Below are positions 1-64,000 of a stretch of 64,000 nucleotides of DNA, piece by piece. The position numbers were made by a program, and so were the translations under genes. How positions within the stretch are numbered: the stretch's first letter is position 1; every line of letters starts with the position of its first letter. Source of the stretch: Nanobdellota archaeon (GTDB lineage: Archaea; Nanobdellota; Nanobdellia; Pacearchaeales; GW2011-AR1); assembly GCA_038046005.1 (NCBI GenBank), contig JBBSXB010000001.1, positions 32,001-96,000 of the forward strand, in the 5' to 3' direction. The notes under the pieces were generated by a model, which worked only from the letters and a program-made list of their open reading frames with translations, did not search any database and was not told the DNA's origin.

Positions 1-2
1 CA

Positions 3-1787
3 ATAAAAGGAGGATTTAATGGATTTGTAACGGCAGTAGGTTACGCTGCTGCTTTAGGAGCTATAGCAGGATTAACAGCAAAACTATTTGGAGCAAGCAG
101 TGCAGAAGCAAGTGCAATAGGCAAAGGAGTTGGATTTGGATATCTTGGATTTAAACTTACTTTAACTTTCGTGAAATTTATAGGAGTTGCCGGACCAGCT
201 GCACCAATCGTTGCAGCAGCAGTTGCTGTTGCCATATTCTTGGGTTTTTTATTTGGAACAAAAGACTACAAACAAGAGACAGTTGTTTTCCAGTGTCTTC
301 CTTGGCAGCCACAAGCTGGAGGAGACGATTGCAATAAATGCAACACTCAAATTTTGCCTTGCAGCGAATATCAATGTAAGTCTCTTGGAGTTAGCTGTGA
401 ATTAATAAACAAGGGCACGAATAAACAAAAGTGCTTTGCGACAAAGGCAAATGATGTGAAAGCTCCTGAAATAACTCCTGCAATAGAATTTTTGACTAAT
501 GGATTTATTTATAATCCAATTGAATCTAATAACTTTGGAGATAGAGGAGTAACAATTCAGAACACCGCACCCCCAACTAAATGTGTAAAAGCTTTCCAAT
601 CATTCACATTCGGATTTAAGACAGACGAACCTGCACAGTGCAAAGTTAGTACAACAAGACAAAAAAGCTTCAATGAAATGCCAAATATATATGTTGGAAG
701 CAATTATTGGACACTAAATCACACTATGTCAATGTCTTTCCCAAGCAAAGAATCTTTAGATGCTGAAAACATAACACTACAAAATGGGGGGCAGTTTAGC
801 CTTTATGTCAGGTGTCTCGATCAAAGTCCAAATAAAAATGCCAACACGGCTGACTTTGTCTTCAAATATTGTGTTGAAAATGGACCAGACACAACGCCCC
901 CATATATCGTGACAACAAATATTTTAGATAAAACTCCTGTCGCTTTCGGTCAGAGTTCTGTGGATGTCAACTTCTACATTAACGAGCCTGCTGAATGCAG
1001 ATGGACACATGATATTGACAAATCATTTGACAATATGGAAGGAACAATGAGCTGTGCGCAAAGAGTCACAGAATTTAATGTCCAGAATGTTTATCCATGC
1101 AAGGCTACATTAACAGGAATAAAAGATTCACAAGAAAATAAATTTTACATTAAATGTAAAGACAAACCTTTTTCAACAGGCAACAGAAACACAATGGCCC
1201 AAGGATATTCTTTCACTTTGATAGGAACAAAGCCTTTAGTCATAAGCGATATTGGCCCTAATGGAACAGTAAAAGATTCAACAGAAGCTGTGAAGGTTAC
1301 ATTAAGAGTTGAGACCACTGCAGGATACAAAGACGGACAAGCAACATGCTTCTACAGCGATACAGAAAATGAAAAGGACTACAATCAGTTTTACCCTACC
1401 ACTGGCGGAAACACTCATGCTCAAGATTTATGGTTACCTACAGGAAGTTACAAGTATTTTATAAAATGTGTTGACTTGGGAGGAAACATAGACACTAACT
1501 TCACAGAGTTTAATGTTGAAAGCGATAATCAAGCCCCATTAGTTGTAAGAGCTTATCACGAAGATGATTTATTAAAACTGATAACAAATGAAGAAGGGAA
1601 ATGTGTTTATTCAACCAGCGATTGCACTTATATCTTTGACGACGGACAGATTCTTAACAGCTTTGAAAAGAAAGAATTTTCAATAGGCTGGGATTCAAAA
1701 AGAACCTATTACATAAAATGCGAAGACCAATATGGAAATCAGCCATCACCAAATATGTGCAGTATAGTTGTAAGACCTTTGAATTGA
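3..1787 (+). CDS. 5'-truncated large surface protein: Gly/Ala-rich hydrophobic helices, Cys-rich segment, about 4 disulfide-bonded Ig-like repeats
   Basis: Frame is open from nt 3 (IKGGFNGFVTAVGYAAALGAIAG...), so the true start lies upstream of the window. Repeated motifs TDEPAQC/INEPAEC/TNEEGKC pair with LYVRCLD/FYIKCKD/YFIKCVD/YYIKCED. Confidence 0.75.
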   Translation: MKGGFNGFVTAVGYAAALGAIAGLTAKLFGASSAEASAIGKGVGFGYLGFKLTLTFVKFIGVAGPAAPIVAAAVAVAIFLGFLFGTKDYKQETVVFQCLPWQPQAGGDDCNKCNTQILPCSEYQCKSLGVSCELINKGTNKQKCFATKANDVKAPEITPAIEFLTNGFIYNPIESNNFGDRGVTIQNTAPPTKCVKAFQSFTFGFKTDEPAQCKVSTTRQKSFNEMPNIYVGSNYWTLNHTMSMSFPSKESLDAENITLQNGGQFSLYVRCLDQSPNKNANTADFVFKYCVENGPDTTPPYIVTTNILDKTPVAFGQSSVDVNFYINEPAECRWTHDIDKSFDNMEGTMSCAQRVTEFNVQNVYPCKATLTGIKDSQENKFYIKCKDKPFSTGNRNTMAQGYSFTLIGTKPLVISDIGPNGTVKDSTEAVKVTLRVETTAGYKDGQATCFYSDTENEKDYNQFYPTTGGNTHAQDLWLPTGSYKYFIKCVDLGGNIDTNFTEFNVESDNQAPLVVRAYHEDDLLKLITNEEGKCVYSTSDCTYIFDDGQILNSFEKKEFSIGWDSKRTYYIKCEDQYGNQPSPNMCSIVVRPLN

Positions 1788-1811
1788 TAAAATTGCGCAT
1801 ATTTCAATAAT

Positions 1812-1819
1812 TTTATAAG
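1812..1819 (+). promoter_or_regulatory. TATA box, leaderless transcript of pilin-like cluster
   Basis: TTTATAAG 21 nt before ATG 1841, the same spacing as at many other genes in the window. Confidence 0.55.
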
Positions 1820-1840
1820 TAATGAATAATTATTCTAATT

Positions 1841-2269
1841 ATGAGAAATAAAAAAGCAGCTATGGAGCTTTCTTTCGGGATGATTTTTTCTATAATATTA
1901 ATTATAGCATTTGTGGTTTTCGCTTTCTGGGGAATAAAAAAATTTATTGATTTGCAAAAAACAGCGCAAGTAGGGATATTCATAGACGACGTTAAAAATG
2001 ATGTTGATAGAATTTGGAAATCTTCGCAAAGCTCTGAGAAAAAAACATATTCACTTCCTTCAAAGATAGAAAAAGTCTGCTTTTCACAAAATTCTGAGAT
2101 TTATTTTGAACCACCTGGAAGCGGAGGAAATTTTGATTATACTCCAGTAGACCATATTAATATCCAACAACCAGACTCGGGAGATTTTTGTGTCAACAAT
2201 ATTCAAGGCAAGGTTTACTTAACATTAAAAAAAAGCTTTGACGAAAATTTGGTGAATGTAAACAGGTAA
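1841..2269 (+). CDS. Type IV pilin-like protein (class III signal peptide)
   Basis: MRNKKA|AMELS followed by a hydrophobic helix. Confidence 0.7.
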   Translation: MRNKKAAMELSFGMIFSIILIIAFVVFAFWGIKKFIDLQKTAQVGIFIDDVKNDVDRIWKSSQSSEKKTYSLPSKIEKVCFSQNSEIYFEPPGSGGNFDYTPVDHINIQQPDSGDFCVNNIQGKVYLTLKKSFDENLVNVNR

Positions 2270-2273
2270 AAAT

Positions 2274-3215
2274 ATGACAAAAATCGGCAAACAAGGTTTT
2301 TTAGAAATGTCTTTTAGCTGGATGTTTGCCCTTATCGTAGGAGCTTTCATACTTTTTTTAGCGATATTTTTTATTGTTAAATTCGTGAACACAGAGCAAA
2401 CTTCAAGCGACGTTCAGGCAAGCAAAAGTTTGGGAATCATCACAAACCCTCTGGAAACTCTTTCTGGTGAATCAAAAGTCACGTTATTGGCTTTAAACTC
2501 TCAAACAAAGATTTATGACAGCTGTCAAGGTTCTGGAGAATTTGGAGAACAATTAGTAAGAGTTAATCAACAAGCTTTAGGAAAATATTCTGATTCTGCT
2601 TTAGAATCAAGTTTCGAAAACAAATATTTCTTTTCTGAAAGCATAATTGAAGATAAAAATTTTTATCTTTTTTCAAAACCATTTGAATTTCCATTCAAAG
2701 TTGCAGATCTTATTTACATAATCCCCCAAACAAAAATCTATTGTTTTGTGAAGCCGCCAAAAGACATTAGCGACGAGATAAATAACCTGGGAATAAAAAG
2801 CATAATTAATGTGTCAAAACAAGCAGATTGCGGCCAGAATAGCATTGATGTTTGTTTTGAAGAAAATTGTGGCATAAATGTAAATTACAATTTAGGATAT
2901 GTCCAAAAAGGAAGCGATAGGCTTTATTTTGAAGGATTAGACAAAGGAAATGCGTTAATGTATGGGGCAATTTTTTCTGAAAAAAGTTTTTACGAATGCC
3001 AAGTTAAAAGGCTTATGAAAAAAACTGAAAAGCTTGCTGAGGTGTATGAGTCAAAAAAAGGAATTGTTCAACCGAATGGGTGCGATTCAAATGTTAATTT
3101 TGACTCTTTAAAAAGTTCCATTTCAAGCTATAAAGATTCTTCAGATTTAACTCCAATGATTTTTAGCGTGAATGAAATCAAGAAAAATAATGTAGGGGTG
3201 TGCAGATTATGGTAA
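2274..3215 (+). CDS. Cys-rich pilin-like protein (class III signal peptide)
   Basis: KIGKQG|FLEMS plus hydrophobic helix; several Cys. Confidence 0.65.
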   Translation: MTKIGKQGFLEMSFSWMFALIVGAFILFLAIFFIVKFVNTEQTSSDVQASKSLGIITNPLETLSGESKVTLLALNSQTKIYDSCQGSGEFGEQLVRVNQQALGKYSDSALESSFENKYFFSESIIEDKNFYLFSKPFEFPFKVADLIYIIPQTKIYCFVKPPKDISDEINNLGIKSIINVSKQADCGQNSIDVCFEENCGINVNYNLGYVQKGSDRLYFEGLDKGNALMYGAIFSEKSFYECQVKRLMKKTEKLAEVYESKKGIVQPNGCDSNVNFDSLKSSISSYKDSSDLTPMIFSVNEIKKNNVGVCRLW

Positions 3216-3727
3216 AAAAATCAAAACGTTCACAAATGAAAATACAGCAAACTGCATTTATGCTGATAGCTGTGACTTTGCTTTTTGTTTTGGCTGGAGT
3301 TTTTTTTCTTGGATTCAAACTTTCAGGCCTTAAAAAACAGGCACTTTCTTTGGAAGAGAACAATGCGTTGCTTTTAGTATCAAAGTTAGCCAACTCGCCT
3401 GAATTCTCTTGTGAAAATGCTTTCGGAACAAAAAGAACAAATTGTGTTGACGAAGATAAAGTTATGGCTTTAAAAAATAATGAAGGCTACGCAGGATTTT
3501 GGGGCAAATCAAATATTGAGATAAGGAAAATCGGGAGTAGCGAAAAAGAATGCACAATTGCAAATTACCCCGATTGTGATGTGATAAAGATAGCAGATGG
3601 GAAACAAGGTGGGGCATATGTTGGAAATTTTGTGGCGTTATGCAGAAAAGCTAATGTTAATGGATATATTGAAGATAAATGTGAAGTTGCGAAACTTTTA
3701 GTTAGTTATGGAGTTCAAAATGGGTAG
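3209..3727 (+). CDS. Pilin-like protein (class III signal peptide)
   Basis: MVKKSKRS|QMKIQ plus hydrophobic helix; ATG 3209 preferred over GTG 3200. Confidence 0.65.
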   Translation: MVKKSKRSQMKIQQTAFMLIAVTLLFVLAGVFFLGFKLSGLKKQALSLEENNALLLVSKLANSPEFSCENAFGTKRTNCVDEDKVMALKNNEGYAGFWGKSNIEIRKIGSSEKECTIANYPDCDVIKIADGKQGGAYVGNFVALCRKANVNGYIEDKCEVAKLLVSYGVQNG

Positions 3728-4202
3728 AAAAAACAAAGCGCAGGAAGAGATGGTAGGGTTTGGATTGATAATAGCCCTAGTGGCAATAATATTACTTGTT
3801 TTTTTATGGTTCTCTTTTTCTAATTCAAAAAAAGAGACAGTTCAAAGCTATGAAGCGGAAAGTTTTGTCCAAGCTGCCCTGCAATATAGTTCTGAATGTC
3901 AGGATTCAAGAGGAAACTTCATGGATGTGGAAGATTTGATATCTGCCTGTTACAAAAAGATTAAATGTTCGGATGAAAAAGATACCTGTCAGGTTCTTAA
4001 CTCTAGTCTGGCTACTATCTTGAAAGATTCTTGGAAAGTAGAGAAAAACAGCCCAATAAAAGGTTATGAGATGAATATCAGTGTGAATGGGGAGGGAGTC
4101 TTTTATGCAAAAGAAGGGAACTCTACTGCAGAAAGTAAGGGAGCGATTCAAGCACTTCCAACCGGGAAAAGTGCAGAGATAGTGTTTAATGCATATTACT
4201 AA
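3720..4202 (+). CDS. Pilin-like protein (class III signal peptide)
   Basis: MGRKNKA|QEEMV plus hydrophobic helix; start adjusted to 3720. Confidence 0.7.
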   Translation: MGRKNKAQEEMVGFGLIIALVAIILLVFLWFSFSNSKKETVQSYEAESFVQAALQYSSECQDSRGNFMDVEDLISACYKKIKCSDEKDTCQVLNSSLATILKDSWKVEKNSPIKGYEMNISVNGEGVFYAKEGNSTAESKGAIQALPTGKSAEIVFNAYY

Positions 4203-4552
4203 ACTTTGAAGTGAAGCGTGATTGTATCAACAATTATTTCTGGTTTATGCCTTGTTCTGCTCGTGCCTTTTTCCTCAATAAAGTCTATGAAACCAAATCT
4301 TTCAAGCAATTTAAGGTCTTCATAAACTGACTTAAAATTTCTCTTTAAAATTTTGGCGAGCTCATATATAGAGTTAGGCTTTTGATATTTTATAACATGA
4401 AGAATCCTTGCTTTTTCATTGCTTAGCAACCTTCGTAAGGTTGAGATACCTTCAAAGTCATAATCTTGCTTTGTAGTCTCTGACTTTTTAAAAAAAGAAA
4501 ACACTCCTTCCTCTTCAACAATTGTAATTTCTCTAGTCTTTATTTTTGACAT
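4199..4552 (-). CDS. Winged HTH DNA-binding protein (HVO_A0114-like)
   Basis: LLSNEKARILHVIKYQKPNSIYELAKILKRNFKSVYEDLKLLERFGFI is a typical HTH of this family. Confidence 0.75.
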   Translation of the reverse strand: MSKIKTREITIVEEEGVFSFFKKSETTKQDYDFEGISTLRRLLSNEKARILHVIKYQKPNSIYELAKILKRNFKSVYEDLKLLERFGFIDFIEEKGTSRTRHKPEIIVDTITLHFKV

Positions 4553-4556
4553 TTGA

Positions 4557-4647
4557 ATATATGTTTTATTTTATCATATATCCCAAAATGGGTTTTTGAA
4601 AATATATGTTCTTTCAAAACATATGTATTGTATTAAACCATACATAT
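4557..4647. promoter_or_regulatory. Tandem palindromic operator-like sites ATATG-N11-CATAT
   Basis: ATATATG-N11-CATATAT (4557-4581), ATATATG-N11-CATATGT (4602-4626) and ATATGTAT-N11-ATACATAT (4621-4647), directly upstream of the HTH gene. Confidence 0.6.
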
Positions 4648-4719
4648 TAATAAATCTTTCTGTTTAAAACAATAAGATACCACTAAAAGCCGTAGTAATG
4701 AGGTAGTGACAGCATAACC

Positions 4720-4933
4720 TTTATAAATAAACCTAAAGAAATAAAGCATTCTAACAAAAAGGGGTGAAAAATGTACAATAAGCTTTTTAAAGGAAAGCTG
4801 CTTAAGTCATTCACACCTCTTAGTTGAGGTTATAGAATTAGTAGCTATAGAGAGGGCGAACACCTCTATAACAAACAGAGGGGTTGTCTTAGACAACATG
4901 GTCATATAGGTGAAAGGAGGTTATTAAAAAATA
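4720..4933 (+). promoter_or_regulatory. S-layer gene promoters and structured 5' leader
   Basis: TTTATAAA at 4720 and TTTTAAA near 4785; hairpins 4815-4830, 4846-4870, 4883-4897; SD-like GGTGAAAGGAGG before the ATG. Confidence 0.5.
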
Positions 4934-7606
4934 ATGAAAATTAATTTCAAAAAAATATCGGCAATTGCAACGAGTGCTATAATGGTCGGTATGACTATGG
5001 GAGTTGCTGCAGCAGCAAATTACCCTGCTCCATTCGTACAAGGAGGAGCAGCAAATGCGGCTGTAGTATATGGTACCGGAAGCGGAGTTTCAATTCTAGA
5101 TGCTATTGAAGCAGGAAACATTCAAACAGACCTGCAAAGATATCTAGCATCCTCTACAGGAGCTACTGGTGCAACAACCAGTGGTGAAACAATATCATTA
5201 GATACAAGCGCAACAAGAATATGGTTGAACACATCGTTAAACACTGCTAAAACACAGTTAACGAAAGTAGATCTTCCAAAGGTTCTTGCAGACTACACTT
5301 TCTCTGGAAATGTTGACTCAAAATTGACATCCACTGTAAAGTTGGTTGCTGGCGCTAACGCTGGAACGGAAAATTCTGGAAAAGTAATTTTCGGAAAAAT
5401 ACCAACTTCAAGCTCAGACCCTCAAGTAGGAGTCAGCTTAGGAAGCAGTCAAACCTCTAACCCATTATATAATGCCTCAGCAACAATGGCTGCAGTTAAT
5501 TTCACTCATGCAGATTCAGAAGGACAACCAATAGTATTGTTTGGACAAAAGTTTACTATCGCTGCTTCAACAGACACTACCAAAATAGTGTTATTGAAAG
5601 AGGCACAAAAACTTAGTCTTGATGACAAGAATCCTTCAGCAACAGTTACCATCGGAGGACAGACATACACAGTTGAAATGATGTCTGCATCTACTACATC
5701 TGCTACAATAAAAGTAACAGATAGCAGTGGAAATAGTGACTCTAGAGAAATTAGTGAAGCAGCAGATAAGAAAGTCCAAGGGCTTAATATCGCCGTAATA
5801 AACGCAGACTCAAATAACTTAAAGTTATCTGCAACAATAATTGCAGGAGCTCAGAAAGTGACTTTAACTAATGGGGCTACAGTTACTACAGGAGATAATG
5901 ATGATCCTATAAACGGGGCTTATGCTTACATTGTTGGTGGAACAGGTGCAACTACTGAAATCGCTATTGCTGTATTCAGACCAGACTCAAGTAATGATGC
6001 AATCCTAGAAGGGCAAAGCTTTACAGACCCTGTATTTGGATCATTCAAACTTGATTTTGCTGGATTGAGTACACCTTTGAATAGCTCGGCAAGAGACCAA
6101 ATTATTGTTGCTCCTTCGGGAGACACAAACATGGCCTTAACAATGACTGATGATGGTGGAAACACAAAAACAGTGGAATTCGCACACAACCAGTCTAGCC
6201 AGTGGTTCTTAGGAGACAGTAATAACAATAGTATCGGAACAATAGAAATGGCAAACCTTTCCCTAGGTACAAATGGGAGAAAGTTTGTTGTTCTTGGAAA
6301 CCAGGAATATGGACATTTACTTGAATTGTATGACATGTACAATCAAACAACAGGATCTAACTCTATTACAAACGATAGGGCAAGATTCAGAGATGCCTTT
6401 TCCGGAGATACATATGATACAGTATTTGTAACCACAGAAGGTCAAGGTACTCTTGATGTTGAAGGTAAGAGATATACAGTTAACTTTACAGGTGATGGGG
6501 ATACTGCTTGGGCAATGGTAAAATACCCAACAACAGATTCTGCAGCCGGAGAGTATGTAGCTTTCCCTACAATAAAAGCTAAAGGCAATGAGTTAGTAAT
6601 GTTGTATCAACCTACGCTAATCAATTTGACAGGGCATGAAGGAGGTCACGTAGATGTGACTAAATTATGGTTCCCTGACGGAGATGGCTATACGGGGGTT
6701 GCTATAACGATTAGTAACGGATCAGCAAATAATGAAGTGTGGGGATTTGGTGGATCTCTTTTAAACACCTCGCAAGCTAGTGGTGCAAACAGTACAACTG
6801 CTACAATTGGTAAGTATATTGTGAACTTCTCATCTACAGGAACTGCAAATCAGACCAAAATCCAGATTGCAAATCCTGAAAGTACCGGAGTATCGCTTAA
6901 AGAGCCGGGAGTAATCATCTTTGAAGGTAAAGGTGATACAAGTACAAACGACTATCATGTTATAGCCGTTGACTTGGAAAATGCTCCTGCTGGAACAAGC
7001 AACGACGGTGTAGGAGTTAGCGACATATTGTTCTCATCTCCAACGCATTGGGAAGCAACAAGAGCAAGTGATAGTGATATCACCGATCATGTTGACTACT
7101 TTGGAACACTCGCTTCGCAAGATTCAAACACAGCAAGTAAGGTAAAAGCTACGTTAAGTTTCCCACCAAGTCAAACATATGCACAGTTGTATATGGGTGA
7201 AAAAGCCTCCAGCGTAACAGCTGGAACAACAGGCAGTAGTGGATCCTCAACCCCATTAGGAGAAATCCTAGTTAAGGATAGTGAGGTATCTTCAGTAGCT
7301 ACAAAGAACTTAATAGTTGTTGGTGGAAGCTGTATAAATTCAGCTGCTGCTACACTAGTAGGTGGAGCTTTCTGCGGTGCTGATTGGACTGGTAAGACAG
7401 GAGTTGGAGCAGGACAGTTCTGGATTAAGGGATATGCTACAAGCACCCTTACATCAAGCGGTAAAGTCGCATTACTTGTTGCAGGTTACAACGCAGCAGA
7501 TACAGTAAATGCAGCTAAGTATCTAAGAACGCAAGTTGTAGATACAAGCAAGGCTTACTTAGGAACTTCCGCTACAAGTGCCACTTTGGTTACTTCGACA
7601 GCTTAA
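4934..7606 (+). CDS. Major S-layer protein (Methanococcus-type N- and C-terminal domains)
   Basis: N-term KKISAIATSAIMVGMTMGVAAAANYPAPFV...VVYG; C-term ILVKDSEV...NLIVVGGSCINSAAA...LLVAGYNAADT; Thr/Ser/Gly rich with many NxS/T sequons. Confidence 0.85.
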   Translation: MKINFKKISAIATSAIMVGMTMGVAAAANYPAPFVQGGAANAAVVYGTGSGVSILDAIEAGNIQTDLQRYLASSTGATGATTSGETISLDTSATRIWLNTSLNTAKTQLTKVDLPKVLADYTFSGNVDSKLTSTVKLVAGANAGTENSGKVIFGKIPTSSSDPQVGVSLGSSQTSNPLYNASATMAAVNFTHADSEGQPIVLFGQKFTIAASTDTTKIVLLKEAQKLSLDDKNPSATVTIGGQTYTVEMMSASTTSATIKVTDSSGNSDSREISEAADKKVQGLNIAVINADSNNLKLSATIIAGAQKVTLTNGATVTTGDNDDPINGAYAYIVGGTGATTEIAIAVFRPDSSNDAILEGQSFTDPVFGSFKLDFAGLSTPLNSSARDQIIVAPSGDTNMALTMTDDGGNTKTVEFAHNQSSQWFLGDSNNNSIGTIEMANLSLGTNGRKFVVLGNQEYGHLLELYDMYNQTTGSNSITNDRARFRDAFSGDTYDTVFVTTEGQGTLDVEGKRYTVNFTGDGDTAWAMVKYPTTDSAAGEYVAFPTIKAKGNELVMLYQPTLINLTGHEGGHVDVTKLWFPDGDGYTGVAITISNGSANNEVWGFGGSLLNTSQASGANSTTATIGKYIVNFSSTGTANQTKIQIANPESTGVSLKEPGVIIFEGKGDTSTNDYHVIAVDLENAPAGTSNDGVGVSDILFSSPTHWEATRASDSDITDHVDYFGTLASQDSNTASKVKATLSFPPSQTYAQLYMGEKASSVTAGTTGSSGSSTPLGEILVKDSEVSSVATKNLIVVGGSCINSAAATLVGGAFCGADWTGKTGVGAGQFWIKGYATSTLTSSGKVALLVAGYNAADTVNAAKYLRTQVVDTSKAYLGTSATSATLVTSTA

Positions 7607-7643
7607 TTTTTTATTTTTATTTTTATTTTTCTTTTATTTTTTG
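7607..7643 (+). terminator. Oligo-T archaeal terminator
   Basis: Long T-rich tract immediately after the S-layer stop codon. Confidence 0.65.
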
Positions 7644-7735
7644 TATCCTGTGAGAACTATAGAAATTTTAAAGCATCAGAAATCTTTTTATAGTATAAAC
7701 ATGAATTTATTAAAGGTAAGAAAGCTCAGAATAAA

Positions 7736-8314
7736 ATGAGAAAAATAACATCTAAAGAGGACGAAGAGAAAAAAAGAAAGAGAAACCAGCTTATTGTCGG
7801 TTTTATTTTAGCTTTTGTTATGATAGTGAGTACTTTGGGTTTTGCATTTCAAAGCCAGGACACTAGCAACACAAATTCAGGAAAAATCAAGTACAACGAT
7901 TACGAATTTTTAAATCAAAACGGACTTTGGCATACTACTTTAGGAAATTATCAATTTGCATTTGCATACAACCCTAATCAGGTAGAAAAAATAAATTCGC
8001 AAGTTAATCTGCTGAATAACTATGTGGCCGAGCCGATTTACATTTCTTCGCAAAGCTATGACAGTGAGAGTGAGATTTACAGAAACCTTGACCAAATTGT
8101 TTTGAGAAGACAATACGCTTGCTTGGAAAACGAGACTTGTCTTGACAAAAATTTCCCAATAAAAACATGTGAGGATAATTTTATAATAATTGAAGAGTCA
8201 AATGTCAGTGAAATAACACAGCGACAAAATTGTGTTTTCATAAAGGGCAAACTTGAGAATTTGCCAAAGATTACTGATGAATTTCTGTTCAAAATTTTGG
8301 GCATAGAAAAGTAA
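7736..8314 (+). CDS. Membrane-anchored hypothetical protein
   Basis: Basic N-term, one TM helix, Cys-containing extracellular domain; TATA box 22 nt upstream. Confidence 0.7.
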   Translation: MRKITSKEDEEKKRKRNQLIVGFILAFVMIVSTLGFAFQSQDTSNTNSGKIKYNDYEFLNQNGLWHTTLGNYQFAFAYNPNQVEKINSQVNLLNNYVAEPIYISSQSYDSESEIYRNLDQIVLRRQYACLENETCLDKNFPIKTCEDNFIIIEESNVSEITQRQNCVFIKGKLENLPKITDEFLFKILGIEK

Positions 8315-8369
8315 TTCGAAAGGCTTATAAAATAAAGATTATAGAGAAAATAATCTCTTGCAAATTAAA

Positions 8370-9086
8370 ATGGAAAAAAAAGAAACTGATAAACTAAGTG
8401 TTCCAAAAGAAGATTTAAACAAAGCAGCGGCACCAACCAAGGTAGACAATGAAAACAAAACATTAAGAAATCTTTTCATAATCGTCGGTGTTTTAGTTGT
8501 TTTCTTTATTGTTTGGATAGTCGTGAGCAAGGAAAGCAATAAATTCGAGTATAATGGAGTCAAATTCGAGAGAGTCAAAGAGATAGCCCCATACCGGACA
8601 AGCCTTCCCATTCTTATGAAAGACCCGATTACTGGAGCAACAAGTCAAGTTCCATATTATTTTTACCTGAGGAAAGATCCAAAAATTTCTGGAGAAGTTG
8701 TTTTCAATGGAACTTTAAACATAAAGAAAAACATGGTCATAGCTAGCGATGCAGAATTAAACTGCGGCGGTGACGGAATCATATCTGTGGCAAATCTTGC
8801 AAAACTTTATGGTGTTTTGGGAACAAAGGTCATAAAAGATGAAAATGCGGGCTGCGACCCACCTGGAAACTTTATGTATGTCAATATGTCCATATCGAAT
8901 GAGACAAGAATAGACCAGTATGGGCCGGCATGTTATTCAATAAAAATAAAGAATTGTGAGGTATTGGATGCAACAGAAAGATTCATGGTAGAGACATTTG
9001 TTAAAGTTAATGACCTTGTTGCTGATGCGATCAGAGCGAAAAGTTCTTTAGGCAACACGAATAATTCTAGTAATGTTACTGTTTAA
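8370..9086 (+). CDS. Membrane-anchored hypothetical protein, likely distant paralog of 7736-8314
   Basis: One TM helix, then KFEYNGVKF (cf. KIKYNDYEF), similar C-terminal Cys pattern; ATG 8370. Confidence 0.65.
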   Translation: MEKKETDKLSVPKEDLNKAAAPTKVDNENKTLRNLFIIVGVLVVFFIVWIVVSKESNKFEYNGVKFERVKEIAPYRTSLPILMKDPITGATSQVPYYFYLRKDPKISGEVVFNGTLNIKKNMVIASDAELNCGGDGIISVANLAKLYGVLGTKVIKDENAGCDPPGNFMYVNMSISNETRIDQYGPACYSIKIKNCEVLDATERFMVETFVKVNDLVADAIRAKSSLGNTNNSSNVTV

Positions 9087-9630
9087 CAAATAATTTTTTC
9101 AAAGAAGATGATTTGTATATAAGTTTTATGTCTGAAATAAATGGAACTGACTTGATTTTAAAAATCATTGCTCCTAAAAACCAAATTCCTACTACGAATA
9201 TGAAACTAAACAAATACAAAAAAGCTTTGTGAGTGAAATCAAAAAACTGCGAGTTTGTATTGATTAAAAATATTAAAATCAATATTCTGGCTATGTTCAG
9301 GATTAAGAAAGAAAGAAACAAGAATAAAAGCAGATAAAATCTTTTTATAATTTTTATTTTTGCTGTTGATAGATTAAGCATCAACAAAAGATAGTACGCT
9401 GACCCAGCTATGCAAGCGTTGATAAGTTCAATTGATGTGTTTGGAAGAATTATTTTGACCCCATTAATTGAAACATTAAAAAATAAACTTAGAATAAAAT
9501 AAACTGGATAAAGTGTTATTGGAGTAAAAATTGTATATAAATATTTTATGAAAAATAATCCTACAACCAACAGAATTATGTATCTGAATGAAATGTCTAA
9601 TATCTCTAAACTCGTCTTTTTCATTTTCAT
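9076..9630 (-). CDS. Archaeosortase/exosortase family transpeptidase (pacearchaeosortase-like)
   Basis: Multi-TM with candidate catalytic triad IELINAC(IAG), LNIAR, FDFTH. Confidence 0.75.
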   Translation of the reverse strand: MKMKKTSLEILDISFRYIILLVVGLFFIKYLYTIFTPITLYPVYFILSLFFNVSINGVKIILPNTSIELINACIAGSAYYLLLMLNLSTAKIKIIKRFYLLLFLFLSFLILNIARILILIFLINTNSQFFDFTHKAFLYLFSFIFVVGIWFLGAMIFKIKSVPFISDIKLIYKSSSLKKLFVKQ

Positions 9631-9672
9631 TAAATGGGAAATCTATTTAAATAATTTGATACTGGTAATGAA

Positions 9673-10293
9673 ATGAACAAAAAAAGAGTCGCATTAGGTT
9701 TTATCATGTTGGCAGTCATTATGATAATATTCTTTAAGTTTGATAATGAAATTGCAATATTTTTTGAGAGTATTAGAATAAGTTTTCTGAGTGAAATTTT
9801 TTTGGGAATAACATTTGTCAGCTCAGAAATAATAATTTTCTTTTTCCTTACAAGCCTCTTTCTTTGGCAAGAACACAAAAGAAAATGGATTCTTCCATTA
9901 TGGATTACACTTTTATTCTCAGCAATAGTTGGTTTTTTGTTGAAAATCTCTGTGCAAAGACTTAGACCTTATCAGATTGGAATTGTAAGCATTTTCCCAG
10001 CACTAAAAGAAACGGCTCATTATGTCTGGGACTTTTCTTTCCCTTCTTTTAATACGATGCTAGTTTTTTGTGCACTCCCAATCTTGTCAAAAGAATTTCC
10101 AAAGATGAAGTATTTTTGGATAACATTTGCAACAATTGTTGGATTGTCTAGGATTTATTTTGGACTGCATTTCGCAAGTGATGTCTTAGCTGGCGCAGTT
10201 TTGGGATATTTAATTGGAATTGGAGTATTAAAATTAGAAAAAGAAACAAAGTTTTCTGAGAAAATTTATAATAGGATTAGAAAGAGGAAATGA
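9673..10293 (+). CDS. PAP2 superfamily membrane phosphatase-like protein
   Basis: C1 KxxxxRxRP and C3 SRIYFGLHFASD present; C2 reads SFPSFN instead of PSGH. Confidence 0.8.
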   Translation: MNKKRVALGFIMLAVIMIIFFKFDNEIAIFFESIRISFLSEIFLGITFVSSEIIIFFFLTSLFLWQEHKRKWILPLWITLLFSAIVGFLLKISVQRLRPYQIGIVSIFPALKETAHYVWDFSFPSFNTMLVFCALPILSKEFPKMKYFWITFATIVGLSRIYFGLHFASDVLAGAVLGYLIGIGVLKLEKETKFSEKIYNRIRKRK

Positions 10294-10295
10294 AA

Positions 10296-10754
10296 TTATT
10301 TTGAAGTCCTTAATCGTTCAAATTCTTGCTTAAGCCAAGGAATGTAAAAATCCAACCCTATCTTTTGTCTTTCAGCTAAGGCTTTGATTATTTCTTCTTC
10401 ACCTACGAATGCAGATTCTGCTACATAAGTCGTGATTGGTTCTAAAGAAATATTTGGCATTCTGACTATTTCAAGATCGGGAGAATATAATCCTATTGTT
10501 CCTCTATTAGTTAAAAGATATTTTTTGACTTCACTATTATTAGAAAAGATTAAGTATAAATCTTCAGCGACCCCACAGGGATTTGGCAGCTTTCCAGCCA
10601 TAAGTTTTTCTTTAGCTTGAGTGATTAAAAAAGGTGGTGTAAGCACTTCATTCGAGGAGTTATCAAAAGCAACAAAATCTCCAGGATTGATGTCTAAATC
10701 TTCAAGGCTTCTTCCATCACCATAAACAATCCTTTTAACTAGCTCGTTAGACAT
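10296..10754 (-). CDS. Hypothetical protein
   Basis: 152-aa ORF coupled (TAATG) to the upstream surface-protein gene. Confidence 0.6.
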   Translation of the reverse strand: MSNELVKRIVYGDGRSLEDLDINPGDFVAFDNSSNEVLTPPFLITQAKEKLMAGKLPNPCGVAEDLYLIFSNNSEVKKYLLTNRGTIGLYSPDLEIVRMPNISLEPITTYVAESAFVGEEEIIKALAERQKIGLDFYIPWLKQEFERLRTSK

Positions 10755-12490
10755 TATTTTTTAAGAATAATTTTATTTTTTCTTGTAACTCTTATTGCAA
10801 CAACTATGATTAATATGACTAACACAAGATTAACAAGCCCCAAAACCCACAAATACCAATTGTCTCCGAACAATCCTGAAAGACTTGTTTTTGATCCTGT
10901 AATGAATATTGAAACTGGCTGATTTGCTACAAGCTGGTTTCCTGATGTTGCTTCTATATTGAATAATTGATCACCCGAAGCATCTTCCTTCACGTCGAAA
11001 ACAAATTTAACGTTTCCAGATTGGCCTGGAGATAGGGTCAATGAATCTTTGTCCAGGTTTACAGAGTTAGCCCATTGCGCAAAGCCCACAGCATTTAATG
11101 ATAATAATAGTTGTTTATTTCCAGTATTAGTTATAACTGCATTTATTGACAAAGGCTGTCCGGCTTTTCCGCCCGATGCAAGGTCTGCTGAAACTACAAC
11201 GGTGTCTCCTGTCTCTGATGGAGTACTACAGGATCCGACCTTGAATAAAATTGAGTAAATTGCCTCATCATTATTTTTGTTTTCAAAAACATTTGAATCT
11301 TCGTCATATACATAAAAGCTTGCTATGTAACTTTTAGGAGTTGTGTTTTGGGGGATAGGAATCTGAAAATCAACTTTTTTGCTGTCAAATGAATTTATGC
11401 TTCCAACATCAAAAATCTTTTTGAAATCGCCCAAGTCTTTAACAGCAACACCAACAGTTATCTTGTCTTGGTCTCTTGTCCCTATATTCCATGTATTAGC
11501 AGATATTGTCAAAGTATCCCCGCAGGACACGGTGTCTGGAACTTTAAAGTCTGTTAAGGTTACAAAATCTCTATCAATGATCATTTCAATATCTCTTGAA
11601 GTATAATCACAAGTCCTGTTCCCTTTAAAATCTCCTTGGTCTATGTCGCCGATTATTCTAGCATAAATAATATAGTTGTGGTTTCTGTCTAAGTCAGTTA
11701 GATCAACGTCTAAATCACTTTCATCAACAGTAAGAGAAATTGTGTAAGTATCCTCATCTCCATCACTAAGGTCAAAATTATCTTCTTCGCTAACTTCTTT
11801 TATCCAGTCTCCAGCATCCTGGTCATATATACCCCATTCAAGAGAAATGTCAGTTACATCATCATTTGCATCATTATTTTCTACTTTTATTTCAAATTCA
11901 ACTTCATCAAAAGGATACCATTTTCCACCACTTCCAGATCCACTTTTTACATCAAGATTATGAATGCTAACACCCAAATTTCCTTGATTTTCGCTAACTC
12001 CATGGCTGTAAACACAAAAATTTCCGGAAGTTTTGAAATCATCGTTGTTGGTTGAAGATTGAGTTACTGTAAGAATGATTGGCAAACTAAAAAAACTATA
12101 ATTAGTGTCATTTGTGTATTTTCCCGAAAGAATTAAATTCCCAGTATATGTCCCTATTGGTTGATTAGGGGGGACATTGAATGCTAAAGACATAGACCCA
12201 CTAGTTGTATTTTGATTTAAAGAAGGTATTACCCCACTTATGATTGACACTGAGTTAAGAGGGTTAGATGAGTCTTTAGCTAATGTTATGGGAGTGTTAA
12301 AAGTTATATTAGCCAAATTACCCTGCCCACTTTCTTTTGCTTGAAAAGAAACTATAACAGAATTACCCTGCATTACAGTAGTTGCAGTGTTTGCAGTGTT
12401 AACAAAAGCTACTGCCGCACTAGTTAATCCACTAAAAGCTGCAATTAACATTAATCCAGCAAAAATTAAAAGTAAATTCTTGTTTTTCAT
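10754..12490 (-). CDS. Putative second S-layer/surface protein with Ig-like (CARDB-like) domains and C-terminal TM anchor
   Basis: Signal peptide, acidic beta-rich domains (WNIGTRDQ, ITNTGNK), C-terminal TM helix plus basic tail. Confidence 0.75.
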   Translation of the reverse strand: MKNKNLLLIFAGLMLIAAFSGLTSAAVAFVNTANTATTVMQGNSVIVSFQAKESGQGNLANITFNTPITLAKDSSNPLNSVSIISGVIPSLNQNTTSGSMSLAFNVPPNQPIGTYTGNLILSGKYTNDTNYSFFSLPIILTVTQSSTNNDDFKTSGNFCVYSHGVSENQGNLGVSIHNLDVKSGSGSGGKWYPFDEVEFEIKVENNDANDDVTDISLEWGIYDQDAGDWIKEVSEEDNFDLSDGDEDTYTISLTVDESDLDVDLTDLDRNHNYIIYARIIGDIDQGDFKGNRTCDYTSRDIEMIIDRDFVTLTDFKVPDTVSCGDTLTISANTWNIGTRDQDKITVGVAVKDLGDFKKIFDVGSINSFDSKKVDFQIPIPQNTTPKSYIASFYVYDEDSNVFENKNNDEAIYSILFKVGSCSTPSETGDTVVVSADLASGGKAGQPLSINAVITNTGNKQLLLSLNAVGFAQWANSVNLDKDSLTLSPGQSGNVKFVFDVKEDASGDQLFNIEATSGNQLVANQPVSIFITGSKTSLSGLFGDNWYLWVLGLVNLVLVILIIVVAIRVTRKNKIILKK

Positions 12491-12621
12491 GTGTAATCAT
12501 TCCGCAGTTACTATGATTTATAAGCTTTTCTATTCAGTCAAATATAGGTTTGAAAAGAATTCTTGCAATGATAACAAAAATTTATATATTTCAATAGCAT
12601 GAGGATTTTGGTTGTATTAAA

Positions 12622-13014
12622 ATGCCAATTAGATCTCATGAAAATTCTGTCGGAGCATGGACTTTCCTAATAGGAGTTATTTTAGCTATAGTAATAGGCA
12701 TAACAACATCTTCTTTTCTCCCCATACCAACAATAAAAGCTTACAGTGCACAGATTTATGGAGTTTTAGTTTTGTTAGGATTAATTGTTGGATTCTCAAT
12801 AAAAGTCTCAAGCAAAGATTCGGAAACTTTTTTGATTGCTGGAGCAGTATTAGTCATTGTAAGTAAATTTGGAATGGAAAGTGTGACTGGATCATTGATA
12901 GGAATAGGGATTGGAGATACTGTCTCGTCAACTTTCGCAGCGTTGTTAGCATTATTTGTTCCTGCAACAATAGTTGTGGCAATAAAAAGAGTTTTCTTTG
13001 CAGCCAATATATAA
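12622..13014 (+). CDS. 4-TM hypothetical membrane protein
   Basis: Hydrophobic 130-aa ORF preceded by a TATA-like box. Confidence 0.7.
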   Translation: MPIRSHENSVGAWTFLIGVILAIVIGITTSSFLPIPTIKAYSAQIYGVLVLLGLIVGFSIKVSSKDSETFLIAGAVLVIVSKFGMESVTGSLIGIGIGDTVSSTFAALLALFVPATIVVAIKRVFFAANI

Positions 13015-13076
13015 TGGGTAATCTTGCGGGATGAGGACTGGATAAGTTTTAAATAAGAAAGATTTTCTTGCAGAGT

Positions 13077-13490
13077 ATGAAACTTAAAAAAATCCCAAAA
13101 ATAATTCAGAACGTTGAAACTTTTTTTTGGGGGTCCATGTTAATTGGTGGAGAAGTTATGCAAGAGCTTGCTAGTCATGGAGGAACAGAGTATAATTGGA
13201 GTGTTGGCCATCTTTCAGATATTGGTGCATCTGGAATGTACACTGCATTGTATTTAATGGAAGCAGACAAAAGAAAAAATAAACTTACTATTGCCCTGGG
13301 AATTCCTACACTCTTTTCTGTAGTGGAAGTAATGAGCCCTTTAATGACTAAACATTTCCCCCATCCATTTAGATATGATTATCAAGACATAATTTGTTAT
13401 TGGGGAGCATCATTTGTAGCCCTAGGAATAAAAGAATTATCAGAAAAGTTGTTTGATAAAAAATCTAGTTTAGAAAGTATGGCCAAATAA
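13077..13490 (+). CDS. Hypothetical membrane protein
   Basis: ATG 13077 after TTTTAAAT; hydrophobic segments. Confidence 0.6.
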   Translation: MKLKKIPKIIQNVETFFWGSMLIGGEVMQELASHGGTEYNWSVGHLSDIGASGMYTALYLMEADKRKNKLTIALGIPTLFSVVEVMSPLMTKHFPHPFRYDYQDIICYWGASFVALGIKELSEKLFDKKSSLESMAK

Positions 13491-13497
13491 AGTAAGA

Positions 13498-14325
13498 CTA
13501 CTCGCCTCTTCTTAATCTCATGAGATTTCTTTCGTCATCCACAAGTTTTTTCTTAGCCTGTTCTATTTTTCCTGCATTCTTTAGCTTGTTTATTTCAACT
13601 TGTGCTTCTTTTAGCTTTTTTTCTGCTTCTGCCAAAGACACACCATAACCTTCATTCATTCTGTGTTTTCTTTCTTCTAAGAAATCGCTCAACTTTCTAA
13701 CTTGGGGCCCTTTAACTTCTTTCCTTGGTTCATATTGTCCATTTCTCTTTTTTAAAACAAAGACACCTAAAAAGAAAATGCCTCCAATTGCTACTAAACC
13801 TATAAAGAAATAAAGAAATTGTTTTGAAAAAGATCCTTTACTTGTATCTTCAGAAGTGGAAAATCCTGTTAATCCTAGTTGTGGAGAAGCTGAAGAATTA
13901 TTTGAAGACGCAATTTGTTGAGAAACATTAACTTCTGGTTGGGTCGAATTTGCTGTATTGATTGTGTTTGAAGTATTAGCTGTAATTGGTTTGACATAAC
14001 TATCTGGGTAAACATCTAAGTTTATTGTTGAACCAATACCATAGTCATCAAATCTTTTGTAAACAATTACTTCATTATTTTTCTTAACCCAAACTTTAAG
14101 ATCTATTTTGTCCGTGTTATTTATTTCCAATGTCGCTGAAAATTTACCATCTGTGTCGGAAACGCCATAAATGCTTTGTATTAGGTCATAAAGGGAACCT
14201 GGTTGTATTGCACTCACCATAACATCGTGGTTTGAGAATGTTTGAACATTCACTGTAGTTGAGACAGCACCAACAGAATAAATCGACGTTAAGACTAAAA
14301 ATAAAAATATTACGCTCTTTTTCAT
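13498..14325 (-). CDS. Single-pass surface protein with cytoplasmic coiled coil
   Basis: Start adjusted to 14325 (MKKSVIFLFL signal peptide); Ser/Asn linker, LTGFST, TM helix, coiled-coil tail. Confidence 0.7.
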   Translation of the reverse strand: MKKSVIFLFLVLTSIYSVGAVSTTVNVQTFSNHDVMVSAIQPGSLYDLIQSIYGVSDTDGKFSATLEINNTDKIDLKVWVKKNNEVIVYKRFDDYGIGSTINLDVYPDSYVKPITANTSNTINTANSTQPEVNVSQQIASSNNSSASPQLGLTGFSTSEDTSKGSFSKQFLYFFIGLVAIGGIFFLGVFVLKKRNGQYEPRKEVKGPQVRKLSDFLEERKHRMNEGYGVSLAEAEKKLKEAQVEINKLKNAGKIEQAKKKLVDDERNLMRLRRGE

Positions 14326-14377
14326 TATTATAGTACTTTTAAAGTATTTATAAATTTTTTTACACCCAAAGATATAG

Positions 14378-14770
14378 TTAGTAGTCAAACTTTGATCTTT
14401 TTTGCTGATCATCTCTTGGTTTTGGAATATCTTTGTGGATTCTTGCGAAAGAAGGTGTTGCAATGATTACATTGTCTCCGAAACCAGCCACACTTCCATC
14501 AAGTGCATCAACTGTTTTCTTTATTTTAGAAATTGCCCTTTTCAACTCTAAAGGATCTTTCTGTCTTAACACCTTTATGTCTATTAAGGTTATTGTGTAA
14601 CCCTCTCTAAGAGCAGCCAGTATCTCATTAATGTCATCATAAACCCTTAGCATGTACAGTTTTATGAGAACTTTGTGGTCTTTTTGCTCTTGTTCCACAT
14701 CTATTTCCAGATATTCTTCATCAGAACTTGGCTTAGATGAAAATGCTTTTCTTAATTTATCGAACACCAT
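14378..14770 (-). CDS. sepF: Cell division protein SepF
   Basis: LREGYTITLIDIKVL...ELKRAISKIKKTVDALDGSVAGFGDNVIIATP matches the archaeal SepF pattern. Confidence 0.85.
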   Translation of the reverse strand: MVFDKLRKAFSSKPSSDEEYLEIDVEQEQKDHKVLIKLYMLRVYDDINEILAALREGYTITLIDIKVLRQKDPLELKRAISKIKKTVDALDGSVAGFGDNVIIATPSFARIHKDIPKPRDDQQKRSKFDY

Positions 14771-14821
14771 AGTAATTTGATAAAATCCATGTTTATAAAT
14801 ATTTCGTAAATAAATTGTATA

Positions 14822-15142
14822 TTATTTTGTATCACTAATTATCTCATCTCTGAGCTTTTCCAACCTGTCAGAAAGCGAAGATTCCTGTTTGTCGAGGGAT
14901 TTTAACCTTAAATCTAAGAGCTTTTCCTTGCTTTCAAGCTCTTCTTTAATTTTTTTCTTGTCAGTTTTTATCATCAATTGTCCAATTATCTTAAAAACCT
15001 CGTCTCCAGAATTTTGAAGCTCATTAGATGCTGCGCTTGTCTCTGAAAGTTCCATTTGAAATGCCTGTTTTTGAAGAAGAATGTTCTGCAAACTTTGCTC
15101 TATCAACTGCATCTCTTGCATCTTTTTCTCTGCTTCCACCAT
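14822..15142 (-). CDS. pfdB: Prefoldin beta subunit
   Basis: Coiled coil with central VFKIIGQLMIK hairpin; downstream of rpoP. Confidence 0.9.
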   Translation of the reverse strand: MVEAEKKMQEMQLIEQSLQNILLQKQAFQMELSETSAASNELQNSGDEVFKIIGQLMIKTDKKKIKEELESKEKLLDLRLKSLDKQESSLSDRLEKLRDEIISDTK

Positions 15143-15143
15143 T

Positions 15144-15281
15144 TTAGTCTGAGCTGACTCTTTTTACTTTGGTTCTTGGCTTAAAAAAAATCTTAGAACC
15201 ACAATGAGGACAGACGAATCTCTTTTGGAGATCTGAGTCGCTTATCTTCTTTCCACACTTGAAACATTTGTATTGAACCAT
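15144..15281 (-). CDS. rpoP: RNA polymerase subunit P (Rpo12), missing from the ORF track
   Basis: Hand translation MVQYKCFKCGKKISDSDLQKRFVCPHCGSKIFFKPRTKVKRVSSD; CxxC...CxxC zinc ribbon between L37ae and prefoldin. Confidence 0.9.
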   Translation of the reverse strand: MVQYKCFKCGKKISDSDLQKRFVCPHCGSKIFFKPRTKVKRVSSD

Positions 15282-15285
15282 TTTA

Positions 15286-15501
15286 TTATAGATAATAAGT
15301 ATTTGAGGCGAATTTTTTTCCGCATTTTTTACAATGCCATATTCCTTTTGAAGTTCTTTTCACACCAAGCTTTCCACAAAAAGGACATTTTTGTTTTTTT
15401 CTCTGTTTTTGTTCTACTTTAACTACTCTGTCCCTTACTCTCTTACCGTATCTTGCACCGAATCTTCCTGCTGATTTTGTTTTTTTTGATTTTGATGGCA
15501 T
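15286..15501 (-). CDS. rpl37ae: 50S ribosomal protein L37ae (eL43)
   Basis: AGRFGARYG...CPFCG...GIWHCKKCG. Confidence 0.95.
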   Translation of the reverse strand: MPSKSKKTKSAGRFGARYGKRVRDRVVKVEQKQRKKQKCPFCGKLGVKRTSKGIWHCKKCGKKFASNTYYL

Positions 15502-15547
15502 TTTTATTATTAGATATAAATCAAAAATTGCTTTTTAAAGGTTCTGT

Positions 15548-15901
15548 TTAGGAAGAAGTTAAGACTTCTAATTTTGATAAAACGAAATTGACTAGCTCTT
15601 TAGGAACAACTTCACACTCTTCCGTTTCAGAGAGAACTTTGGCTAAATTTCCAAACTCGGCTCCAGTAGCGATTAAAATGAAAGGATTATGAGTATCCAC
15701 ATCATTGGAAAATTTTTCTAAGTCTCTATTTGGAACTCTAACATAATCTCCGTCACGAGGGCAACTGACTAACCCATACATTTCCAAATTTGTAGTTAAA
15801 ACAATAGCGTGTTGCTTTATGTTAGGATTAGCCGTATCGAATCTAGCATATGCTAATTTTATACTTTCTATAGCGTTTGGTAATTGACTTGTATTTGCCA
15901 T
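15548..15901 (-). CDS. Hypothetical protein downstream of tRNA-Pro
   Basis: Start moved to ATG 15901 because the track start lies inside the tRNA. Confidence 0.55.
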   Translation of the reverse strand: MANTSQLPNAIESIKLAYARFDTANPNIKQHAIVLTTNLEMYGLVSCPRDGDYVRVPNRDLEKFSNDVDTHNPFILIATGAEFGNLAKVLSETEECEVVPKELVNFVLSKLEVLTSS

Positions 15902-15960
15902 AAAAAGAAAACTATTTATTGAGTTTTTAAAAGTTGTGGATTTTGGAATTTCTTTAATAA

Positions 15961-16033
15961 TGGGGATACCAAGATTTGAACTTGGGTCGCGAGGTCCCAA
16001 ACCTCGAAGGCTACCAGACTACCCCATATCCCC
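15961..16033 (-). tRNA. tRNA-Pro(TGG)
   Basis: GGGGATA acceptor stem, CGAGG-TT-TGG-GA-CCTCG anticodon arm, TTCAAAT T-loop; no encoded CCA. Confidence 0.95.
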
Positions 16034-16098
16034 TGTAAAACTAAGCGTTAAATTTTATTTATAAAAGTATTGATGAGATAAAAAACACAAAAAGAAAA

Positions 16099-16845
16099 TT
16101 ATTTTTTCTTCACTGCTTTCTTCTCATCTTTTGCCGGTGCTTTTGCAGGAGCTTTAGCGTCTGCCTTCGCTGGTGTTGCAGCCGTTGCAGCCGCAGGAGT
16201 TGCGCCAGCAGCTGGAGTTGCTCCAGGAGCCGCAGGAGTTGCAGCAGCTTTTTCAGCTTCGGCAGCTTGTTTAGCAGCTTCTTCCTTCTTTATTGCTTCT
16301 TCTTGCTTAGATTTTATTTCAGCGAATTCTTTGTCCAGCTTGGATTTCTTTTCAGGAGAAAGATGTGTTTTTTCTTCTTTTATTTCTTTATCATATTTTC
16401 CTTGAGATATTTCCTGAGAAACTTCTGCAGGAGATTTACATTCAACCAAAACTCCAAGACTGACACAAGTTCCAACAACTGATTTTACGGCTGCCTTTAG
16501 GTCTCTTGAAAGCATGTTTGGCATTTTTGTTTTTGCAACAGAAATTACCTGTTCTATAGAAATGTTTCCAGCATATAATTTTTTTTGAGTTCCTGATCCT
16601 TTTTCTATCTTTATTTCTCTTTTGATAAGTTCAGAAACTGGAGGAGAAAAAACTTTGACTGTAAATTCTTTTGTAGAAGAATTGACATCTATTTCTATTG
16701 GAACTTTAAGTCCTTCAAAGTTTTTTGTCGCGTCGTTCACTCTTTGAATAACCTGGCCAATATTAATTCCTGCAGGCCCAAGCTTCTGGCTCAAAGCAGG
16801 ATTTGGCTTCATTGCCCCGCCTTCTGTTAATATTTTAACTTGCAT
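16099..16845 (-). CDS. rpl11: 50S ribosomal protein L11 with long Ala/Pro/Lys C-terminal extension
   Basis: GGAMKPNPALSQKLGPAGINI...PPVSELIK...VVGTCVSLGV; start likely MQVK at 16845. Confidence 0.95.
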   Translation of the reverse strand: MQVKILTEGGAMKPNPALSQKLGPAGINIGQVIQRVNDATKNFEGLKVPIEIDVNSSTKEFTVKVFSPPVSELIKREIKIEKGSGTQKKLYAGNISIEQVISVAKTKMPNMLSRDLKAAVKSVVGTCVSLGVLVECKSPAEVSQEISQGKYDKEIKEEKTHLSPEKKSKLDKEFAEIKSKQEEAIKKEEAAKQAAEAEKAAATPAAPGATPAAGATPAAATAATPAKADAKAPAKAPAKDEKKAVKKK

Positions 16846-17287
16846 CTTCCTCGTCTCTTCTGACAACTTTCAAGTTGTCCAATTTAATTGTAACTGGCAA
16901 TGGAACAACAGCTCCAAGCAAGCTTACTACTGCTTCTTCTTTCTGTTTGTCTATTCTTATAACTTTCGCTTTTTCTTTTTTGAATGGCTCAGATATAATT
17001 TCTACAATGTCTCCTTCCTTGATTAAGATGTCAACAATGCTCGGCTCTATCATATTTTTTATTTCTTCGTAGCCTATTGTTTTACCAATGATTCCCTTGA
17101 CATAAGGCAGATTGAAAACTGCTTCTTCTGCTGATTCCCTGTCTTCAGCTTCGAGCAAAACATAGCCCCTAAGTCCATGAGGCCTTAAAACAGAATATAC
17201 ATTAAGGGATTTTTTTTCTGACCTTTCAGCTATCATTTCGACTGCCCGGTCTTCTTTGTTTGTCGTGACTTTTATAATAAATAACAT
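16835..17287 (-). CDS. spt5: Transcription elongation factor Spt5
   Basis: NGN domain (LRGYVLLEA) plus KOW (GDIVEIISEPFKKEKAKV). Confidence 0.95.
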   Translation of the reverse strand: MLFIIKVTTNKEDRAVEMIAERSEKKSLNVYSVLRPHGLRGYVLLEAEDRESAEEAVFNLPYVKGIIGKTIGYEEIKNMIEPSIVDILIKEGDIVEIISEPFKKEKAKVIRIDKQKEEAVVSLLGAVVPLPVTIKLDNLKVVRRDEEDAS

Positions 17288-17295
17288 TTTTCAAA

Positions 17296-17417
17296 ACCTA
17301 CGGTTTTGTATCCCTCAAGCGACTTCCTTTCTTTGCCTCCGATGGAAGTCTGTACAAAACCTTTGTGTGTTTAGCTCCGTCTAGGACTTAATTCCTTAAG
17401 AAGGAGTAATATTAGGT
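17296..17417 (-). ncRNA. Candidate structured cis-regulatory leader RNA of spt5-L11
   Basis: Stems GGTTTTGTA/TACAAAACC (9 bp), GACTTCC/GGAAGTC (7 bp), CTTAA-GGAA-TTAAG (GNRA loop on minus strand), outer ACCTA/TAGGT. Confidence 0.45.
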
Positions 17418-17437
17418 AAAATTGTGTGTTTAAAAAT

Positions 17438-19267
17438 TTATTGGTCTGTGTCTATAAATAGATTTCTGCCAAATTGATTTGGTGTTTCTTTAAAAGACCA
17501 ACCATCAGATGTTTTTATGAAGTTTTTAGAGGGGTTGTAAAACCAATCCGGACCACTGTTCCAAGTGGGAGAATTAGAAGAATTTGATGGAGCATAAGAG
17601 ATGGTAAGCATAATATCCTTTCCAGAAACAACAGGAATACTATAGTTTAAAGATAATTTTATCGGTCCGCTTGAATAGGAATTTGGCTGATTAGCAACAG
17701 CAACACCTGAATCAAGAACAGACAGGTCATCAATGTTCAATGATTGTAAATCAAAATTTGAGGCGTCTTTTAGTCTCCATTTAAAGTTTGGAAAGGTGTT
17801 ATCAGAATAATAAATATAATTTGTTACATAAACTTCTAACCCTGATAATTTTCCCGTTTTAGAAATCTTAATTTGCTGCGCGAGCTCCCTAATAGGGCCG
17901 CTGACAATCGCTCCTCCGAAAAAGTAGCCAGAAAAACTTGCAGTCGTGTCTATGTCTGGCCAAATTAAATTTCTTATTTTGTAGAAGACATAAGGATTGG
18001 CATTATTAAGTTCTTGATGATCTGAATTTATTAGAAAAGACTCTGCTAACGATGGCTGTTCTTTTGGAGACAAAAACTGTGGTTTGGCGCTGGAAACTTG
18101 AATAAAACCATCATCTTCGCCAGAAATTATTTGGCTAAAAAAACCTTCTTTATTTCCAGCAACATTTAGATATCTTGATTGGACAATTTTGCCCGAGCTA
18201 TTAAGATATTTCAAGAAATCACTTCCCTTGTAGAGATCCTTTGCACCATCGCTAAAAAGACCTCTTGATTCAAAATAAGAATCAAGAATTGATCCATTCA
18301 TCACAGCCTTAATTGAGGCAGCCCACTCTTTATCAAAAACACCGTCATGCGGGCTTCCCAGAGTTATTAAATTCCTAAATTTTTCTGGATGGTTTAGCAA
18401 AGTTTTTCTGCCAACTATTCCACCCATGCTATGTCCAATCAAATCAATTTCTATGTTTGGATTGGTTATAAGTATTTTATCCTCTAGTTTTTCGTAGAGC
18501 GTACTAGCATTTTCAGACACTTTTTTCCCCGATGGATACTGGTAAAAAAGAACACGATTGCCATATAGATTACCCATCATGCTAGAAAATGATCTAAAAA
18601 AAGCTGAATAATCCTTAAAACAGTCTGGAGAGGAGTTTAATCCGTGAACTAAAACAGCTATTGGTTCATTTGAAGAAACTATTGAACTAAAGTCCCCTTG
18701 AAGGTCAGCAGGTTGGTACAATAATGGAGAATCAAAATTGAAGTTTATTGTTACACCGGGAATTGTGGAATTTATTTTTCCAGTTAAAGAACTACTCTGA
18801 AAGTATGGAACTCTAACACTGTCTCCTTCGATTTTTCCTTCTGTAATCTGATAGGATGAATCAAGATTATTTCTGATCACAGCAAAACCAGAAGGAACAT
18901 CTGAGATTTTTGGAAATTTAAAAAATATTGTGTCTTCAAGTGATTTGTCTATAGAAAAGGTTAATGCGCCAGTTGAAGAACTTGCCAAACTATCTGGGAT
19001 TTCTAGATTATCTTTTTTTAAAGTGATGGTTGCCTCATTTGTTGAATCATTTTGCACAGAATTTGCCGGAATAAAAACAGAATAATCATCTAATTTTACT
19101 GAGTTATCTTTTGAAGCATCAATAGTTACCATTACAGAATCTTTTGGTATTAGTGGTTCTGGCTGATTTGGTTTTTTAGAACAATTAAACAAAAGTGTGC
19201 TAAGCAGCGTTGCAGTCATCAAACCTTTTCCAAACTTTCCCCTAACAAGAGATTCAAGCATTAACAA
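17438..19267 (-). CDS. Secreted lipoprotein with alpha/beta hydrolase (lipase/PGAP1-like) domain
   Basis: Lipobox-like LLFNC; VLVHGL oxyanion motif, GHSMGG nucleophile, LGSPH, DDG, and DHQ. Confidence 0.8.
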   Translation of the reverse strand: MLMLESLVRGKFGKGLMTATLLSTLLFNCSKKPNQPEPLIPKDSVMVTIDASKDNSVKLDDYSVFIPANSVQNDSTNEATITLKKDNLEIPDSLASSSTGALTFSIDKSLEDTIFFKFPKISDVPSGFAVIRNNLDSSYQITEGKIEGDSVRVPYFQSSSLTGKINSTIPGVTINFNFDSPLLYQPADLQGDFSSIVSSNEPIAVLVHGLNSSPDCFKDYSAFFRSFSSMMGNLYGNRVLFYQYPSGKKVSENASTLYEKLEDKILITNPNIEIDLIGHSMGGIVGRKTLLNHPEKFRNLITLGSPHDGVFDKEWAASIKAVMNGSILDSYFESRGLFSDGAKDLYKGSDFLKYLNSSGKIVQSRYLNVAGNKEGFFSQIISGEDDGFIQVSSAKPQFLSPKEQPSLAESFLINSDHQELNNANPYVFYKIRNLIWPDIDTTASFSGYFFGGAIVSGPIRELAQQIKISKTGKLSGLEVYVTNYIYYSDNTFPNFKWRLKDASNFDLQSLNIDDLSVLDSGVAVANQPNSYSSGPIKLSLNYSIPVVSGKDIMLTISYAPSNSSNSPTWNSGPDWFYNPSKNFIKTSDGWSFKETPNQFGRNLFIDTDQ

Positions 19268-19292
19268 TGTTAGAATTCATAGTTTTTATTTA

Positions 19293-19481
19293 TTATTGTG
19301 CAAAAAAGAGTCGCATAATTAAAGATATAATAAACCCTAGAATGCCCAAGATGATAATTCCTATCGCTGAAATTTTTGCAGTCATCTGAAATTCTTTTTT
19401 TGTAGGTTTTCTGAGGGCATGCCATACTCTTTTGCATTTTATACTAAAAGACTTTGTTTTCTCCCACAATTGTGCCATCAT
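19293..19481 (-). CDS. secE: Protein translocase SecE/Sec61-gamma
   Basis: RVWHALRKPTKKEF followed by a TM helix. Confidence 0.95.
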   Translation of the reverse strand: MMAQLWEKTKSFSIKCKRVWHALRKPTKKEFQMTAKISAIGIIILGILGFIISLIMRLFFAQ

Positions 19482-19520
19482 AAAATAAGATGGAAAGGGT
19501 TTTTAAGTGTTATTGATAAA

Positions 19521-19913
19521 TTAAGATTTTATCTGCTTTGGAAAATTTGACAATATTTCTTCTATAGAATTTTTTATTCTAGAATCCTCAAAGTCTTTGT
19601 GAATTGTTACTCTAAGCCAATTTATTTGTGCTTTATTTAGATTAGGATAACTAGCACCATGAGAAAATCTATTAAAATTATCATAAGCTTCTAAAATTAC
19701 TTCATAATATTTTGACCTATAAAATTCCCAATAATAAGCACTATTTTTTTCTCCATACACCTGTTCCACAGAAATTAAATTTTTTGGAGAAATTTGTACA
19801 GGATCTTGAAGAAACACTTTATTTTTGAAAAGTAAATAGATATTTTTTAAAGCATCAGGGGGTCTATCATACCACAGAACATCATTCAAAGTAATCACAA
19901 TCGGTTTTTCCAT
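19521..19913 (-). CDS. Orphan hypothetical protein between ftsZ and secE
   Basis: 130-aa ORF with its own TATA-like box. Confidence 0.6.
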   Translation of the reverse strand: MEKPIVITLNDVLWYDRPPDALKNIYLLFKNKVFLQDPVQISPKNLISVEQVYGEKNSAYYWEFYRSKYYEVILEAYDNFNRFSHGASYPNLNKAQINWLRVTIHKDFEDSRIKNSIEEILSNFPKQIKS

Positions 19914-19956
19914 AATGCTAAATAATTATAACATTTAAAAGAATTATTGTGGTCGA

Positions 19957-21063
19957 CTATTCTTCTTCGCCTTCAAAGAATTCTATTCCCAATTCTTCCT
20001 CAATTTCTTTGTGCTTTCTTTTTTCAAGGCTGTCTGTTGTTCCGAAAATCTGAGAACTTTTAACTCCTGTGACAATCAACAAAACTCTTATTGATTTTTC
20101 CATATCTGGAGAAATTTGAGCACCCCATATTAATTTTGCATCTGGGCTCAACTTTTCACCTATCCCGCCAATTATCGTTTTGCATTCTTCAAGACTCATG
20201 TCCGGACCGCCTATAACATTAACCAAAGCGCCAGTTGCATTAGAGATGTCAACATCTAGCAAAGGGTTTTGAATCGCTTTTTCAACAGCTTCAATAGCCC
20301 TGTTCTGGCCATCTGATTCTCCCATGCCTATAAGTGAAACCCCCCCATCAACCATTACAGCTTTTATGTCTGCAAAATCTAAGTTAACTAATCCAGTTGT
20401 TGTGACTAATTCAGTAACTCCCTTAACAGCATTGGTCAAGATTTCATCAGCGATTTTGAAAGCAGTGTGTAATGGAAGTTCTGGTGCCAATTCAAGAAGC
20501 TTGTCGTTTGGAATGACTATCAAAGTATCAACAACACCTTCAAGTCTTTCCAGTCCGTTCATTGCATTTTCTATTCTTTTCTTTCCCTCTATTGTAAAAG
20601 GAATTGTCACAACTGCTATTGTTAAAGCGCCTTGTTTTTTTGCGATACTTGCTATAAATGGAGCTGCTCCTGTTCCTGTTCCTCCGCCAAGACCGCATGT
20701 TATGAAAATCATATCTGCTCCTGCAAGTTTTTTCTTGATTTCCGATTCTGATTCTTTTGCAGCTTCTTCTCCAATTTTTGGATTACTGCCCGCCCCAAGT
20801 CCTTGCGTTAACTCCCGGCCAATTAATATTTTTTGATCAGCGCTGGCATAAAGCAAATCTTGAGCATCTGTATTAATAGCTATTAATTCTCCTCCCTTAA
20901 TTCCAATTTCTTTCATTCTGCTTAGAGAATTATTTCCTCCACCTCCAACTCCCACAATTTTTGTTCTTGCTGTTTGCTTTTTTATAAGCTCTGCTAACTC
21001 TTTATCAATTTCCCTAAGTTCTGGAGAAAGATCCGAATCATCTCCTTTAACCATATAACCCAT
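19957..21063 (-). CDS. ftsZ: Cell division protein FtsZ
   Basis: GVGGGGNN, NTDAQDL, GLGGGTGTG, NLDFAD. Confidence 0.98.
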   Translation of the reverse strand: MGYMVKGDDSDLSPELREIDKELAELIKKQTARTKIVGVGGGGNNSLSRMKEIGIKGGELIAINTDAQDLLYASADQKILIGRELTQGLGAGSNPKIGEEAAKESESEIKKKLAGADMIFITCGLGGGTGTGAAPFIASIAKKQGALTIAVVTIPFTIEGKKRIENAMNGLERLEGVVDTLIVIPNDKLLELAPELPLHTAFKIADEILTNAVKGVTELVTTTGLVNLDFADIKAVMVDGGVSLIGMGESDGQNRAIEAVEKAIQNPLLDVDISNATGALVNVIGGPDMSLEECKTIIGGIGEKLSPDAKLIWGAQISPDMEKSIRVLLIVTGVKSSQIFGTTDSLEKRKHKEIEEELGIEFFEGEEE

Positions 21064-21094
21064 TCACACAAAAAGAAATCTCAATTTATAAGTA

Positions 21095-21775
21095 TTATTG
21101 TGCTGTTTCTTCAACCTTAATCTCTTTCACTTCCTTAACTGCCAAAAGCTTTACTTCTAAATCAAGGTCAAGTATTTCCCTGTATTTGTCTTTGAAAAGA
21201 ACAATGAATTTTTCCAGTTCTGGCTCAACTTCTAAAGTTATCTTTTTTCCGTAGATGTCATATTTTATTTCTCTTCTAAACAAGAAGTCATTGAAAGCTT
21301 TTATTTTTTCGTTTAAATCTGTGACTTTCCTTAAAACCTTTACGTTGTAAACAACATGTTTTCCCGCTAAAGGATTGTTAAAATCTACAATTACCCTCCC
21401 TCCTGAAGAAGTTATTACTTTTCCAACCCGATTATCAAAGTTAAAAACAGCTCCAGGCACAGGATTAAGATTTTGTTGGATGAATATTTTTAAAGGAATA
21501 ACTTGGACAAGTTTCGTGTCTCTAGGCCCAAAAGCATTTTCAGGGTCTAATGAGATTTCATACTTTCCAATGTCTTTTCCAATTAAAAAATCCTCAACTC
21601 CCTTGAAAAACATTCCATGGCCTAACGCAAAAATGAACGGCTTTGCTTCAATTGGATTGTCATGGCCGTGATGAAGCTTCTCAAGATCTTCTTTTATGTT
21701 GGAATCAAACACTCCTCCATCTCTTAATTTTCCCGTAAATTGCACTTCAATAAAGTCATTTTTTTGGAATGGCAT
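21095..21775 (-). CDS. slyD: FKBP-type peptidyl-prolyl isomerase (archaeal long type, SlyD-like)
   Basis: PENAFGPRD, VDFNNPLAGK. Confidence 0.9.
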   Translation of the reverse strand: MPFQKNDFIEVQFTGKLRDGGVFDSNIKEDLEKLHHGHDNPIEAKPFIFALGHGMFFKGVEDFLIGKDIGKYEISLDPENAFGPRDTKLVQVIPLKIFIQQNLNPVPGAVFNFDNRVGKVITSSGGRVIVDFNNPLAGKHVVYNVKVLRKVTDLNEKIKAFNDFLFRREIKYDIYGKKITLEVEPELEKFIVLFKDKYREILDLDLEVKLLAVKEVKEIKVEETAQ

Positions 21776-21825
21776 GAAAATACCTGATTAAAAATCTTTA
21801 TAAATGTATTTTTTTTAGGTAGATT

Positions 21826-22212
21826 ATGACTTTAAGAATAATCAATGCAATAGATGCCAAGACTGGAACTAATATCATCATAGAAGGGATGGCCTATACC
21901 GTGAGAAAAATTGACATAAGCAAGACGGGAAAGCACGGAAGCTCCAAGTGCAGAATAGAAGCTGTCAGCATGATTAATGATCAAAAAAAAATAATTGCTG
22001 TTCCCGGGCATGAAAGATTTGATGTGCCGATGGTCAATAAAAACAAAGCACAAGTTCTTTCAATCGGAGACAAAGTAAGTGTCATGGATTTGGAAAATTT
22101 CGAGACTATAGAATTAGAGTGCCCTGAAGAATTAAGATCACAGATTGCAGAAAATGACAATGTTGAATATTGGGATATAAATGGGGAAAGAATAATAAAG
22201 AGGAAATTTTAA
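21826..22212 (+). CDS. eif5a: Translation factor aIF5A
   Basis: Hypusine motif SKTGKHG. Confidence 0.95.
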   Translation: MTLRIINAIDAKTGTNIIIEGMAYTVRKIDISKTGKHGSSKCRIEAVSMINDQKKIIAVPGHERFDVPMVNKNKAQVLSIGDKVSVMDLENFETIELECPEELRSQIAENDNVEYWDINGERIIKRKF

Positions 22213-22213
22213 A

Positions 22214-22501
22214 ATGATAAATCTATTAGACTTATTGAGCAGAAGAGAGGGTGATGAAAGACGAATAGAAAGAGCTAAAAGTGAAGATGGAAGCTATAAT
22301 ATTGTTGAGAATTATTTGCAAGAGGGAAGGTTACTAGGAATTATTCCAGTAGTTGTTGAAATTGAAAGAACATATTTTCCAGCAGGAAGAGTTTTTGCAG
22401 CAATAAATCTTGGACATAAAGAAAAAGTTAAAATTAAAACTAATTTTTCAAAAGAGTATAGGAAACAATTAAATAAACTAAAAAGTGTAACTAATTATTA
22501 A
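22214..22501 (+). CDS. Orphan hypothetical protein between aIF5A and L40e
   Basis: 95-aa ORF tightly coupled on both sides. Confidence 0.6.
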   Translation: MINLLDLLSRREGDERRIERAKSEDGSYNIVENYLQEGRLLGIIPVVVEIERTYFPAGRVFAAINLGHKEKVKIKTNFSKEYRKQLNKLKSVTNY

Positions 22502-22504
22502 AAC

Positions 22505-22666
22505 ATGGCAAAAATACCTGAAGCTCAGAATAGAATGTTTAAGAATGTGTTTGTATGCAAAAGCTGCCATACAAAAATTAGAGCGAACCCTCAAAAAATA
22601 CTGAAAGGCAAAGTTAAATGCAGAAAATGTAAGAAGAGAGCATTTAGGCCTTTGAAAAGAAAGTAG
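22505..22666 (+). CDS. rpl40e: 50S ribosomal protein L40e, missing from the ORF track
   Basis: Hand translation MAKIPEAQNRMFKNVFVCKSCHTKIRANPQKILKGKVKCRKCKKRAFRPLKRK. Confidence 0.9.
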   Translation: MAKIPEAQNRMFKNVFVCKSCHTKIRANPQKILKGKVKCRKCKKRAFRPLKRK

Positions 22667-22727
22667 CTAGATTAATAAACTTTCAATATTTGTTTTTATA
22701 AATTAGTTAAATAAAAAGAGGATAAAA

Positions 22728-24140
22728 ATGAGCTATATGATTTATGATCTTATTTTGTTGGGAATATTCATAATTGCAGTTGGAAGTTTTTTATACAGAA
22801 AAAGAGAAAATTTGAAGAAGGAAGGTTTGCTTTTTCTTTACAGAGCAGAGTGGGGAATAAAATTAATAAACAGCGTAGGGAACAAGTATAAAAAAACATT
22901 AAAATTTTTGAGTTACATTTCAGTGATATTAGGGTATCTGCTCACTGTAGGAATTCTTTATCTTACTTACTCTATTGTTAAAATTTATATATTGCATCCT
23001 GAAGTTGTTAGTGCTATAAAAGTCCCGCCGATAACACCATTGATTCCCTACATTGACAAGGTTGTTCCTTTCTTGCCTCCTTTTTATTTCACATACTGGA
23101 TAGTAATTTTAGCGATTGTCGCAATAAGCCACGAATTCGCACATGGAATTTTTGCAGTTTATAACAAAGTGAAGATAAAAAAAACAGGATTTGGATTTTT
23201 CCCATTTTTCTTGCCAGTATTTTTAGCCGCTTTTGTTGAGCTTGACGAAAAAGTTATGGTAAAAAAATCAAATTTTGCGCAAAGAGCGATTCTTGCTGCA
23301 GGAACATTCGCTAATGTAGTTACTGCAGTTATATTCTTTATAGTTTTAGGATTATTTTTCATGGCAGCTTTTCAGCCAGCAGGAATTACTTTTGATGATT
23401 ATTCTTATTCTGCTTTAAGTGTTTCATCAATACACTCAATTAATGGCGTCATAGTAGTCAACACTTCTGAAGAAGGTCTTCAAAAATTAATAAAAAATGC
23501 TTCTTTCAATGAGATTGAGGCAGGAGGGAAAAATTATGCCGGTATTAAAGGATTTTCAAGTGATGGGAAAACTATAGCTCTTTATGATGATTCTCCTGCA
23601 ATAAAAGCAGGATTAAATGGTGCCATAACTGAAATTAACGGACAAAAGATAATGAGTGTAGATGCTTTGTCTCAGGAATTATCCAAACATAATCCAGGAG
23701 AAAGTGTAATCATAAAAACAGAGACAAGCAATGGAACCAAGAATTATAATATTACTTTGGGACGAAATCCTGCTAATTCTGGGAAAGTTTGGTTGGGAGT
23801 TGGTTTTTTGACACAAGAAACGAAGGGATTTTTCAATAAGGTTTTTGCATCAATTTCTTCCTTTAAAAAACCTAATATATACTACAAGTCAGTAATCGGA
23901 GAATTTGGATGGTTCATATACCACTTGCTTTGGTGGCTCATACTAATAAGTTTCAGCGTCGCATTGGTTAACATGCTGCCAATAGGAATTTTCGATGGAG
24001 GAAGATTCTTTTATCTAACAATTTTAGCAGTTACTGGAAAAGAAGTTTGGGCCCGAAAAATCTTTAAGTGGGTAACTTGGCTTTTCATACTTCTGTTGAT
24101 AGTTTTAATGGTTTTTTGGGCCTTTGCAGTTATATTCTAG
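22728..24140 (+). CDS. Site-2 protease (M50) with PDZ domain
   Basis: HEFAH, AGTFAN, NMLPIGIFDGG; PDZ-like SPAIKAGL...ITEING. Confidence 0.92.
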   Translation: MSYMIYDLILLGIFIIAVGSFLYRKRENLKKEGLLFLYRAEWGIKLINSVGNKYKKTLKFLSYISVILGYLLTVGILYLTYSIVKIYILHPEVVSAIKVPPITPLIPYIDKVVPFLPPFYFTYWIVILAIVAISHEFAHGIFAVYNKVKIKKTGFGFFPFFLPVFLAAFVELDEKVMVKKSNFAQRAILAAGTFANVVTAVIFFIVLGLFFMAAFQPAGITFDDYSYSALSVSSIHSINGVIVVNTSEEGLQKLIKNASFNEIEAGGKNYAGIKGFSSDGKTIALYDDSPAIKAGLNGAITEINGQKIMSVDALSQELSKHNPGESVIIKTETSNGTKNYNITLGRNPANSGKVWLGVGFLTQETKGFFNKVFASISSFKKPNIYYKSVIGEFGWFIYHLLWWLILISFSVALVNMLPIGIFDGGRFFYLTILAVTGKEVWARKIFKWVTWLFILLLIVLMVFWAFAVIF

Positions 24141-24193
24141 AAGGTTTTTTAAACTGCAAAGAATTGTTACAACGATATAAAAAAGTGGTGAAA

Positions 24194-24505
24194 ATGGGAA
24201 AAATTTCAGAAAAACAATATACTTTTATGGTTGCAATTGTTGGGATTTTGATAGTTTTATCATTATTCTTAATCTTAAGTGACTTTATTGAATTTAGAAC
24301 AGGAAACGTTGCAAAAGACGTTCAAGGAAAAAGGGAATGTTTTGTTGGGACCTGTAATACTTATTACAGATGCGGCGAAGCCGGAAGTTTACAAAAGAAC
24401 ACATGCACAGTAAATAAAGAAAGCGGGACTTGTGATCCCATAGAACCACCAAACACATGCCAATTTGTTGAAGAAGTTTGTAACACGAAGAAAGTTATTT
24501 GTTGA
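24194..24505 (+). CDS. Small membrane-anchored Cys-rich protein
   Basis: ATG 24194 after GTGGTG; TM helix, RTGNVA, then 8 Cys. Confidence 0.6.
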   Translation: MGKISEKQYTFMVAIVGILIVLSLFLILSDFIEFRTGNVAKDVQGKRECFVGTCNTYYRCGEAGSLQKNTCTVNKESGTCDPIEPPNTCQFVEEVCNTKKVIC

Positions 24506-24805
24506 TTATCTAGAAGGAACATATTCTGCTTCCCAAAAAGAACCTTTACAGCCTTTCAAAGATAATAATTTTAAGGCATTCATTAATTCAATTTGTTTTG
24601 TATTACCAAAAGTTAATTTTTCTAAACCTCTTTCTATATCTTTTATCCTGATAATTTTTCCAGAGTGAGTTTCGACATGAGGATCACGATTACTGTCTGG
24701 ACCTAATGGAAAAACAGCAAAATACCCCTTTATTTCCAAGCCTATTATCAAACTTTCTCTTTCAGAATCACTTAAATTTTGGTAAGTATCCCAATCAATT
24801 TTCAT
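24506..24805 (-). CDS. Orphan hypothetical protein
   Basis: ATG 24805 directly after a duplicated gene-end sequence. Confidence 0.55.
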   Translation of the reverse strand: MKIDWDTYQNLSDSERESLIIGLEIKGYFAVFPLGPDSNRDPHVETHSGKIIRIKDIERGLEKLTFGNTKQIELMNALKLLSLKGCKGSFWEAEYVPSR

Positions 24806-24806
24806 T

Positions 24807-24887
24807 TCACAAATCAATAACTCCTTCTTCCGAAGTGTTTCACGGAGTAAACCTTCGCAGAAATTATAAGTCTATGACACCCTCTTT
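24807..24887 (-). repeat. Diverged duplicate of the gene 3' end flanking a 27-nt palindrome
   Basis: KEGVIDL* (24864-24887) and EEGVIDL* (24807-24830) separated by hairpin CGAAGTGTTTCACGGAGTAAACCTTCG (24831-24857). Confidence 0.75.
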
Positions 24888-25214
24888 TGTCAATGCAGCA
24901 AATCTAATTCCAACTGGAAAATTTATCAGCGCAGAAATCAAAGCCATGTGCTCTTTTCCTTCTCCAGAAGCTAAACTCAAAGCTACTTCCATGCCGCTAA
25001 TTTTTCCCTTGAGTTTTTCTGAAAATTCATCTCTAAGCTCTTTTATTTTTTTGCTAAAATCTACCTTAATAAATTCAAATGGTTTTTCATGCTTGAATTC
25101 TTTTGCAAAGTCATCTCCAAAAATAATTATCTTATCCCATTCTCCATACTTCATTAAACCAGAAACCTGCGCCCAGGTTCCCTTCCCAGTTGATAATAAA
25201 GCTACGAGTTCCAT
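24864..25214 (-). CDS. Hypothetical protein (Rossmann-like alpha/beta)
   Basis: 116-aa ORF MELVALLSTGKGTW...SGEGKEHMAL. Confidence 0.75.
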   Translation of the reverse strand: MELVALLSTGKGTWAQVSGLMKYGEWDKIIIFGDDFAKEFKHEKPFEFIKVDFSKKIKELRDEFSEKLKGKISGMEVALSLASGEGKEHMALISALINFPVGIRFAALTKEGVIDL

Positions 25215-25215
25215 T

Positions 25216-25413
25216 TTAGTCTATTTTGGCTGTTTCTGTAATAAGTTTAATTAATCTAGACTGATCTGCTTCAACTTCACCTACTGTTTTTCCATCAGCT
25301 ATTCTTTTTTGAGTTAGATGCGGTCTTGGATGGCCGTAATCTGGGTCGTTGCAGTATGCACAATTTGTTGGACAGGGAGTCCACTCTTGAGGATTATATT
25401 TTTGATTGTTCAT
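25216..25413 (-). CDS. Small hypothetical protein with CxxxCxxC
   Basis: 65 aa, coupled to the downstream gene by TAAAATG. Confidence 0.45.
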   Translation of the reverse strand: MNNQKYNPQEWTPCPTNCAYCNDPDYGHPRPHLTQKRIADGKTVGEVEADQSRLIKLITETAKID

Positions 25414-25565
25414 TTTAAAAAGACAATAGTAGGATTTTTAAGCATTATTGTGATTTTTAAATTAGTAATCTTTATAAACCGATTTTATCTCAAGATTTAG
25501 TCGTTTGAACCATATCGTCATGGGATATATTCTATGTTCATGGCGCATAATCTGGGAGACATACA

Positions 25566-26195
25566 ATGGAACTTGAAGAAGAACTAAAGAAAGCTCTGAT
25601 AGAGCTAAGGAAAGGAAAAGAAAGAAAGTTTGATCAAACAGTTGACTTAATTGTAAATTTGCAAAAATTCAACATAAAAAAAGATTCTGTAAATATTTTT
25701 GTTAACCTCCCCCACAAGATAAAAAATAAAAGAATAGCTGCTTTTTTAGAATCAAAGAATTCTGCCATAGACACAATAACACAAGATGAGTTCAAAGGTT
25801 ATAGTGATAAAAAATCTTTAAAAAAACTTGTGAAAAGATTTGATTTCTTTATTTCCCAAGCCAGTTTAATGCCAAAAGTAGCCACTGTTTTTGGAAAAGT
25901 TTTGGGACCTGCTGGAAAAATGCCTTCCCCCCAACTTGGAATAATTATGAATGTTGATCAAAAAGCCCTAGAGGAATTAAAGGAAAAAATAAACAAAAGC
26001 GTAAGAATAAAGACAAAAGAAGCAAGTATAAAAATTTCAATAGGAAAACAAAGCATGGAAGATGAAAAGATAATTGATAATATAGTTACAATTTATAATT
26101 CTCTGATAAAAGCTCTTCCTAAACAAAAAGAAAACATAAAAAATGTAGAAGTTAAATTCACGATGACTAAACCCCAGAAAATAAGAATAAAATGA
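25566..26195 (+). CDS. rpl1: 50S ribosomal protein L1
   Basis: RKFDQTVDLIVNL, GKVLGPAGKMP, KFTMTKP. Confidence 0.95.
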   Translation: MELEEELKKALIELRKGKERKFDQTVDLIVNLQKFNIKKDSVNIFVNLPHKIKNKRIAAFLESKNSAIDTITQDEFKGYSDKKSLKKLVKRFDFFISQASLMPKVATVFGKVLGPAGKMPSPQLGIIMNVDQKALEELKEKINKSVRIKTKEASIKISIGKQSMEDEKIIDNIVTIYNSLIKALPKQKENIKNVEVKFTMTKPQKIRIK

Positions 26196-27019
26196 AATCT
26201 AAAGAAACAAAAAGAAAAATTCCAAAGAAAAAAATTGCTGAAGTTGAAAGTTTGAAAAACCTTATAAAAAGCAAGAAAACAATATTGATTGCATCTATAA
26301 AAAATATTCCCGCCTCGCAATTTCAAGAGATATCCAAAAGCCTGAGAGGAAAAGCTGTGGTTAAAGTCCCAAAAAAAAATCTAATAATAAGAGCCATAGA
26401 TTCCTCTGACAAAAAAGAATTAGAAGAATTAAAAGAAAGCATAAAAGAAAATACTACAATACTATTTTCGGATCTTGATGCATTCGATCTCGCTGCTGAG
26501 CTGATAAAAAATAAGAGTTATGCTAAGGCTAAAGCCGGCCAAGAAGCGCCTGAAGACATAGAAGTCCAGGAAGGGCCGACAGAATTAATTCCCGGACCAG
26601 CTATAAGTGAACTTGGAGCTCTGGGAATACAAATCCAAATTGAAAAAGGAAAAATCCACATTAAACAATCAAAAATTATTGCAAAAAAGGGCGAGAAGAT
26701 TTCACAGCCAGCCGCTGAAGTAATGGCGAAGCTTGACATCAAACCATTTGTCATATCCTTAATCCCACTAGCTGCTTTTGATAATACCGAAAACAAAGTT
26801 TACAAAGAGATAAATATTGACCCAGAAGGAACTTTGAATGGATTGAGAAACGCTTTCACAAGATCTTTGGCATTTGCAGTAAGTATTGCATACACTTGCC
26901 AGGGCACAATAAAATTACTTATAGCAAAAGCAGGGAGAAATGAAAAGGCTATTGAAAATTTGATGGTAAAAACTGATGTTCCGCAAGTAAATTCCGAGGA
27001 GGAAATTAAAAATGAGTAA
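26192..27019 (+). CDS. rpl10: 50S ribosomal protein L10 (P0), lacking the C-terminal stalk tail
   Basis: AKAGQEAPEDIEV.EGPT..PGP.ISELGALGI. Confidence 0.95.
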   Translation: MKSKETKRKIPKKKIAEVESLKNLIKSKKTILIASIKNIPASQFQEISKSLRGKAVVKVPKKNLIIRAIDSSDKKELEELKESIKENTTILFSDLDAFDLAAELIKNKSYAKAKAGQEAPEDIEVQEGPTELIPGPAISELGALGIQIQIEKGKIHIKQSKIIAKKGEKISQPAAEVMAKLDIKPFVISLIPLAAFDNTENKVYKEINIDPEGTLNGLRNAFTRSLAFAVSIAYTCQGTIKLLIAKAGRNEKAIENLMVKTDVPQVNSEEEIKNE

Positions 27020-27363
27020 ACAAGCGCTAGGAACATTTCCAGGATTTGATGAAGAGTTAGAAAGACTTAGAACCTTAGGACACGAAGCAATAATCTTGGG
27101 AAACAGAGAAGAAGTTCGTAGGATACTTAACGAAGATGTATATAATTTTTTATTCCAACAAGATCAATATCAAAGACAGCTTTATAGAACATTTAAAAAC
27201 TTTGCCGAAGAGAATCCTGAACTAAAACCAATTGTAGGGGAATATTTATCAAAATTAGAACAAAGCATCAGAAATAGGGCAGAAGCATTAAATTCTTGGA
27301 GTAATGATGTTAGGGGAAATCTAAAACTCTTTGAAGATTCAATAAAAGTAAATTCCGAGGAGG
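26985..27363 (+). repeat. Perfect 18-bp direct repeat AAGTAAATTCCGAGGAGG flanking an orphan gene
   Basis: Copies at 26985-27002 and 27346-27363; each contains the SD GGAGG. Confidence 0.9.
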
Positions 27364-27371
27364 GAAAATAA
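27012..27371 (+). CDS. Orphan helical protein inserted between L10 and L12
   Basis: 119-aa ORF whose C-terminus VNSEE derives from the repeat. Confidence 0.7.
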   Translation: MSKQALGTFPGFDEELERLRTLGHEAIILGNREEVRRILNEDVYNFLFQQDQYQRQLYRTFKNFAEENPELKPIVGEYLSKLEQSIRNRAEALNSWSNDVRGNLKLFEDSIKVNSEEGK

Positions 27372-27661
27372 TGGAATATATATACGGAGCTTTATTGTTA
27401 CACAAACTTGGAAAAGAAGTTAGTGAACACAATTTGAAAAGTGTTATTGCGGCTACAGGAGCGCATACAGATGAGGGAAAAATAAAATCCCTTATTGCAA
27501 GTTTGAAGGGTGTTGACATAGATTTAGAATTAGCAAATGCTAGTTTAGTTTCGGCCGCACCTGCTCAAGGAAGTGCACCTGCACACGAAAAGCACGAAGA
27601 GAAAAAGCACGAAGAAAAGAAAGAAGCTGCTGCAGAAGGATTATCTGCTCTATTTGGTTAA
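27371..27661 (+). CDS. rpl12: 50S ribosomal protein L12 (P1)
   Basis: MEYIYGALLLH...AAEGLSALFG. Confidence 0.97.
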   Translation: MEYIYGALLLHKLGKEVSEHNLKSVIAATGAHTDEGKIKSLIASLKGVDIDLELANASLVSAAPAQGSAPAHEKHEEKKHEEKKEAAAEGLSALFG

Positions 27662-27743
27662 TTTTTATTTTAAGAGCAGGTAATCACAGACTTAGTTATA
27701 ACACTATAGTAATTCTTAAAAAAGGTCGAAATTTATTTTGTGT

Positions 27744-28037
27744 ATGGTTTTGATTTACAATTTGAGATGTGGAGAGGATTTAGTCTTTAAACACGAAGGT
27801 AAAGTCACTCGATTATCTTTATTAGAGAAAAATGTTGATTGGGCCCTATTTTCACTTCAAAATGGAAGCAAGCCAGAACTTTTAGACATAGATTATAGAA
27901 CTCACTACCAAATTGATGGACTTCCGCAAACCGATTTTTATCCTAAAGTAAGCCTAAAAACAAAAAATAATAAAGTAGATATTTGGGTAAGTGTACCTCC
28001 ATTTGTTCGTGTTCATGTTGAAAGAGATAGAAAATGA
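27744..28037 (+). CDS. Hypothetical protein
   Basis: ATG 27744 after a TATA-like box. Confidence 0.55.
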   Translation: MVLIYNLRCGEDLVFKHEGKVTRLSLLEKNVDWALFSLQNGSKPELLDIDYRTHYQIDGLPQTDFYPKVSLKTKNNKVDIWVSVPPFVRVHVERDRK

Positions 28038-28177
28038 AAAAGCTAGATGTTTTCAAAGTCATGGCATTGCTATTTTTCATGTCAATATTGTTCACGCCTC
28101 AGCATTCTTTTGCCTGGCTTTATTTTGCAATTCCAGGATTAATATTCGGATTCTTGTGGTTTAAAAAACTAGATTAA
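28034..28177 (+). CDS. 47-aa two-TM microprotein, not in the ORF track
   Basis: MKKLDVFKVMALLFFMSILFTPQHSFAWLYFAIPGLIFGFLWFKKLD; ATGA overlap with the upstream ORF. Confidence 0.5.
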   Translation: MKKLDVFKVMALLFFMSILFTPQHSFAWLYFAIPGLIFGFLWFKKLD

Positions 28178-28210
28178 GTTTATTAATAGTATTCTTTTTT
28201 GTTATTTTGT

Positions 28211-28283
28211 GCCTCTGTAGCTCAGTCAGAAGAGCAGTTGCTTCGTAAGCAAAAGGTCATGGGTGCAAATCCCATCAGAGGCT
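28211..28283 (+). tRNA. tRNA-Thr(CGT)
   Basis: GCCTCTG/CAGAGGC acceptor stem, TTGC-TT-CGT-AA-GCAA anticodon arm, atypical T-loop TGCAAAT. Confidence 0.9.
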
Positions 28284-28289
28284 TCTAAA

Positions 28290-30233
28290 ATGTGGAGCTT
28301 ATATAAAGGAGATAAATTTCTGGAACCTCTTCGTTTTTCTAATGGGAAATCTCAGGAAAATGTTGTTAGCGAAGTTCTGGAAGAGATAAAAAAAGGGACA
28401 AAGGTCATATTCATCAAAGGAGTCTGTGGAACTGGGAAAAGCGCCATAGCATTGAACATTGCTAGAAAAATTGGAAAAACTTCTATTGTTGTGCCTGGAA
28501 AAACTCTCCAAAGGCAATACAAAAAAGATTATGAAAATGAGAAATATGTTTTGAAAGATGATAAAACAAAATTAAAAATAAGTGTGATAACTGGGAGAAA
28601 GAACCATAAATGCAGATTTTTAATGGAAAACAAAGAGGCCATTCCTGTCGTAAAAAGAGAAATTAACTCTAAACTTCACGATATTTTTGCAGGGAAAAGA
28701 GAAGATATTGAAAATGAGATAAAAAAAGATGAGTCTGCAGATAATGATTCTTTGCCTTGTAAGATAGAGATAAAAGAAAGGAACTGGAACAAGTTGAAAT
28801 CATATCTAAATCAAAACAAAGATGTTGACTCGAGTTCTTTCACAGAGTTAAGGGACGTAAAAAGAATTCCTGTAGCAAGTGTTTGTCCTTATTGGTCTCC
28901 GGTTTTGCCTGCAAGATTAGAACTTAAGGGAAAAATATTTGCTAACGCTAAAAAAAAGAAGTATATGGGCCTAGAAAATACTGAATTTATTTTCTATCAG
29001 AGAAAAGAAGGCTGTCCTTTTTACAGCCAGTTCAATTCTTTTATAGAGTCTGATGTTATAGTCTTTAATTCAAGTAAATATAAAATAGAGTCTTCAATGA
29101 ATAGAAAACCTTTGACAGAGGTAGAAATAATAGATGAGTGTGATGAATTCTTAGACAGTTTTTCAAATCAAAAAAATCTTAATATAGAAAGGCTTCAAAA
29201 TTCTTTGATTAATTATGTTAATGAAAATGAAAAAGATAAGAAGGAGATATCTGAGTTATTGGAAATAATCCAGTATATTAAAAGAGATGCAAGAATAAAT
29301 AATGCTATTGTTACAAAAGAAATAATCCCTCTAAAAGAAACGGGAGTTTATGATTTATTAAAAATTATATTAAAAAGTTCTGGAATTTTTGAAGAAGCTG
29401 ATGATGAAAGCTATCTTTTTGATTGTGAGGAGATAGCAAAGACTTTCAAGGATTTTGTTAATGAAACTTACATCACTGCTGAAAAAAAAGACAAAAACAT
29501 TATAATTAGTTTAGTTACGACAAATCTCGCAAAAAAGTTTAAAGAAATGGTTGATAAAAATAAAGCTATAGTTTTAATGTCTGGAACTTTACATTCTAAT
29601 CAAGTGTTAAAAGATATTTTTGGATTGGATAATTTTAAAGTTATTGAGGCTGAGGTTGAGAGCCAAGGAAGCATAATCGTGAAAAAAACAGGTTTTGAAA
29701 AAGATTTTAAATATTCTAATTTGTCCAATGGAAAACATTCAAGGGAAGAATATCTTAAAGCTTTGAATAAATGTGTTGAGATTGCGAAAAGACCGACACT
29801 CATACATATCAATGCATTCATGGATTTGCCAAGCAATCAAGAAATTCAAGAATATGATCTGAAAAATTTGATAAGCAGAGATGAAATAAAAGATTCGCAG
29901 TCACAGAATAACGAAGTGGAGACTATAAACAAATTCAAAAATAAAGAAGTAGATGTTTTGTTCTCGACTAAGGTTTCAAGAGGCATGGATTTTCCCGGAG
30001 ATGAATGCAATAGTATTGTTTTTACAAAATACCCAAATCCAAACGTACAAGATCCTTTTTGGAAAATATTAAACAGAACAAGACCTGAGCATTATTGGGA
30101 GTTTTACAGGGATAAAGCTAAAAGAGAATTGTGGCAGAAGATATACAGAGGCTTGAGATTTAAAGAAGACAAAGTTGAAGTTTTAAGCCCTGATGTAAGA
30201 GTGTTGGATTTTTTTGAAAATAAAGGGAAATGA
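28290..30233 (+). CDS. SF2 helicase, Rad3/XPD/DinG-like
   Basis: GVCGTGKS, DECD, MSGT, SRGMDFP, QKIYRGLR; four Cys as possible Fe-S ligands; start moved to ATG 28290 after the tRNA. Confidence 0.85.
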   Translation: MWSLYKGDKFLEPLRFSNGKSQENVVSEVLEEIKKGTKVIFIKGVCGTGKSAIALNIARKIGKTSIVVPGKTLQRQYKKDYENEKYVLKDDKTKLKISVITGRKNHKCRFLMENKEAIPVVKREINSKLHDIFAGKREDIENEIKKDESADNDSLPCKIEIKERNWNKLKSYLNQNKDVDSSSFTELRDVKRIPVASVCPYWSPVLPARLELKGKIFANAKKKKYMGLENTEFIFYQRKEGCPFYSQFNSFIESDVIVFNSSKYKIESSMNRKPLTEVEIIDECDEFLDSFSNQKNLNIERLQNSLINYVNENEKDKKEISELLEIIQYIKRDARINNAIVTKEIIPLKETGVYDLLKIILKSSGIFEEADDESYLFDCEEIAKTFKDFVNETYITAEKKDKNIIISLVTTNLAKKFKEMVDKNKAIVLMSGTLHSNQVLKDIFGLDNFKVIEAEVESQGSIIVKKTGFEKDFKYSNLSNGKHSREEYLKALNKCVEIAKRPTLIHINAFMDLPSNQEIQEYDLKNLISRDEIKDSQSQNNEVETINKFKNKEVDVLFSTKVSRGMDFPGDECNSIVFTKYPNPNVQDPFWKILNRTRPEHYWEFYRDKAKRELWQKIYRGLRFKEDKVEVLSPDVRVLDFFENKGK

Positions 30234-30527
30234 CCAGAGGAGTGTTTGTTTTTTCTTAAATTTGCAATAGAGGAATATTATTATACTGGAAATTAAATAT
30301 GAAATTAGCAAAGATAAAATTGATAAGATTAAAGGATTTACTTCTATTCTCCAAGGAGATTTACATCCATATTTATAATATTCTTCAGGAGGAACAGTTT
30401 CATCTGGATCAACACACATAGTAGCTGTAAGCATAAATGAATAAAGAAATATTGTTATGAATAGAAATAAAAATAAGACTACTTTTCCAACAGTTGGTTT
30501 GAAAAACTCTTTTAGTCTTTTACTCAT
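30183..30527 (-). CDS. Two-TM hypothetical protein
   Basis: MSKRLKEFFKPTVGKVVLF...; two TM helices flanking a Cys loop; 3' end overlaps the helicase. Confidence 0.55.
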   Translation of the reverse strand: MSKRLKEFFKPTVGKVVLFLFLFITIFLYSFMLTATMCVDPDETVPPEEYYKYGCKSPWRIEVNPLILSILSLLISYLISSIIIFLYCKFKKKQTLLWSFPFIFKKIQHSYIRA

Positions 30528-30666
30528 ACTTCTTATAATAAAAAGCAAATTTATAATCTTTACTAAAAACCAGGTGTTTGTTTACTTTGAAGATTTCAAA
30601 GGAAAATATGTTATTTTTAATGGAGAGTAGATTATTTACTCTGATTTCATCCAAGAAAGAAGTAAA

Positions 30667-30765
30667 CGCCCCCGCCAGGAATCGAACCTGGAAGCCCAGA
30701 GGGCCTGGTTCTCTTGTCTAAATCTCAAACTCAAGACCAGTGCTCTACCATTGAGCGACGGAGGC
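30667..30765 (-). tRNA. tRNA-Ser(TGA) with 19-nt canonical (37/38) intron at 30711-30729
   Basis: CTGGT-CT-TGA-G^intron^A-ACCAG; bulge-helix-bulge with CTTG/CAAG central helix; long variable arm GCCC/GGGC; G discriminator. Confidence 0.92.
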
Positions 30766-30804
30766 AATATAATTAAATTAACTGGTGAGTTTTAAAGGTT
30801 TTGT

Positions 30805-30843
30805 TATTTTGCACTTCGCTACACTCAGCGAATTGATAAAATA
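30805..30843. repeat. Intergenic palindrome (REP-like)
   Basis: TTCGCT-ACACTC-AGCGAA with outer TATTTT/AAAATA. Confidence 0.4.
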
Positions 30844-30918
30844 TTAATAGAAAACAGCTAGGAATAATCAATTATCAAAGTCCAACAAAAAATACATTAA
30901 ATCTAAATTTTTAAAGAA

Positions 30919-31200
30919 TCAATCAAATCCGAGAAGTCTTCTCCACCAGGATGCTTTTACAGGCATAGAATGATCGTTTTCATCCATTATCTCATGGGTT
31001 ATAACCGGCTTTTCTTTAAGAATGGGAGCCTCAGATGCAAGTTGTTTAGTGGCGTCCCTCATTGCCTCTTCTATGAATGTCCTTGAATATCCTTGATTTA
31101 CCAAAGCCCACTTCAAAGATTCCATAGTGTAGCCTTTTTTCAGATTATTCTTAAAATATTCTGCAAGTCTTCTCTTTCTTTCGTTTTCTCTTTCACCCAT
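30919..31200 (-). CDS. Small hypothetical protein
   Basis: 93 aa, YFKNNLKKGYTMESLKWALVNQGYS. Confidence 0.7.
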   Translation of the reverse strand: MGERENERKRRLAEYFKNNLKKGYTMESLKWALVNQGYSRTFIEEAMRDATKQLASEAPILKEKPVITHEIMDENDHSMPVKASWWRRLLGFD

Positions 31201-31239
31201 AAAAAAATCATGAATTTAGAGTTTAAAAAGTTAGTTGTT

Positions 31240-32718
31240 CTAGACAATCTTTATTGGACTGTATTTTTTACAGAATCCTATTGCCTGCCTTAACCTTATT
31301 TTCGAATCAGAATAGATTGTTAGTATCTTATCTCCTTTTTTAACGCTCTCTTTAAGGTGATGGTAAAGGTATACTCCTGAAGATTTGTATGTCGGACAAC
31401 CGACCGTCCTGGCAAGAGAATTTATTTTCTTATTGTCTATCTCCTTGATTCTTCCAGATTTGTATGAAAGCACATCGTGTTTGAATTTTCCAAGCTTAGG
31501 GTTTCTGACTTTTCCTTTTTGCGCTTTGATAATCTCCTTAAATTTATCGAATGCCCTTCCACAAACGAGAATCTCTTTGGCCATTGAAAAACCCTTGTCG
31601 GGTTTTGCTTTCCTGACCATTTCCAACAATTCACCGGCAAGAAATAAAGATTTATTCTCCAAGTCCATTGGTCTGTCCTGATCCTGACGAAAAACTTTGA
31701 GTATGTCTGAGAGCTCCAACTCTGGACCTACACCATTGCCAATTGGCTGGCTACCATCAGTTAAAACAACTTTTATTTTTTTATGGAAGTATTTTCCTAT
31801 TTTTTCAAATTTTCTTTTGAGCCTTATTGCTGTTTTTTTGTCAACTTTAGCAGTTTTTCCATATGGAATGTCTATCAAAATGTAACTGCTTCCACTGGCC
31901 AATTTTTTTGATATTATCGAAGCCAAAAGATGGGCCTCTGGGTCCAAGTTTAAAATTTTTTCAATCTGGATTATTTTTGAATCTGCAGGCACTATTCCCA
32001 AAGAGCCGCCCCAAATTATGAAGGCGTTAGTTTTTTTTATTATTTTTTTCAATTCTTTATTAGAAAATTCAACTTTTGCAATTGTCTCTATCACATCTGC
32101 AGTTCCTGCTGCGCTTGTTATGGCCCTGGAAGAACTTTTTGGCATGATTAATCCTGCAGCGGCACAAATTGAGACAACTAGGGGGGTTGTCCTGTTGGCA
32201 GGAATTCCACCTATGCAATGTTTATCAACAACAAGTTTGTTTCTTAAAGATAATTTTTCTCCAGTTTCTAAAATTGCTTTAATCAGATAAATTGTTTCCT
32301 TAAAGGTCATTCCTTGTTTGTATACGGCAGAAACAAAAAGTGCTAATTCCGGGCCAGACAGAGAGTTATTAACAACATCTTCGATGATTTCTTTTATTTC
32401 TTTTTGTGACAGCCTTCCCCGATTAAGTTTTTTCTTTATTAAATCTAAACTGTCTGGGGGTTCTGAAAGTGAAACAATTATTTTTTGGCCCTTTTTTAGA
32501 TTAAGCATCTTTGCTATTTCTGAAGAAACTCCAATTTCTCCCTCCCTAATGAATTTTGAAGCTATGTCAACAATTGCAGAAAGTTCTTTAGAAGTAGATG
32601 AAGACTTTAATGAAGCCCTTCCCCCTGGAGGCACACCTATTTTGTTCGCTGTTTTTTCATCAATAACCACAACAGGAAATCCAGTAGACCAGTTTAATAA
32701 CTTAACTTTTAGTTCCAT
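31240..32718 (-). CDS. AMP phosphorylase (thymidine phosphorylase family)
   Basis: N-terminal extra domain, DKHCIGGIPANRT, KSSSRAITSAAGTAD, QPIGNGVGP. Confidence 0.92.
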   Translation of the reverse strand: MELKVKLLNWSTGFPVVVIDEKTANKIGVPPGGRASLKSSSTSKELSAIVDIASKFIREGEIGVSSEIAKMLNLKKGQKIIVSLSEPPDSLDLIKKKLNRGRLSQKEIKEIIEDVVNNSLSGPELALFVSAVYKQGMTFKETIYLIKAILETGEKLSLRNKLVVDKHCIGGIPANRTTPLVVSICAAAGLIMPKSSSRAITSAAGTADVIETIAKVEFSNKELKKIIKKTNAFIIWGGSLGIVPADSKIIQIEKILNLDPEAHLLASIISKKLASGSSYILIDIPYGKTAKVDKKTAIRLKRKFEKIGKYFHKKIKVVLTDGSQPIGNGVGPELELSDILKVFRQDQDRPMDLENKSLFLAGELLEMVRKAKPDKGFSMAKEILVCGRAFDKFKEIIKAQKGKVRNPKLGKFKHDVLSYKSGRIKEIDNKKINSLARTVGCPTYKSSGVYLYHHLKESVKKGDKILTIYSDSKIRLRQAIGFCKKYSPIKIV

Positions 32719-32772
32719 CTCTTTTAAAATAAGTAATTTAAATAAAAAAAGAATATTTGTTTTTATATTTAT

Positions 32773-33810
32773 CTAATCTTTTTTTAGCAAGGTTGAATAA
32801 AAATTTTTATGGCCCCCTCTAAGCACTTCAAGAATTATGAGTAAATAAGAAAGTATCAAGGGGCCTAACAAAAGCCCAAGGATGCCAAATACGAATATAC
32901 CCCCAGTCATTCCAATTAAGATTATAGCAGAATGTATTTGTAATCTTCGTGAAACAAAAAATGATCTGTAAAAATGTTCAACATTTGAAGCAATTATTCC
33001 GAAAGCAAAAATTCCGAAAGCGTCAAAAGTACGATTGTTAATCAAGAGGTATATGACTACCGGAATCCAGACCAACATAGGTCCTAAGATAGGTAACACA
33101 CCAACAACTATTGCCACTACACTTAATAACAAAGCATTAGGGACACCAAATAAGAACAAACCACTGGACAGAACTACTCCTTGAATGAATCCTATAACAA
33201 TCTGCCCGTAAAGAAGGGAGGCAGTCATGTCCTTCGAATATCTAAATATTTTTTCCTCAACTTCTTTTGAAAACGGGGAAAGACTCTTTACAAACTCAAA
33301 AATTTTGTCTTTGTCTCTAAGAGCAAAATAAAAAGTGAATAACACCACTAAGATGTGAAGCAATATATTCGGCAGATTGAGAATAAAACTTGAAAAAGTA
33401 TTTAATACGGAGTTTGCCACTTTGGGAATAAAAGATTGTATTGTGCCGGCAACCTCAGAAGAAAATTGCTCTGAAGCAAAAAAAGAAGGGGAGATTTGTC
33501 TGAGCAATCCAACAAAATCCATATTTTGAGCGGAAACATAAAATTTGAATGATTGATTTATAAGTATTGGGGTAAAAAGCCAAATTGGGATAACAATCAG
33601 CAAAAGCAAGATAATAGTGACTATCGACGCTGAAAGGTTTGGCATTTTAAAGTGTTTCAAAAGAAATTTGTATATTGGATAAAATATGAACGCAAGAATA
33701 AATCCGATTATTATATCCATGATAATTGGCCTTACAACTATAAAAGAAAGAATCAAAAGTACCACTATAAGAATTATAGTTGAGGTTTTCCTAAATGAGT
33801 TATCTTCCAT
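32773..33810 (-). CDS. AI-2E family transporter
   Basis: Multi-TM, LPILGPMLVWIP, GGIFVFGILGLLLGP; start adjusted to 33810. Confidence 0.88.
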   Translation of the reverse strand: MEDNSFRKTSTIILIVVLLILSFIVVRPIIMDIIIGFILAFIFYPIYKFLLKHFKMPNLSASIVTIILLLLIVIPIWLFTPILINQSFKFYVSAQNMDFVGLLRQISPSFFASEQFSSEVAGTIQSFIPKVANSVLNTFSSFILNLPNILLHILVVLFTFYFALRDKDKIFEFVKSLSPFSKEVEEKIFRYSKDMTASLLYGQIVIGFIQGVVLSSGLFLFGVPNALLLSVVAIVVGVLPILGPMLVWIPVVIYLLINNRTFDAFGIFAFGIIASNVEHFYRSFFVSRRLQIHSAIILIGMTGGIFVFGILGLLLGPLILSYLLIILEVLRGGHKNFYSTLLKKD

Positions 33811-33872
33811 ATTATTATTACTAACTAGAAGTGCATGAAATTTATAAAGGTTTTTGAACAAAAATTTAGATA

Positions 33873-34580
33873 ATGAACTTCATAAAAAAGATATTTGATG
33901 GTAAAATTGATCAAAGTGTTCATCTTCAATTCCAGAAGTTTAGTAAAGGCGAGTTTAAGAGAAGAGCTTTAGTGAGAGTAAAAAATACCGGAGGAAAATT
34001 TAGCATTTCAACAAGCACAGAGTTTGCAAAAGAATTTATTAGAATATGTGCAGAAAAACTTGGGAACAATAGAACTGGTATTACTGGAATAATTGTCTCA
34101 ACCCTTGATCTTACCGGCCAACTAGAATTTAAAGATAAAAAGCAGTTTCAGGGCGTTAAAAAGTATATTATAGACAACGAAATGTCTGGAAAAGAGATTA
34201 TATCTTTATTAGAAAAGTTTCCAAAAGCTTTTTTTGCTTTAACTTTTAGCTTTGGGAATAATATTTTAAAAATAAAGCCGAAGCTTCCTAAATCTGGAAA
34301 ACCTGGATCAAAAGGAGAAGATGAAATAAAACCAGATTTTTGCAAACTTGTCACAGATGATAAAGCTTTAGGGGAAAGTTTTGTTTTTGAAAGCTCCGGG
34401 TTTAAAGAAGCAGCCATAGCCCATGATTTTGTTATAACTGGCATAGTAATTTCGCCTGAATTGAAAAAGAGCAATGATTTTGCAAAAATTAGGGAAGAAG
34501 CGAAAAGAAAGGGCAAGATTGTAAGGAAAGGCAAAATTGATGGAAAAGAATTTATAAGTGAAAAAGATTTTGAAGCTTAG
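33873..34580 (+). CDS. Hypothetical soluble protein
   Basis: 235-aa ORF with upstream TATA box. Confidence 0.75.
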   Translation: MNFIKKIFDGKIDQSVHLQFQKFSKGEFKRRALVRVKNTGGKFSISTSTEFAKEFIRICAEKLGNNRTGITGIIVSTLDLTGQLEFKDKKQFQGVKKYIIDNEMSGKEIISLLEKFPKAFFALTFSFGNNILKIKPKLPKSGKPGSKGEDEIKPDFCKLVTDDKALGESFVFESSGFKEAAIAHDFVITGIVISPELKKSNDFAKIREEAKRKGKIVRKGKIDGKEFISEKDFEA

Positions 34581-35038
34581 TGCCCCGTTGGTTTTCTGGA
34601 ACTACTACCTCTCCCATTACCTCTTTTGTGGCCGTTAGAGTAATCTATTCTCGTTGTTAATCCATTAGAACGCCCTTCTGTTTCTGAAATTATTCCATAA
34701 TCGCAAAGAACTTCCTCTAACCTCTTAGGGGAAAAACCGAGAATTTTGGCCGCCATTTTTTTATTTTGGCTAACCAAACTATAAATTTTCTTAACTGTAT
34801 CTTTCGGAGGTATTGAGAAACCTTTTCTGGTTGAATAATTATTTTCACTTCTTGCCAATCTAGCAAAAAAATCCTGAGGGATATATTCTTTATGTAAATG
34901 TTCATAAAGCCTGCTAGCTATCATAGGACTATTACCTGCAGCTAATAAAACAGCACGCATAGATGGTGAGTCGTATTTTGTTGAAACCATTAAAAGTCCC
35001 ATGAAATTTAGTTTAAAAATGTTATCCCCCTTCATCAT
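34577..35038 (-). CDS. Hypothetical protein, possible C-terminal HTH
   Basis: NKKMAAKILGFSPKRL resembles a Fis-like HTH. Confidence 0.5.
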   Translation of the reverse strand: MMKGDNIFKLNFMGLLMVSTKYDSPSMRAVLLAAGNSPMIASRLYEHLHKEYIPQDFFARLARSENNYSTRKGFSIPPKDTVKKIYSLVSQNKKMAAKILGFSPKRLEEVLCDYGIISETEGRSNGLTTRIDYSNGHKRGNGRGSSSRKPTGH

Positions 35039-35120
35039 AAAAAGCTTTATAAATCAACTTTTTCTCAGTAATTTATCCAGGGTAGAATTAAAATGATTTC
35101 CGCATCAACAATAGTAAGAA

Positions 35121-36068
35121 ATGCCTACAAGAAAATCACCGAGAAAGGGAAGTTTACAATATTGGCCAAGAAAAAGGGCCAGTAAGTTTTTGCCTAGTGT
35201 CAACTGGAATTCTATAAGCACTGAATCTAAAGGCCTTAAGGGAATTATAGCTTACAAAGCTGGAATGATGTCTGCCCATGTAAAAGACAAGACCCCCGAC
35301 TCCATGACTAAGGGAAAAAAGATTGCTATTCCAGTGACAATTCTTGAATGCCCAAACAACAAAATATTTTCAGTAAGGTTTTACAAAAATGGGATAGTTG
35401 TGAAAGAAGTCCTGGCCGAGAATCTTGATAAAGAATTGTCTAAAAAAATAAAACTTCCCCATAAAAAGTCTGAGAAATTAGAAGATGTTAAGGAAAATGA
35501 ATATGACGACATTAGAGTTATAATTTATTCTGAGGCTAAAAAAACTGAGATAAAAAAAATTCCAGATTTAAGTGAGATTGGACTTTCTGGAGATGTGAAA
35601 GAAAAATTTGAATTTGTTAAAAACCATCTTGGAAAAGATATTTCTGTCGACGATGTTTTCAAAGCCGGAGAATTAATTGATGTTAGAGGTTTAACAAAGG
35701 GTAAAGGTCTTCAAGGGGCTGTGAGAAGATTTGGGATACAGCTTAAATCACATAAATCAGAAAAAGGAAGAAGAAGGGCTGGAAGCCTTGGACCTTGGCA
35801 TCCCGCAAGAGTAACTTTTAGAGTTCCACAAGCAGGACAATTGGGAATGTTTACAAGAGTCACATACAACAACAAAATTGTGAGTATCAAAAAAATGCAA
35901 GACAGCCCCATCAGAAATATTAAAAACTATGGAGATATAAAAACAAATTACATAGTTGTTTGTGGATCTATTCAAGGGCCATCAAAAAGACAGTTAATAA
36001 TTACAAAGCCTTTAAGACCAACCAGAAAACAAGTAAAAAAAGATTATGAGCTTATGGAGCTGTTATGA
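35121..36068 (+). CDS. rpl3: 50S ribosomal protein L3
   Basis: PRKGSLQYWPRKR, YKAGM, TKGKGLQGAVRRFG. Confidence 0.97.
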   Translation: MPTRKSPRKGSLQYWPRKRASKFLPSVNWNSISTESKGLKGIIAYKAGMMSAHVKDKTPDSMTKGKKIAIPVTILECPNNKIFSVRFYKNGIVVKEVLAENLDKELSKKIKLPHKKSEKLEDVKENEYDDIRVIIYSEAKKTEIKKIPDLSEIGLSGDVKEKFEFVKNHLGKDISVDDVFKAGELIDVRGLTKGKGLQGAVRRFGIQLKSHKSEKGRRRAGSLGPWHPARVTFRVPQAGQLGMFTRVTYNNKIVSIKKMQDSPIRNIKNYGDIKTNYIVVCGSIQGPSKRQLIITKPLRPTRKQVKKDYELMELL

Positions 36069-36895
36069 AATCAAACATTTTAGATATTGAGGGAAAGAAA
36101 GTAAAAGAAATAAACTTACCTAGTATTTTTTCTGCTCCAATAAGAGAAGACATTGTTGTTAAGGTATTAGAAGCAAAAAAGAGAAAACAGCCTTATGCTC
36201 CGTCACTTACGGGGGGAAAACATCACTCTGCCAGCGGAAAAATGAGGCATAGGAGACATGTTTGGCAAACTCATTACGGAAAAGGAATTTCCAGAATTCC
36301 TAGAAAGGTTATGTCGCGTAGGGGAACGCAATTCAACTGGGTAGGTGCTGAAGTTGCTTCTACAAGAGGAGGAAGAAGAGCTCACCCTCCAAAAGTCATA
36401 TCCATGTTCAGTATAAATAAAATAAACAAGAAAGAACTAAGGATTGCATTAATCTCGGCTTTAAGTGCTACTGCAAAAGCAGAAATTGTTGCATCAAAGT
36501 ACAAAAGATTAGAAGAAAATAAAATATCACATCTTCCGTTTATTGTCGAGGGAAAAATTGCTTCCCTTAAGACAAAAGAGCTTATTTCTTCTGTTAAAAA
36601 AATACTTGGAGATGATTTATTTGAAGTTGCATTAAAAATTAAAACTCAAAGAGCAGGGATAGGAAAAATGAGAGGAAGAAGGTACAAGAGCAATGCTGGT
36701 TTGTTGATTATTGTAGGAAATAATGAAGAGTTAAAAGCTAATGTTTTTGAAATAAAAAATTTAAACAGCTTAAGTGTGAATGATCTTGCTAAAGGGGGAT
36801 TGGGCAGACTTACGCTCTACACCGAACAAGCAATTAAAGAGATTGATAATAAATTGTCTAGTAAACAAAACATCCAATCACAGGAGAATAAATGA
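36065..36895 (+). CDS. rpl4: 50S ribosomal protein L4
   Basis: GISRIPR, TRGGRRAHPPK, GKMRGRRY. Confidence 0.97.
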   Translation: MKSNILDIEGKKVKEINLPSIFSAPIREDIVVKVLEAKKRKQPYAPSLTGGKHHSASGKMRHRRHVWQTHYGKGISRIPRKVMSRRGTQFNWVGAEVASTRGGRRAHPPKVISMFSINKINKKELRIALISALSATAKAEIVASKYKRLEENKISHLPFIVEGKIASLKTKELISSVKKILGDDLFEVALKIKTQRAGIGKMRGRRYKSNAGLLIIVGNNEELKANVFEIKNLNSLSVNDLAKGGLGRLTLYTEQAIKEIDNKLSSKQNIQSQENK

Positions 36896-37167
36896 AACAC
36901 GAACTAGTAGAAGATAAGGACATTATACAATTAAAACCAATAGTCACGGAAAAGGCAGTTATGTTGATTGAATCACAAAACGTGCTAACATTTAAGGTAG
37001 ACAAAAGAAAAACAAAAAAGGACATATCAAAAGAGATTGAAGAAGTTTTAGAAGTTGAGGTGGAAAAAATAAGAACGCATATAAAGAGAAACCACAAGTA
37101 TGCTTATGTCAAATTAAAACCAAAATTCCTAGCTATAGATGTAGCAACGAAGCTGGGGTTGATATAA
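36892..37167 (+). CDS. rpl23: 50S ribosomal protein L23
   Basis: PIVTEKA, KYAYVKL, DVATKLGLI. Confidence 0.95.
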   Translation: MKHELVEDKDIIQLKPIVTEKAVMLIESQNVLTFKVDKRKTKKDISKEIEEVLEVEVEKIRTHIKRNHKYAYVKLKPKFLAIDVATKLGLI

Positions 37168-37168
37168 T

Positions 37169-37864
37169 ATGGGAAAAAGAATAATTGTTCAAGCAAGAGG
37201 ACATGGAAGTAATAGTTATAGAGTTAGAAGAAACGCTTTCAAATATAGAATAAAATATCCTAAAAAGTTGGAAGGAGAAGGAGTTATAATAAAATTAGTA
37301 AATTCAACTGGTCACATGGCCCCATTGGCAAAAATTAAATCTAAGGATGAAATTTTTTTCATGCCGGCATTTAAAGGAATGATCGAAAATCAAAGTATCA
37401 AATTTGGGGGAAATGAAGTTAAAATTGGAAATGTAATGACGCTGAGGAATATTCCCGTAAAAACACAAATTTATAATATAGAATCAAGGCCTGGAGATGG
37501 GGGAGTTTTCATAAGAACAGCAGGAACATCGGCTGAAATCAGCAAAGTTGTTGGAGAAAATATTTTTGTTGTAATGCCTTCAAAAAAAGAACGTGTATTC
37601 CATGGAAATTGCAGAGCAACAATTGGATCAATCGCCGGTTCTGGAAGACTTGAAAAACCAATTGTAAAAGCTGGGAAGAATTTTTATATTCGAAAGTCAA
37701 GAAATAAATTGTGGCCTAGAACTTCTGCAGTCAAGATGAACGTCATAGATCATCCTTTCGGTTCTGGTAGAGGGAAAAGAATCAAAAGTAAGATTGCAAA
37801 GAGAAATGCCCCGCCTGGTGCAAAGGTTGGGTTAATAAGGCCTAGAAGAACAGGTAAGCCTTAA
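37169..37864 (+). CDS. rpl2: 50S ribosomal protein L2
   Basis: MGKRIIVQARG, NIESRPGDGG, MNVIDHPFG. Confidence 0.97.
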   Translation: MGKRIIVQARGHGSNSYRVRRNAFKYRIKYPKKLEGEGVIIKLVNSTGHMAPLAKIKSKDEIFFMPAFKGMIENQSIKFGGNEVKIGNVMTLRNIPVKTQIYNIESRPGDGGVFIRTAGTSAEISKVVGENIFVVMPSKKERVFHGNCRATIGSIAGSGRLEKPIVKAGKNFYIRKSRNKLWPRTSAVKMNVIDHPFGSGRGKRIKSKIAKRNAPPGAKVGLIRPRRTGKP

Positions 37865-37871
37865 AATTAAA

Positions 37872-38255
37872 ATGAAAAATAAAGTAGAAAATAAAATCAA
37901 ACGAATTGTATCAAGAAGAGACATAGCAACTTTAACAGAAGGAGGTATTGTTTCAGTAAAATTAAAACACTTTTATCCAAGTGTTAGCATTTATACAACA
38001 ACAGAAGAAGGATTATTTATGGTTGCGGGGAATTACATGACAACTACAAAATTAATAGCCCCTTTAAGAAATAGTTTGTTCAATCCAGAAGGGAGAATAA
38101 TGGAACTCGTCGGTTTTACTAGAAATATGGAGTTTGAAAATGGGGCTTTGATTTTATATGATAAGGCTATAGGAAAAAAATGTTTGCTCCCAGAGAGTGG
38201 AACTCCTTACAATTATTATAAAGACAGATTATCAGTAGAGGGATTAATAAATTAA
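37872..38255 (+). CDS. Orphan protein inserted between L2 and S19
   Basis: 127 aa; flanked by AAATTAAAATG on both sides. Confidence 0.65.
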   Translation: MKNKVENKIKRIVSRRDIATLTEGGIVSVKLKHFYPSVSIYTTTEEGLFMVAGNYMTTTKLIAPLRNSLFNPEGRIMELVGFTRNMEFENGALILYDKAIGKKCLLPESGTPYNYYKDRLSVEGLIN

Positions 38256-38256
38256 A

Positions 38257-38649
38257 ATGGACAAGAAAAAAGATTTCACATACAGGGGAAAAAATATTGA
38301 AGAATTAAAAAAGCTTGAAGTTAGAGAATTTGCAAAATATATTAAATCAAGAGCAAGAAGGGCTGTATTGAGAAATTTCCAGAGTATTGAAAAATTCCTA
38401 ATTCGAGCAAAAGAAAAAATTGAAAAAAATAAGCAGATTAAAACTCACTTAAGAGATTTAGTTATTGTTCCAGAGATGATTGGAATGAAAATTAATGTGT
38501 ACAATGGCCATAGTTTTATTCCTGTGGAAATAAGTGGAGAAATGCTTGGCCATAGGATGGGTGAATTTGCGCTTACTAGAGGAAAAGTAAAGCATGGTAG
38601 TGCTGGAATAGGTGCCACAAAAGGAAGTAAACACAAAGCTAAAAAGTAA
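38257..38649 (+). CDS. rps19: 30S ribosomal protein S19
   Basis: FTYRGK, KTHLRD, MLGHRMGEF. Confidence 0.97.
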   Translation: MDKKKDFTYRGKNIEELKKLEVREFAKYIKSRARRAVLRNFQSIEKFLIRAKEKIEKNKQIKTHLRDLVIVPEMIGMKINVYNGHSFIPVEISGEMLGHRMGEFALTRGKVKHGSAGIGATKGSKHKAKK

Positions 38650-38651
38650 AC

Positions 38652-39227
38652 ATGACAGAAAATAAAAAACAGACTAAAGAAGAAAAAGTAGATAACAAAG
38701 AATTAGAAAGCACCCCTAGTGAAAAACCCATCTCTAATGAAAGTGAAGTTAAGGAAGAGAAAAAAGAGATTAAAGAAAAACCAAAAAAGGAAATAAAAAA
38801 GAAAACAAGTGCCGTTGTTAATGGAATTAATCTTCACATGTCAACAAAACAAGCCGCTGCAATTTGCAGGTTCATTAAATGGAAAGAAATAAAAAAAGCT
38901 GTTCAAGAATTAAAGGAAGTTTCTCAATTGAGGAGGGCGATACCTATGAAAGGCGAAATACCACATAGGAAAAATATTGGTCCTGGAAGATATCCTCAAA
39001 AAGCGTCTAAGGCGTTTGTTGAATTGTTAAACACTCTTTCGGCAAACGCTGAAACTAATGGATTAGAAAATCCAATAATAGCTAAAGCTGTTGCTAACAT
39101 TGCATCAAGGCCTTATGGGAAATTTGGGGCTGTTAGGAAAAAAAGAAGTCATGTTGAAATAACTGCTATTGATAAAAAAGAAAAAACACATTCAGACAAA
39201 AAAGCAATGGAGGGTAAAAAAAACTGA
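38652..39227 (+). CDS. rpl22: 50S ribosomal protein L22 with charged N-terminal extension
   Basis: GRYPQKAS, NAE, HVEI. Confidence 0.95.
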   Translation: MTENKKQTKEEKVDNKELESTPSEKPISNESEVKEEKKEIKEKPKKEIKKKTSAVVNGINLHMSTKQAAAICRFIKWKEIKKAVQELKEVSQLRRAIPMKGEIPHRKNIGPGRYPQKASKAFVELLNTLSANAETNGLENPIIAKAVANIASRPYGKFGAVRKKRSHVEITAIDKKEKTHSDKKAMEGKKN

Positions 39228-39280
39228 AATTCTTTTAGGATTTCATCAAATCCGTTCATCAACGGAGGTTAAAACATATA

Positions 39281-39949
39281 ATGGAAGAAAAAAAGATTAT
39301 TGATTTGAAAAAAGCAGAATTTGTTTTAAGAGAGTACATCAAAACTTCTCTAGGAAAAGGAAAAGTAAGCCGGGTAAAAATAGAGTATACTCCTGTTGGC
39401 GAAAAAATAATTATTTCAACAAATAAACCAGGATTAATAATCGGGAAGAGAGGAGAAAGAATTGATGAGTTGACCAGAACTGTAAAAACTAGATTCAAAT
39501 TAGAAAATCCACAGATAGAAATAGATGAAATAATGGACCCAGAGTTTGATGCACAAATTGTCGCTGATGAAATAGCTTTGGGTTTAGAAAGATTTGGCCC
39601 AATTAAGTTTAAAGTGATAGCATATAAATCACTTCAGAGAATAATGAACGCTGGGGCTCTTGGAACAGAAATAAGATTAAGTGGAAAACTCCCAGGTGCC
39701 AGAGCAAAAACTTGGAGATTTGCACAAGGATATCTCAAAAAAACAGGAGACAGTGCAAAGGTTGTAGACCGAGCCCAATCAAGAGCCGAACCTAAAACAG
39801 GCACAATTGGAATAAAAGTCAGCATTCTTTCACCATATGTTTTATTGAAAGACAGGATAAACGTCAATGAAGAACTTTTAAATAAATTAAGGGTGAATGA
39901 TGGTTTAATAGAAAGCAACAGCGGAGGAAAGAAAGTTAAGAAAAAATAA
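39281..39949 (+). CDS. rps3: 30S ribosomal protein S3
   Basis: KPGLIIGKRG, GTEIRLSGKL, GYLKKTG. Confidence 0.97.
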   Translation: MEEKKIIDLKKAEFVLREYIKTSLGKGKVSRVKIEYTPVGEKIIISTNKPGLIIGKRGERIDELTRTVKTRFKLENPQIEIDEIMDPEFDAQIVADEIALGLERFGPIKFKVIAYKSLQRIMNAGALGTEIRLSGKLPGARAKTWRFAQGYLKKTGDSAKVVDRAQSRAEPKTGTIGIKVSILSPYVLLKDRINVNEELLNKLRVNDGLIESNSGGKKVKKK

Positions 39950-39950
39950 A

Positions 39951-40154
39951 ATGGCAATATTAAAATCAAAAGAAATAGCAAAAATGAAAAATGAAGAATT
40001 GAATAAAAAACTTAAAGAGCTTAAGTTGGAATTAATAAAAGCGAAGGCTGGGGCTTCTAAGGCTGGCACATCAAAGATTAAAGAAATTAAAAAGACTATG
40101 TCTAGGATATTAACAATCAACAAATCCAATGAGGAGGCGTTGAAACACAAATAA
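39951..40154 (+). CDS. rpl29: 50S ribosomal protein L29
   Basis: IKEIKKTMSRILT; synteny. Confidence 0.92.
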   Translation: MAILKSKEIAKMKNEELNKKLKELKLELIKAKAGASKAGTSKIKEIKKTMSRILTINKSNEEALKHK

Positions 40155-40156
40155 CT

Positions 40157-40453
40157 ATGGAAATATGTCCAAAGTGTGGATTACCCAAAGAAGCCTGTGT
40201 ATGTGAACAGATAGCAAAAATTTCACAAAAGATAACTGTAACGACAGACAAGAAAACATACGGAAAGATAGTAACTGTCGTCACAGGGTTCGGCGATGGA
40301 GTGGATGTGAAAAAAACCGCAAAAGCTCTAAAAAACGAACTGGCTTGTGGAGGCACCTACAAAGATCGTATGATCGAGCTTCAAGGAGATCATACCAAAA
40401 GAATAAAAGGTGTCTTGGTCAAGTTGGGTTTTGATGAAGAATCCATAAATTAG
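40157..40453 (+). CDS. Translation initiation factor SUI1 (aIF1)
   Basis: CPKCGLPKEACVC, LACGGT, IELQGDH. Confidence 0.95.
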   Translation: MEICPKCGLPKEACVCEQIAKISQKITVTTDKKTYGKIVTVVTGFGDGVDVKKTAKALKNELACGGTYKDRMIELQGDHTKRIKGVLVKLGFDEESIN

Positions 40454-40466
40454 AAATACGCGAAAA

Positions 40467-40859
40467 ATGACAAAGAAGGAAACCAAAGTAAAAGAAGAAG
40501 GAATGCTAAAAATAGCTGGTGCTTTATGCAGTGATAGGAACTGCCATGTCCATGGCGGATTAAAGACAAGAGGAAGAATCTTTGATGGATTGGTCATAAA
40601 AAAATTCCCGAAAAGAGTCGCAATAGAATTTGACAGGATGACATATGTAAAAAAATATGAAAGGTATAAAAAATCAAACACAAAGATTCATGCCAGGCTT
40701 CCTGACTGCATGAGTGACAAAATCAATGTTGGAGACTACATTAGGGTGCAGGAATGCAGACCTTTAAGTAAGATAATACACTTCGCGGTTTTAAACAAAA
40801 TCAAAAATAAAGAAGAAGCAACAAAGATTTTGAACAAACAGGAGACTAACTTAAAATGA
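40467..40859 (+). CDS. rps17: 30S ribosomal protein S17
   Basis: CSDRNCHVHG, KYERY, ECRPLSK. Confidence 0.97.
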   Translation: MTKKETKVKEEGMLKIAGALCSDRNCHVHGGLKTRGRIFDGLVIKKFPKRVAIEFDRMTYVKKYERYKKSNTKIHARLPDCMSDKINVGDYIRVQECRPLSKIIHFAVLNKIKNKEEATKILNKQETNLK

Positions 40860-41200
40860 AAAGAGCAATTATTTTAACAGGAAGAGAAGGAAACTCTGAG
40901 TTTTACAGTTTATTATTAGAACTAAATTCTAATGCTGTTTTTTACACTCATCGGTTTAAAGAAGGAAATCATCAAGCTTTTTTAGACGAAGTTGCTTCAG
41001 ATTTTGCAGAAAAAATTGCTGAATATAATAAATCTGGAATTTTAGAAGTAGGAAGATTAAATGGTTATAATATAATAGATGGAAAACCTATTGAGGTAGA
41101 TAAAATAGACACAACTTCGTTTGAAAGAAGATTAGAAAAATTGTTAAAAAATTTAAAGGGAGTAACTGCAGTAGAAAATATTGCAAGTTTAAACAACTAA
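40856..41200 (+). CDS. Orphan protein inserted between S17 and L14
   Basis: 114 aa; ATGA overlap upstream and TAAAATG downstream. Confidence 0.65.
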   Translation: MKRAIILTGREGNSEFYSLLLELNSNAVFYTHRFKEGNHQAFLDEVASDFAEKIAEYNKSGILEVGRLNGYNIIDGKPIEVDKIDTTSFERRLEKLLKNLKGVTAVENIASLNN

Positions 41201-41201
41201 A

Positions 41202-41603
41202 ATGAAAGCAATAAGTGCACGAGGAACAGAAGGAATGAATTTAGGAGCCTATGCCGTGGCTGCTGATAATAGCGGTGCTAAAATTGTAAAAATCGTCGGT
41301 GTTAAAGGAAGCAAGGCAAAAAAAGGAAAACAAACAGCTGCAAAAATAGCAGATTGGGTTAAGGTCAGCGTAAGAAAAGGTTTGCCAGATATGAGGGGAA
41401 AAGTATTTGATGCTGTTGTTGTAAGACAAAAAAAACCATATAGAAGGCTTAGCGGGGAAAGAATTGCTTTCGAAGATAATGCAGTCGCTATACTAAAAGA
41501 TGAAAAAGGAAATCCAAAAGGGACACAAATTAAAGGTCCAGTAGCAAGGGAGGTTATGGAGAGATGGCAGCAAGTTGCTAAAATCGCTTCACTAGTCTAT
41601 TAA
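41202..41603 (+). CDS. rpl14: 50S ribosomal protein L14
   Basis: ADNSGAK, FEDNA, KGTQIKGPVARE. Confidence 0.97.
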   Translation: MKAISARGTEGMNLGAYAVAADNSGAKIVKIVGVKGSKAKKGKQTAAKIADWVKVSVRKGLPDMRGKVFDAVVVRQKKPYRRLSGERIAFEDNAVAILKDEKGNPKGTQIKGPVAREVMERWQQVAKIASLVY

Positions 41604-41604
41604 A

Positions 41605-42030
41605 ATGAAAAATAAATTTTATAAAAATTGGAAAGCATCAAAGAATCCAAAAAAGCAGAGAAAATATTCAGCTAATGCTCCAATCCATTTAATAAAAAAA
41701 ATGATAAGTGTAAATCTTTCAAAGGAATTAAGGAAAAAGTATGGAAAAAGAAATGTTCCAATTAGAAAAGGCGATACTGTAAGAATCATGGTAGGGAAAT
41801 TAAGAAATAAAGAAGGGAAAGTAAGCAAGGTAAAGAGAAATGACTTGAAGGTTTATATTGAAGGTGTGCAGGTAAAAAAAAGAGATGGGTCTAAAGCAGA
41901 TATTCCCACCAGGCCTTCAAATTTAAAAATAATTGAGTTGATTTTGGATGATAAAAAAAGAATAAAGTCTATTGAAAGAAAAGCAAACATTCACAAAGAA
42001 GAAAGTAAAAACAATAAGGAGAAAAAATAA
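41605..42030 (+). CDS. rpl24: 50S ribosomal protein L24
   Basis: PKKQRK, LSKELRKKYG, IRKGDTV. Confidence 0.97.
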   Translation: MKNKFYKNWKASKNPKKQRKYSANAPIHLIKKMISVNLSKELRKKYGKRNVPIRKGDTVRIMVGKLRNKEGKVSKVKRNDLKVYIEGVQVKKRDGSKADIPTRPSNLKIIELILDDKKRIKSIERKANIHKEESKNNKEKK

Positions 42031-42031
42031 A

Positions 42032-42679
42032 ATGCATTTGAAAAGACATAAGTCGCCAAAAAAATGGCCAATAAAGAGAAAGGGAACAAAGTATATAGTT
42101 AAACCAAACTTTAGCACTAACCAAGGGGTTCCAGTATTAATTGCATTAAGAGACATGTTAGAGCTTGCAAAAAACAGAAAAGAAGTAAAAAAAGCTATTC
42201 GTGAAAAACAGGTTTTGCTCAATGATAGAAAAATAAAAGACGAAAAAAATAATGTCTTACTCTTTGATGTTATATCAATAGTTCCGACAAACAAAAATTA
42301 TAAGTTGCAATTATCAAATTTCGGAAAGTTTATGTTTGAAGAAGTTAAAGACGCAAAGTGGCAGCAAAAAATAGTCAAAGTAGTAGATAAAAAAATCCTT
42401 AATGGTAAAAAAGTGCAGATTAATTTAAACGATGGCCATAATTTCTTATATAATGGCCAATTAAATATTAATGATTCTGTTGTTTTCGGCTTCAAAGAAA
42501 AAAAGATAATAAAAGTCCTTCAATTAAAAGAGAAAGCAAAAGCTATTGTTTACGCTGGAAAACACGCAGGTAAAGAAGGAGTTATTGAATCACTAGACAA
42601 TAATAAAAAAATGATTGAATTAGATGTGGGTGGCAGCAAAATTAATGTTTTAATTAAACAGATTATGGTGGTAGAATAA
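42032..42679 (+). CDS. rps4e: 30S ribosomal protein S4e
   Basis: MHLKRHKSPKKWPIKRKG; start adjusted to 42032. Confidence 0.95.
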   Translation: MHLKRHKSPKKWPIKRKGTKYIVKPNFSTNQGVPVLIALRDMLELAKNRKEVKKAIREKQVLLNDRKIKDEKNNVLLFDVISIVPTNKNYKLQLSNFGKFMFEEVKDAKWQQKIVKVVDKKILNGKKVQINLNDGHNFLYNGQLNINDSVVFGFKEKKIIKVLQLKEKAKAIVYAGKHAGKEGVIESLDNNKKMIELDVGGSKINVLIKQIMVVE

Positions 42680-42680
42680 A

Positions 42681-43190
42681 ATGACTAATAAAAAAGAAAA
42701 TATTATGAGAGAAATAAAAATAGAAAAAGTTGTCTTTAATGTCGGAGGAATGGGAGAAACCTTAGAAAAGGGTTTTAGGTTATTAAAATTCCTAACAGAA
42801 AAAAATCCTGCCAGGATGAAATCAAATAAAAGAATTCCAACTTGGGATATAAGGCCTAATTTGGCTGTTGGGGCAGTAGTAACTGTAAGAAAAGACTTGG
42901 ATAAAATTTTGAAAAGAATGCTTACTACAATTGATAACACCTTAAAAAGAAAGCAGATTAGCGAGAATAATTTTTCTTTTGGAATAAAAGAATATATCGA
43001 AATTCCAGGAGTGGAATATCAAAGAGATATTGGGATTATGGGATTGGACGTCACTGTTGTTTTTAAAAGAGCTGGTAGAAGAGTTGGGATAAAAAAAATC
43101 AAAAAAGGAAAAATTCCGAAAAAACAAACCATATCTAAAGAGGAAATAATTAAATTTATGGAAGAAAAATTCCAGACACAATTTATTTAA
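42681..43190 (+). CDS. rpl5: 50S ribosomal protein L5
   Basis: NIMREIKIEKVV, FSFGIKEYI, GIMGLDV. Confidence 0.97.
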   Translation: MTNKKENIMREIKIEKVVFNVGGMGETLEKGFRLLKFLTEKNPARMKSNKRIPTWDIRPNLAVGAVVTVRKDLDKILKRMLTTIDNTLKRKQISENNFSFGIKEYIEIPGVEYQRDIGIMGLDVTVVFKRAGRRVGIKKIKKGKIPKKQTISKEEIIKFMEEKFQTQFI

Positions 43191-43243
43191 AATGAAGTTA
43201 AATACAAAATTTTTAATCAAAGTAAATAAGGAGATAAATTTAA

Positions 43244-43474
43244 ATGACAGCAAGTGATTGGAAAAAAATACTCAAACAATTAAAAAATAAGCCAGCAGTA
43301 ATGGAGAAATTTATTAAGCACTGCAAACCTAAAGAAAGAAAAACGGGTATAGCTTCAAGAAAGTGTGAGAGATGTGGAAGGTTTGGAGCACATATAGGTT
43401 CTTACGGTTTGAATTTGTGCAGACATTGCTTCAGAGAAATTGCTCAAGAAATAGGCTTTACAAAATATTCATAG
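43244..43474 (+). CDS. rps14: 30S ribosomal protein S14 with N-terminal extension
   Basis: CERCG...YGLNLCRHCFRE. Confidence 0.95.
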   Translation: MTASDWKKILKQLKNKPAVMEKFIKHCKPKERKTGIASRKCERCGRFGAHIGSYGLNLCRHCFREIAQEIGFTKYS

Positions 43475-43481
43475 GAGAAAA

Positions 43482-43862
43482 ATGAGTCACGATATTGTTG
43501 CAGATGCACTAAACATGATAAATAATTCCCATAAGGCGGGAAAAGAAAATGTAAAGGTAAAGATAATTTCAAATCTTTTAATCGAAGTTCTAAAGATAAT
43601 GAAGAAGAAAGGAGCTATAAAGAAATACAAAATCGAAAGTAAAGAAAAGTCTCTAGAAGTTTCTATAGGTGATTTAACAGAATGCAAAGCAGTAAAACCA
43701 AGATTTACCGTTAACAGAGATCAATTAGAAAAATACAGAAGAAGATACCTCCCATCAAGAGATATGGGGACATTAATAGTCTCAACTAATAAAGGCCTTA
43801 TGACGCACGAAGAGGCTGAAGAAGAGAAAATAGGAGGTTGCATAATAGCATTCTTTTATTAA
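43482..43862 (+). CDS. rps8: 30S ribosomal protein S8
   Basis: STNKGLMTHEEA...GG. Confidence 0.97.
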   Translation: MSHDIVADALNMINNSHKAGKENVKVKIISNLLIEVLKIMKKKGAIKKYKIESKEKSLEVSIGDLTECKAVKPRFTVNRDQLEKYRRRYLPSRDMGTLIVSTNKGLMTHEEAEEEKIGGCIIAFFY

Positions 43863-43863
43863 A

Positions 43864-44406
43864 ATGAAAAAAGAAATATTCAAAGAAATGGTTATTCCTG
43901 AGGGAGTTAATGCAAAGGTAGATGGAAATGTACTAAATATCAGTGGTAAAAATGGAGAGATTACAAGAAAAATGAATTTAAATAAATTAGAGTTCAAAAT
44001 TTTTGATGGAAAAATTATTATTGGAAGAAAAAAGGCAACAAAAAACGAGAAGAAAATAATTAATACAATGGCAGCACATATAAAAAATATGATTGATGGA
44101 GTGCAGAAAAAATTTGAGTATCAATTGAAAATATGCTTTAGTCACTTTCCATTCACTGTAGAAACAAAAGGTAATGAAGTGTTAATAAAGAACTTTCTTG
44201 GAGAAAAAGTCCCTAGAAAAGTAAATATGCTAAAAGATGTTGAAATAAAAATAGACAAACAGAATATTACAATAAAGTCTGCAGATAAGGAATTAGCGGG
44301 ACAAGCAGCAGCTAACCTTGAAGAGGTTACAAAGGTTAAAAACAGAGACAGAAGAGTGTTTCAAGATGGCATTTATATAACAAGCAAAGCTGGGAGAGAA
44401 ATATAA
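43864..44406 (+). CDS. rpl6: 50S ribosomal protein L6
   Basis: SHFP, NFLGEK, DRRVFQDGIYI. Confidence 0.97.
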   Translation: MKKEIFKEMVIPEGVNAKVDGNVLNISGKNGEITRKMNLNKLEFKIFDGKIIIGRKKATKNEKKIINTMAAHIKNMIDGVQKKFEYQLKICFSHFPFTVETKGNEVLIKNFLGEKVPRKVNMLKDVEIKIDKQNITIKSADKELAGQAAANLEEVTKVKNRDRRVFQDGIYITSKAGREI

Positions 44407-44780
44407 TGACAAAATTTTTAAGAAGAAATTCTGATAAGTTTTCAAAGCTAGGATTAAGGAAAAAGAAAAAGCAAGTGTGGAGAAGCCCTAAGGGAAGACA
44501 TAACAAAATGAGGAAAAAAAGGAAAGGGTATCCTGCAGTTGTTAGTATTGGCTACGCAACAAATAGAAAAACAAGAGGAAAGATTGATAACAAAAATCAA
44601 ATTGAGGTTAATAATATCAAAGAATTGGCCGGATTAAAAAATAATGATATTGTCTTGATTGGAAAAATTGGAAAAAGGAAAAAGATAGAAATAGTAAAAA
44701 AGCTTAAAGAAATGAAAATTTCTGTTTCCAACCTCAATATAAACAAATTCCTAAAGAAGAATATGGGGGAGAAAAAATGA
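44406..44780 (+). CDS. rpl32e: 50S ribosomal protein L32e
   Basis: WRSPKGRHNKMR, SIGY. Confidence 0.93.
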   Translation: MTKFLRRNSDKFSKLGLRKKKKQVWRSPKGRHNKMRKKRKGYPAVVSIGYATNRKTRGKIDNKNQIEVNNIKELAGLKNNDIVLIGKIGKRKKIEIVKKLKEMKISVSNLNINKFLKKNMGEKK

Positions 44781-45181
44781 ACTTAAAAAAGAAAAAAGCA
44801 TTGGCTGCAAAAACTCTTGGAGTTGGAAAGGGAAGAATCGTTTTCTTAGTGCCAAGATTAGATGAAATAAAGGAAGCAATAACAAAACAAGATATGAGAG
44901 ATCTTCATAAAGAGGGAGCAATACTAATAAAAACAATAAAAGGAAGAAAAACAAAAAAGAAAAGCGGAAGAAGAGGTTATGGGAAAGTGAAAATAATTGT
45001 TAACACAAGGAAAAAAGATTATATTGTACTAACTAGAAAATTCAGAGGAATGGTTAAAGATCTCTTGAATAAAGGAATAATTTCAAAAGAAAACTCTTTA
45101 GAATTGAGGAAAAAAATAAAGAATAAGCAGTTTAAAAGTAAATCGCATTTTAATGAACAATTAAAAGTAAAGGAGTATTAA
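44777..45181 (+). CDS. rpl19e: 50S ribosomal protein L19e
   Basis: LAAKTLGVGKGRI, AITKQD. Confidence 0.93.
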   Translation: MNLKKKKALAAKTLGVGKGRIVFLVPRLDEIKEAITKQDMRDLHKEGAILIKTIKGRKTKKKSGRRGYGKVKIIVNTRKKDYIVLTRKFRGMVKDLLNKGIISKENSLELRKKIKNKQFKSKSHFNEQLKVKEY

Positions 45182-45655
45182 ATGGAAAAAGAAAAAGCAC
45201 TAAAAGATTTTGAAGAAGGGTTCGGCAGATTAAAGCAAGAACTTAAGTTTAAAACTAATTTGGATGAAATTGATGAAATTTTCTTTATTAGAGATGTTAT
45301 ACTTCAAGATGGATTTGTAAGCAAAAATTTATTCAGGCAAATGGCCTACAGGATTGCAGAATTTTATCTAAGATGGAATGATTATTTGCATGGTTTAATA
45401 ATGCCAAACCCTCAAAATATTTTAAGTTTAAGCGAAAGTAAGATTTTTAACCAAGAAGAGAAAAAGATTATAACAAACATGATAAAAAAGATAATGGAAT
45501 TGAACAGCAAGAATATTCTTATAACTTTGACTAGGGATAAAGCAGAAGAAGGGAAGTTTATTGATTACAGTGTTAATATGTGGAAAAGTGAATTACAACC
45601 AGAGATAATAAAATTAATTAAAAAAATAAATAAAGAATGGGGAGAAAACAAATGA
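45182..45655 (+). CDS. Hypothetical helical protein between L19e and L18
   Basis: 157 aa, coupled on both sides. Confidence 0.7.
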   Translation: MEKEKALKDFEEGFGRLKQELKFKTNLDEIDEIFFIRDVILQDGFVSKNLFRQMAYRIAEFYLRWNDYLHGLIMPNPQNILSLSESKIFNQEEKKIITNMIKKIMELNSKNILITLTRDKAEEGKFIDYSVNMWKSELQPEIIKLIKKINKEWGENK

Positions 45656-46137
45656 GAATCCAGAAGAAAAGAAGAAAAGAATTCAAAACAAACTATTTGA
45701 AAAGACTAGAAATGCTCAAAAGCGGAATACCAAGAGTTGTCTTTAGAAAAACAAACAGATATTTGATTTCACAATATGTTGAAAGTAAAGAAGCACAAGA
45801 CAAAATAATATTTGGAATTGATTCAAGAAAAATTTTAAATTACGGCTGGCCAAAAAATCTAGAAGGAAGTTTAAAGGGCGTTACTGCTGCTTATTTTTTA
45901 GGATTATTGACTGGAAAAAAGATTATCAAAGACAAACTTAAAACACCAATAATTGATTTTGGGCTTTATAGAGTATTACCTAAGACCAAACTGCATTCTT
46001 TTGTTAAGGGAATGATTGATGCTGGAGTTAAGATTAAAGACAAAAAAGAAAATTTTCCGGAGGAAGATAGGGAAAAGGGGAAACATATAACAAGTCTTAA
46101 ATTTGAAGAGATTAAATCAAAAATAGAAAAATCGTAA
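45652..46137 (+). CDS. rpl18: 50S ribosomal protein L18
   Basis: RRKEFKTNYLKRL, RVVFRKTN, AAYFLG; ATG 45652. Confidence 0.95.
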   Translation: MRIQKKRRKEFKTNYLKRLEMLKSGIPRVVFRKTNRYLISQYVESKEAQDKIIFGIDSRKILNYGWPKNLEGSLKGVTAAYFLGLLTGKKIIKDKLKTPIIDFGLYRVLPKTKLHSFVKGMIDAGVKIKDKKENFPEEDREKGKHITSLKFEEIKSKIEKS

Positions 46138-46138
46138 G

Positions 46139-46987
46139 ATGAAAAAAACAGATAAAAAACAAGTATTTGAAGATGTAAAGAAAACTGTAGAGGCCTATGG
46201 GGCATTTTCAGAAGAAGAAGCAATCAAGAGTGCAAAAAATCCAGAGGAGATTACTGTAAAGTTGATTGATGAAGACATCAAGGATAAAAAAGTTGAAGAG
46301 ATAATTGAAGAGACAGAAAAAAAGGTTATTGGAGAAAAGATTAGAGAAGAAATTGCTGGATGGAGACCAAAGACAAAGCTTGGAAGAGAAACAAGAGAGG
46401 GAAAAATAAAAAATATAGACGAAATATTAGAAAATAATAGAAAAATATTGGAAGAAGAAATTGTTGATTATCTGCTTGGTTTAAAGTCCGACTTAATTTC
46501 TATTGGACAATCAAAGGGAAAGTTTGGTGGAGGAAAAAGAAGGGCTTGGAGACAAACACAAAGAAAGACCGAAGAAGGTAATGTGCCAACTTTTTCCACA
46601 ATGGCTGTTGTTGGAGACGAAAATGGGCATGTTGGAGTTGGAATGGGGGAAGCAAAAGAAACTCTTCCTGCAAGAGACAAAGCAATAAGAAAGGCTAAGC
46701 TTAACATCATGAAAGTCGGGAGAGGGTGCTCGGCATTTGACTGTAATTGCAACGAACTCCACACTATTCCATTTAAAGTTGAGGGAAAAACTGGAAGTGT
46801 GAGAATTATTTTAATTCCGGCTCCACAGGGCACTGGTTTAGTTGTGGGAAAAGAAATAAAGAAGGTTTTAAAATTAGCTGGAATTAAAGACGTTTATAGC
46901 AAAACTTTTGGACAAAAAAGAACCTCATTCAATCTTGTCAAAGCGTGTGTTAATGCTCTTGAAAAAACAATGGTGAAGAAAAAATGA
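46139..46987 (+). CDS. rps5: 30S ribosomal protein S5 with acidic N-terminal extension
   Basis: WRPKTKLG, VVGDENGHVG, PAPQGTGL. Confidence 0.97.
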   Translation: MKKTDKKQVFEDVKKTVEAYGAFSEEEAIKSAKNPEEITVKLIDEDIKDKKVEEIIEETEKKVIGEKIREEIAGWRPKTKLGRETREGKIKNIDEILENNRKILEEEIVDYLLGLKSDLISIGQSKGKFGGGKRRAWRQTQRKTEEGNVPTFSTMAVVGDENGHVGVGMGEAKETLPARDKAIRKAKLNIMKVGRGCSAFDCNCNELHTIPFKVEGKTGSVRIILIPAPQGTGLVVGKEIKKVLKLAGIKDVYSKTFGQKRTSFNLVKACVNALEKTMVKKK

Positions 46988-47040
46988 AAGCAAATCAAAG
47001 ATTTTCATTCATTCGAAATTATAGGAGATTATTCAAATGA
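46984..47040 (+). other. 18-codon bridging mini-ORF with internal hairpin
   Basis: MKANQRFSFIRNYRRLFK*; ATGA overlaps with both the S5 stop and the L30 start. Confidence 0.45.
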
Positions 47041-47459
47041 TTGTAGCAATAAGAATCAAAGGAGATGTAAACATAGACCCTAGAATAAAGGAAACACTTT
47101 ACAGAATCAGGCTTAGAAGAAAATATTCTTGTGTGGTCATTAAACCAGATCCCGTTAGCCTAGGGGTCATAAAAAAACTAACAAGTTTTATTGCATATGG
47201 AGAGATAAATGAAGAAACTTTGCACAATTTAATTGAAAAGCGAGGAAAACCGATTGACAAAAAAAAGAAAATAGATGTAAAAAAAGTTGTTGAAGAAATT
47301 AAAAAAGGGAAAAAATTTGAAGATTTAAACTTGAAACCATTTTTCAGGCTTCATCCTCCAAGAGGAGGAATAGACAGTGGAAAACACTTTGGAGTCAAAA
47401 AAGGAGTTTTGGGAAATAACAGAGAACATATTAATAAATTAATAGAGAGAATGTTGTAA
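47037..47459 (+). CDS. rpl30: 50S ribosomal protein L30
   Basis: IAYGEI, FRLHPPRGG. Confidence 0.97.
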   Translation: MIVAIRIKGDVNIDPRIKETLYRIRLRRKYSCVVIKPDPVSLGVIKKLTSFIAYGEINEETLHNLIEKRGKPIDKKKKIDVKKVVEEIKKGKKFEDLNLKPFFRLHPPRGGIDSGKHFGVKKGVLGNNREHINKLIERML

Positions 47460-47460
47460 T

Positions 47461-47925
47461 ATGAAAACAAAAAAACGTAAAAAGTCGTCAAGAATGCACG
47501 GCAGAGGAATGGGCAGCAATGGAAGAGGATTTAGAAAGAAAGGAAAGGGTAAGGGTCATCGAGGAGGAAAAGGGATGGCTGGAACAGGAAAAAGAGCTGA
47601 CCAAAAAAAAACTCTCGTACAAAAGCTTTATGGTCACGAATATTTCGGAAAACAAGGAATAACGAGCAGAGGAACAAGAAGAGATAAAAGAAAGAAAATA
47701 AATTTGAGGGACATATCAAATAACCTGAATAAATATGGGAAGAAAAGCGGAGATAAATGGGAGATAAATTTAAGCGAATACAAAATACTTGGTGAAGGGG
47801 AAGTCACTCACAAACTTGTAATCAAGGCAAAAGAAGCTTCACAATCTGCAATTGAAAAAGTTGAAAATGCTGGCGGTTCTATAATCCTTTCCGGAAAAAA
47901 AGAAAAGATTGAAAAAGAAGGGTGA
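47461..47925 (+). CDS. rpl15: 50S ribosomal protein L15
   Basis: GHRGGKGMAG, YFGKQG, KILGEG, AIEKVENAGG. Confidence 0.97.
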   Translation: MKTKKRKKSSRMHGRGMGSNGRGFRKKGKGKGHRGGKGMAGTGKRADQKKTLVQKLYGHEYFGKQGITSRGTRRDKRKKINLRDISNNLNKYGKKSGDKWEINLSEYKILGEGEVTHKLVIKAKEASQSAIEKVENAGGSIILSGKKEKIEKEG

Positions 47926-47943
47926 ATTTAAGAGTGGATTAAA

Positions 47944-49377
47944 ATGAACTTTAAGCAGATATTTAATTACATACCTGAGGTGAAAAAACCTGAGGAAAAA
48001 AAGCTCAGCTTTAATGTGAAGCTTAAGTGGACTCTTATTATTCTTGCAGCTTTTTTCGTTTTGGCAAATATTTCTCTTTTTGGATTAAGCCAAAATTCAC
48101 TTTCCAGGTTTGAATATCTTGCAATAATTCTTGGAACAGATTTTGGAAGCATAATATCGTTAGGAATAGGTCCGATAGTTATGGCTTCGATTATTTTGCA
48201 ATTATTAGCTGGGTCGGGAATTTTGAATATTGACCAGACTACAGAAGAAGGGAAAAAATTTTTCCAAGGAATACAAACACTTATGGTGTTTTTCTTCATA
48301 ATATTCGAGGCATTAATATACGTAATAATGCAAGGTCTTCAGGCGGCGCCAGGACTGACGGAAGTCGTTATATTTCAACTGATTCTTGGAGGATTAGCTA
48401 TATTCTATATGGATCAGGTGACCACAAAATGGGGATTTGGAAGCGGAGTTAGTTTGTTTATTGCTGCAGGAGTCTCATGGAGGCTTATGACTGGAGGATT
48501 TCAGTTCATAAATCAGCAAGGAAGAAATTGTCTTTTAGATTTCAACAACACTCCTTGTGCGGGAAAAGTTCTTGTTTTACTCCAATCAATTGTAAATAGA
48601 GCCCCTATTGAGTTGACATCTGCTTTATCTGCAATACTTGCTACTATAGCAATAACATTGCTTGTTGTCTGGGCTCAATCTCTTAAAGTTGAAATTCCAC
48701 TCTCGTTTGGCAGAATAAGAGGATATACTGTAAAATGGCCTCTTGCATTCTTTTACGCATCAAATATTCCAGTAATTCTTACAGCTGCCTTGGTTGCAAA
48801 TATGCAGCTCTTTGGGGGGTTAATTGAAAACGCTGCTACAAGCTGTGCTCAAGGAACTTGTTCTGCGTTAGCAGGTTTTGCGTCACATTTAACATTTTTA
48901 GGAACTTTCATTAATGGACAACCGGTGTCAGGATTAGCATTTTGGGTCGGCTCAAATAATATTTTAGACTTAATAATCAGAGGCGGACTTTTACCTAGAT
49001 ACTTGCTTCAAGGACTTACACATATAGTGTTTTTTATGGGTTTATCAATGATATTCTCTGTTTTTTGGGTTAAAACATCTGGGATGGACGCAAAGGCCCA
49101 AGCACATAAAATTTCTGCTTCAGGATTACAAGTTTCTGGTTTCAGACAGGATGAAAGAATTCTTGAATCTATATTGTCTAGGTATATAATGCCTTTAACT
49201 GTGATGGGGGGAGCTGCTGTCGGACTCTTAGCTGCAACAACAGATTTGCTTGGGGCTTTAGTTTCAGGAACAGCAATATTATTAGTCGTAATGATAATGT
49301 TCCAGTTCTATCAGAGCATTGCGCAGCAACATCAGACAGACATGAATCCTGCAATAAGAAAATTCATGGGTAGCTAA
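47944..49377 (+). CDS. secY: Protein translocase SecY
   Basis: LGIGPIVMASI, WGFGSGVSLFI, YASNIPVIL, GTAILL. Confidence 0.98.
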   Translation: MNFKQIFNYIPEVKKPEEKKLSFNVKLKWTLIILAAFFVLANISLFGLSQNSLSRFEYLAIILGTDFGSIISLGIGPIVMASIILQLLAGSGILNIDQTTEEGKKFFQGIQTLMVFFFIIFEALIYVIMQGLQAAPGLTEVVIFQLILGGLAIFYMDQVTTKWGFGSGVSLFIAAGVSWRLMTGGFQFINQQGRNCLLDFNNTPCAGKVLVLLQSIVNRAPIELTSALSAILATIAITLLVVWAQSLKVEIPLSFGRIRGYTVKWPLAFFYASNIPVILTAALVANMQLFGGLIENAATSCAQGTCSALAGFASHLTFLGTFINGQPVSGLAFWVGSNNILDLIIRGGLLPRYLLQGLTHIVFFMGLSMIFSVFWVKTSGMDAKAQAHKISASGLQVSGFRQDERILESILSRYIMPLTVMGGAAVGLLAATTDLLGALVSGTAILLVVMIMFQFYQSIAQQHQTDMNPAIRKFMGS

Positions 49378-49451
49378 GCTTTAAAAAAGAGATTCTCTTA
49401 ACACTAAAATGAACAAAATAAAAAAGGGAGTAAATTCCTTTTCTAAATAAA

Positions 49452-49988
49452 ATGAATAAAGAAGGAAGTTTCAAACCTGTAGTCATAGTATTGGTGATTT
49501 CTATGCTCATCGCTTTTTTTTGGAATAGTTTGACTTTTCTTAAAGATGGAGTGCATGCAGTCTTAAACCCCACTCTTGGTGCTTTGATAAATTGGAATGT
49601 TAACATTGGAATGTCAATTGTAGTTTTGTTGATAACTGTTGTCACAACTGTGGTTCAAAAGTATACAACAGATCAAGAAGCCTTAAAAGATTTGAAAAAG
49701 CAGCAAAAAGAAATGAATGAAAAGGCCAAACAGCACAGAAGCGACCCGCAAAAAATGCTCGAGATACAGAAAGAAATGGCTCCTTTAAGCATAAAGATGA
49801 TGAAGCTTAGCATGAGGGCATTTGTATTTACCGCAATTCCTTTGCTTTTGTTCATCAGATGGTTTGTGGACTTCTTCACAAGCATAGGAAATCCAAAGAT
49901 ATTCGGATTTTTCAGCTGGCTTTGGTTTTACATATTGTTCAGCCTTATTGTAAGTGCAATCCTTAGAAAGATTATGAAAATTGTCTAA
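49452..49988 (+). CDS. DUF106 / EMC3-TMCO1 (Oxa1 superfamily) membrane protein
   Basis: TM - coiled coil - TM topology, SWLWFYIL; typical position after secY. Confidence 0.85.
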   Translation: MNKEGSFKPVVIVLVISMLIAFFWNSLTFLKDGVHAVLNPTLGALINWNVNIGMSIVVLLITVVTTVVQKYTTDQEALKDLKKQQKEMNEKAKQHRSDPQKMLEIQKEMAPLSIKMMKLSMRAFVFTAIPLLLFIRWFVDFFTSIGNPKIFGFFSWLWFYILFSLIVSAILRKIMKIV

Positions 49989-50016
49989 GGGACTTTGTTT
50001 ACAAAGTGATTTCTGT

Positions 50017-50772
50017 TTAAAAAGTTGCTAGATAATTTTCATATTGGATTTTTATTAATTTGTAACCATACTTTTTAAAAAATTGAATTACTTCTTTATA
50101 ACAATTGTCATTTATCTCAATAATCACATTTTTTATTCTTTTTTTTGAGAAAAGATTTATTCCACCCTTTAAAATATTAAATTCTGAACCATCAACATCT
50201 ATTTTAATCAAATCAATTTCCTTATTCTTAAAAAGATTATCCAATGTGTCTGTTTTAACTATTTCGAATCCCTCACGTAGCCAATTATTAAACTTCTCTC
50301 TGCCTTTTCTGTTGCTTAATCCTACCCTAATTGGATAAACATTCTTGAGATTATTTAGGGATATGTTTTTATTCAATGTAATAAAATTCTTCTTATCAAC
50401 TTCTATCGGAAACACCTCTGCATTAGGATTAACTTTACTAGCAAGAATAGTATATTTTCCTATATGTGCCCCCACATCTACAATAACTTTACTTTTCTTT
50501 GCAATTTTTTCAAAAACTTTTCCAGTTTCAAACTCATAAGAACCTGAAACAATATGCAGGTCAAGGCATTTCTCCTTGCATAAAAATAAACCATAACCAT
50601 TGTCTATTATTGTGGGTTTCATTAAAGTGTCTCCCATTGAAAATCTATCTTTCTTAAGAATCAACTTTTCAATTAGCCTACAAAACAAATATTTTAACTT
50701 TTCTTTTTGAACCGAAACATTATCTAAGAAACTGTTGCCCTTTAATTTAATAAATGATTGTAATTTGTTCAT
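50017..50772 (-). CDS. FkbM family methyltransferase
   Basis: VDVGAHIG, TLDNL, IKIDVDGSE; start could be 50772 or 50787. Confidence 0.85.
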   Translation of the reverse strand: MNKLQSFIKLKGNSFLDNVSVQKEKLKYLFCRLIEKLILKKDRFSMGDTLMKPTIIDNGYGLFLCKEKCLDLHIVSGSYEFETGKVFEKIAKKSKVIVDVGAHIGKYTILASKVNPNAEVFPIEVDKKNFITLNKNISLNNLKNVYPIRVGLSNRKGREKFNNWLREGFEIVKTDTLDNLFKNKEIDLIKIDVDGSEFNILKGGINLFSKKRIKNVIIEINDNCYKEVIQFFKKYGYKLIKIQYENYLATF

Positions 50773-50832
50773 CTTTTCTATATGCATAATTGTGCAGAAG
50801 TGATATTTAAAATTATCGGTATAATTAAACCT

Positions 50833-51051
50833 ATGTCAAGAGATAGTATTTTGGACATTACGGAAAAAATATTAAAAAGGCTCTCTAACAAGAAAGAGCA
50901 TACAATAAACAATATTTCAAATGAATTAAAGATTCAATGGAGAACTTCTGTTAAAGTTTTGGAATTTCTTGAAAGGATAGGTTTAGCTAAAGAAAGAAGG
51001 GGTAAAATAACTTACAAACAAGAGAGGTTGTTTAGTATTAGGAAGAAATAG
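50833..51051 (+). CDS. Small winged-helix DNA-binding protein
   Basis: TINNISNELKIQWRTSVKVLEFLERIGL; ATG 50833. Confidence 0.6.
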   Translation: MSRDSILDITEKILKRLSNKKEHTINNISNELKIQWRTSVKVLEFLERIGLAKERRGKITYKQERLFSIRKK

Positions 51052-51152
51052 TTTTTATATAAATTCTTAGACATTTCTGTTTAATAAACCAAGCTTTTAA
51101 ATAAAATCTTGTCTAAGGAAAGTTTTATAATCTCTTATTTCTCTTTTCGATT

Positions 51153-51548
51153 ATGGAAAACCCCGAACAGGAATTAATGTTCAAATTAAGTTACTTTGAA
51201 CAGCAGATTAAGCTATTGCAGAATCAACTGGAGGCTGTTGAGCAAGCCTTGTTTGAGCTGTCCAATCTGAGCGACGGGCTGAATGAAATGAAAAATGGAA
51301 AGGACAGAGAAATTTTAGCGAGTGTTGGAAGAGGCATATTCGCAAAAGCAAAACTTTTATCTGACGAGCTTATTGTAGATGTTGGCGGAAAGAATTTTGT
51401 GAAGAAAAGCATTCCAGATACACAGAATATTATTGAAGCTCAATCTGAAAAATTAGAAATGATAAGGAAAGAGCTGGAAGATAATTTGGAAAAGGTTAAT
51501 GAAGAAGTCACCAAAACTTTTGAAGAGGCTCAGAATAAGAGTGGATAA
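51153..51548 (+). CDS. pfdA: Prefoldin alpha subunit
   Basis: EILASVGRGIF, IVDVGGKNFVKK. Confidence 0.92.
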   Translation: MENPEQELMFKLSYFEQQIKLLQNQLEAVEQALFELSNLSDGLNEMKNGKDREILASVGRGIFAKAKLLSDELIVDVGGKNFVKKSIPDTQNIIEAQSEKLEMIRKELEDNLEKVNEEVTKTFEEAQNKSG

Positions 51549-51555
51549 AAAAAGG

Positions 51556-52371
51556 CTACTTAGCTTTTCTCACAAACTCACTATAGCTTAATATTCCAAG
51601 CTCACTAATTATCTTTGTTATATATTTTTTAGGCACAAATTCAAATGCAGGATTTTTTATCTTTACATTTCTTGGCACTTTATCCCAAACTTCATTCAAA
51701 GATCTTTGTTCAATTGGAATCTTGTTTTTTGAGAACTTCCAAGAATCAGCGATGATATAAACAGGGACTTTATGGTCATATGCTATTTCTGCAAACATCC
51801 CACTTCCAATTTTGTTTATTATTCCATTTTTTAATAATGCGTCTGCCCCAAGAAATACTTTATCAACTTGAGTGTTTCCCTTTCCTCTGATGATAGCAAT
51901 TCTTGCCCCAGAGTCAGCATATTGTGTAACTTTTATCCCAGCTTTTGCAAGTTCTTTAGCGGTTTTTCTACCTTGATACAAAGGACGAGTTTCAGTATTA
52001 TAAACCTCAAAATTTTTTCCTTTCTTTTTTGTATAAATCAAAGAATTGACTACGTTAGTTGAATGGCAATGTGTAAAAATTTTGTCCTTGTTTTTTATAA
52101 TTTTCAGAACATTGTTATTAATTTCATTTTGTGCCTTATCAAAGTGGAGAACAATTTCATCGTAAGATGATTTTTTGGATAAATCAAGAACCTTAGACAG
52201 CATTGGTTCTGTTGGTCTTGCTAAAAGAAGTTTTTTCTTTGAATTTAAGTTTGGAAGTAAAGAATAAGCTTTCAAAGCAGCTTTTGCAATGTTTCGGGCT
52301 CCTTGAATTTTGACTGATTTTATATCATTTATGATTTTATTAAGAAATCTCTTTTTTGTTAGCAAATCCAT
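51556..52371 (-). CDS. Ribose-1,5-bisphosphate isomerase (eIF2B-like family)
   Basis: IQGA, RPTEP, THCHS (catalytic Cys), ETRP, GAD, NKIGS, NPAF. Confidence 0.85.
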   Translation of the reverse strand: MDLLTKKRFLNKIINDIKSVKIQGARNIAKAALKAYSLLPNLNSKKKLLLARPTEPMLSKVLDLSKKSSYDEIVLHFDKAQNEINNNVLKIIKNKDKIFTHCHSTNVVNSLIYTKKKGKNFEVYNTETRPLYQGRKTAKELAKAGIKVTQYADSGARIAIIRGKGNTQVDKVFLGADALLKNGIINKIGSGMFAEIAYDHKVPVYIIADSWKFSKNKIPIEQRSLNEVWDKVPRNVKIKNPAFEFVPKKYITKIISELGILSYSEFVRKAK

Positions 52372-52431
52372 TTTTTAATAATGCAAAAAGAATATAAAAA
52401 GGTTTTTAAAAGTAATCAATGTCAAGTTTAA

Positions 52432-53211
52432 ATGCACTATAAAGAGATAATGCTCCATAGACTTAGAGACTTAGACTCAATTTTAAGAGCTAAAAAGAAA
52501 ACTAAACTGTTTTTGTATGTATTTCTAAGACAAGTTTTTAAGTTAATTGGAATAAATGAAGAAAGAATAAAATCTTTGATTGAAAAAAACGAGTCTAAAG
52601 TTTTTGGAAATATTTTTTATGTTAGAGAAAAAACTTTAGACTTTCTGTTTGTATCAAAGTATTACGAACCAGAAACAACTAATTTTATAAGAAAAACAAA
52701 AGGCGATGTTTTTATTGATGTTGGAGCGCACATTGGAAGATATGCTGTTTTGAGTTCTGAAAGTTATAAAAAAGTTTATGCCATAGAACCTCATCCAGGG
52801 AATTTTAAATCTCTTAATAAAAATGTAAAACGCAATAATTTGAAAAACGTTTTTTGTTTAAATTTTGCTGCTTCTAATTTTGAAAAAACACTTTTTTTGG
52901 AAGATTTAAACATAAATACTGGAACAGTGAAAATTGATCCAGATGGTAAAATTAAGGTTAAGGCGAAAAAACTAGACAACTTGATTAAAAAAAATTCTAT
53001 AAACGTCAGAGATTTGGGTTTGGTGCTCATTGACGTAGAGGGTCATGAGATTGAGGTCTTAAATGGTGCAAAGAACATGTTAAAGATAGGCAAGGCAAAA
53101 CTTATAGTAGAAACTTTTGACTTAGAAAAATTGACCAGATTTCTTGAAAAGTATGGTTACAAAAAAAGAAGAATTTTCGATTACTACAATTATTTATTCG
53201 TAAAAGAATAA
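52432..53211 (+). CDS. FkbM family methyltransferase
   Basis: IDVGAHIG, AIEP, IDVEGHE. Confidence 0.88.
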   Translation: MHYKEIMLHRLRDLDSILRAKKKTKLFLYVFLRQVFKLIGINEERIKSLIEKNESKVFGNIFYVREKTLDFLFVSKYYEPETTNFIRKTKGDVFIDVGAHIGRYAVLSSESYKKVYAIEPHPGNFKSLNKNVKRNNLKNVFCLNFAASNFEKTLFLEDLNINTGTVKIDPDGKIKVKAKKLDNLIKKNSINVRDLGLVLIDVEGHEIEVLNGAKNMLKIGKAKLIVETFDLEKLTRFLEKYGYKKRRIFDYYNYLFVKE

Positions 53212-53249
53212 TTACGAAACTTTAAAAATTCTTCCTGCGTGCTAGAGAA

Positions 53250-54110
53250 ATGCTTGAGTCTATTATAAATCCAAAGAATGTTGAAAAGGGATCGTGGAAA
53301 ATGCTTTTTATAGGTTTAATATACGGTTCTCTTTCATTATTGTTGGTTAAATGGTTTTTTGGAGGAGATGTCGTCCTTTCAAAATTTTCAGGAATGATAA
53401 CTGTGACTTTTTGTGTCATGTTTTCTCTGCCATTTATGTATTACCTAATAAAACAAGAAGAGGAAGAAGATGAGGAGATTGAAGGATTTTTTAGTGTATG
53501 GAAAATGCACAAAAATGCAGTGTACTCATTCATGTGGCTTTTTTTGGGATTTATAATCTCTTTCGCATTGTGGTATATGATTTTGCATGACTCTAATTTG
53601 TTCAATGCTCAGGTAGAAACATATTGTTTGATAAATAGCCCGGGAAACATAGAAGGGTGTGTCGCGAGGTATAATATAGAGAATACTGTTTCGACGACAG
53701 GAGCCGCAACTAAAGAGCTAAGACTTCTTTCAATTATAGAGAATAATGTCTATGTTATGATATTCACCCTTATCTTCTCTCTTATTTTTGGTGCTGGAGC
53801 AATATTTGTTTTGGCTTGGAATGCAAGCGTCATATCTGCTGCAATTGGAATCTTTACAAATTATAAGATTAGTGAGATTCCATTTGGACTTCTGAGATAT
53901 ATGATTCATGGGTTCCCTGAAATAACTGCTTATTTTATAACTGCTTTGGCTGGGGGAATATTTGGTGTTGGGATAATAAGGAATGGGGTAAAAAGCCCCA
54001 AATTTTTAAGAATAGTTGAAAATGTAGTTGTTTTACTTTTTATAGCAATACTTATCTTAATTGTTGCAGGAATTATTGAAGTGTATTTCACCCCCATACT
54101 CTTTAATTGA
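53250..54110 (+). CDS. SpoIIM/DUF95 family membrane protein
   Basis: IIENN, WNASVI, IHGFPEI, AGIIEVY. Confidence 0.85.
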   Translation: MLESIINPKNVEKGSWKMLFIGLIYGSLSLLLVKWFFGGDVVLSKFSGMITVTFCVMFSLPFMYYLIKQEEEEDEEIEGFFSVWKMHKNAVYSFMWLFLGFIISFALWYMILHDSNLFNAQVETYCLINSPGNIEGCVARYNIENTVSTTGAATKELRLLSIIENNVYVMIFTLIFSLIFGAGAIFVLAWNASVISAAIGIFTNYKISEIPFGLLRYMIHGFPEITAYFITALAGGIFGVGIIRNGVKSPKFLRIVENVVVLLFIAILILIVAGIIEVYFTPILFN

Positions 54111-54157
54111 TAGGACAAATAAGTAATCTTTAAAAATAATCTTTTAATTTTATATTA

Positions 54158-55156
54158 ATGGAGATGCTTTTGATTCTTACAATTTTTATAAGTTTTAGTG
54201 TTACGTTTCTGATAATCCCGTACTGGATAAGAAAAGCTAGAGAAAATGGAATGGTTGCAAGAGACATGCACAAAAATGGAAAAGATGGTGTTGCAGAACA
54301 TGGAGGAATTCCTGTTTTGTTTGGGTTGACAATCGGAATTTTGTCTTATATTGCTTTGAAAACATTTTATTTCAAATCAGATGGTGAAACGATTTTTATT
54401 TTTGCATTGCTAAGTTCTGTTTTGATTAGTTCTATTGTTGGCCTTATGGACGATCTTCTCGGTTGGAAAAAAGGATTATCTAAAAAAATAAGACTTATTG
54501 CCATAGCTTTTGCAGCAATACCACTAATGGTAGTAAATGCGGGAGTAGATTCAGTTAGTTTACCTATTATTGGAGGGGTTAACTTTGGATTATTATTCCC
54601 TCTAGTGATTATACCTTTAGGGATTGTTGGAGCTACAACAACTTTTAATTTTTTAGCAGGTTATAATGGATTGGAATCGAGCCAAGGAATTTTAATTCTA
54701 GGGGCTTTAGCTCTGGCAACATACATTACTGGAAGCAGTTGGGTGACTATTATTTGTTTATGTGGTGTAGCCTCACTTAGTGCCTTTTACATATTTAACA
54801 AACATCCTGCAGACATATTTCCAGGAAATATTTTAACTTATCTCACTGGAACTATGATTGCAGCAGTAGCGATTATAGGTAATGTAGAAAAAATAGCAAT
54901 AATTTTCTTTATCCCTTACATTATTCAGACTGTATTGAAAGTAAGAGGAGGATTAAAAAAAGAGAGTTTTGCTGGTTTAAACAAAGATGGAAGTTTAGAA
55001 ATGCCATATGACAAAGTATATGGATTAGAACATATAGCAATAGTAGTGTTAAAAAAAATAAGACCAAGCAAAAAAGTTTATGAAAAAGACGTTGTTTATT
55101 TGATAAACATTTTCCAGATTATATTTATTGCAATTGGATTTTTGACAATCTTATGA
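54158..55156 (+). CDS. Polyprenyl-phosphate GlcNAc-1-phosphate transferase (AglH/MraY family)
   Basis: DMHK, EHGG, GLMDD, NFLAGYNGLE, FPGN. Confidence 0.88.
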   Translation: MEMLLILTIFISFSVTFLIIPYWIRKARENGMVARDMHKNGKDGVAEHGGIPVLFGLTIGILSYIALKTFYFKSDGETIFIFALLSSVLISSIVGLMDDLLGWKKGLSKKIRLIAIAFAAIPLMVVNAGVDSVSLPIIGGVNFGLLFPLVIIPLGIVGATTTFNFLAGYNGLESSQGILILGALALATYITGSSWVTIICLCGVASLSAFYIFNKHPADIFPGNILTYLTGTMIAAVAIIGNVEKIAIIFFIPYIIQTVLKVRGGLKKESFAGLNKDGSLEMPYDKVYGLEHIAIVVLKKIRPSKKVYEKDVVYLINIFQIIFIAIGFLTIL

Positions 55157-55224
55157 TTATTGTTCTGTGAATTATACCTTACAAAATCCATAAACCTTTA
55201 AAATGCCTTATTCTTAATGTCTAA

Positions 55225-58188
55225 ATGACCGACGAAGAAAATAATGTTGGAAAAGAAAGCGAGAAAAAAGAATTTAATGAACATGTTCACCACAAAAAAA
55301 GCAGTGATGAAATTGATTTTTCCAAGTTTGTTAATGTGGTAAATAAAAATAATTATGTTTTAGTTTTTTCTATGCTTTCTCTTTTAGCACTAATAGTCAG
55401 CATTTTAAGTCTTGCAAAAGCAAATGTTGGAATCAGCGTTGTTAACAATCTGATTAATTTATTTCCTACTTGGATTTTTTTGTTTCTTTTTGCAATGCTG
55501 ATTTTATCATCTATATGTGCTTACTTTGAAAAATATGCAATAATGTTTTTGCCATTGTTGATATGGATTATGTTTACAACTGCTTATGTAAGAACATCAA
55601 ATTTAAGCCAGCTCAAAGATATAACTACTGGAGGCTATACTCTTGGACCAGATTTAGATCCATTCTTATACTTAAGAAATGCTCAAGAAATTCTGAGAGG
55701 AACTCTCCAAAATCCTGACCCCATGAGATATGTCCCGCTTGGTTCACAAAACTACGCATTTGGTAATTTAATGCCTTGGGCACTTGTTTTTGTGTTTAAG
55801 ATATTTTCTATATTTAGCAAAGTATCTCTAGAATATGCGGCAAACGTAACGCCCGTAATTTTCTTTTTAATATCGATGGTTGGGTTTTTTCTATTTAATA
55901 GAAGCATTTTTTCAATAAAATTTTCAAAAAACTTCGCAACAGCCGTAGCTATATTAGCTAGCGCCATTTATGCATTTTTGCCACAAATGCTCCATAGAAC
56001 AACTGGTGGAATCCCTGAAATTGAAAGTTTAGGAATGGTTTGGTTTTGGTTTGCGTTGCTATTTTTTACACTTGCTTGGAAAAATAAAGATAAGAAAAAC
56101 TGGATAATTTACGGTGCTATAGCCGGAATCTTCACAGGATTAATGTCTTGGACTTGGGGAGGGTATAGATATTTGTATATGGCCATAAGTGCAACTTCGT
56201 TTGTGTTCTTTTTATTTGAAAAAAATAGAAAAAAGAATTTTTACATATTCTTATCATGGGCAATTCCTGCCTTAATTCTAGAATTTTTAAGACTTAAAAG
56301 TTTATCAGCAATGATAATTAAAGTGAGTGATACTGGCTCGGCTATATTTATACTGTCCATATTCCTTGTTGATGTTTTAGTTGTAAAGACAAAACTAAAA
56401 GAAAGATTCTTCAAAAAGATACCTTTAAATGGAAGTCTGTTAAGTATAGCTATAGATGTTTTGCTCATAATAATATTCTTATTAGTGCTTAATCCTAGTT
56501 TCTTGATAAATTCTACTTCAGGATTGATCCAAGGATTACTTTATCCATTTGGAAGAGGAAGAGTGGGAGTGACTGTTGCAGAAAACAAAGTCCCATATTT
56601 TTCAGAGATATTGGGCAATTTTGGAAACTTATTTTGGATTTTCCTCTTAGGAAATTTAGTAATATTTTGGGAATCTGCAAAAGAACTGAATAAAAAGAAA
56701 AGAATAACTCTCACAGCATTCTTTGTGTTATTACTTGCAGGATTATCTTTTTCTAGAATTTCGACAAGCAATTTATTGAATGGAAATAATCTCTTTTCAG
56801 ATGTTTTTTACTTAAGTGGAATTATTTTATTTGGTGGTGCCATGGTTTATACTTGTTATAAAGCAAAAAGATTGAATGATGAGAGCACTTTGGATGGGTT
56901 AAAAAAAATAGGAGTTGCTGAAGTTTTAATTTTAGCACTTTCATTTTTTGCATTAGTCTCTACACGTGGGGCGATTAGATTATTTTTTATAATAGCCCCA
57001 TTAATTACAATAGTTGTTGCATACATTCCTGTTAGGATAACCAAATCAATAAAAGACAACAGAGAAAAAGGGAAAAAGAATAATCTTGTTCTTTGGATTT
57101 TGTTTTTCGTATCAATACTAGCAATCCTAGGAGTTGGTATAAATAATGCAAACAGCACTTATGCCGAAGCAAGGTCTACAGTTCCAGGCATTTATGAACA
57201 ATACTGGCAAAACGCAATGGCTTGGGTTAGAGAAAATACTACTGAAGGAAGTGTATTTGTTCATTGGTGGGACTATGGGTATTGGGTGCAAACTATTGGA
57301 GAACGACCGACAGTAACAGATGGGGGGCACTACATTGATTATTGGGATCATTTAATTGGAAGATATGTTTTAACTACTCCTTACCCAGAAACAGCACTTA
57401 GTTTCATGAAAACACATAATGTATCTTATTTGTTGATAGATGAGACTGATTTGGGAAAATACTCTGCATACTCTAGCATAGGAAATGATCAAGACAATAA
57501 TGACAGAATGTCCTGGATCTCGATGATGTTGCTAGACCAAAAACAAACTCAAGAAACTAGCAATTCCACAATAATGGTTTATGCTGGAGGAAGCGCACTT
57601 GATGAAGACTTAATCTACAACCAAGGGGATAAAGAAATTTTTCTTCCTGAAGGAAAAGCAGGTTTAGCCGCGGTGATAATTGAAAACAAAAAATCAAATG
57701 AAAGCAGCCAGATTGGACAGCCAGTAGGAATTTTTGTGTATAATGGGCAACAGTTCAGAATTCCGATAAAAAGAATTTTCTTGAACAATAAGCTGATTAA
57801 TTTTGATGAAGGAATAAATGCCACTGTCTTTTTGATTCCAACACTAGAGAACGCTCAAAATGGGGGTTTAAGAATAAACAATCTTGGGGGAATTATTTAT
57901 TTGTCTAGAAAGGTGCAAGATGGTCTTTTTGCACAGCTTTATCTTATGGATGACCCTTCAAAAGAGTATCCAACTCTAAGCTTAGCCCATGTTGAACCAG
58001 ATCCATTAATAGGCAACATTAAGTCACGTGGAGCGGCAGATTTAGGGGATTTTATATATTACCAAGGATTTAGGGGTCCAATGAAAATCTGGAAAGTCAG
58101 TTACCCAGATAGCATAATTAGCCGAGAGGAATTCTTGAGAACTGATGGATTATTTGGAGAATTTGATAACCTGACTTTTACAAAATAA
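55225..58188 (+). CDS. aglB: Oligosaccharyltransferase AglB (STT3)
   Basis: DLDP, WGGY, TVAE, WWDYG, DLGK. Confidence 0.95.
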   Translation: MTDEENNVGKESEKKEFNEHVHHKKSSDEIDFSKFVNVVNKNNYVLVFSMLSLLALIVSILSLAKANVGISVVNNLINLFPTWIFLFLFAMLILSSICAYFEKYAIMFLPLLIWIMFTTAYVRTSNLSQLKDITTGGYTLGPDLDPFLYLRNAQEILRGTLQNPDPMRYVPLGSQNYAFGNLMPWALVFVFKIFSIFSKVSLEYAANVTPVIFFLISMVGFFLFNRSIFSIKFSKNFATAVAILASAIYAFLPQMLHRTTGGIPEIESLGMVWFWFALLFFTLAWKNKDKKNWIIYGAIAGIFTGLMSWTWGGYRYLYMAISATSFVFFLFEKNRKKNFYIFLSWAIPALILEFLRLKSLSAMIIKVSDTGSAIFILSIFLVDVLVVKTKLKERFFKKIPLNGSLLSIAIDVLLIIIFLLVLNPSFLINSTSGLIQGLLYPFGRGRVGVTVAENKVPYFSEILGNFGNLFWIFLLGNLVIFWESAKELNKKKRITLTAFFVLLLAGLSFSRISTSNLLNGNNLFSDVFYLSGIILFGGAMVYTCYKAKRLNDESTLDGLKKIGVAEVLILALSFFALVSTRGAIRLFFIIAPLITIVVAYIPVRITKSIKDNREKGKKNNLVLWILFFVSILAILGVGINNANSTYAEARSTVPGIYEQYWQNAMAWVRENTTEGSVFVHWWDYGYWVQTIGERPTVTDGGHYIDYWDHLIGRYVLTTPYPETALSFMKTHNVSYLLIDETDLGKYSAYSSIGNDQDNNDRMSWISMMLLDQKQTQETSNSTIMVYAGGSALDEDLIYNQGDKEIFLPEGKAGLAAVIIENKKSNESSQIGQPVGIFVYNGQQFRIPIKRIFLNNKLINFDEGINATVFLIPTLENAQNGGLRINNLGGIIYLSRKVQDGLFAQLYLMDDPSKEYPTLSLAHVEPDPLIGNIKSRGAADLGDFIYYQGFRGPMKIWKVSYPDSIISREEFLRTDGLFGEFDNLTFTK

Positions 58189-58236
58189 CTTTCTTAGATA
58201 CATAAAGCTTTAAAATGAGTTTAGTTAAATTTTAAT

Positions 58237-59349
58237 ATGCAAACGAATCATTCTAGAATAGCTGTTGTAATTGGCACAAAAGCTGAGTTGATTAAATGTA
58301 TGCCCATAATGGTAGAACTGCAAAAGCAAAAGAAGGATTACTTTTTTATACATACTGGCCAACATCCACTAGGCAAGATATGCAAAGACTTTGGAATAAA
58401 AAAACCAGATTTTGTATTGAGTCCCGAGCCCAAAATAAGCACAAAATTTTGGTCAAAAATTAACAGAATTTCTTTTTTGTGGTTTTTTTCAATGATTTTC
58501 AAGATTAAAGAGGTTATAAAAAAGATAAATCCAAAATATGTTGTTTACCATGGCGACACTATGAGCACTGCTGCAGCTGCAATAGGGTCCAGTAAAATTA
58601 TTAATCCTTTAAAAAAATGGACAAACGTACATCTGGAAGCTGGCTTAAGATCAGGCTCATTGTTTGAGCCTTTTCCTGAGGAAATATCAAGAAGAATTTC
58701 AGACTCTTTTTCTGATATCCTCTTAGCAGTATCAGATCTTACAGAAGATAACCTAAGAAAAAGCTATGGGAATAAAAAAATAATCTTAAAGACTGGCAAT
58801 ACTATTATTGATTCATCTTTGTATACTTACAAAAAAATAGAAAAAAAATTTAAAAAAGAAAAAGAAGGGTATGTGTTGATCAATATTCACAGACATGAAC
58901 ATCTAAGAAATAAAGAGAATTTAAGAAAAATTGTAGAGGTCATTAACTCTATAAAAACAAAGGGAATCTGGCCGCTTCATGATAATACAGAATATTATCT
59001 TAAAAAGTATGGTCTTTTTGAAAAAATTAATAGAAAAAAAATTTTGATAACACCTTTAAAGACTTATGAAGAGTTTATTTTTCTTCTTGCAAATTGCAAA
59101 TATCTCATTGCTGATGGTGGCTCAATCCAAGAAGAAAGCCTTGTTTTTAAAAAACCTTGTTTAGTTCTAAGAAATAGAACTGAAAGACAAGAAGGACTTA
59201 AAACGGGAATTAATTTTCTCACAATGGATGTAAAAAAAGCAAAGGAAATAATAAAAAGTTTAGACAACAACAAGATAAAGATTAAACCTTTCAAAAATCC
59301 GTACGGAGAACCGGGCTTAAGTAAAAAAATAATTGAAATACTAAGATGA
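58237..59349 (+). CDS. wecB: UDP-N-acetylglucosamine 2-epimerase
   Basis: HTGQH, HGDT, HLEAGLRS, PFPEE, DGGSIQEE, RTERQE. Confidence 0.9.
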   Translation: MQTNHSRIAVVIGTKAELIKCMPIMVELQKQKKDYFFIHTGQHPLGKICKDFGIKKPDFVLSPEPKISTKFWSKINRISFLWFFSMIFKIKEVIKKINPKYVVYHGDTMSTAAAAIGSSKIINPLKKWTNVHLEAGLRSGSLFEPFPEEISRRISDSFSDILLAVSDLTEDNLRKSYGNKKIILKTGNTIIDSSLYTYKKIEKKFKKEKEGYVLINIHRHEHLRNKENLRKIVEVINSIKTKGIWPLHDNTEYYLKKYGLFEKINRKKILITPLKTYEEFIFLLANCKYLIADGGSIQEESLVFKKPCLVLRNRTERQEGLKTGINFLTMDVKKAKEIIKSLDNNKIKIKPFKNPYGEPGLSKKIIEILR

Positions 59350-60446
59350 AAAAAATTAAGGTATACCTCCAATTTCCATGGAATATTTCTGATTCACAAT
59401 ATTACAAAAGTTTGATAGAAAATCCCCCAGAAGGAGTAGAATACAAAAACACCACATCAAGAATTGGCATGATATCTTCGGGGAAAAAATTAGCCTGGTT
59501 TAATTTTTTGAAAAGACAAATAAGAAGCTGGACCAAAAAATTTGGAATGGTTATTGTTAATTCCCACCTCACAAAAACAAATGGAGATTTTGATTTAATA
59601 CATTGTGCTCATTGTCTTAGTAAAAATTTAGACAAACCTTGGGTGGCAGATTTTGAATCATGGTGGCAAATGTGGATTTCTGGGAGAGACAGCATAAGAG
59701 GAAGAGACAAAGTTTTAGAAATTTTAAAGAGAAAAGAATGTAAAAAGATACTAACCTGGACTCCGGCTGCAAAAGTCGAGATAGAAAAAAAATTTCCAGA
59801 AATTAAAAATAAGTTAGAAGTGGTAACTTTTGCTATGCCTTTTAGAAAAATAAAAAAGAAAAATAAAAAAGAAAAAGTTCTTTTATTTGTGTCAAGGTAT
59901 TTCTTCCATAAGGGAGGATTGCATGCACTAGAGGTTTTTGATAGAATAACCAAACAAGAAAAAAATGTTAGGGCTATATTGGTCTCAGATGTCCCAGAAA
60001 ACATAAAAGAAAAATATTCGCTCAATAAAAAAATACAGATACATGGACTAATGTCTAGTTCTAAGATAATAAAAGAAATTTTTCCTATGGCAGACATATT
60101 TGTTTATCCGGGTTATAGTGACACATTTGGGTTTGTTTTTGTAGAAGCATTATCTTTTGGCTTGCCAATTGTGACCGTGGAAGGTTTTTCTAGAAATTTT
60201 ATTGTCAAAGATGGTGAAACAGGATTTATAATAAAAAAAGACGCAGAGATTGAAATAGAGGCTTTAGGGAAAAAAGAAGAAATTATTGTTCAGAGGATGG
60301 TTGAAAAAACATTAACAATATTAAAAGATGAAAAACTGAGAAGGAAAATGTCACAAAATTGTATAGAAGAAGTTAAAAATGGTAAATTCTCTATAAAAGA
60401 AAGAAATAGTAAGCTGAAAAAAATTTATGAGGGAGCTATAATATAG
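59346..60446 (+). CDS. GT4 family glycosyltransferase
   Basis: DTFGFVFVEALSFGLP, VKDGETG. Confidence 0.88.
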   Translation: MKKIKVYLQFPWNISDSQYYKSLIENPPEGVEYKNTTSRIGMISSGKKLAWFNFLKRQIRSWTKKFGMVIVNSHLTKTNGDFDLIHCAHCLSKNLDKPWVADFESWWQMWISGRDSIRGRDKVLEILKRKECKKILTWTPAAKVEIEKKFPEIKNKLEVVTFAMPFRKIKKKNKKEKVLLFVSRYFFHKGGLHALEVFDRITKQEKNVRAILVSDVPENIKEKYSLNKKIQIHGLMSSSKIIKEIFPMADIFVYPGYSDTFGFVFVEALSFGLPIVTVEGFSRNFIVKDGETGFIIKKDAEIEIEALGKKEEIIVQRMVEKTLTILKDEKLRRKMSQNCIEEVKNGKFSIKERNSKLKKIYEGAII

Positions 60447-60450
60447 CAAA

Positions 60451-61710
60451 ATGGACAATACAATTGAAGCTGTTAAAAATTGCAGAGCTTGTGGAGCAAA
60501 TAATTTTGTGCCGATACTATCTTTAGGAAATCAATTTATTACTAACTTTGTTTCGTCAGAAAAGGAACAAGGAGAAAAAGTCCCATTGGATTTGATTTTG
60601 TGCAATGATTGTAAAGTTATGCAGCTGAGACATAGTGCTCCTCCAGAAGCCATGTGGGGGGATCAATATTGGTATAAATCTGGAATTAGCAGCACTATAA
60701 AAGCAGATTTAAAAGATATTGCTGAAAAAGCCCAACAATTGGCCAAGTTAAATAATAATGATATTGTTATTGACATTGGATGCAATGACGGAACTATGCT
60801 AGATTTTTACAAGGGGAAAAATCTTAGTTTAGTAGGATTTGAGCCGTCTAAAAATGTTGCAAGAGAAGCTTCAGCAAAGGGACATAAAGTTATAAATGAT
60901 TTTTTTAACGCTGAGAGTTTTAAAAAGGAGTTTGGCAATAAAAAAGCAAAAATAATAACAGCTATCTCCATGTTTTATGATCTTGAAGATCCAAACAAAT
61001 TTTTAAAAGACATAGTATCTGTGATGGACAAAGAGGGGATATTTATAATACAACAAAATTATTTGCTTACCATGTTAGAACAAAACGCTTTTGATAATAT
61101 TTGCCATGAACACAGAGAGTATTATTCTGTTTACTCACTAAAGAAACTCTTGAATAAACACAACTTAGAGATATTTGATGCCGAACAGAATAGCATAAAT
61201 GGTGGAAGTGTAAGAACCTACATAAGACTGAAAAATAATAAAAATGTTAATGGATTTTCTGGAGCAGAAGAAAGGTTAAAAAAAATAGAAGAAGCTGAAA
61301 TGAAAGCTAAATTAGACTCTGAACTCCCATACAGAAAATTTGCATCTAGGGTTGATGGTATAAAAAATAAGTTAATGGATTTTTTAAAAGAGGAAAAGAA
61401 AAAAGGGAAAAAGATATGGATCTACGGGGCTTCCACAAGAGGAAATGTTATACTACAATACTTTGGCCTTGGACCAAACCTAATTGATTGCATAGCCGAC
61501 ATGAACCCAGACAAATGGGGTAAAAAAACCGTTGGCTCTTTAATCCCAATTGATTCTCCAAAAAAAATGAGAGAAGCAAATCCAGATTTTTTAGTAGTGA
61601 ACACTTGGCATTTTTTGGATGAGATAGTTAATCAAGAAAAAGAATATTTTAACAAAGGGGGTAAATTTGTCGTCGCTCTCCCAGATTTCAAGACCATTGA
61701 TAAGACTTAG
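60451..61710 (+). CDS. NDP-sugar C-methyltransferase (TylC3/NovU-like)
   Basis: N-terminal Zn site CRACG...CNDC, IDIGCNDG, FDNICHEH, YGASTRG, NPDKWG. Confidence 0.85.
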   Translation: MDNTIEAVKNCRACGANNFVPILSLGNQFITNFVSSEKEQGEKVPLDLILCNDCKVMQLRHSAPPEAMWGDQYWYKSGISSTIKADLKDIAEKAQQLAKLNNNDIVIDIGCNDGTMLDFYKGKNLSLVGFEPSKNVAREASAKGHKVINDFFNAESFKKEFGNKKAKIITAISMFYDLEDPNKFLKDIVSVMDKEGIFIIQQNYLLTMLEQNAFDNICHEHREYYSVYSLKKLLNKHNLEIFDAEQNSINGGSVRTYIRLKNNKNVNGFSGAEERLKKIEEAEMKAKLDSELPYRKFASRVDGIKNKLMDFLKEEKKKGKKIWIYGASTRGNVILQYFGLGPNLIDCIADMNPDKWGKKTVGSLIPIDSPKKMREANPDFLVVNTWHFLDEIVNQEKEYFNKGGKFVVALPDFKTIDKT

Positions 61711-62552
61711 TTCTCAATCAATCTTTTCTTAATCACACTTAATCCCTTTTCGAAAGTAGTAAACTTTATTCCTAGACCATTCATCTTAGCAGTGTTTAAA
61801 GTTGCATTTTCCGGAATCTTTATCGCAACTGGCTGTGATTTATTTATTTTTATTAAAGAATTTTCTCTAACAATTGACTCAAGATTTCCTAGCAACTCAA
61901 TTATTTCCATTTTATCCGGACCTGCTAAATGGAAAATCCCTTTTTTATTTCTTTTTACCAGTTCCATCATTAATCTCGGAACATCATCCACAAAAATAGG
62001 TTGCCTGAGTTGATGAGGTTCCCGTAATTCTATAAAATTACCAGACAAAACTGTATCAAAAACCCCATTTTTTTTATCTTTTCCATTATACCCATACATA
62101 ATATCTACTCTAAGGATAATTCCTTTTGGGTTTTTCAAGATTTCTTTTTCGGCCATAATTTTTGTTCTTGCATACTCATTTATTGGGCTGGTTTTATCAT
62201 CTTCATTATAATTGCCAGTTTTCCCATCGAATAAATAAGAAGAAGACATAAAAACCATCCAGGCTCCAATTTCATTAGCGACCTCTGAGATATTCTTGGC
62301 CGTTTTATAGTTTAGGTCTTCGGCGAGGCGAGGATTATTCTCGCACTTAGTTGAGCTCGTCAAGGCAACTGTGTCTAAAATGACTTCTGGTTTATACTTT
62401 AATAGGAATTTTCTTACCTCAGAAATGTTCAAAACATCCAATTTATTTTCTGAAGAATTTTTTCCAGCTTTCACCACTTCATTGTTTTTTGATAAAATTT
62501 CTGCTGCTTTCGTTCCCAAAAAGCCATCTGCGCCGATTATGGCTACTTTCAT
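61707..62552 (-). CDS. RmlD-like NDP-4-keto-sugar reductase (SDR)
   Basis: GADGFLG, PINEYARTK. Confidence 0.85.
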   Translation of the reverse strand: MKVAIIGADGFLGTKAAEILSKNNEVVKAGKNSSENKLDVLNISEVRKFLLKYKPEVILDTVALTSSTKCENNPRLAEDLNYKTAKNISEVANEIGAWMVFMSSSYLFDGKTGNYNEDDKTSPINEYARTKIMAEKEILKNPKGIILRVDIMYGYNGKDKKNGVFDTVLSGNFIELREPHQLRQPIFVDDVPRLMMELVKRNKKGIFHLAGPDKMEIIELLGNLESIVRENSLIKINKSQPVAIKIPENATLNTAKMNGLGIKFTTFEKGLSVIKKRLIEN

Positions 62553-63646
62553 TTTAAAGCGTGATAAATTTTTTTGTATTTTCTGGCAATTGCAGACAAT
62601 CCATTTTCCTTAAGGTAGTTAACACATTCTTGTTCCATTCTTTTAAGGTTTCGTGGTTTTATTGAATCTTTTATAACTCTTGGATAATCTTCGTCATCTT
62701 TAGCTATAGCAATTCCCTTAAAATGTCTTGACGCCTCATTAAAGAATTTTATATTGCTTACAATTATTGGCCTCTTTGCAGCTATTGAATGTGCAAAGAT
62801 TCCACTCCCAATTCCCCCCCTATATGGAAGAAGAACTAAATCTGCTGCTGCAAAATATTTCCACCATAAAGGGTTCTTATCAGTTATGTCAAAAATATCA
62901 AAACGCACAAACTTTTCTAATTTTTTTTGTTTAACAATCTGTTTATTTTCCTCAATATAATCTCTTACTCGGTCCGTATTTCTATCATTTACAGAACCTG
63001 GATTTGCAACAACAAGGGTTGTTCCACCTATTTTATCAGCTTGGTTGATGATAATATCATGGCCGTGATCAGGCACCATACTCCCCATGAATAAATAAAC
63101 TGGGCCAGATAATTTTAATTCCTTTTTTGTTTTTAATTTGTCATAAGAAGGCACATTCTCTATTATTCCTTGTGGAAGAACAGCTATTTTTGAAGGAGAA
63201 AAATTATACTCCTTGACTAATATATCCTTAAAAAACTCTGCATGAACAACAACCATATCTGAACACCAATTTATAACTCTATTTTGAGTGAAATACAGAA
63301 ATTTTCTAAAAAACGTCTTTAGTTTGCTACCTTTAAATTTTTCTTTTTTGGATAAAACTGTATGCATTGTCGTAATAACCCTACATTTACAAAAAGAAAA
63401 CAAGAAATAAAGGGCAAAAAATGGAAGGCCATAACCTCCGAGCAAGTTATATTCGTGTTGTATATGAACAACATCATATTTTTTTATTTCCTTAAATTTT
63501 TTGAATATATTGAATGGAGAACCGGCAGTATAATTTATGTTACTAATATCTTCTCCCTGTTGTTTAATACTATCAACAAGAGTTACAGAATAACCTGAAA
63601 TCGCTTTTTCAGATTCTCTCGTTGGAAAAACCATTGCTATTTTCAT
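62549..63646 (-). CDS. GT4-like glycosyltransferase
   Basis: HIQHEY, TTMHT, ADLVLLPY...SG. Confidence 0.82.
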   Translation of the reverse strand: MKIAMVFPTRESEKAISGYSVTLVDSIKQQGEDISNINYTAGSPFNIFKKFKEIKKYDVVHIQHEYNLLGGYGLPFFALYFLFSFCKCRVITTMHTVLSKKEKFKGSKLKTFFRKFLYFTQNRVINWCSDMVVVHAEFFKDILVKEYNFSPSKIAVLPQGIIENVPSYDKLKTKKELKLSGPVYLFMGSMVPDHGHDIIINQADKIGGTTLVVANPGSVNDRNTDRVRDYIEENKQIVKQKKLEKFVRFDIFDITDKNPLWWKYFAAADLVLLPYRGGIGSGIFAHSIAAKRPIIVSNIKFFNEASRHFKGIAIAKDDEDYPRVIKDSIKPRNLKRMEQECVNYLKENGLSAIARKYKKIYHALK

Positions 63647-63669
63647 TTTGTTATTAGAGTTAATATCGT

Positions 63670-63999
63670 TTAATGAATATTACTTTTTGAGTGTTGAATT
63701 TTTATTTTCCAGTAATCAATTGTTTTTTTTAATCCTTCCTCTGGTGAGACTGTCTGTTCCCAATGCAGGATTTTTTTTGCTTGCGTACTATCCAGAACTA
63801 AATAAGGCTGGTCTGACGCCAATGGTCTATTTGGGTATCCTGGAGGGAATTCCCTCAAGTGCAATTTGCTTTCAGGAAATCCTATAAGTTTAGCAATTTT
63901 CAGCGCCCACTCTTTATTTGTAATTCCTTTTCCCCCAGAGATATTAAACGCGCTTCCTTGAATGTTTTTGGTTTTCATGGCTAAAAGGTAAGAATTAAC
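63670..63999 (-). CDS. C-terminal part of NAD-dependent epimerase/dehydratase (5'-truncated)
   Basis: Frame is open to the window edge; FNISGG, LDSTQAKKILHW, EEGLKKT. Confidence 0.8.
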   Translation of the reverse strand, partial: VNSYLLAMKTKNIQGSAFNISGGKGITNKEWALKIAKLIGFPESKLHLREFPPGYPNRPLASDQPYLVLDSTQAKKILHWEQTVSPEEGLKKTIDYWKIKIQHSKSNIH

Positions 64000-64000
64000 A

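Follow-up and report, generated by a model that had tools for sequence, protein, structure and literature searches.

Gain and loss of single genes at gene boundaries, and a repeated mini-cistron, in core operons of a groundwater archaeon

The core operons of a tiny groundwater archaeon (genome G000; ~33% G+C, stop codons frequent) contain genes that are absent, with exact boundaries, from a genome of the same genus; such differences extend over the whole genome, lack general flanking repeats, and are joined by a family of short repeats often found between ribosomal-protein genes. These observations are best explained, with a probability of roughly 0.6, by two superimposed phenomena: (i) gain and loss of genes at boundaries without cassette machinery and (ii) copying of a near-neutral mini-cistron. 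The window, i.e. the whole stretch of DNA analysed, comprises 64,000 nucleotides of G000, and the comparison genome of the same genus, G001, is smaller and 88% complete. Gene calling was crude (ORFs of at least 50 aa, greedy selection); some of the 'genes' are false and all counts are approximate.

Six unassigned ORFs of 95-157 aa, described in a sequence-only reading of the region as breaking conserved gene orders, were all confirmed at tight core-operon junctions:

19521..19913, minus strand: orfA, 130 aa, G000-only, between the ftsZ stop codon and the secE promoter spacer
22214..22501, plus strand: orfB, 95 aa, G000-only, in the order aIF5A, orfB, small zinc-ribbon protein
27012..27371, plus strand: orfC, 119 aa, G000-only, at L10|L12
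37872..38255, plus strand: orfD, 127 aa, G000-only, at L2|S19
40856..41200, plus strand: orfE, 114 aa, G000-only, at S17|L14
45182..45655, plus strand: orfF, 157 aa, at L19e|L18, a conserved helical protein whose widespread family is unnamed

The flanking genes were confirmed by Pfam (secE by NCBIfam), and the zinc-ribbon protein downstream of orfB is probably L40e, a weak assignment at 16.8 bits against an NCBIfam cut-off of 54. The six ORFs themselves matched no Pfam family at E<=0.01 (52 ORFs of the region scanned), fell below the NCBIfam cut-offs and gave only sub-threshold rows with PADLOC and PHROGs. The same 52 ORFs yielded no integrase or transposase domain, in agreement with the sequence-only reading. 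At 95-157 sense codons and 33% G+C, the six exceed chance, and they are presumably translated. Gaps between orfB-orfF and their neighbours are -19 to +7 nt, so that coupling-type junctions are kept, as had been proposed.

Shorter inserts of 46-74 nt, also noted in that reading, are present at all five further junctions:

24818-24863: short insert, 46 nt
39228..39280, plus strand: L22|S3 insert, 53 nt, with two hairpins and a GGAGG motif
43186..43252, plus strand: degenerate mini-cistron at L5|S14 (insert 43191-43243, 53 nt; model R1, E 4.4e-8)
46984..47040, plus strand: mini-cistron at S5|L30 (insert 46988-47036, 49 nt; best match of model R1, E 1.2e-15)
49378..49451, plus strand: SecY|EMC3-like (EMC3/DUF106-like) spacer, 74 nt, with a mini-ORF

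Hairpins or mini-ORFs had been ascribed to these inserts. Compared with shuffled sequences, only L22|S3 showed better folding (z -2.36; 4 of 200 shuffles as good), the z values of the others being -0.77 to +1.24. The L22|S3 insert is absent from G001, where the gap is 4 nt, and cannot be assigned clearly to the mini-cistron family (weak look-alikes only, E 0.012 and 0.045). The SecY|EMC3-like spacer is conserved, its orthologue in G001 carrying a 12-nt in-frame insertion, and was rejected as a scar. Two of the mini-ORFs that had been taken for deletion scars, those at S5|L30 and L5|S14, turned out to be copies of a repeated element.

This element, the mini-cistron, is a repeat of 55-70 nt composed of a stop/start overlap, a short ORF, a Shine-Dalgarno sequence and a second stop/start overlap. 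At S5|L30 its ATG overlaps the S5 TGA and is followed by an 18-codon ORF (MKANQRFSFIRNYRRLFK), GGAG and a TGA overlapping the L30 ATG; the element is bordered by AAATGA on both sides, and the G001 site is empty, with an ATGA overlap. In the degenerate L5|S14 copy the ORF end no longer lies on the S14 start, and only 63% of its sequence is identical to the intact G001 copy at the same site. Of the family's 61 genera, 31 gave matches, with 1-8 copies per genome. Ribosomal-protein genes stand on both sides of 16 of the 30 examined loci; other copies are located elsewhere, e.g. within a pilin-like operon or 5' of a phosphoglycerate mutase gene. Adjacent copies occur at two places (G055 contig C31 and, 100 nt apart, G059 contig C4). 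In two frame variants the ORF remains open as far as the TGA/ATG overlap, and every intact copy has GGAG(G) 7-9 nt 5' of the downstream ATG, on which the ORF ends. Copies within a genome are 55/57 and 59/61 identical (96-97%), compared with 41-72% for those at the same junction in different genomes; the high identity within genomes could reflect gene conversion instead of fresh copying. We suggest that the mini-cistron, with its ATG on the upstream stop and its Shine-Dalgarno sequence within the ORF, would hand ribosomes on through the TGA that overlaps the downstream start and would thus be nearly neutral, that it may be copied between junctions sharing AAATGA(AA), and that it may build up in ribosomal-protein operons. 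A filled and an empty site could be cleanly compared at one junction only, S5|L30.

The closest known analogue is the mycobacterial MIRU (Supply et al. 1997, as summarised in PMC12548453, section 11), a mobile repeat inserting at start codons whose internal ORF is coupled at -4 nt. According to that section, MIRUs, like the mini-cistron, are short repeats dispersed between operon genes, contain a small operon-oriented ORF with a -4 nt (ATGA) overlap with the downstream gene, are presumed mobile, with insertion at start codons that hardly affects expression, and can occur as adjacent copies. The mini-cistron differs in its archaeal host (Nanoarchaeota/DPANN), its low copy number, its strong bias to ribosomal-protein junctions and its mostly single units, as opposed to the variable tandem arrays summarised for MIRUs. 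The likeness drawn here is one of organisation, and no shared ancestry is expected or claimed.

Synthetic bicistronic designs are translation elements with a short leader cistron. As in the mini-cistron, the leader includes the Shine-Dalgarno sequence that serves the following gene, and its stop overlaps the next start; the mini-cistron is natural, repeated and located inside archaeal operons, and any function is putative. A possible alternative, to which we give a modest chance, is that the element is not a near-neutral selfish repeat but a natural counterpart of such designs, which tunes particular ribosomal-protein genes by delivering ribosomes and a Shine-Dalgarno sequence on which no coding constraint acts. 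The ribosomal bias could indicate function instead of neutrality, and the placement of GGAG(G) and of the ORF end in every intact copy, as well as the nucleotide core CAAAGATTTTCAwTCATTy, kept in two reading frames, point the same way; short ORFs may serve only for ribosome delivery and find use in biotechnology (PMC12548453, section 11). However, the occupied junctions vary between genera and even within a genus, copies decay (as at L5|S14), half of the genera have no match, some copies lie outside ribosomal operons, and no consensus RNA structure was found for the element.

The larger inserts, orfA-E, are absent from G001, which has precise, compact empty sites. At the orfA site the boundaries of the insert can be read directly in G001; orfA has its own TATA-like sequence upstream and in this, and in lying between two unrelated genes, resembles phage 'morons', from which it differs in having no phage context and no PHROG matches above threshold. 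The orfB site corresponds to a 23-nt spacer in G001, and at the orfC site L10 is followed directly by L12. Among 5.8 billion proteins, orfC matched only itself and orfD, a singleton, had no relative; the latter was present in 1 of 41 genomes (G000), and its start shares an 11-nt junction repeat (AAATTAAAATG) with that of S19. At the orfD site, 391 nt are missing from a G001-like contig (runs X5 and X6), the G000-type contig is uninterrupted, and no polymorphism within the population was seen in the assembled contigs. In place of orfE, G001 has a mini-cistron; orfE has a weak CARF/HFX_2341_N-like lead (score 0.83). S17, upstream of orfE, is 130 aa long in G000 and 121 aa in G001, and alignment and S17 lengths delimit an additional tail:

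40818..40859, plus strand: 3' tail of S17

It resembles, and may be, a decayed mini-cistron fused in frame (GCAA..CAAAGATTTT..CAGGAGA..AAATGA).

The same ribosomal operon in 38 related genomes has other, unrelated ORFs at other junctions. Together with the empty G001 sites, this argues against vertical conservation of orfA-E and makes gain and loss of different genes real, the part of the sequence-only reading that stood, without its integron-like component. In a survey of 38 operon loci, gaps of at least 150 nt (42 in the 21 genomes of the family placed in the tree) are distributed patchily even between sister genomes (9 vs 2, 3 vs 0, 3 vs 0 and 3 vs 1). Of the 79 junction ORFs, those that fall into families are limited to orfF (found in 3 genomes), the L4|L23 exonuclease, which is RNase T-like (in 4), L29 and, at SUI1|S17, one further ORF family. 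The rest are mutually unrelated, even at a shared junction; 19 of 26 ORFs at junctions of relatives had no Pfam family, and one is a NUDIX protein.

It is improbable, in our judgement, that the junction ORFs are instead old, vertically inherited genes, orthologous at each junction and often lost or diverged past recognition. In favour of great age, orfF and the L4|L23 exonuclease occur at the same junction in non-sister genomes, certain junctions are occupied recurrently (L5|S14 in 5 genomes; L14|L24, L30|L15, L2|S19 and S17|L14 in 4 each), and flanking repeats would permit clean deletions. Yet the orfC, orfD and orfE junctions are direct, or carry unrelated ORFs, in ~19-37 other genomes, which would demand many parallel losses and an ancestral operon with dozens of extra genes, and phmmer found nothing between ORFs of the same junction (best E-value 0.13). 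The exception among the six, orfF, is not the orphan it had been taken for: it belongs to a conserved family (285 cluster representatives; structure model pLDDT 97.3) and is 87% (G001) and 50% (G003) identical at the same junction. Its dN/dS of 0.039, compared with 0.026-0.058 for its neighbours, indicates strong purifying selection and a neighbour-like rate, so that a junction gene does not have to evolve exceptionally fast.

Comparison of G000 with G001 (559 reciprocal best hits, median identity 87%) revealed that 226 of 513 conserved adjacencies differ by at least 30 nt. Clean same-strand inserts number 49 in G000 only and 7 in G001 only, an asymmetry that could partly reflect deletions in G001, given its size and completeness. 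Between conserved neighbours, 250 G000 ORFs have no G001 match, and a paralogue was found for only 24 of them. Single-gene inserts (n=37) have the same junction types on both sides and are mostly co-oriented with the operon (28, against 9 opposed). Inserts occur at ~13% of conserved same-strand junctions genome-wide, and the main ribosomal operon has them at 2 of 24, which lends no support to the idea that the most highly expressed operons are targeted. Outgroup comparison gives a direction to events in the ribosomal operons and at L10|L12 alone; for most others we infer it. Synonymous sites are saturated (dS 0.8-1.7), and turnover is thus not necessarily fast in absolute time.

Insertion of ORFans beside native genes is known to create new operon pairs (Price, Arkin and Alm 2006, 'The Life-Cycle of Operons', PMC1480536). 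In that paper, the ORFans resemble the orphans described here in being homologue-less and lineage-specific, usually expressed from native promoters and probably functional. It reports that genes join the ends of operons far more often than they enter pre-existing ones, and that canonical spacing is less frequent among new pairs. In contrast, the G000 inserts lie inside ribosomal-protein operons, at canonical spacings of -4 to +7 nt and at ~1/8 of conserved junctions.

That orfA-E are not genes at all but chance or decaying frames in inserted non-coding DNA seems very doubtful. Their want of homologues or family and the poor ESM Atlas model of orfE (pLDDT 0.52) would fit, but 95-130 sense codons fill each insert at ~33% G+C with coupling-type starts and stops, such inserts are predominantly operon-oriented, and orfF, the sole shared case, is strongly constrained.

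The mechanism originally proposed drew on duplicated gene-end/RBS/start sequences around several of the inserts. The perfect 18-bp repeat at L10|L12 is real:

26985..27002, plus strand: left copy (AAGTAAATTCCGAGGAGG), end of L10 and Shine-Dalgarno sequence
27346..27363, plus strand: right copy, now the 3' end of orfC and the L12 ribosome-binding site

It is single-copy at the empty G001 site, and blastn and tblastx of orfA-E against the remaining DNA of G000 and G001 found no resemblance apart from it. As a general feature such duplication was not borne out, since repeats at insert flanks were no stronger than at shuffled junctions (longest common string, mean 6.88 vs 6.55; in-register tests, p 0.17 and 0.08), with two exceptions, the 18-nt duplication and a perfect 15-nt one elsewhere. 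Both are longer than usual microhomology and hint at a more specific process in some events at least. An integron-like system, in which a recombinase would place promoterless cassettes at a recognised junction site, already fails its defining tests and is the least credible reading: G000 encodes two tyrosine recombinases (contigs C4 and C11), and its inserts, like integron cassettes, are promoterless single genes placed exactly at junctions, mostly in one orientation and expressed from upstream promoters, one with an 18-nt flanking duplication, but both recombinase genes are distant from all inserts, Y1, TnpB and DDE_Tnp_1 transposases were not found in G000, downstream gaps (-19 to +3 nt for the window orphans; genome-wide insert median 16.5 nt) leave no room for attC-type sites, no attI or common cassette boundary was recognised, no motif beyond generic junction sequence is shared at insert boundaries, whose sequences vary by site, and the inserts are single and scattered, not arrayed.

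Under the preferred reading of boundary gain and loss combined with a copied mini-cistron, this lineage of Nanoarchaeota would gain and lose single accessory genes, mostly orphans and some ordinary enzymes, at boundaries throughout its compact genome, without site-specific cassette machinery and without exempting the ribosomal operons. New DNA would most likely enter through infrequent recombination, either illegitimate or guided by short homology, or through template switching, and selection would retain only inserts that lie exactly between genes, in operon orientation and with a working stop/start junction restored. Conserved flanking genes may later allow transfer of inserts between relatives by homologous recombination. 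Species-specific genes inside ribosomal-protein operons would then be a sign of unusually free gene gain at gene boundaries.

Ribosomal-protein gene order is among the most conserved in cellular life. The genome under study, G000, comprises 874,611 bases in 15 contigs, with a G+C content of approximately 33% and a completeness of 98%. A Pfam scan of 52 ORFs of the region identified the following conserved blocks:

25566-27661, L1-L10-L12 cluster
Upstream of the L1-L10-L12 cluster, genes for FtsZ, FKBP, aIF5A and an M50 protease
35121-49988, archaeal ribosomal-protein operon, L3-L4-L23-L2-S19-L22-S3-L29-SUI1-S17-L14-L24-S4e-L5-S14-S8-L6-L32e-L19e-L18-S5-L30-L15-SecY-EMC3-like

The six unassigned ORFs described in the sequence-only reading, i.e. 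orfA (ftsZ/secE), orfB (after aIF5A), orfC (L10|L12), orfD (L2|S19), orfE (S17|L14) and orfF (L19e|L18), are located where it had placed them, and none has a Pfam family at E<=0.01. The five short inserts that it listed and its perfect 18-nt repeat at L10|L12 (26985-27002 and 27346-27363) are likewise present. The interruption of conserved gene order is thus a real observation, and it is more general than that reading had held. The spacing between orfB-orfF and their neighbours ranges from -19 to +7 nt, and orfA has its own TATA-like upstream sequence. For orfA-orfF, no NCBIfam family was found at the cut-off and comparison with PHROGs and PADLOC gave sub-threshold rows only; a phage or defence origin of the inserts was rejected, since no PHROG reached E<0.004 and PADLOC families stayed at noise level. 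Rfam covariance models run over 19000-50500 (E<=1) matched two tRNAs only, and no ribosomal-protein leader or other family. The stretch is present in groundwater metagenome runs and, on comparison of assembled contigs, the G000 contig is uninterrupted in run X1.

The same operons were compared across relatives, as had been proposed, with the main operon obtained from 37 of them and the L10 cluster from 20; the orphans proved not to be conserved in place, orfF excepted. In the same-genus genome G001, 1 nt separates L2 from S19 (no orfD), L10 leads directly into L12 (no orfC), 23 nt separate aIF5A from a zinc-ribbon gene (no orfB), the secE promoter spacer comes after ftsZ (no orfA), and S17|L14 holds a 49-nt copy of a short translated repeat, here termed a mini-cistron, in place of orfE. 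Of 41 genomes, G000 was the only one in which orfD was found, and both orfC and orfD matched only themselves among 5.8 billion proteins. A local origin of orfA-orfE by duplication or overprinting was rejected, as blastn and tblastx against G000 and G001 DNA returned nothing past chance matches of 15-18 nt. A C-terminal motif common to the orphans was also discarded (its regular expression matches 0/250 inserted and 1/559 core ORFs). Two small unassigned proteins, at 24864-25214 (-) and 40856-41200 (+, orfE), begin with a Rossmann-like strand and a glycine-rich loop, and orfE has a weak CARF/HFX_2341_N-like lead in the ESM Atlas (score 0.83, below trust level).

Contigs 10-14% divergent from G000 over 35001-50000 were found in groundwater runs X5 and X6. 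These have G001-type junctions: orfD is absent, the S5|L30 site is empty and the L22|S3 gap is short. It is in these G001-like contigs that joints skip orfD, the S5|L30 element and a portion of L22|S3, so the joints were rejected as variants of G000. The G001-like contigs occur in the same samples together with G000-type contigs, so the two congeners share a habitat.

The comparison was extended to the whole genomes, with 641,674 of the 650,300 G001 bases entering it and with crude gene calls (ORFs of at least 50 aa, greedy selection). The two genomes share 559 reciprocal best hits (median identity, 87%), and 226 of 513 conserved adjacencies differed by at least 30 nt in spacing. Between same-strand neighbours, G000-only gene(s) stand at 49 sites where G001 has at most 60 nt, and the reverse holds at 7 sites, the direction being polarised in the ribosomal clusters only. 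Conserved neighbours enclose 263 G000 ORFs; 250 of these lack a G001 match, and just 24 of the 250 have a paralogue. The inserted ORFs have a G+C content of 0.320 (core ORFs, 0.343). Ordinary enzymes are among them, including a pair of FkbM-type methyltransferase paralogues at 50017-50787 (-) and 52432-53211 (+), which flank conserved genes just downstream of the operon and are absent from G001, where their neighbours lie 36 and 23 nt apart. The idea that the process is aimed at ribosomal operons did not survive this analysis, since 2 of 24 junctions of the main operon are affected, no higher than the genome-wide 49 of 369. Synonymous sites are saturated between G000 and G001 (dS 0.8-1.7), so the turnover may be called fast in a relative sense only.

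A table of 24 junctions in 38 genomes, in which gaps merely holding L29 or the SUI1|S17 ORF family were not counted, placed 42 gaps of at least 150 nt in 21 genomes of the family on the tree. Sister genomes, as defined by a tree of concatenated ribosomal proteins, differ in gap number (G009 with 9 and G013 with 2; G010 with 3 and G019 with 0; G011 with 3 and G007 with 0), and a same-strand ORF occupies almost every gap. All-against-all phmmer searches of 79 junction ORFs recovered as families only orfF, an L4|L23 RNase T-like exonuclease (4 genomes), L29 and the SUI1|S17 family; same-junction ORFs of different genera were unrelated by phmmer (best E 0.13). With gaps this patchy and same-junction ORFs unrelated, parsimony favours repeated lineage-specific gains. 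Among 26 junction ORFs of relatives, 19 have no Pfam family; the other 7 comprise 4 exonuclease ORFs, a NUDIX protein and 2 with sub-threshold rows only. The exonuclease occurs in four genera (G003, G009, G013 and G021) that do not form one clade:

L005:3050-3787, L008:14117-14788, L009:12058-12711 and L014:13926-14555, DEDDh (RNase T-like) exonuclease at L4|L23, approximately 210-245 aa

OrfF (45182-45655) belongs to a widespread, unnamed family of approximately 155-170 aa (loci L133-L141). It is also present at L19e|L18 in G001 (87% identity) and in the relative G003 (50%), with a dN/dS of 0.039 (neighbours, 0.026-0.058). A single-query search found it in 13 of 41 relatives, and 285 cluster representatives matched at E<=0.001 in a library of 1.84 billion. 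Outside the operon, five of the seven loci scanned (an eighth was left out) have the homologue beside pheT, and in another it follows a class I aminoacyl-tRNA synthetase gene. Between the lineages of G000 and G003, identity is slightly raised for L18, S5 and L30. Even so, a joint transfer of orfF and its flanks was rejected, as an L19e+L18+S5+L30 tree keeps G003 in its own clade. The structural model is a confident all-helical bundle (pLDDT 97.3), for which Foldseek returned nothing at E<=0.001, the best VIA-align Z of 8.1 is within noise for helical bundles, and a PDB profile search gave nothing below E 0.27. The family is a candidate translation-linked protein.

The second component of this system is the mini-cistron. 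Inserts of approximately 50 nt were found to be the same sequence at different junctions, namely S5|L30 in G000 and S17|L14 and L5|S14 in G001, with a degenerate copy at L5|S14 in G000. At the 5' end, the ATG overlaps the upstream TGA or comes one base after a TAA (TAAAATG); 17-25 codons follow, with GGAG(G) 7-9 nt before the next gene and a TGA overlapping the ATG of that gene. The S5|L30 copy (46984-47040) has ATGA at both ends, the G000 L5|S14 copy being the exception to the overlap rule. The sequence-only reading had taken such mini-ORFs for deletion scars, which is contradicted by the S5|L30 and L5|S14 inserts, being copies of a repeat found at other junctions. Mobility is indicated by one clean filled/empty pair: S5|L30 is empty in G001, with a plain ATGA overlap, and filled in G000, with 53 extra nt and AAATGA on both sides. 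The S5|L30 gap is at most 53 nt in 30 other genomes. Within a genome, copies from different junctions share 96-97% identity (55/57 positions in G001, 59/61 in the relative G014), against 41-72% for copies that occupy the same junction in other genomes.

A model of nucleotide sequence alone, built from 14 copies, matched in 31 of 61 genera of the family (1-8 matches per genome, 5 in G000). The core motif is confined to mini-cistron copies, other matches being at chance level. Sixteen of the 30 loci examined lie between two ribosomal-protein genes; these account for 16 of the 20 strongest matches and for none of the 10 weakest. The remaining loci follow a SecD/F, RpoB or aminoacyl-tRNA synthetase gene, or precede apgM. 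Within operon loci, 7 of 23 genomes of the family carry a mini-cistron, compared with 1 of 15 from the other families of the order. The ribosomal junctions occupied are:

L3|L4, two loci
L4|L23, one locus
L22|S3, two loci
S17|L14, three loci
L5|S14, two loci
S8|L6, two loci
S5|L30, two loci
L1|L10, one locus
S13|S4, one locus

A variant with a 4-nt indel has the core CAAAGATTTTCAwTCATTy in another frame, and that frame is open to the overlap. Peptide conservation was for this reason rejected as the main constraint; judging from these alignments, what seems to be constrained is a nucleotide core together with a spacer that stays open and translated. RNAalifold predicted no pairs, and the single-sequence fold has a z of -0.77; an ATGAAA/TTTCAT hairpin was noticed, with no covariation. 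Two copies carry in-frame expansions of 18 and 24 nt. The longer S17 tail of G000, with orfE behind it, resembles a decayed mini-cistron and looks like one fused in frame.

Hairpins had also been ascribed to the short inserts. This holds for L22|S3, which folds better than its shuffles (z -2.36) and has weak look-alikes only, and not for the others; the 24818-24863 spacer is unremarkable. At C4:37421-37473 (contig C4 of G000) and at 39228-39280 of the window, a G+C-rich hairpin is followed directly by GGAGG and a start codon. This possible second kind of G000-only junction insert of approximately 50 nt may be another small repeat class or recurrent ribosome-binding-site exposure. The SecY|EMC3-like spacer (49378-49451) contains a 13-codon mini-ORF, conserved in G001 with a 12-nt in-frame insertion, which is possibly a real small protein or a leader. 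Long stretches of L22 (38652-39227, 191 aa), L4 (36065-36895, 276 aa) and S5 (46139-46987, 282 aa) lie outside Pfam domains, the first S5 domain match beginning at residue 138 of S5; the junction dynamics may also have produced such lineage-specific extensions.

As regards the mechanism, the inserts mirror the type of junction they entered: those at ATGA sites are bounded by ATGA at either end, and those at promoter-type sites by spacers of approximately 40 nt at either end. Moreover, 28 of 37 inserts are co-oriented. Both features could result from either selection or junction duplication. Duplicated flanks had been presented as a recurrent feature, and they do not rise above shuffled junctions as a general one: in 56 clean inserts the longest exact match between the left and right boundaries averaged 6.88 nt, versus 6.55 nt for shuffled junction pairs, and in-register comparison of starts and stops gave p 0.17 and p 0.08, respectively. 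Matches of at least 10 nt were found in 4 of the 56 inserts versus 1.1 expected. Two repeats stand out as real exceptions: the 18-nt one at L10|L12, which fell outside the 56-insert set because L12 of G001 sits at the edge of a contig, and one of 15 nt on contig C14. Matches of 11 nt (L2|S19) and 10 nt (S17|L14) are of the kind expected from generic TAAAATGAAA-type junctions.

An integron-like system was the original proposal. Integrons comprise an IntI-type tyrosine recombinase, an attI site and a promoter next to a contiguous array of cassettes, each with attC, an imperfect inverted repeat of tens of bases, at its 3' end. The gaps downstream of orfB-orfF are -19 to +3 nt, and those downstream of inserts genome-wide have a median of 16.5 nt (13 of 28 are 10 nt or shorter), which leaves no room for attC sites. 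The insert ends share no common motif, and the inserts are single genes scattered over all contigs, not an array. The reported absence of an integrase from the region was borne out, with no recombinase domain among the 52 ORFs scanned; G000 has two Phage_integrase-domain (tyrosine recombinase) genes, on contigs C4 and C11. Neither the integron-like nor the scar interpretation is supported.

Transposition of the mini-cistron as a MITE (an element that has terminal inverted repeats and whose cognate transposase is encoded in the genome) was rejected, since its alignment has no terminal inverted repeat and no consensus fold, and the 98%-complete genome has no match to the three transposase families searched (Y1_Tnp, TnpB-type and DDE_Tnp_1). 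On contig C4, outside the window, reverse-transcriptase ORFs adjoin three copies of a 132-nt repeat (C4:44900-48100, equal to L143:4443-7644; 69-100% identical), one intergenic and two near the 3' ends of adjacent genes. The arrangement resembles a diversity-generating retroelement that has two target genes; approximately 3 kb away there is a gene for a tyrosine recombinase, and no link between the retroelement and the inserts was found.

The remaining picture is one of genome-wide, machinery-free single-gene gain and loss at junctions, reaching the ribosomal operons. Such ORFs recall the ORFans which, according to the parts of Price et al. 2006 (PMC1480536) consulted, often make new operon pairs by insertion; there, insertions inside operons are described as much rarer than additions at the ends, with canonical spacings arising later. 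The G000 inserts depart from that account on both counts, lying inside operons and at canonical spacing. The closest counterparts of the mini-cistron are MIRUs, described in the sections consulted of a 2025 review (PMC12548453) as apparently mobile repeats that insert at start codons, with an internal ORF in -4 nt coupling, so that expression is affected as little as possible. The likeness lies in a short dispersed repeat between co-oriented operon genes, with an ORF overlapping both ends, and the differences in the archaeal host and the bias to ribosomal operons. By this analogy the mini-cistron appears to work like a MIRU in functional class, descent from mycobacterial MIRUs being no part of the claim. 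A full-text literature search, with other matches judged at the abstract level, found no such inserts described in archaeal or DPANN ribosomal operons, by which the MIRU-like repeat would be new for archaea.

A single process might underlie both components, a reading to which we give roughly one chance in eight. Template switching at the AAATGA(AA) stop/start word would copy and paste mini-cistrons into the most heavily translated operons, where the translated spacers would grow by in-frame expansion and fuse to neighbours (as the S17 tail in G000 may have done), so becoming a nursery where new proteins arise. The same process would take up larger foreign ORFs at these junctions and leave the 18-nt L10|L12 duplication as a footprint.

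Marker-gene pipelines that take ribosomal-protein blocks to be contiguous will run into additional ORFs in these lineages, in which ribosomal-protein order is interrupted repeatedly, at different junctions in each genus, by genes without relatives anywhere. The mini-cistron would be, by the literature search, the first archaeal MIRU counterpart found; it further provides a natural instance of the leader-cistron design of synthetic biology, short ribosome-delivering ORFs being exploited in biotechnology according to the same sections of the review (PMC12548453). These junctions offer a natural system for asking how compact, operon-dense genomes gain genes with translational coupling intact, and they help to locate the source of the large 'dark' gene fraction in DPANN archaea. 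If the copy-and-paste reading were true, genes would be born and captured in ribosomal-protein operons, whose gene order would then not be frozen.

Follow-up and report, generated by a model that had tools for sequence, protein, structure and literature searches.

Why does a conserved archaeal gene end twice, in two synonymous spellings, on either side of a palindrome? The question arises at a locus in the window, as we call the whole 64,000-nucleotide stretch of a Nanobdellota archaeon contig that was analysed. The study genome (G000 in coordinates) comprises 875 kb in 15 contigs with 33% G+C, and the MAGs related to it carry the labels Pacearchaeota, Woesearchaeota or Nanoarchaeota. The gene concerned, hereafter gene A, was detected in 55 of 61 related genomes. 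It matched no Pfam family at E ≤ 0.1, and Pfam likewise yielded nothing useful on its neighbours.

Gene A closes with a functional end, X, whose codon choice is atypical for the gene A family, and a hairpin-forming spacer, S, and a second end, X′, follow it (Table 1). The six EGVIDL codons all differ between X and X′, at third positions only (6 synonymous, 0 non-synonymous), the stop codons differ as well, and the longest run common to both copies is shorter than 6 nt. The starts of the two copies lie 57 nt apart and are thus in frame, with an in-frame TGA between them. The sequence-only reading of this locus had described a 3′ end duplicated in other synonymous codons around a palindrome, then a single nucleotide and the ATG of the next gene, and every one of these elements was confirmed in its place.

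Table 1 Features of the gene A locus and further duplicated gene ends of the study genome. Positions without a contig label are those of the window.
Feature	Coordinates	Strand	Description
Gene A	24864-25214	minus	Conserved 116-aa protein, ends KEGVIDL + TAA
X (upstream copy)	24864..24887	minus	Last 7 codons + stop TAA; functional gene A end (K-EGVIDL)
Spacer S	24831..24863	minus	33-nt hairpin core, family H
Full match of hairpin model R1	24823..24864	minus	Outer helix: spacer 5′ end pairs with first bases of X′
X′ (downstream copy)	24807..24830	minus	E-EGVIDL + TGA; family-typical gene A end
99-aa gene (the "orphan" of the sequence-only reading)	24506..24806, including the one-base gap 24806	minus	ATG at 24805
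Convergent gene of a small Cys-rich protein	24068..24505	plus	Stop abuts the stop of the 99-aa gene
SMC duplicated end	G000:C3:17327-17441		Outside the window; second recoded gene end; common to G001
OapB duplicated end	G000:C6:27921-28034		Outside the window; second recoded gene end
GyrB duplicated end	G000:C8:163815-163901		Outside the window; second recoded gene end
uS11 duplicated end	G000:C1:119517-119587 (L219 ~1018-1088)		Outside the window; 19/19 nt of the gene end repeated around a 33-nt family H hairpin

The Cys-rich protein is probably membrane-anchored, and its gene lies between an M50 protease gene and gene A in both the study genome and the sister species G001. At many other loci, the M50 gene faces gene A directly.

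Spacer S forms a stem of 9 bp, interrupted by a single bulge, below a loop of 8 nt; to these, five pairs are added between its 5′ end and the start of X′, and its apex carries an overlapping stop and start (GTGA). As a single sequence, the spacer folded no better than its shuffled versions (z −0.16). A covariance model built from five hairpin copies (R1) scores the gene A hairpin at 53.5 bits; of 151 related genomes, 12 contain a match at E ≤ 0.1. Across 16 distinct copies (alignment A4), 85.4% of the cells were paired compared with 77.3% after shuffling, double changes occurred in 8 of 14 pairs, and 0 of 500 shuffles reached the observed covariation score, which was measured on an alignment fitted to the model. 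The cmscan search of positions 24300-25400 against Rfam at E ≤ 10 gave only a 13-bit chance match elsewhere in the interval. Counted genome-wide, the hairpin has two copies in the study genome; blastn-short did not reveal the second one, at uS11, which surfaced only with a fuzzy apex motif. Among the stronger R1 matches, five copies belong to G079, five to G080, and one each to G022 and G063. The family H hairpin always lies in the orientation of its host gene, and at every locus its right arm runs into the start of the downstream copy.

The succession of gene end, hairpin and gene end recurs well outside the window. Among 80 metagenome loci, it was found behind gene A in three further lineages (L082/L083, L104 and L106), none of which carries the 99-aa gene, and in L104 both copies of the end carry the lineage's own variant, EGILDL. 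Gene A is followed by the same structure in G079 and G080, and other host genes are uS11 in the study genome, eL31 in G022, eL24 in G079 and uS9 in G080. At uS11 of the study genome, where an RNA polymerase subunit D-like gene comes next, the sister species G001 shows a clean empty site. In G079, the frame of the glycyl-tRNA synthetase gene terminates inside the hairpin apex. Hairpin and gene end together also form tandem arrays, namely in G079:C9 (period 56), G080:C7 (period 59) and behind GyrB in G080 (period 49); runs of N lie inside the arrays at L221, L234, L308 and L318, where the array lengths are not countable. No such array is present at the gene A locus of the study genome. At gene A of G079 (L238, G079:C5, ~1410-1550, reverse strand), two hairpins follow in succession, the first with its apex broken by an insert of ~43 nt, and the second copy of the gene end stands only behind the second hairpin.

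The architecture also occurs with other spacers. A motif-free scan of the study genome detected duplicated ends behind SMC, OapB and GyrB as well, with the last 7-14 codons recoded synonymously behind spacers of 28-40 nt, and in the relatives it detected GyrB in G008 and G080, OapB in G022, uS11 in G079 and gene A in L198. Some of these 28-40-nt spacers have short motifs in common with family H. In total, 20 distinct duplicated ends were counted among 7702 ORF ends at a threshold of 5 of 6 residues, three of them doubtful or inside arrays; the eL24 case in G079 falls below this threshold and was identified by eye. Exact repeats of the last six residues and the stop within 130 nt were observed at 4 of 3315 ORF ends in the study genome, compared with none of 99,450 when tails were paired with downstream regions from other contigs, and repeats of 5 of 6 residues numbered 6 against 0.17 expected. 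The contrast between the real ends and the control excludes chance. The duplicated stretch extends from a purine-rich tract to 0-3 nt beyond the stop, and the 5′ end of the spacer is the reverse complement of its first bases, in a target-specific manner at uS11 (study genome and G079), L104 and SMC. The duplicated length ranges from about 16 to 45 nt, which is not the fixed short target-site duplication of a classical MITE. As a separate observation on GyrB, the ORF holding its C-terminus measures about 1060-1090 aa in several relatives (G013, G015, G035, G039, G065, G080 and others), compared with about 630-650 aa, which suggests a fusion or an insert further upstream, perhaps an intein.

We consider that the 81-nt feature at gene A is one copy of this structure, which recurs in a family of small-genome DPANN archaea, and that the structure is a small mobile intercistronic element, MIRU-like or REP-like, flanked by the last 5-14 codons of its host. 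To this reading, the best we have, we give about an even chance. The element would land behind a stop codon, beside a purine-rich tract (GAAGAA-like), and its insertion would duplicate the sequence from that tract onwards to a point slightly beyond the stop, probably through a join primed by microhomology. Since the gene end would be duplicated at insertion, the host protein would remain intact and the old junction to the next gene would be kept. The downstream copy may then often be translated as the last part of a mini-ORF whose start codon stands within the spacer or shortly behind it. According to experiments with Haloferax and E. coli, termination-reinitiation needs no more than the last 15 nt of the upstream gene and is abolished by gaps of ~20 nt (PMC10666635, in the part cited here), and the duplicated gene end would therefore be a plausible means of keeping the next gene expressed.

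We infer the mobility of the element from its distribution. The duplicated ends of uS11, OapB and GyrB are missing in G001, a hairpin-less allele of gene A exists in run X5, and at every gene examined the structure is sporadic and missing in most relatives. In a gene A tree (FastTree, 143 sequences, 348 nt; L198 was left out for its different length), the hairpin loci, of which four could be placed, are scattered, each next to a hairpin-less sister; since the tree carries no support values, this scatter is only indicative. Searches for a partner enzyme among Y1 transposases and tyrosine recombinases did not yield one. The Y1 transposase family (PF01797) had 0 matches in the study genome and was present in 2 of the 5 hairpin-bearing genomes searched. 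Tyrosine recombinase genes occurred in all five, so their presence is uninformative. We know of no transposition mechanism that yields duplicated lengths varying from about 16 to 45 nt.

The closest parallels are short bacterial repeats, and among these the MIRUs (mycobacterial interspersed repetitive units) come nearest. MIRUs, as far as the cited account describes them, are mobile repeats that insert at start codons and contain an internal ORF coupled at −4 nt; they are short repeated units between the genes of compact operons, thought to be mobile, often in tandem, with a small coupled ORF and little disturbance of expression (PMC12548453). By this description, the archaeal elements resemble them in their tandem arrays, in the GTGA overlap of the apex and, at some loci only, in putative mini-ORFs with junctions of stop, 1 nt and ATG; the mini-ORF is missing at gene A of the study genome. 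Like MIRUs, they are dispersed units (the two copies in the study genome, 12 of 151 genomes and 16 distinct copies mentioned above), and their presence or absence between close relatives is the evidence of mobility. Unlike MIRUs, they form hairpins, have a low copy number and stand behind stop codons, and the duplication of the host's last codons is not described for MIRUs in the part of the source cited (PMC12548453).

REP elements, imperfect palindromes of 30-40 nt, lie close behind stop codons, in many cases where two genes converge, and their ends can supply stop codons (PMC3733652). Neither a duplication nor a target site is mentioned in that source (PMC3733652). The archaeal hairpins share with REP and BIME elements the imperfect palindrome, the size of 30-40 nt and the position close behind the stop, often with a convergent gene on the other side. 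They differ in that no consistent GTAG or CGTC tag is apparent by eye, only two copies are found in 875 kb, and the study genome has no Y1/RAYT gene.

A gene 3′ end that is present twice, with a functional copy beside the insert and the displaced original downstream, is also reminiscent of integrative elements that leave attL and attR repeats at tRNA or protein genes. Such elements rebuild the 3′ end of their target gene and leave the displaced original downstream, and the two copies may differ when one of them has evolved elsewhere. Unlike these elements, the archaeal insert measures only about 30-40 nt and has no integrase, gene A shows no identical core, and the young copies are exact local duplications. 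No recombinase-bearing element lies between the repeats; the two gene A copies are separated by only 33 nt.

Translational bypass, as in T4 gene 60 and the mitochondrial "byps", likewise involves short hairpin inserts beside a stop codon, with matching sequence downstream. A bypass of the gene 60 type was rejected: inspection by eye shows different codons at take-off and landing (last Leu codon of SMC and the codon before its downstream copy), the frame offset at SMC is 73 nt in one species and 72 nt in the other, and the duplicated peptide would make a bypass pointless. An archaeal bulge-helix-bulge intron was rejected as well. Its hallmark of a 3-nt bulge, a 4-bp helix and a 3-nt bulge is not seen in the consensus, which by eye has a 1×2 internal loop and a 1-nt bulge, and the host stop lies outside the hairpin, so that removal of the apex would not reach the downstream copy. 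We consider the structure a variant of the small intercistronic mobile repeats, whose unusual property is the apparent coding selection on the duplicated ends.

This property becomes visible as the copies age. Young copies are identical or nearly so (uS11 in the study genome, uS11 in G079, and the arrays), and older copies differ almost only synonymously, with the stop at the same position in every diverged copy listed. SMC has 10 synonymous and no non-synonymous differences over 13 duplicated codons, and OapB of the study genome 8 and 0 over 13; OapB of G022 has 6 and 1 over 12. GyrB shows 3 synonymous and 0 non-synonymous differences over 7 codons in both the study genome and G008. For gene A, the corresponding numbers are 6 and 0 over 6 codons in the study genome, 5 and 0 over 6 in L106, and 6 and 1 over 7 in L198. 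The SMC differences include a switch of the Ser codon class. At eL24 of G079, about 14 codons are repeated by eye; two of them read AGA in one copy and CGT in the other, and two changes close to the end are non-synonymous.

The SMC structure could be followed between the study genome and G001, in which the DNA past the downstream copy is unrelated. The two species differ at 7 nucleotides of the upstream copy and at 8 of the downstream copy, without exception at third positions, and the 8 include a change from one stop codon to another; if substitutions were random, the peptide would survive eight of them with p about 2e-6. The spacer between the copies is identical over 30/30 nt, apart from a 1-nt length change at its edge, and 64 of the last 150 codons of SMC differ synonymously. 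Since the changes in the downstream copy are confined to third positions and the spacer is unchanged, this copy, at SMC at least, is no fossil in decay, and the spacer is under constraint as a nucleotide sequence; the evidence for codon-level conservation of the downstream copy comes from this one species pair. A neutral relic does not fit such a pattern, with old copies almost only synonymous and eight third-position changes beside an unchanged spacer at SMC, and a simple selfish-insert model does not predict it. The structure is accordingly more than the mere fossil of an insertion mechanism that the sequence-only reading had seen in it.

In 12 of 17 real cases, and in 11 of the 13 that are diverged, an in-frame ATG, GTG or TTG opens a frame over the downstream copy; the predicted peptides have 13 aa behind SMC and 17-19 aa behind GyrB. 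Such a start is missing at gene A (study genome and G080), uS9, GyrB (G080) and uS11 (G079). The mini-ORFs start 1-37 nt past the host stop, several of them 16-37 nt past it, and at GyrB of G008 both junctions consist of the stop, 1 nt and ATG. At gene A of the study genome, the GTG is out of frame with X′ and there is no canonical start, so the mini-ORF reading fails there, as it does at gene A of G080. From the GTG in the spacer apex (24831-24846 to 24814, minus strand), 9 codons can be read in a frame other than that of X′, up to a stop 8 nt ahead of the ATG of the 99-aa gene; judging from its position, this frame could still bring ribosomes to the 99-aa gene. Readthrough or frameshifting into the second copy was rejected on account of the in-frame TGA at gene A, the out-of-frame offsets at L082, L104, uS11 and SMC, and, at SMC, the different offsets of the copy in the two species (73 and 72 nt).

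We tentatively entertain, at perhaps half the confidence given to the mobile element as such, a bolder reading of these data. The spacer and a short ORF that re-encodes the host C-terminus (of SMC, GyrB, OapB, ribosomal proteins or gene A) would together be a translated and selected DPANN module that has not been described, acting as a ribosome relay or producing peptides that mimic the C-terminus. Its spread would be that of a mobile element, and selection on the spacer and both copies would maintain it.

Which of the two ends of gene A, then, is the added one? X′ and its junction are identical to the gene end and junction at locus L004 (28/28 nt), and relatives' gene A very often ends in the X′ codons, with a single nucleotide between its stop and the ATG of a downstream gene. 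Set against the nearest neighbour that lacks the hairpin, X′ of the study genome differs at 2 of 7 codons and X at 6 of 7, and gene A-wide 36% of the codons for the same residue differ. At L106, the downstream copy differs from its nearest hairpin-less neighbour at one codon and the upstream copy at four, and at L104 the numbers are two and four; the asymmetry is absent at L082. Run X5 contains a contig in which the gene A body leads through X′ directly into the 99-aa gene, without hairpin or X. On another X5 contig, of low depth, gene A ends with the last codons, stop and next five bases of G001, and a truncated X′ and a homologue of the 99-aa gene follow. G001 itself lacks the 99-aa gene, and its gene A stop lies 6 nt from the stop of the convergent Cys-rich gene. 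Since the contig with the G001-like end still has the truncated X′ and the downstream gene, G001 more likely lost them.

The 99-aa gene gave only a sub-threshold POTRA_3 match with Pfam, and a search with its single sequence found weak matches in only two other genomes. With an iterated profile, members of its family were recovered immediately downstream of gene A at 7 of 55 genome loci and, with 32 further matches, at about 29 of 190 distinct loci behind gene A, where several members begin 1 nt after the gene A stop. The supposed orphan is thus a fast-evolving, common follower of gene A. Since X′ is family-typical, resembles the neighbours and is joined directly to the 99-aa gene in X5, and since the 99-aa family is common, X′ and the 99-aa gene represent the original arrangement. 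X′ is most likely the original end of gene A, still one base from its usual partner gene, and the added DNA amounts to 57 nt, comprising the X end and the hairpin.

The slot behind gene A (L004-L018, L059-L138, L139-L218) is occupied, depending on the genus, by HAD-like, histidine-phosphatase-like, Nudix-like or membrane proteins or by the 99-aa family. Many of these genes begin exactly 1 nt past the gene A stop, so gene turnover is concentrated in this slot, and its coupling junction is conserved. At L154 and L179, gene A copies of 79-80% identity lie on contigs of MAGs labelled Bacillota bacterium and Dojkabacteria bacterium, which are probably mis-binned DPANN.

If X′ is resident and X is added, the 57 nt may also have come by recombination between diverged alleles, which we consider unlikely, though still the strongest of the rival explanations. 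The 3′ part of a relative's gene A, together with the hairpin, would have replaced that of the resident, through a homologous left crossover within the gene and an illegitimate right join at microhomology between the purine-rich right arm of the hairpin and the start of the resident last codons. The upstream copy and the hairpin would then be foreign, the downstream copy resident, and the hairpin a mere passenger or a recombination-prone flank. The downstream copy is indeed neighbour-like and the upstream copy odd at 3 of 4 gene A loci, and the last 12-14 gene A codons are dense in synonymous differences from the nearest neighbour. Unusual Asp and Leu codons are common to the upstream copies of unrelated lineages, and these shared codons would fit recombinational spread as well as, or better than, repeated transposition. 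The scatter of the hairpin loci on the gene A tree, the way in which, at every locus, the right arm of the hairpin passes into the beginning of the downstream copy, and the occurrence of hairpin-less and truncated alleles together in one sample point the same way. However, such an exchange can yield neither identical repeats, as in the young cases, nor tandem arrays, and it leaves unexplained both the target-specific complementarity of the left end of the spacer and the codon-level conservation of the SMC downstream copy, inherited by two species.

Somewhat less probable still is a recoding or relay module that the host itself maintains, with mobility secondary. The spacer would be a functional RNA or DNA, and the downstream copy would be translated by reinitiation into a short ORF that hands ribosomes to the next gene or yields a peptide equal to the host C-terminus. 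The SMC pattern favours it (spacer 30/30 nt; only third-position changes, 7 upstream and 8 downstream, p about 2e-6), as do the in-frame starts in 11 of 13 diverged cases with the stop position kept, the GyrB mini-ORF of G008 with stop, 1 nt and ATG at both junctions, and the sufficiency of the last 15 nt of an upstream gene for termination-reinitiation (PMC10666635, within the part cited). On the other hand, it offers no reason why the peptide must copy the host C-terminus, and SMC has no conserved downstream gene. Several starts lie 16-37 nt past the stop, too far according to the experiments cited from that source (PMC10666635), the gene A locus of the study genome has no start at all, and the structure is sporadic, with most relatives lacking it.

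The transfer model of the sequence-only reading, in which the 99-aa gene and the last eight codons of a donor's gene A were inserted behind the resident gene and hairpin, we regard as improbable. The second copy does bear the signature of a coding past and goes with the downstream gene, as that reading held; the arrival of this gene with a donor's flank is not supported, given the hairpin-less X5 contig and the L004 identity of 28/28 nt. The model draws on the missing downstream gene of G001, on the coding-type divergence of the second copy and on L198, which has the same layout with a member of the 99-aa family. Yet this family is widely represented in the slot behind gene A, one allele without the hairpin runs from gene A through X′ into the 99-aa gene, and G001 more likely lost X′ and the downstream gene than never had them. 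Insertion of the downstream gene also fails as the cause, since the hairpin and the duplicated end exist without such a gene at L082, L104, L106 and uS11. Several related strains do coexist in samples, but an artefact, be it a chimeric assembly of two strains, which the sequence-only reading had named as what would overturn it, or a chance likeness, can practically be dismissed, because in 4 runs from 2 studies contigs that cover 24000-25529 or 24000-25600 cross the junction with 0 differences from the study genome (runs that may be its source data and are thus not independent support for the assembly), the architecture is present in independent metagenomes and MAGs, and the chance control gave 0/99,450.

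We found no description of an element of this kind in DPANN or other archaea in a limited literature search. If the reading as a small mobile element holds, very small archaeal genomes would carry tiny gene-end elements that are harmless to the host gene and to translational coupling, by virtue of the copied last codons. The conserved second copies would mean either that translated short ORFs behind stop codons matter in these organisms or that some other process keeps non-coding copies matched to the protein. For annotators, the lesson is that in such genomes an "orphan" gene and an odd intergenic palindrome may belong to one and the same structure. The duplicated gene ends would, in turn, provide a concrete and datable marker of gene flow, insertion and loss in uncultivated DPANN populations.
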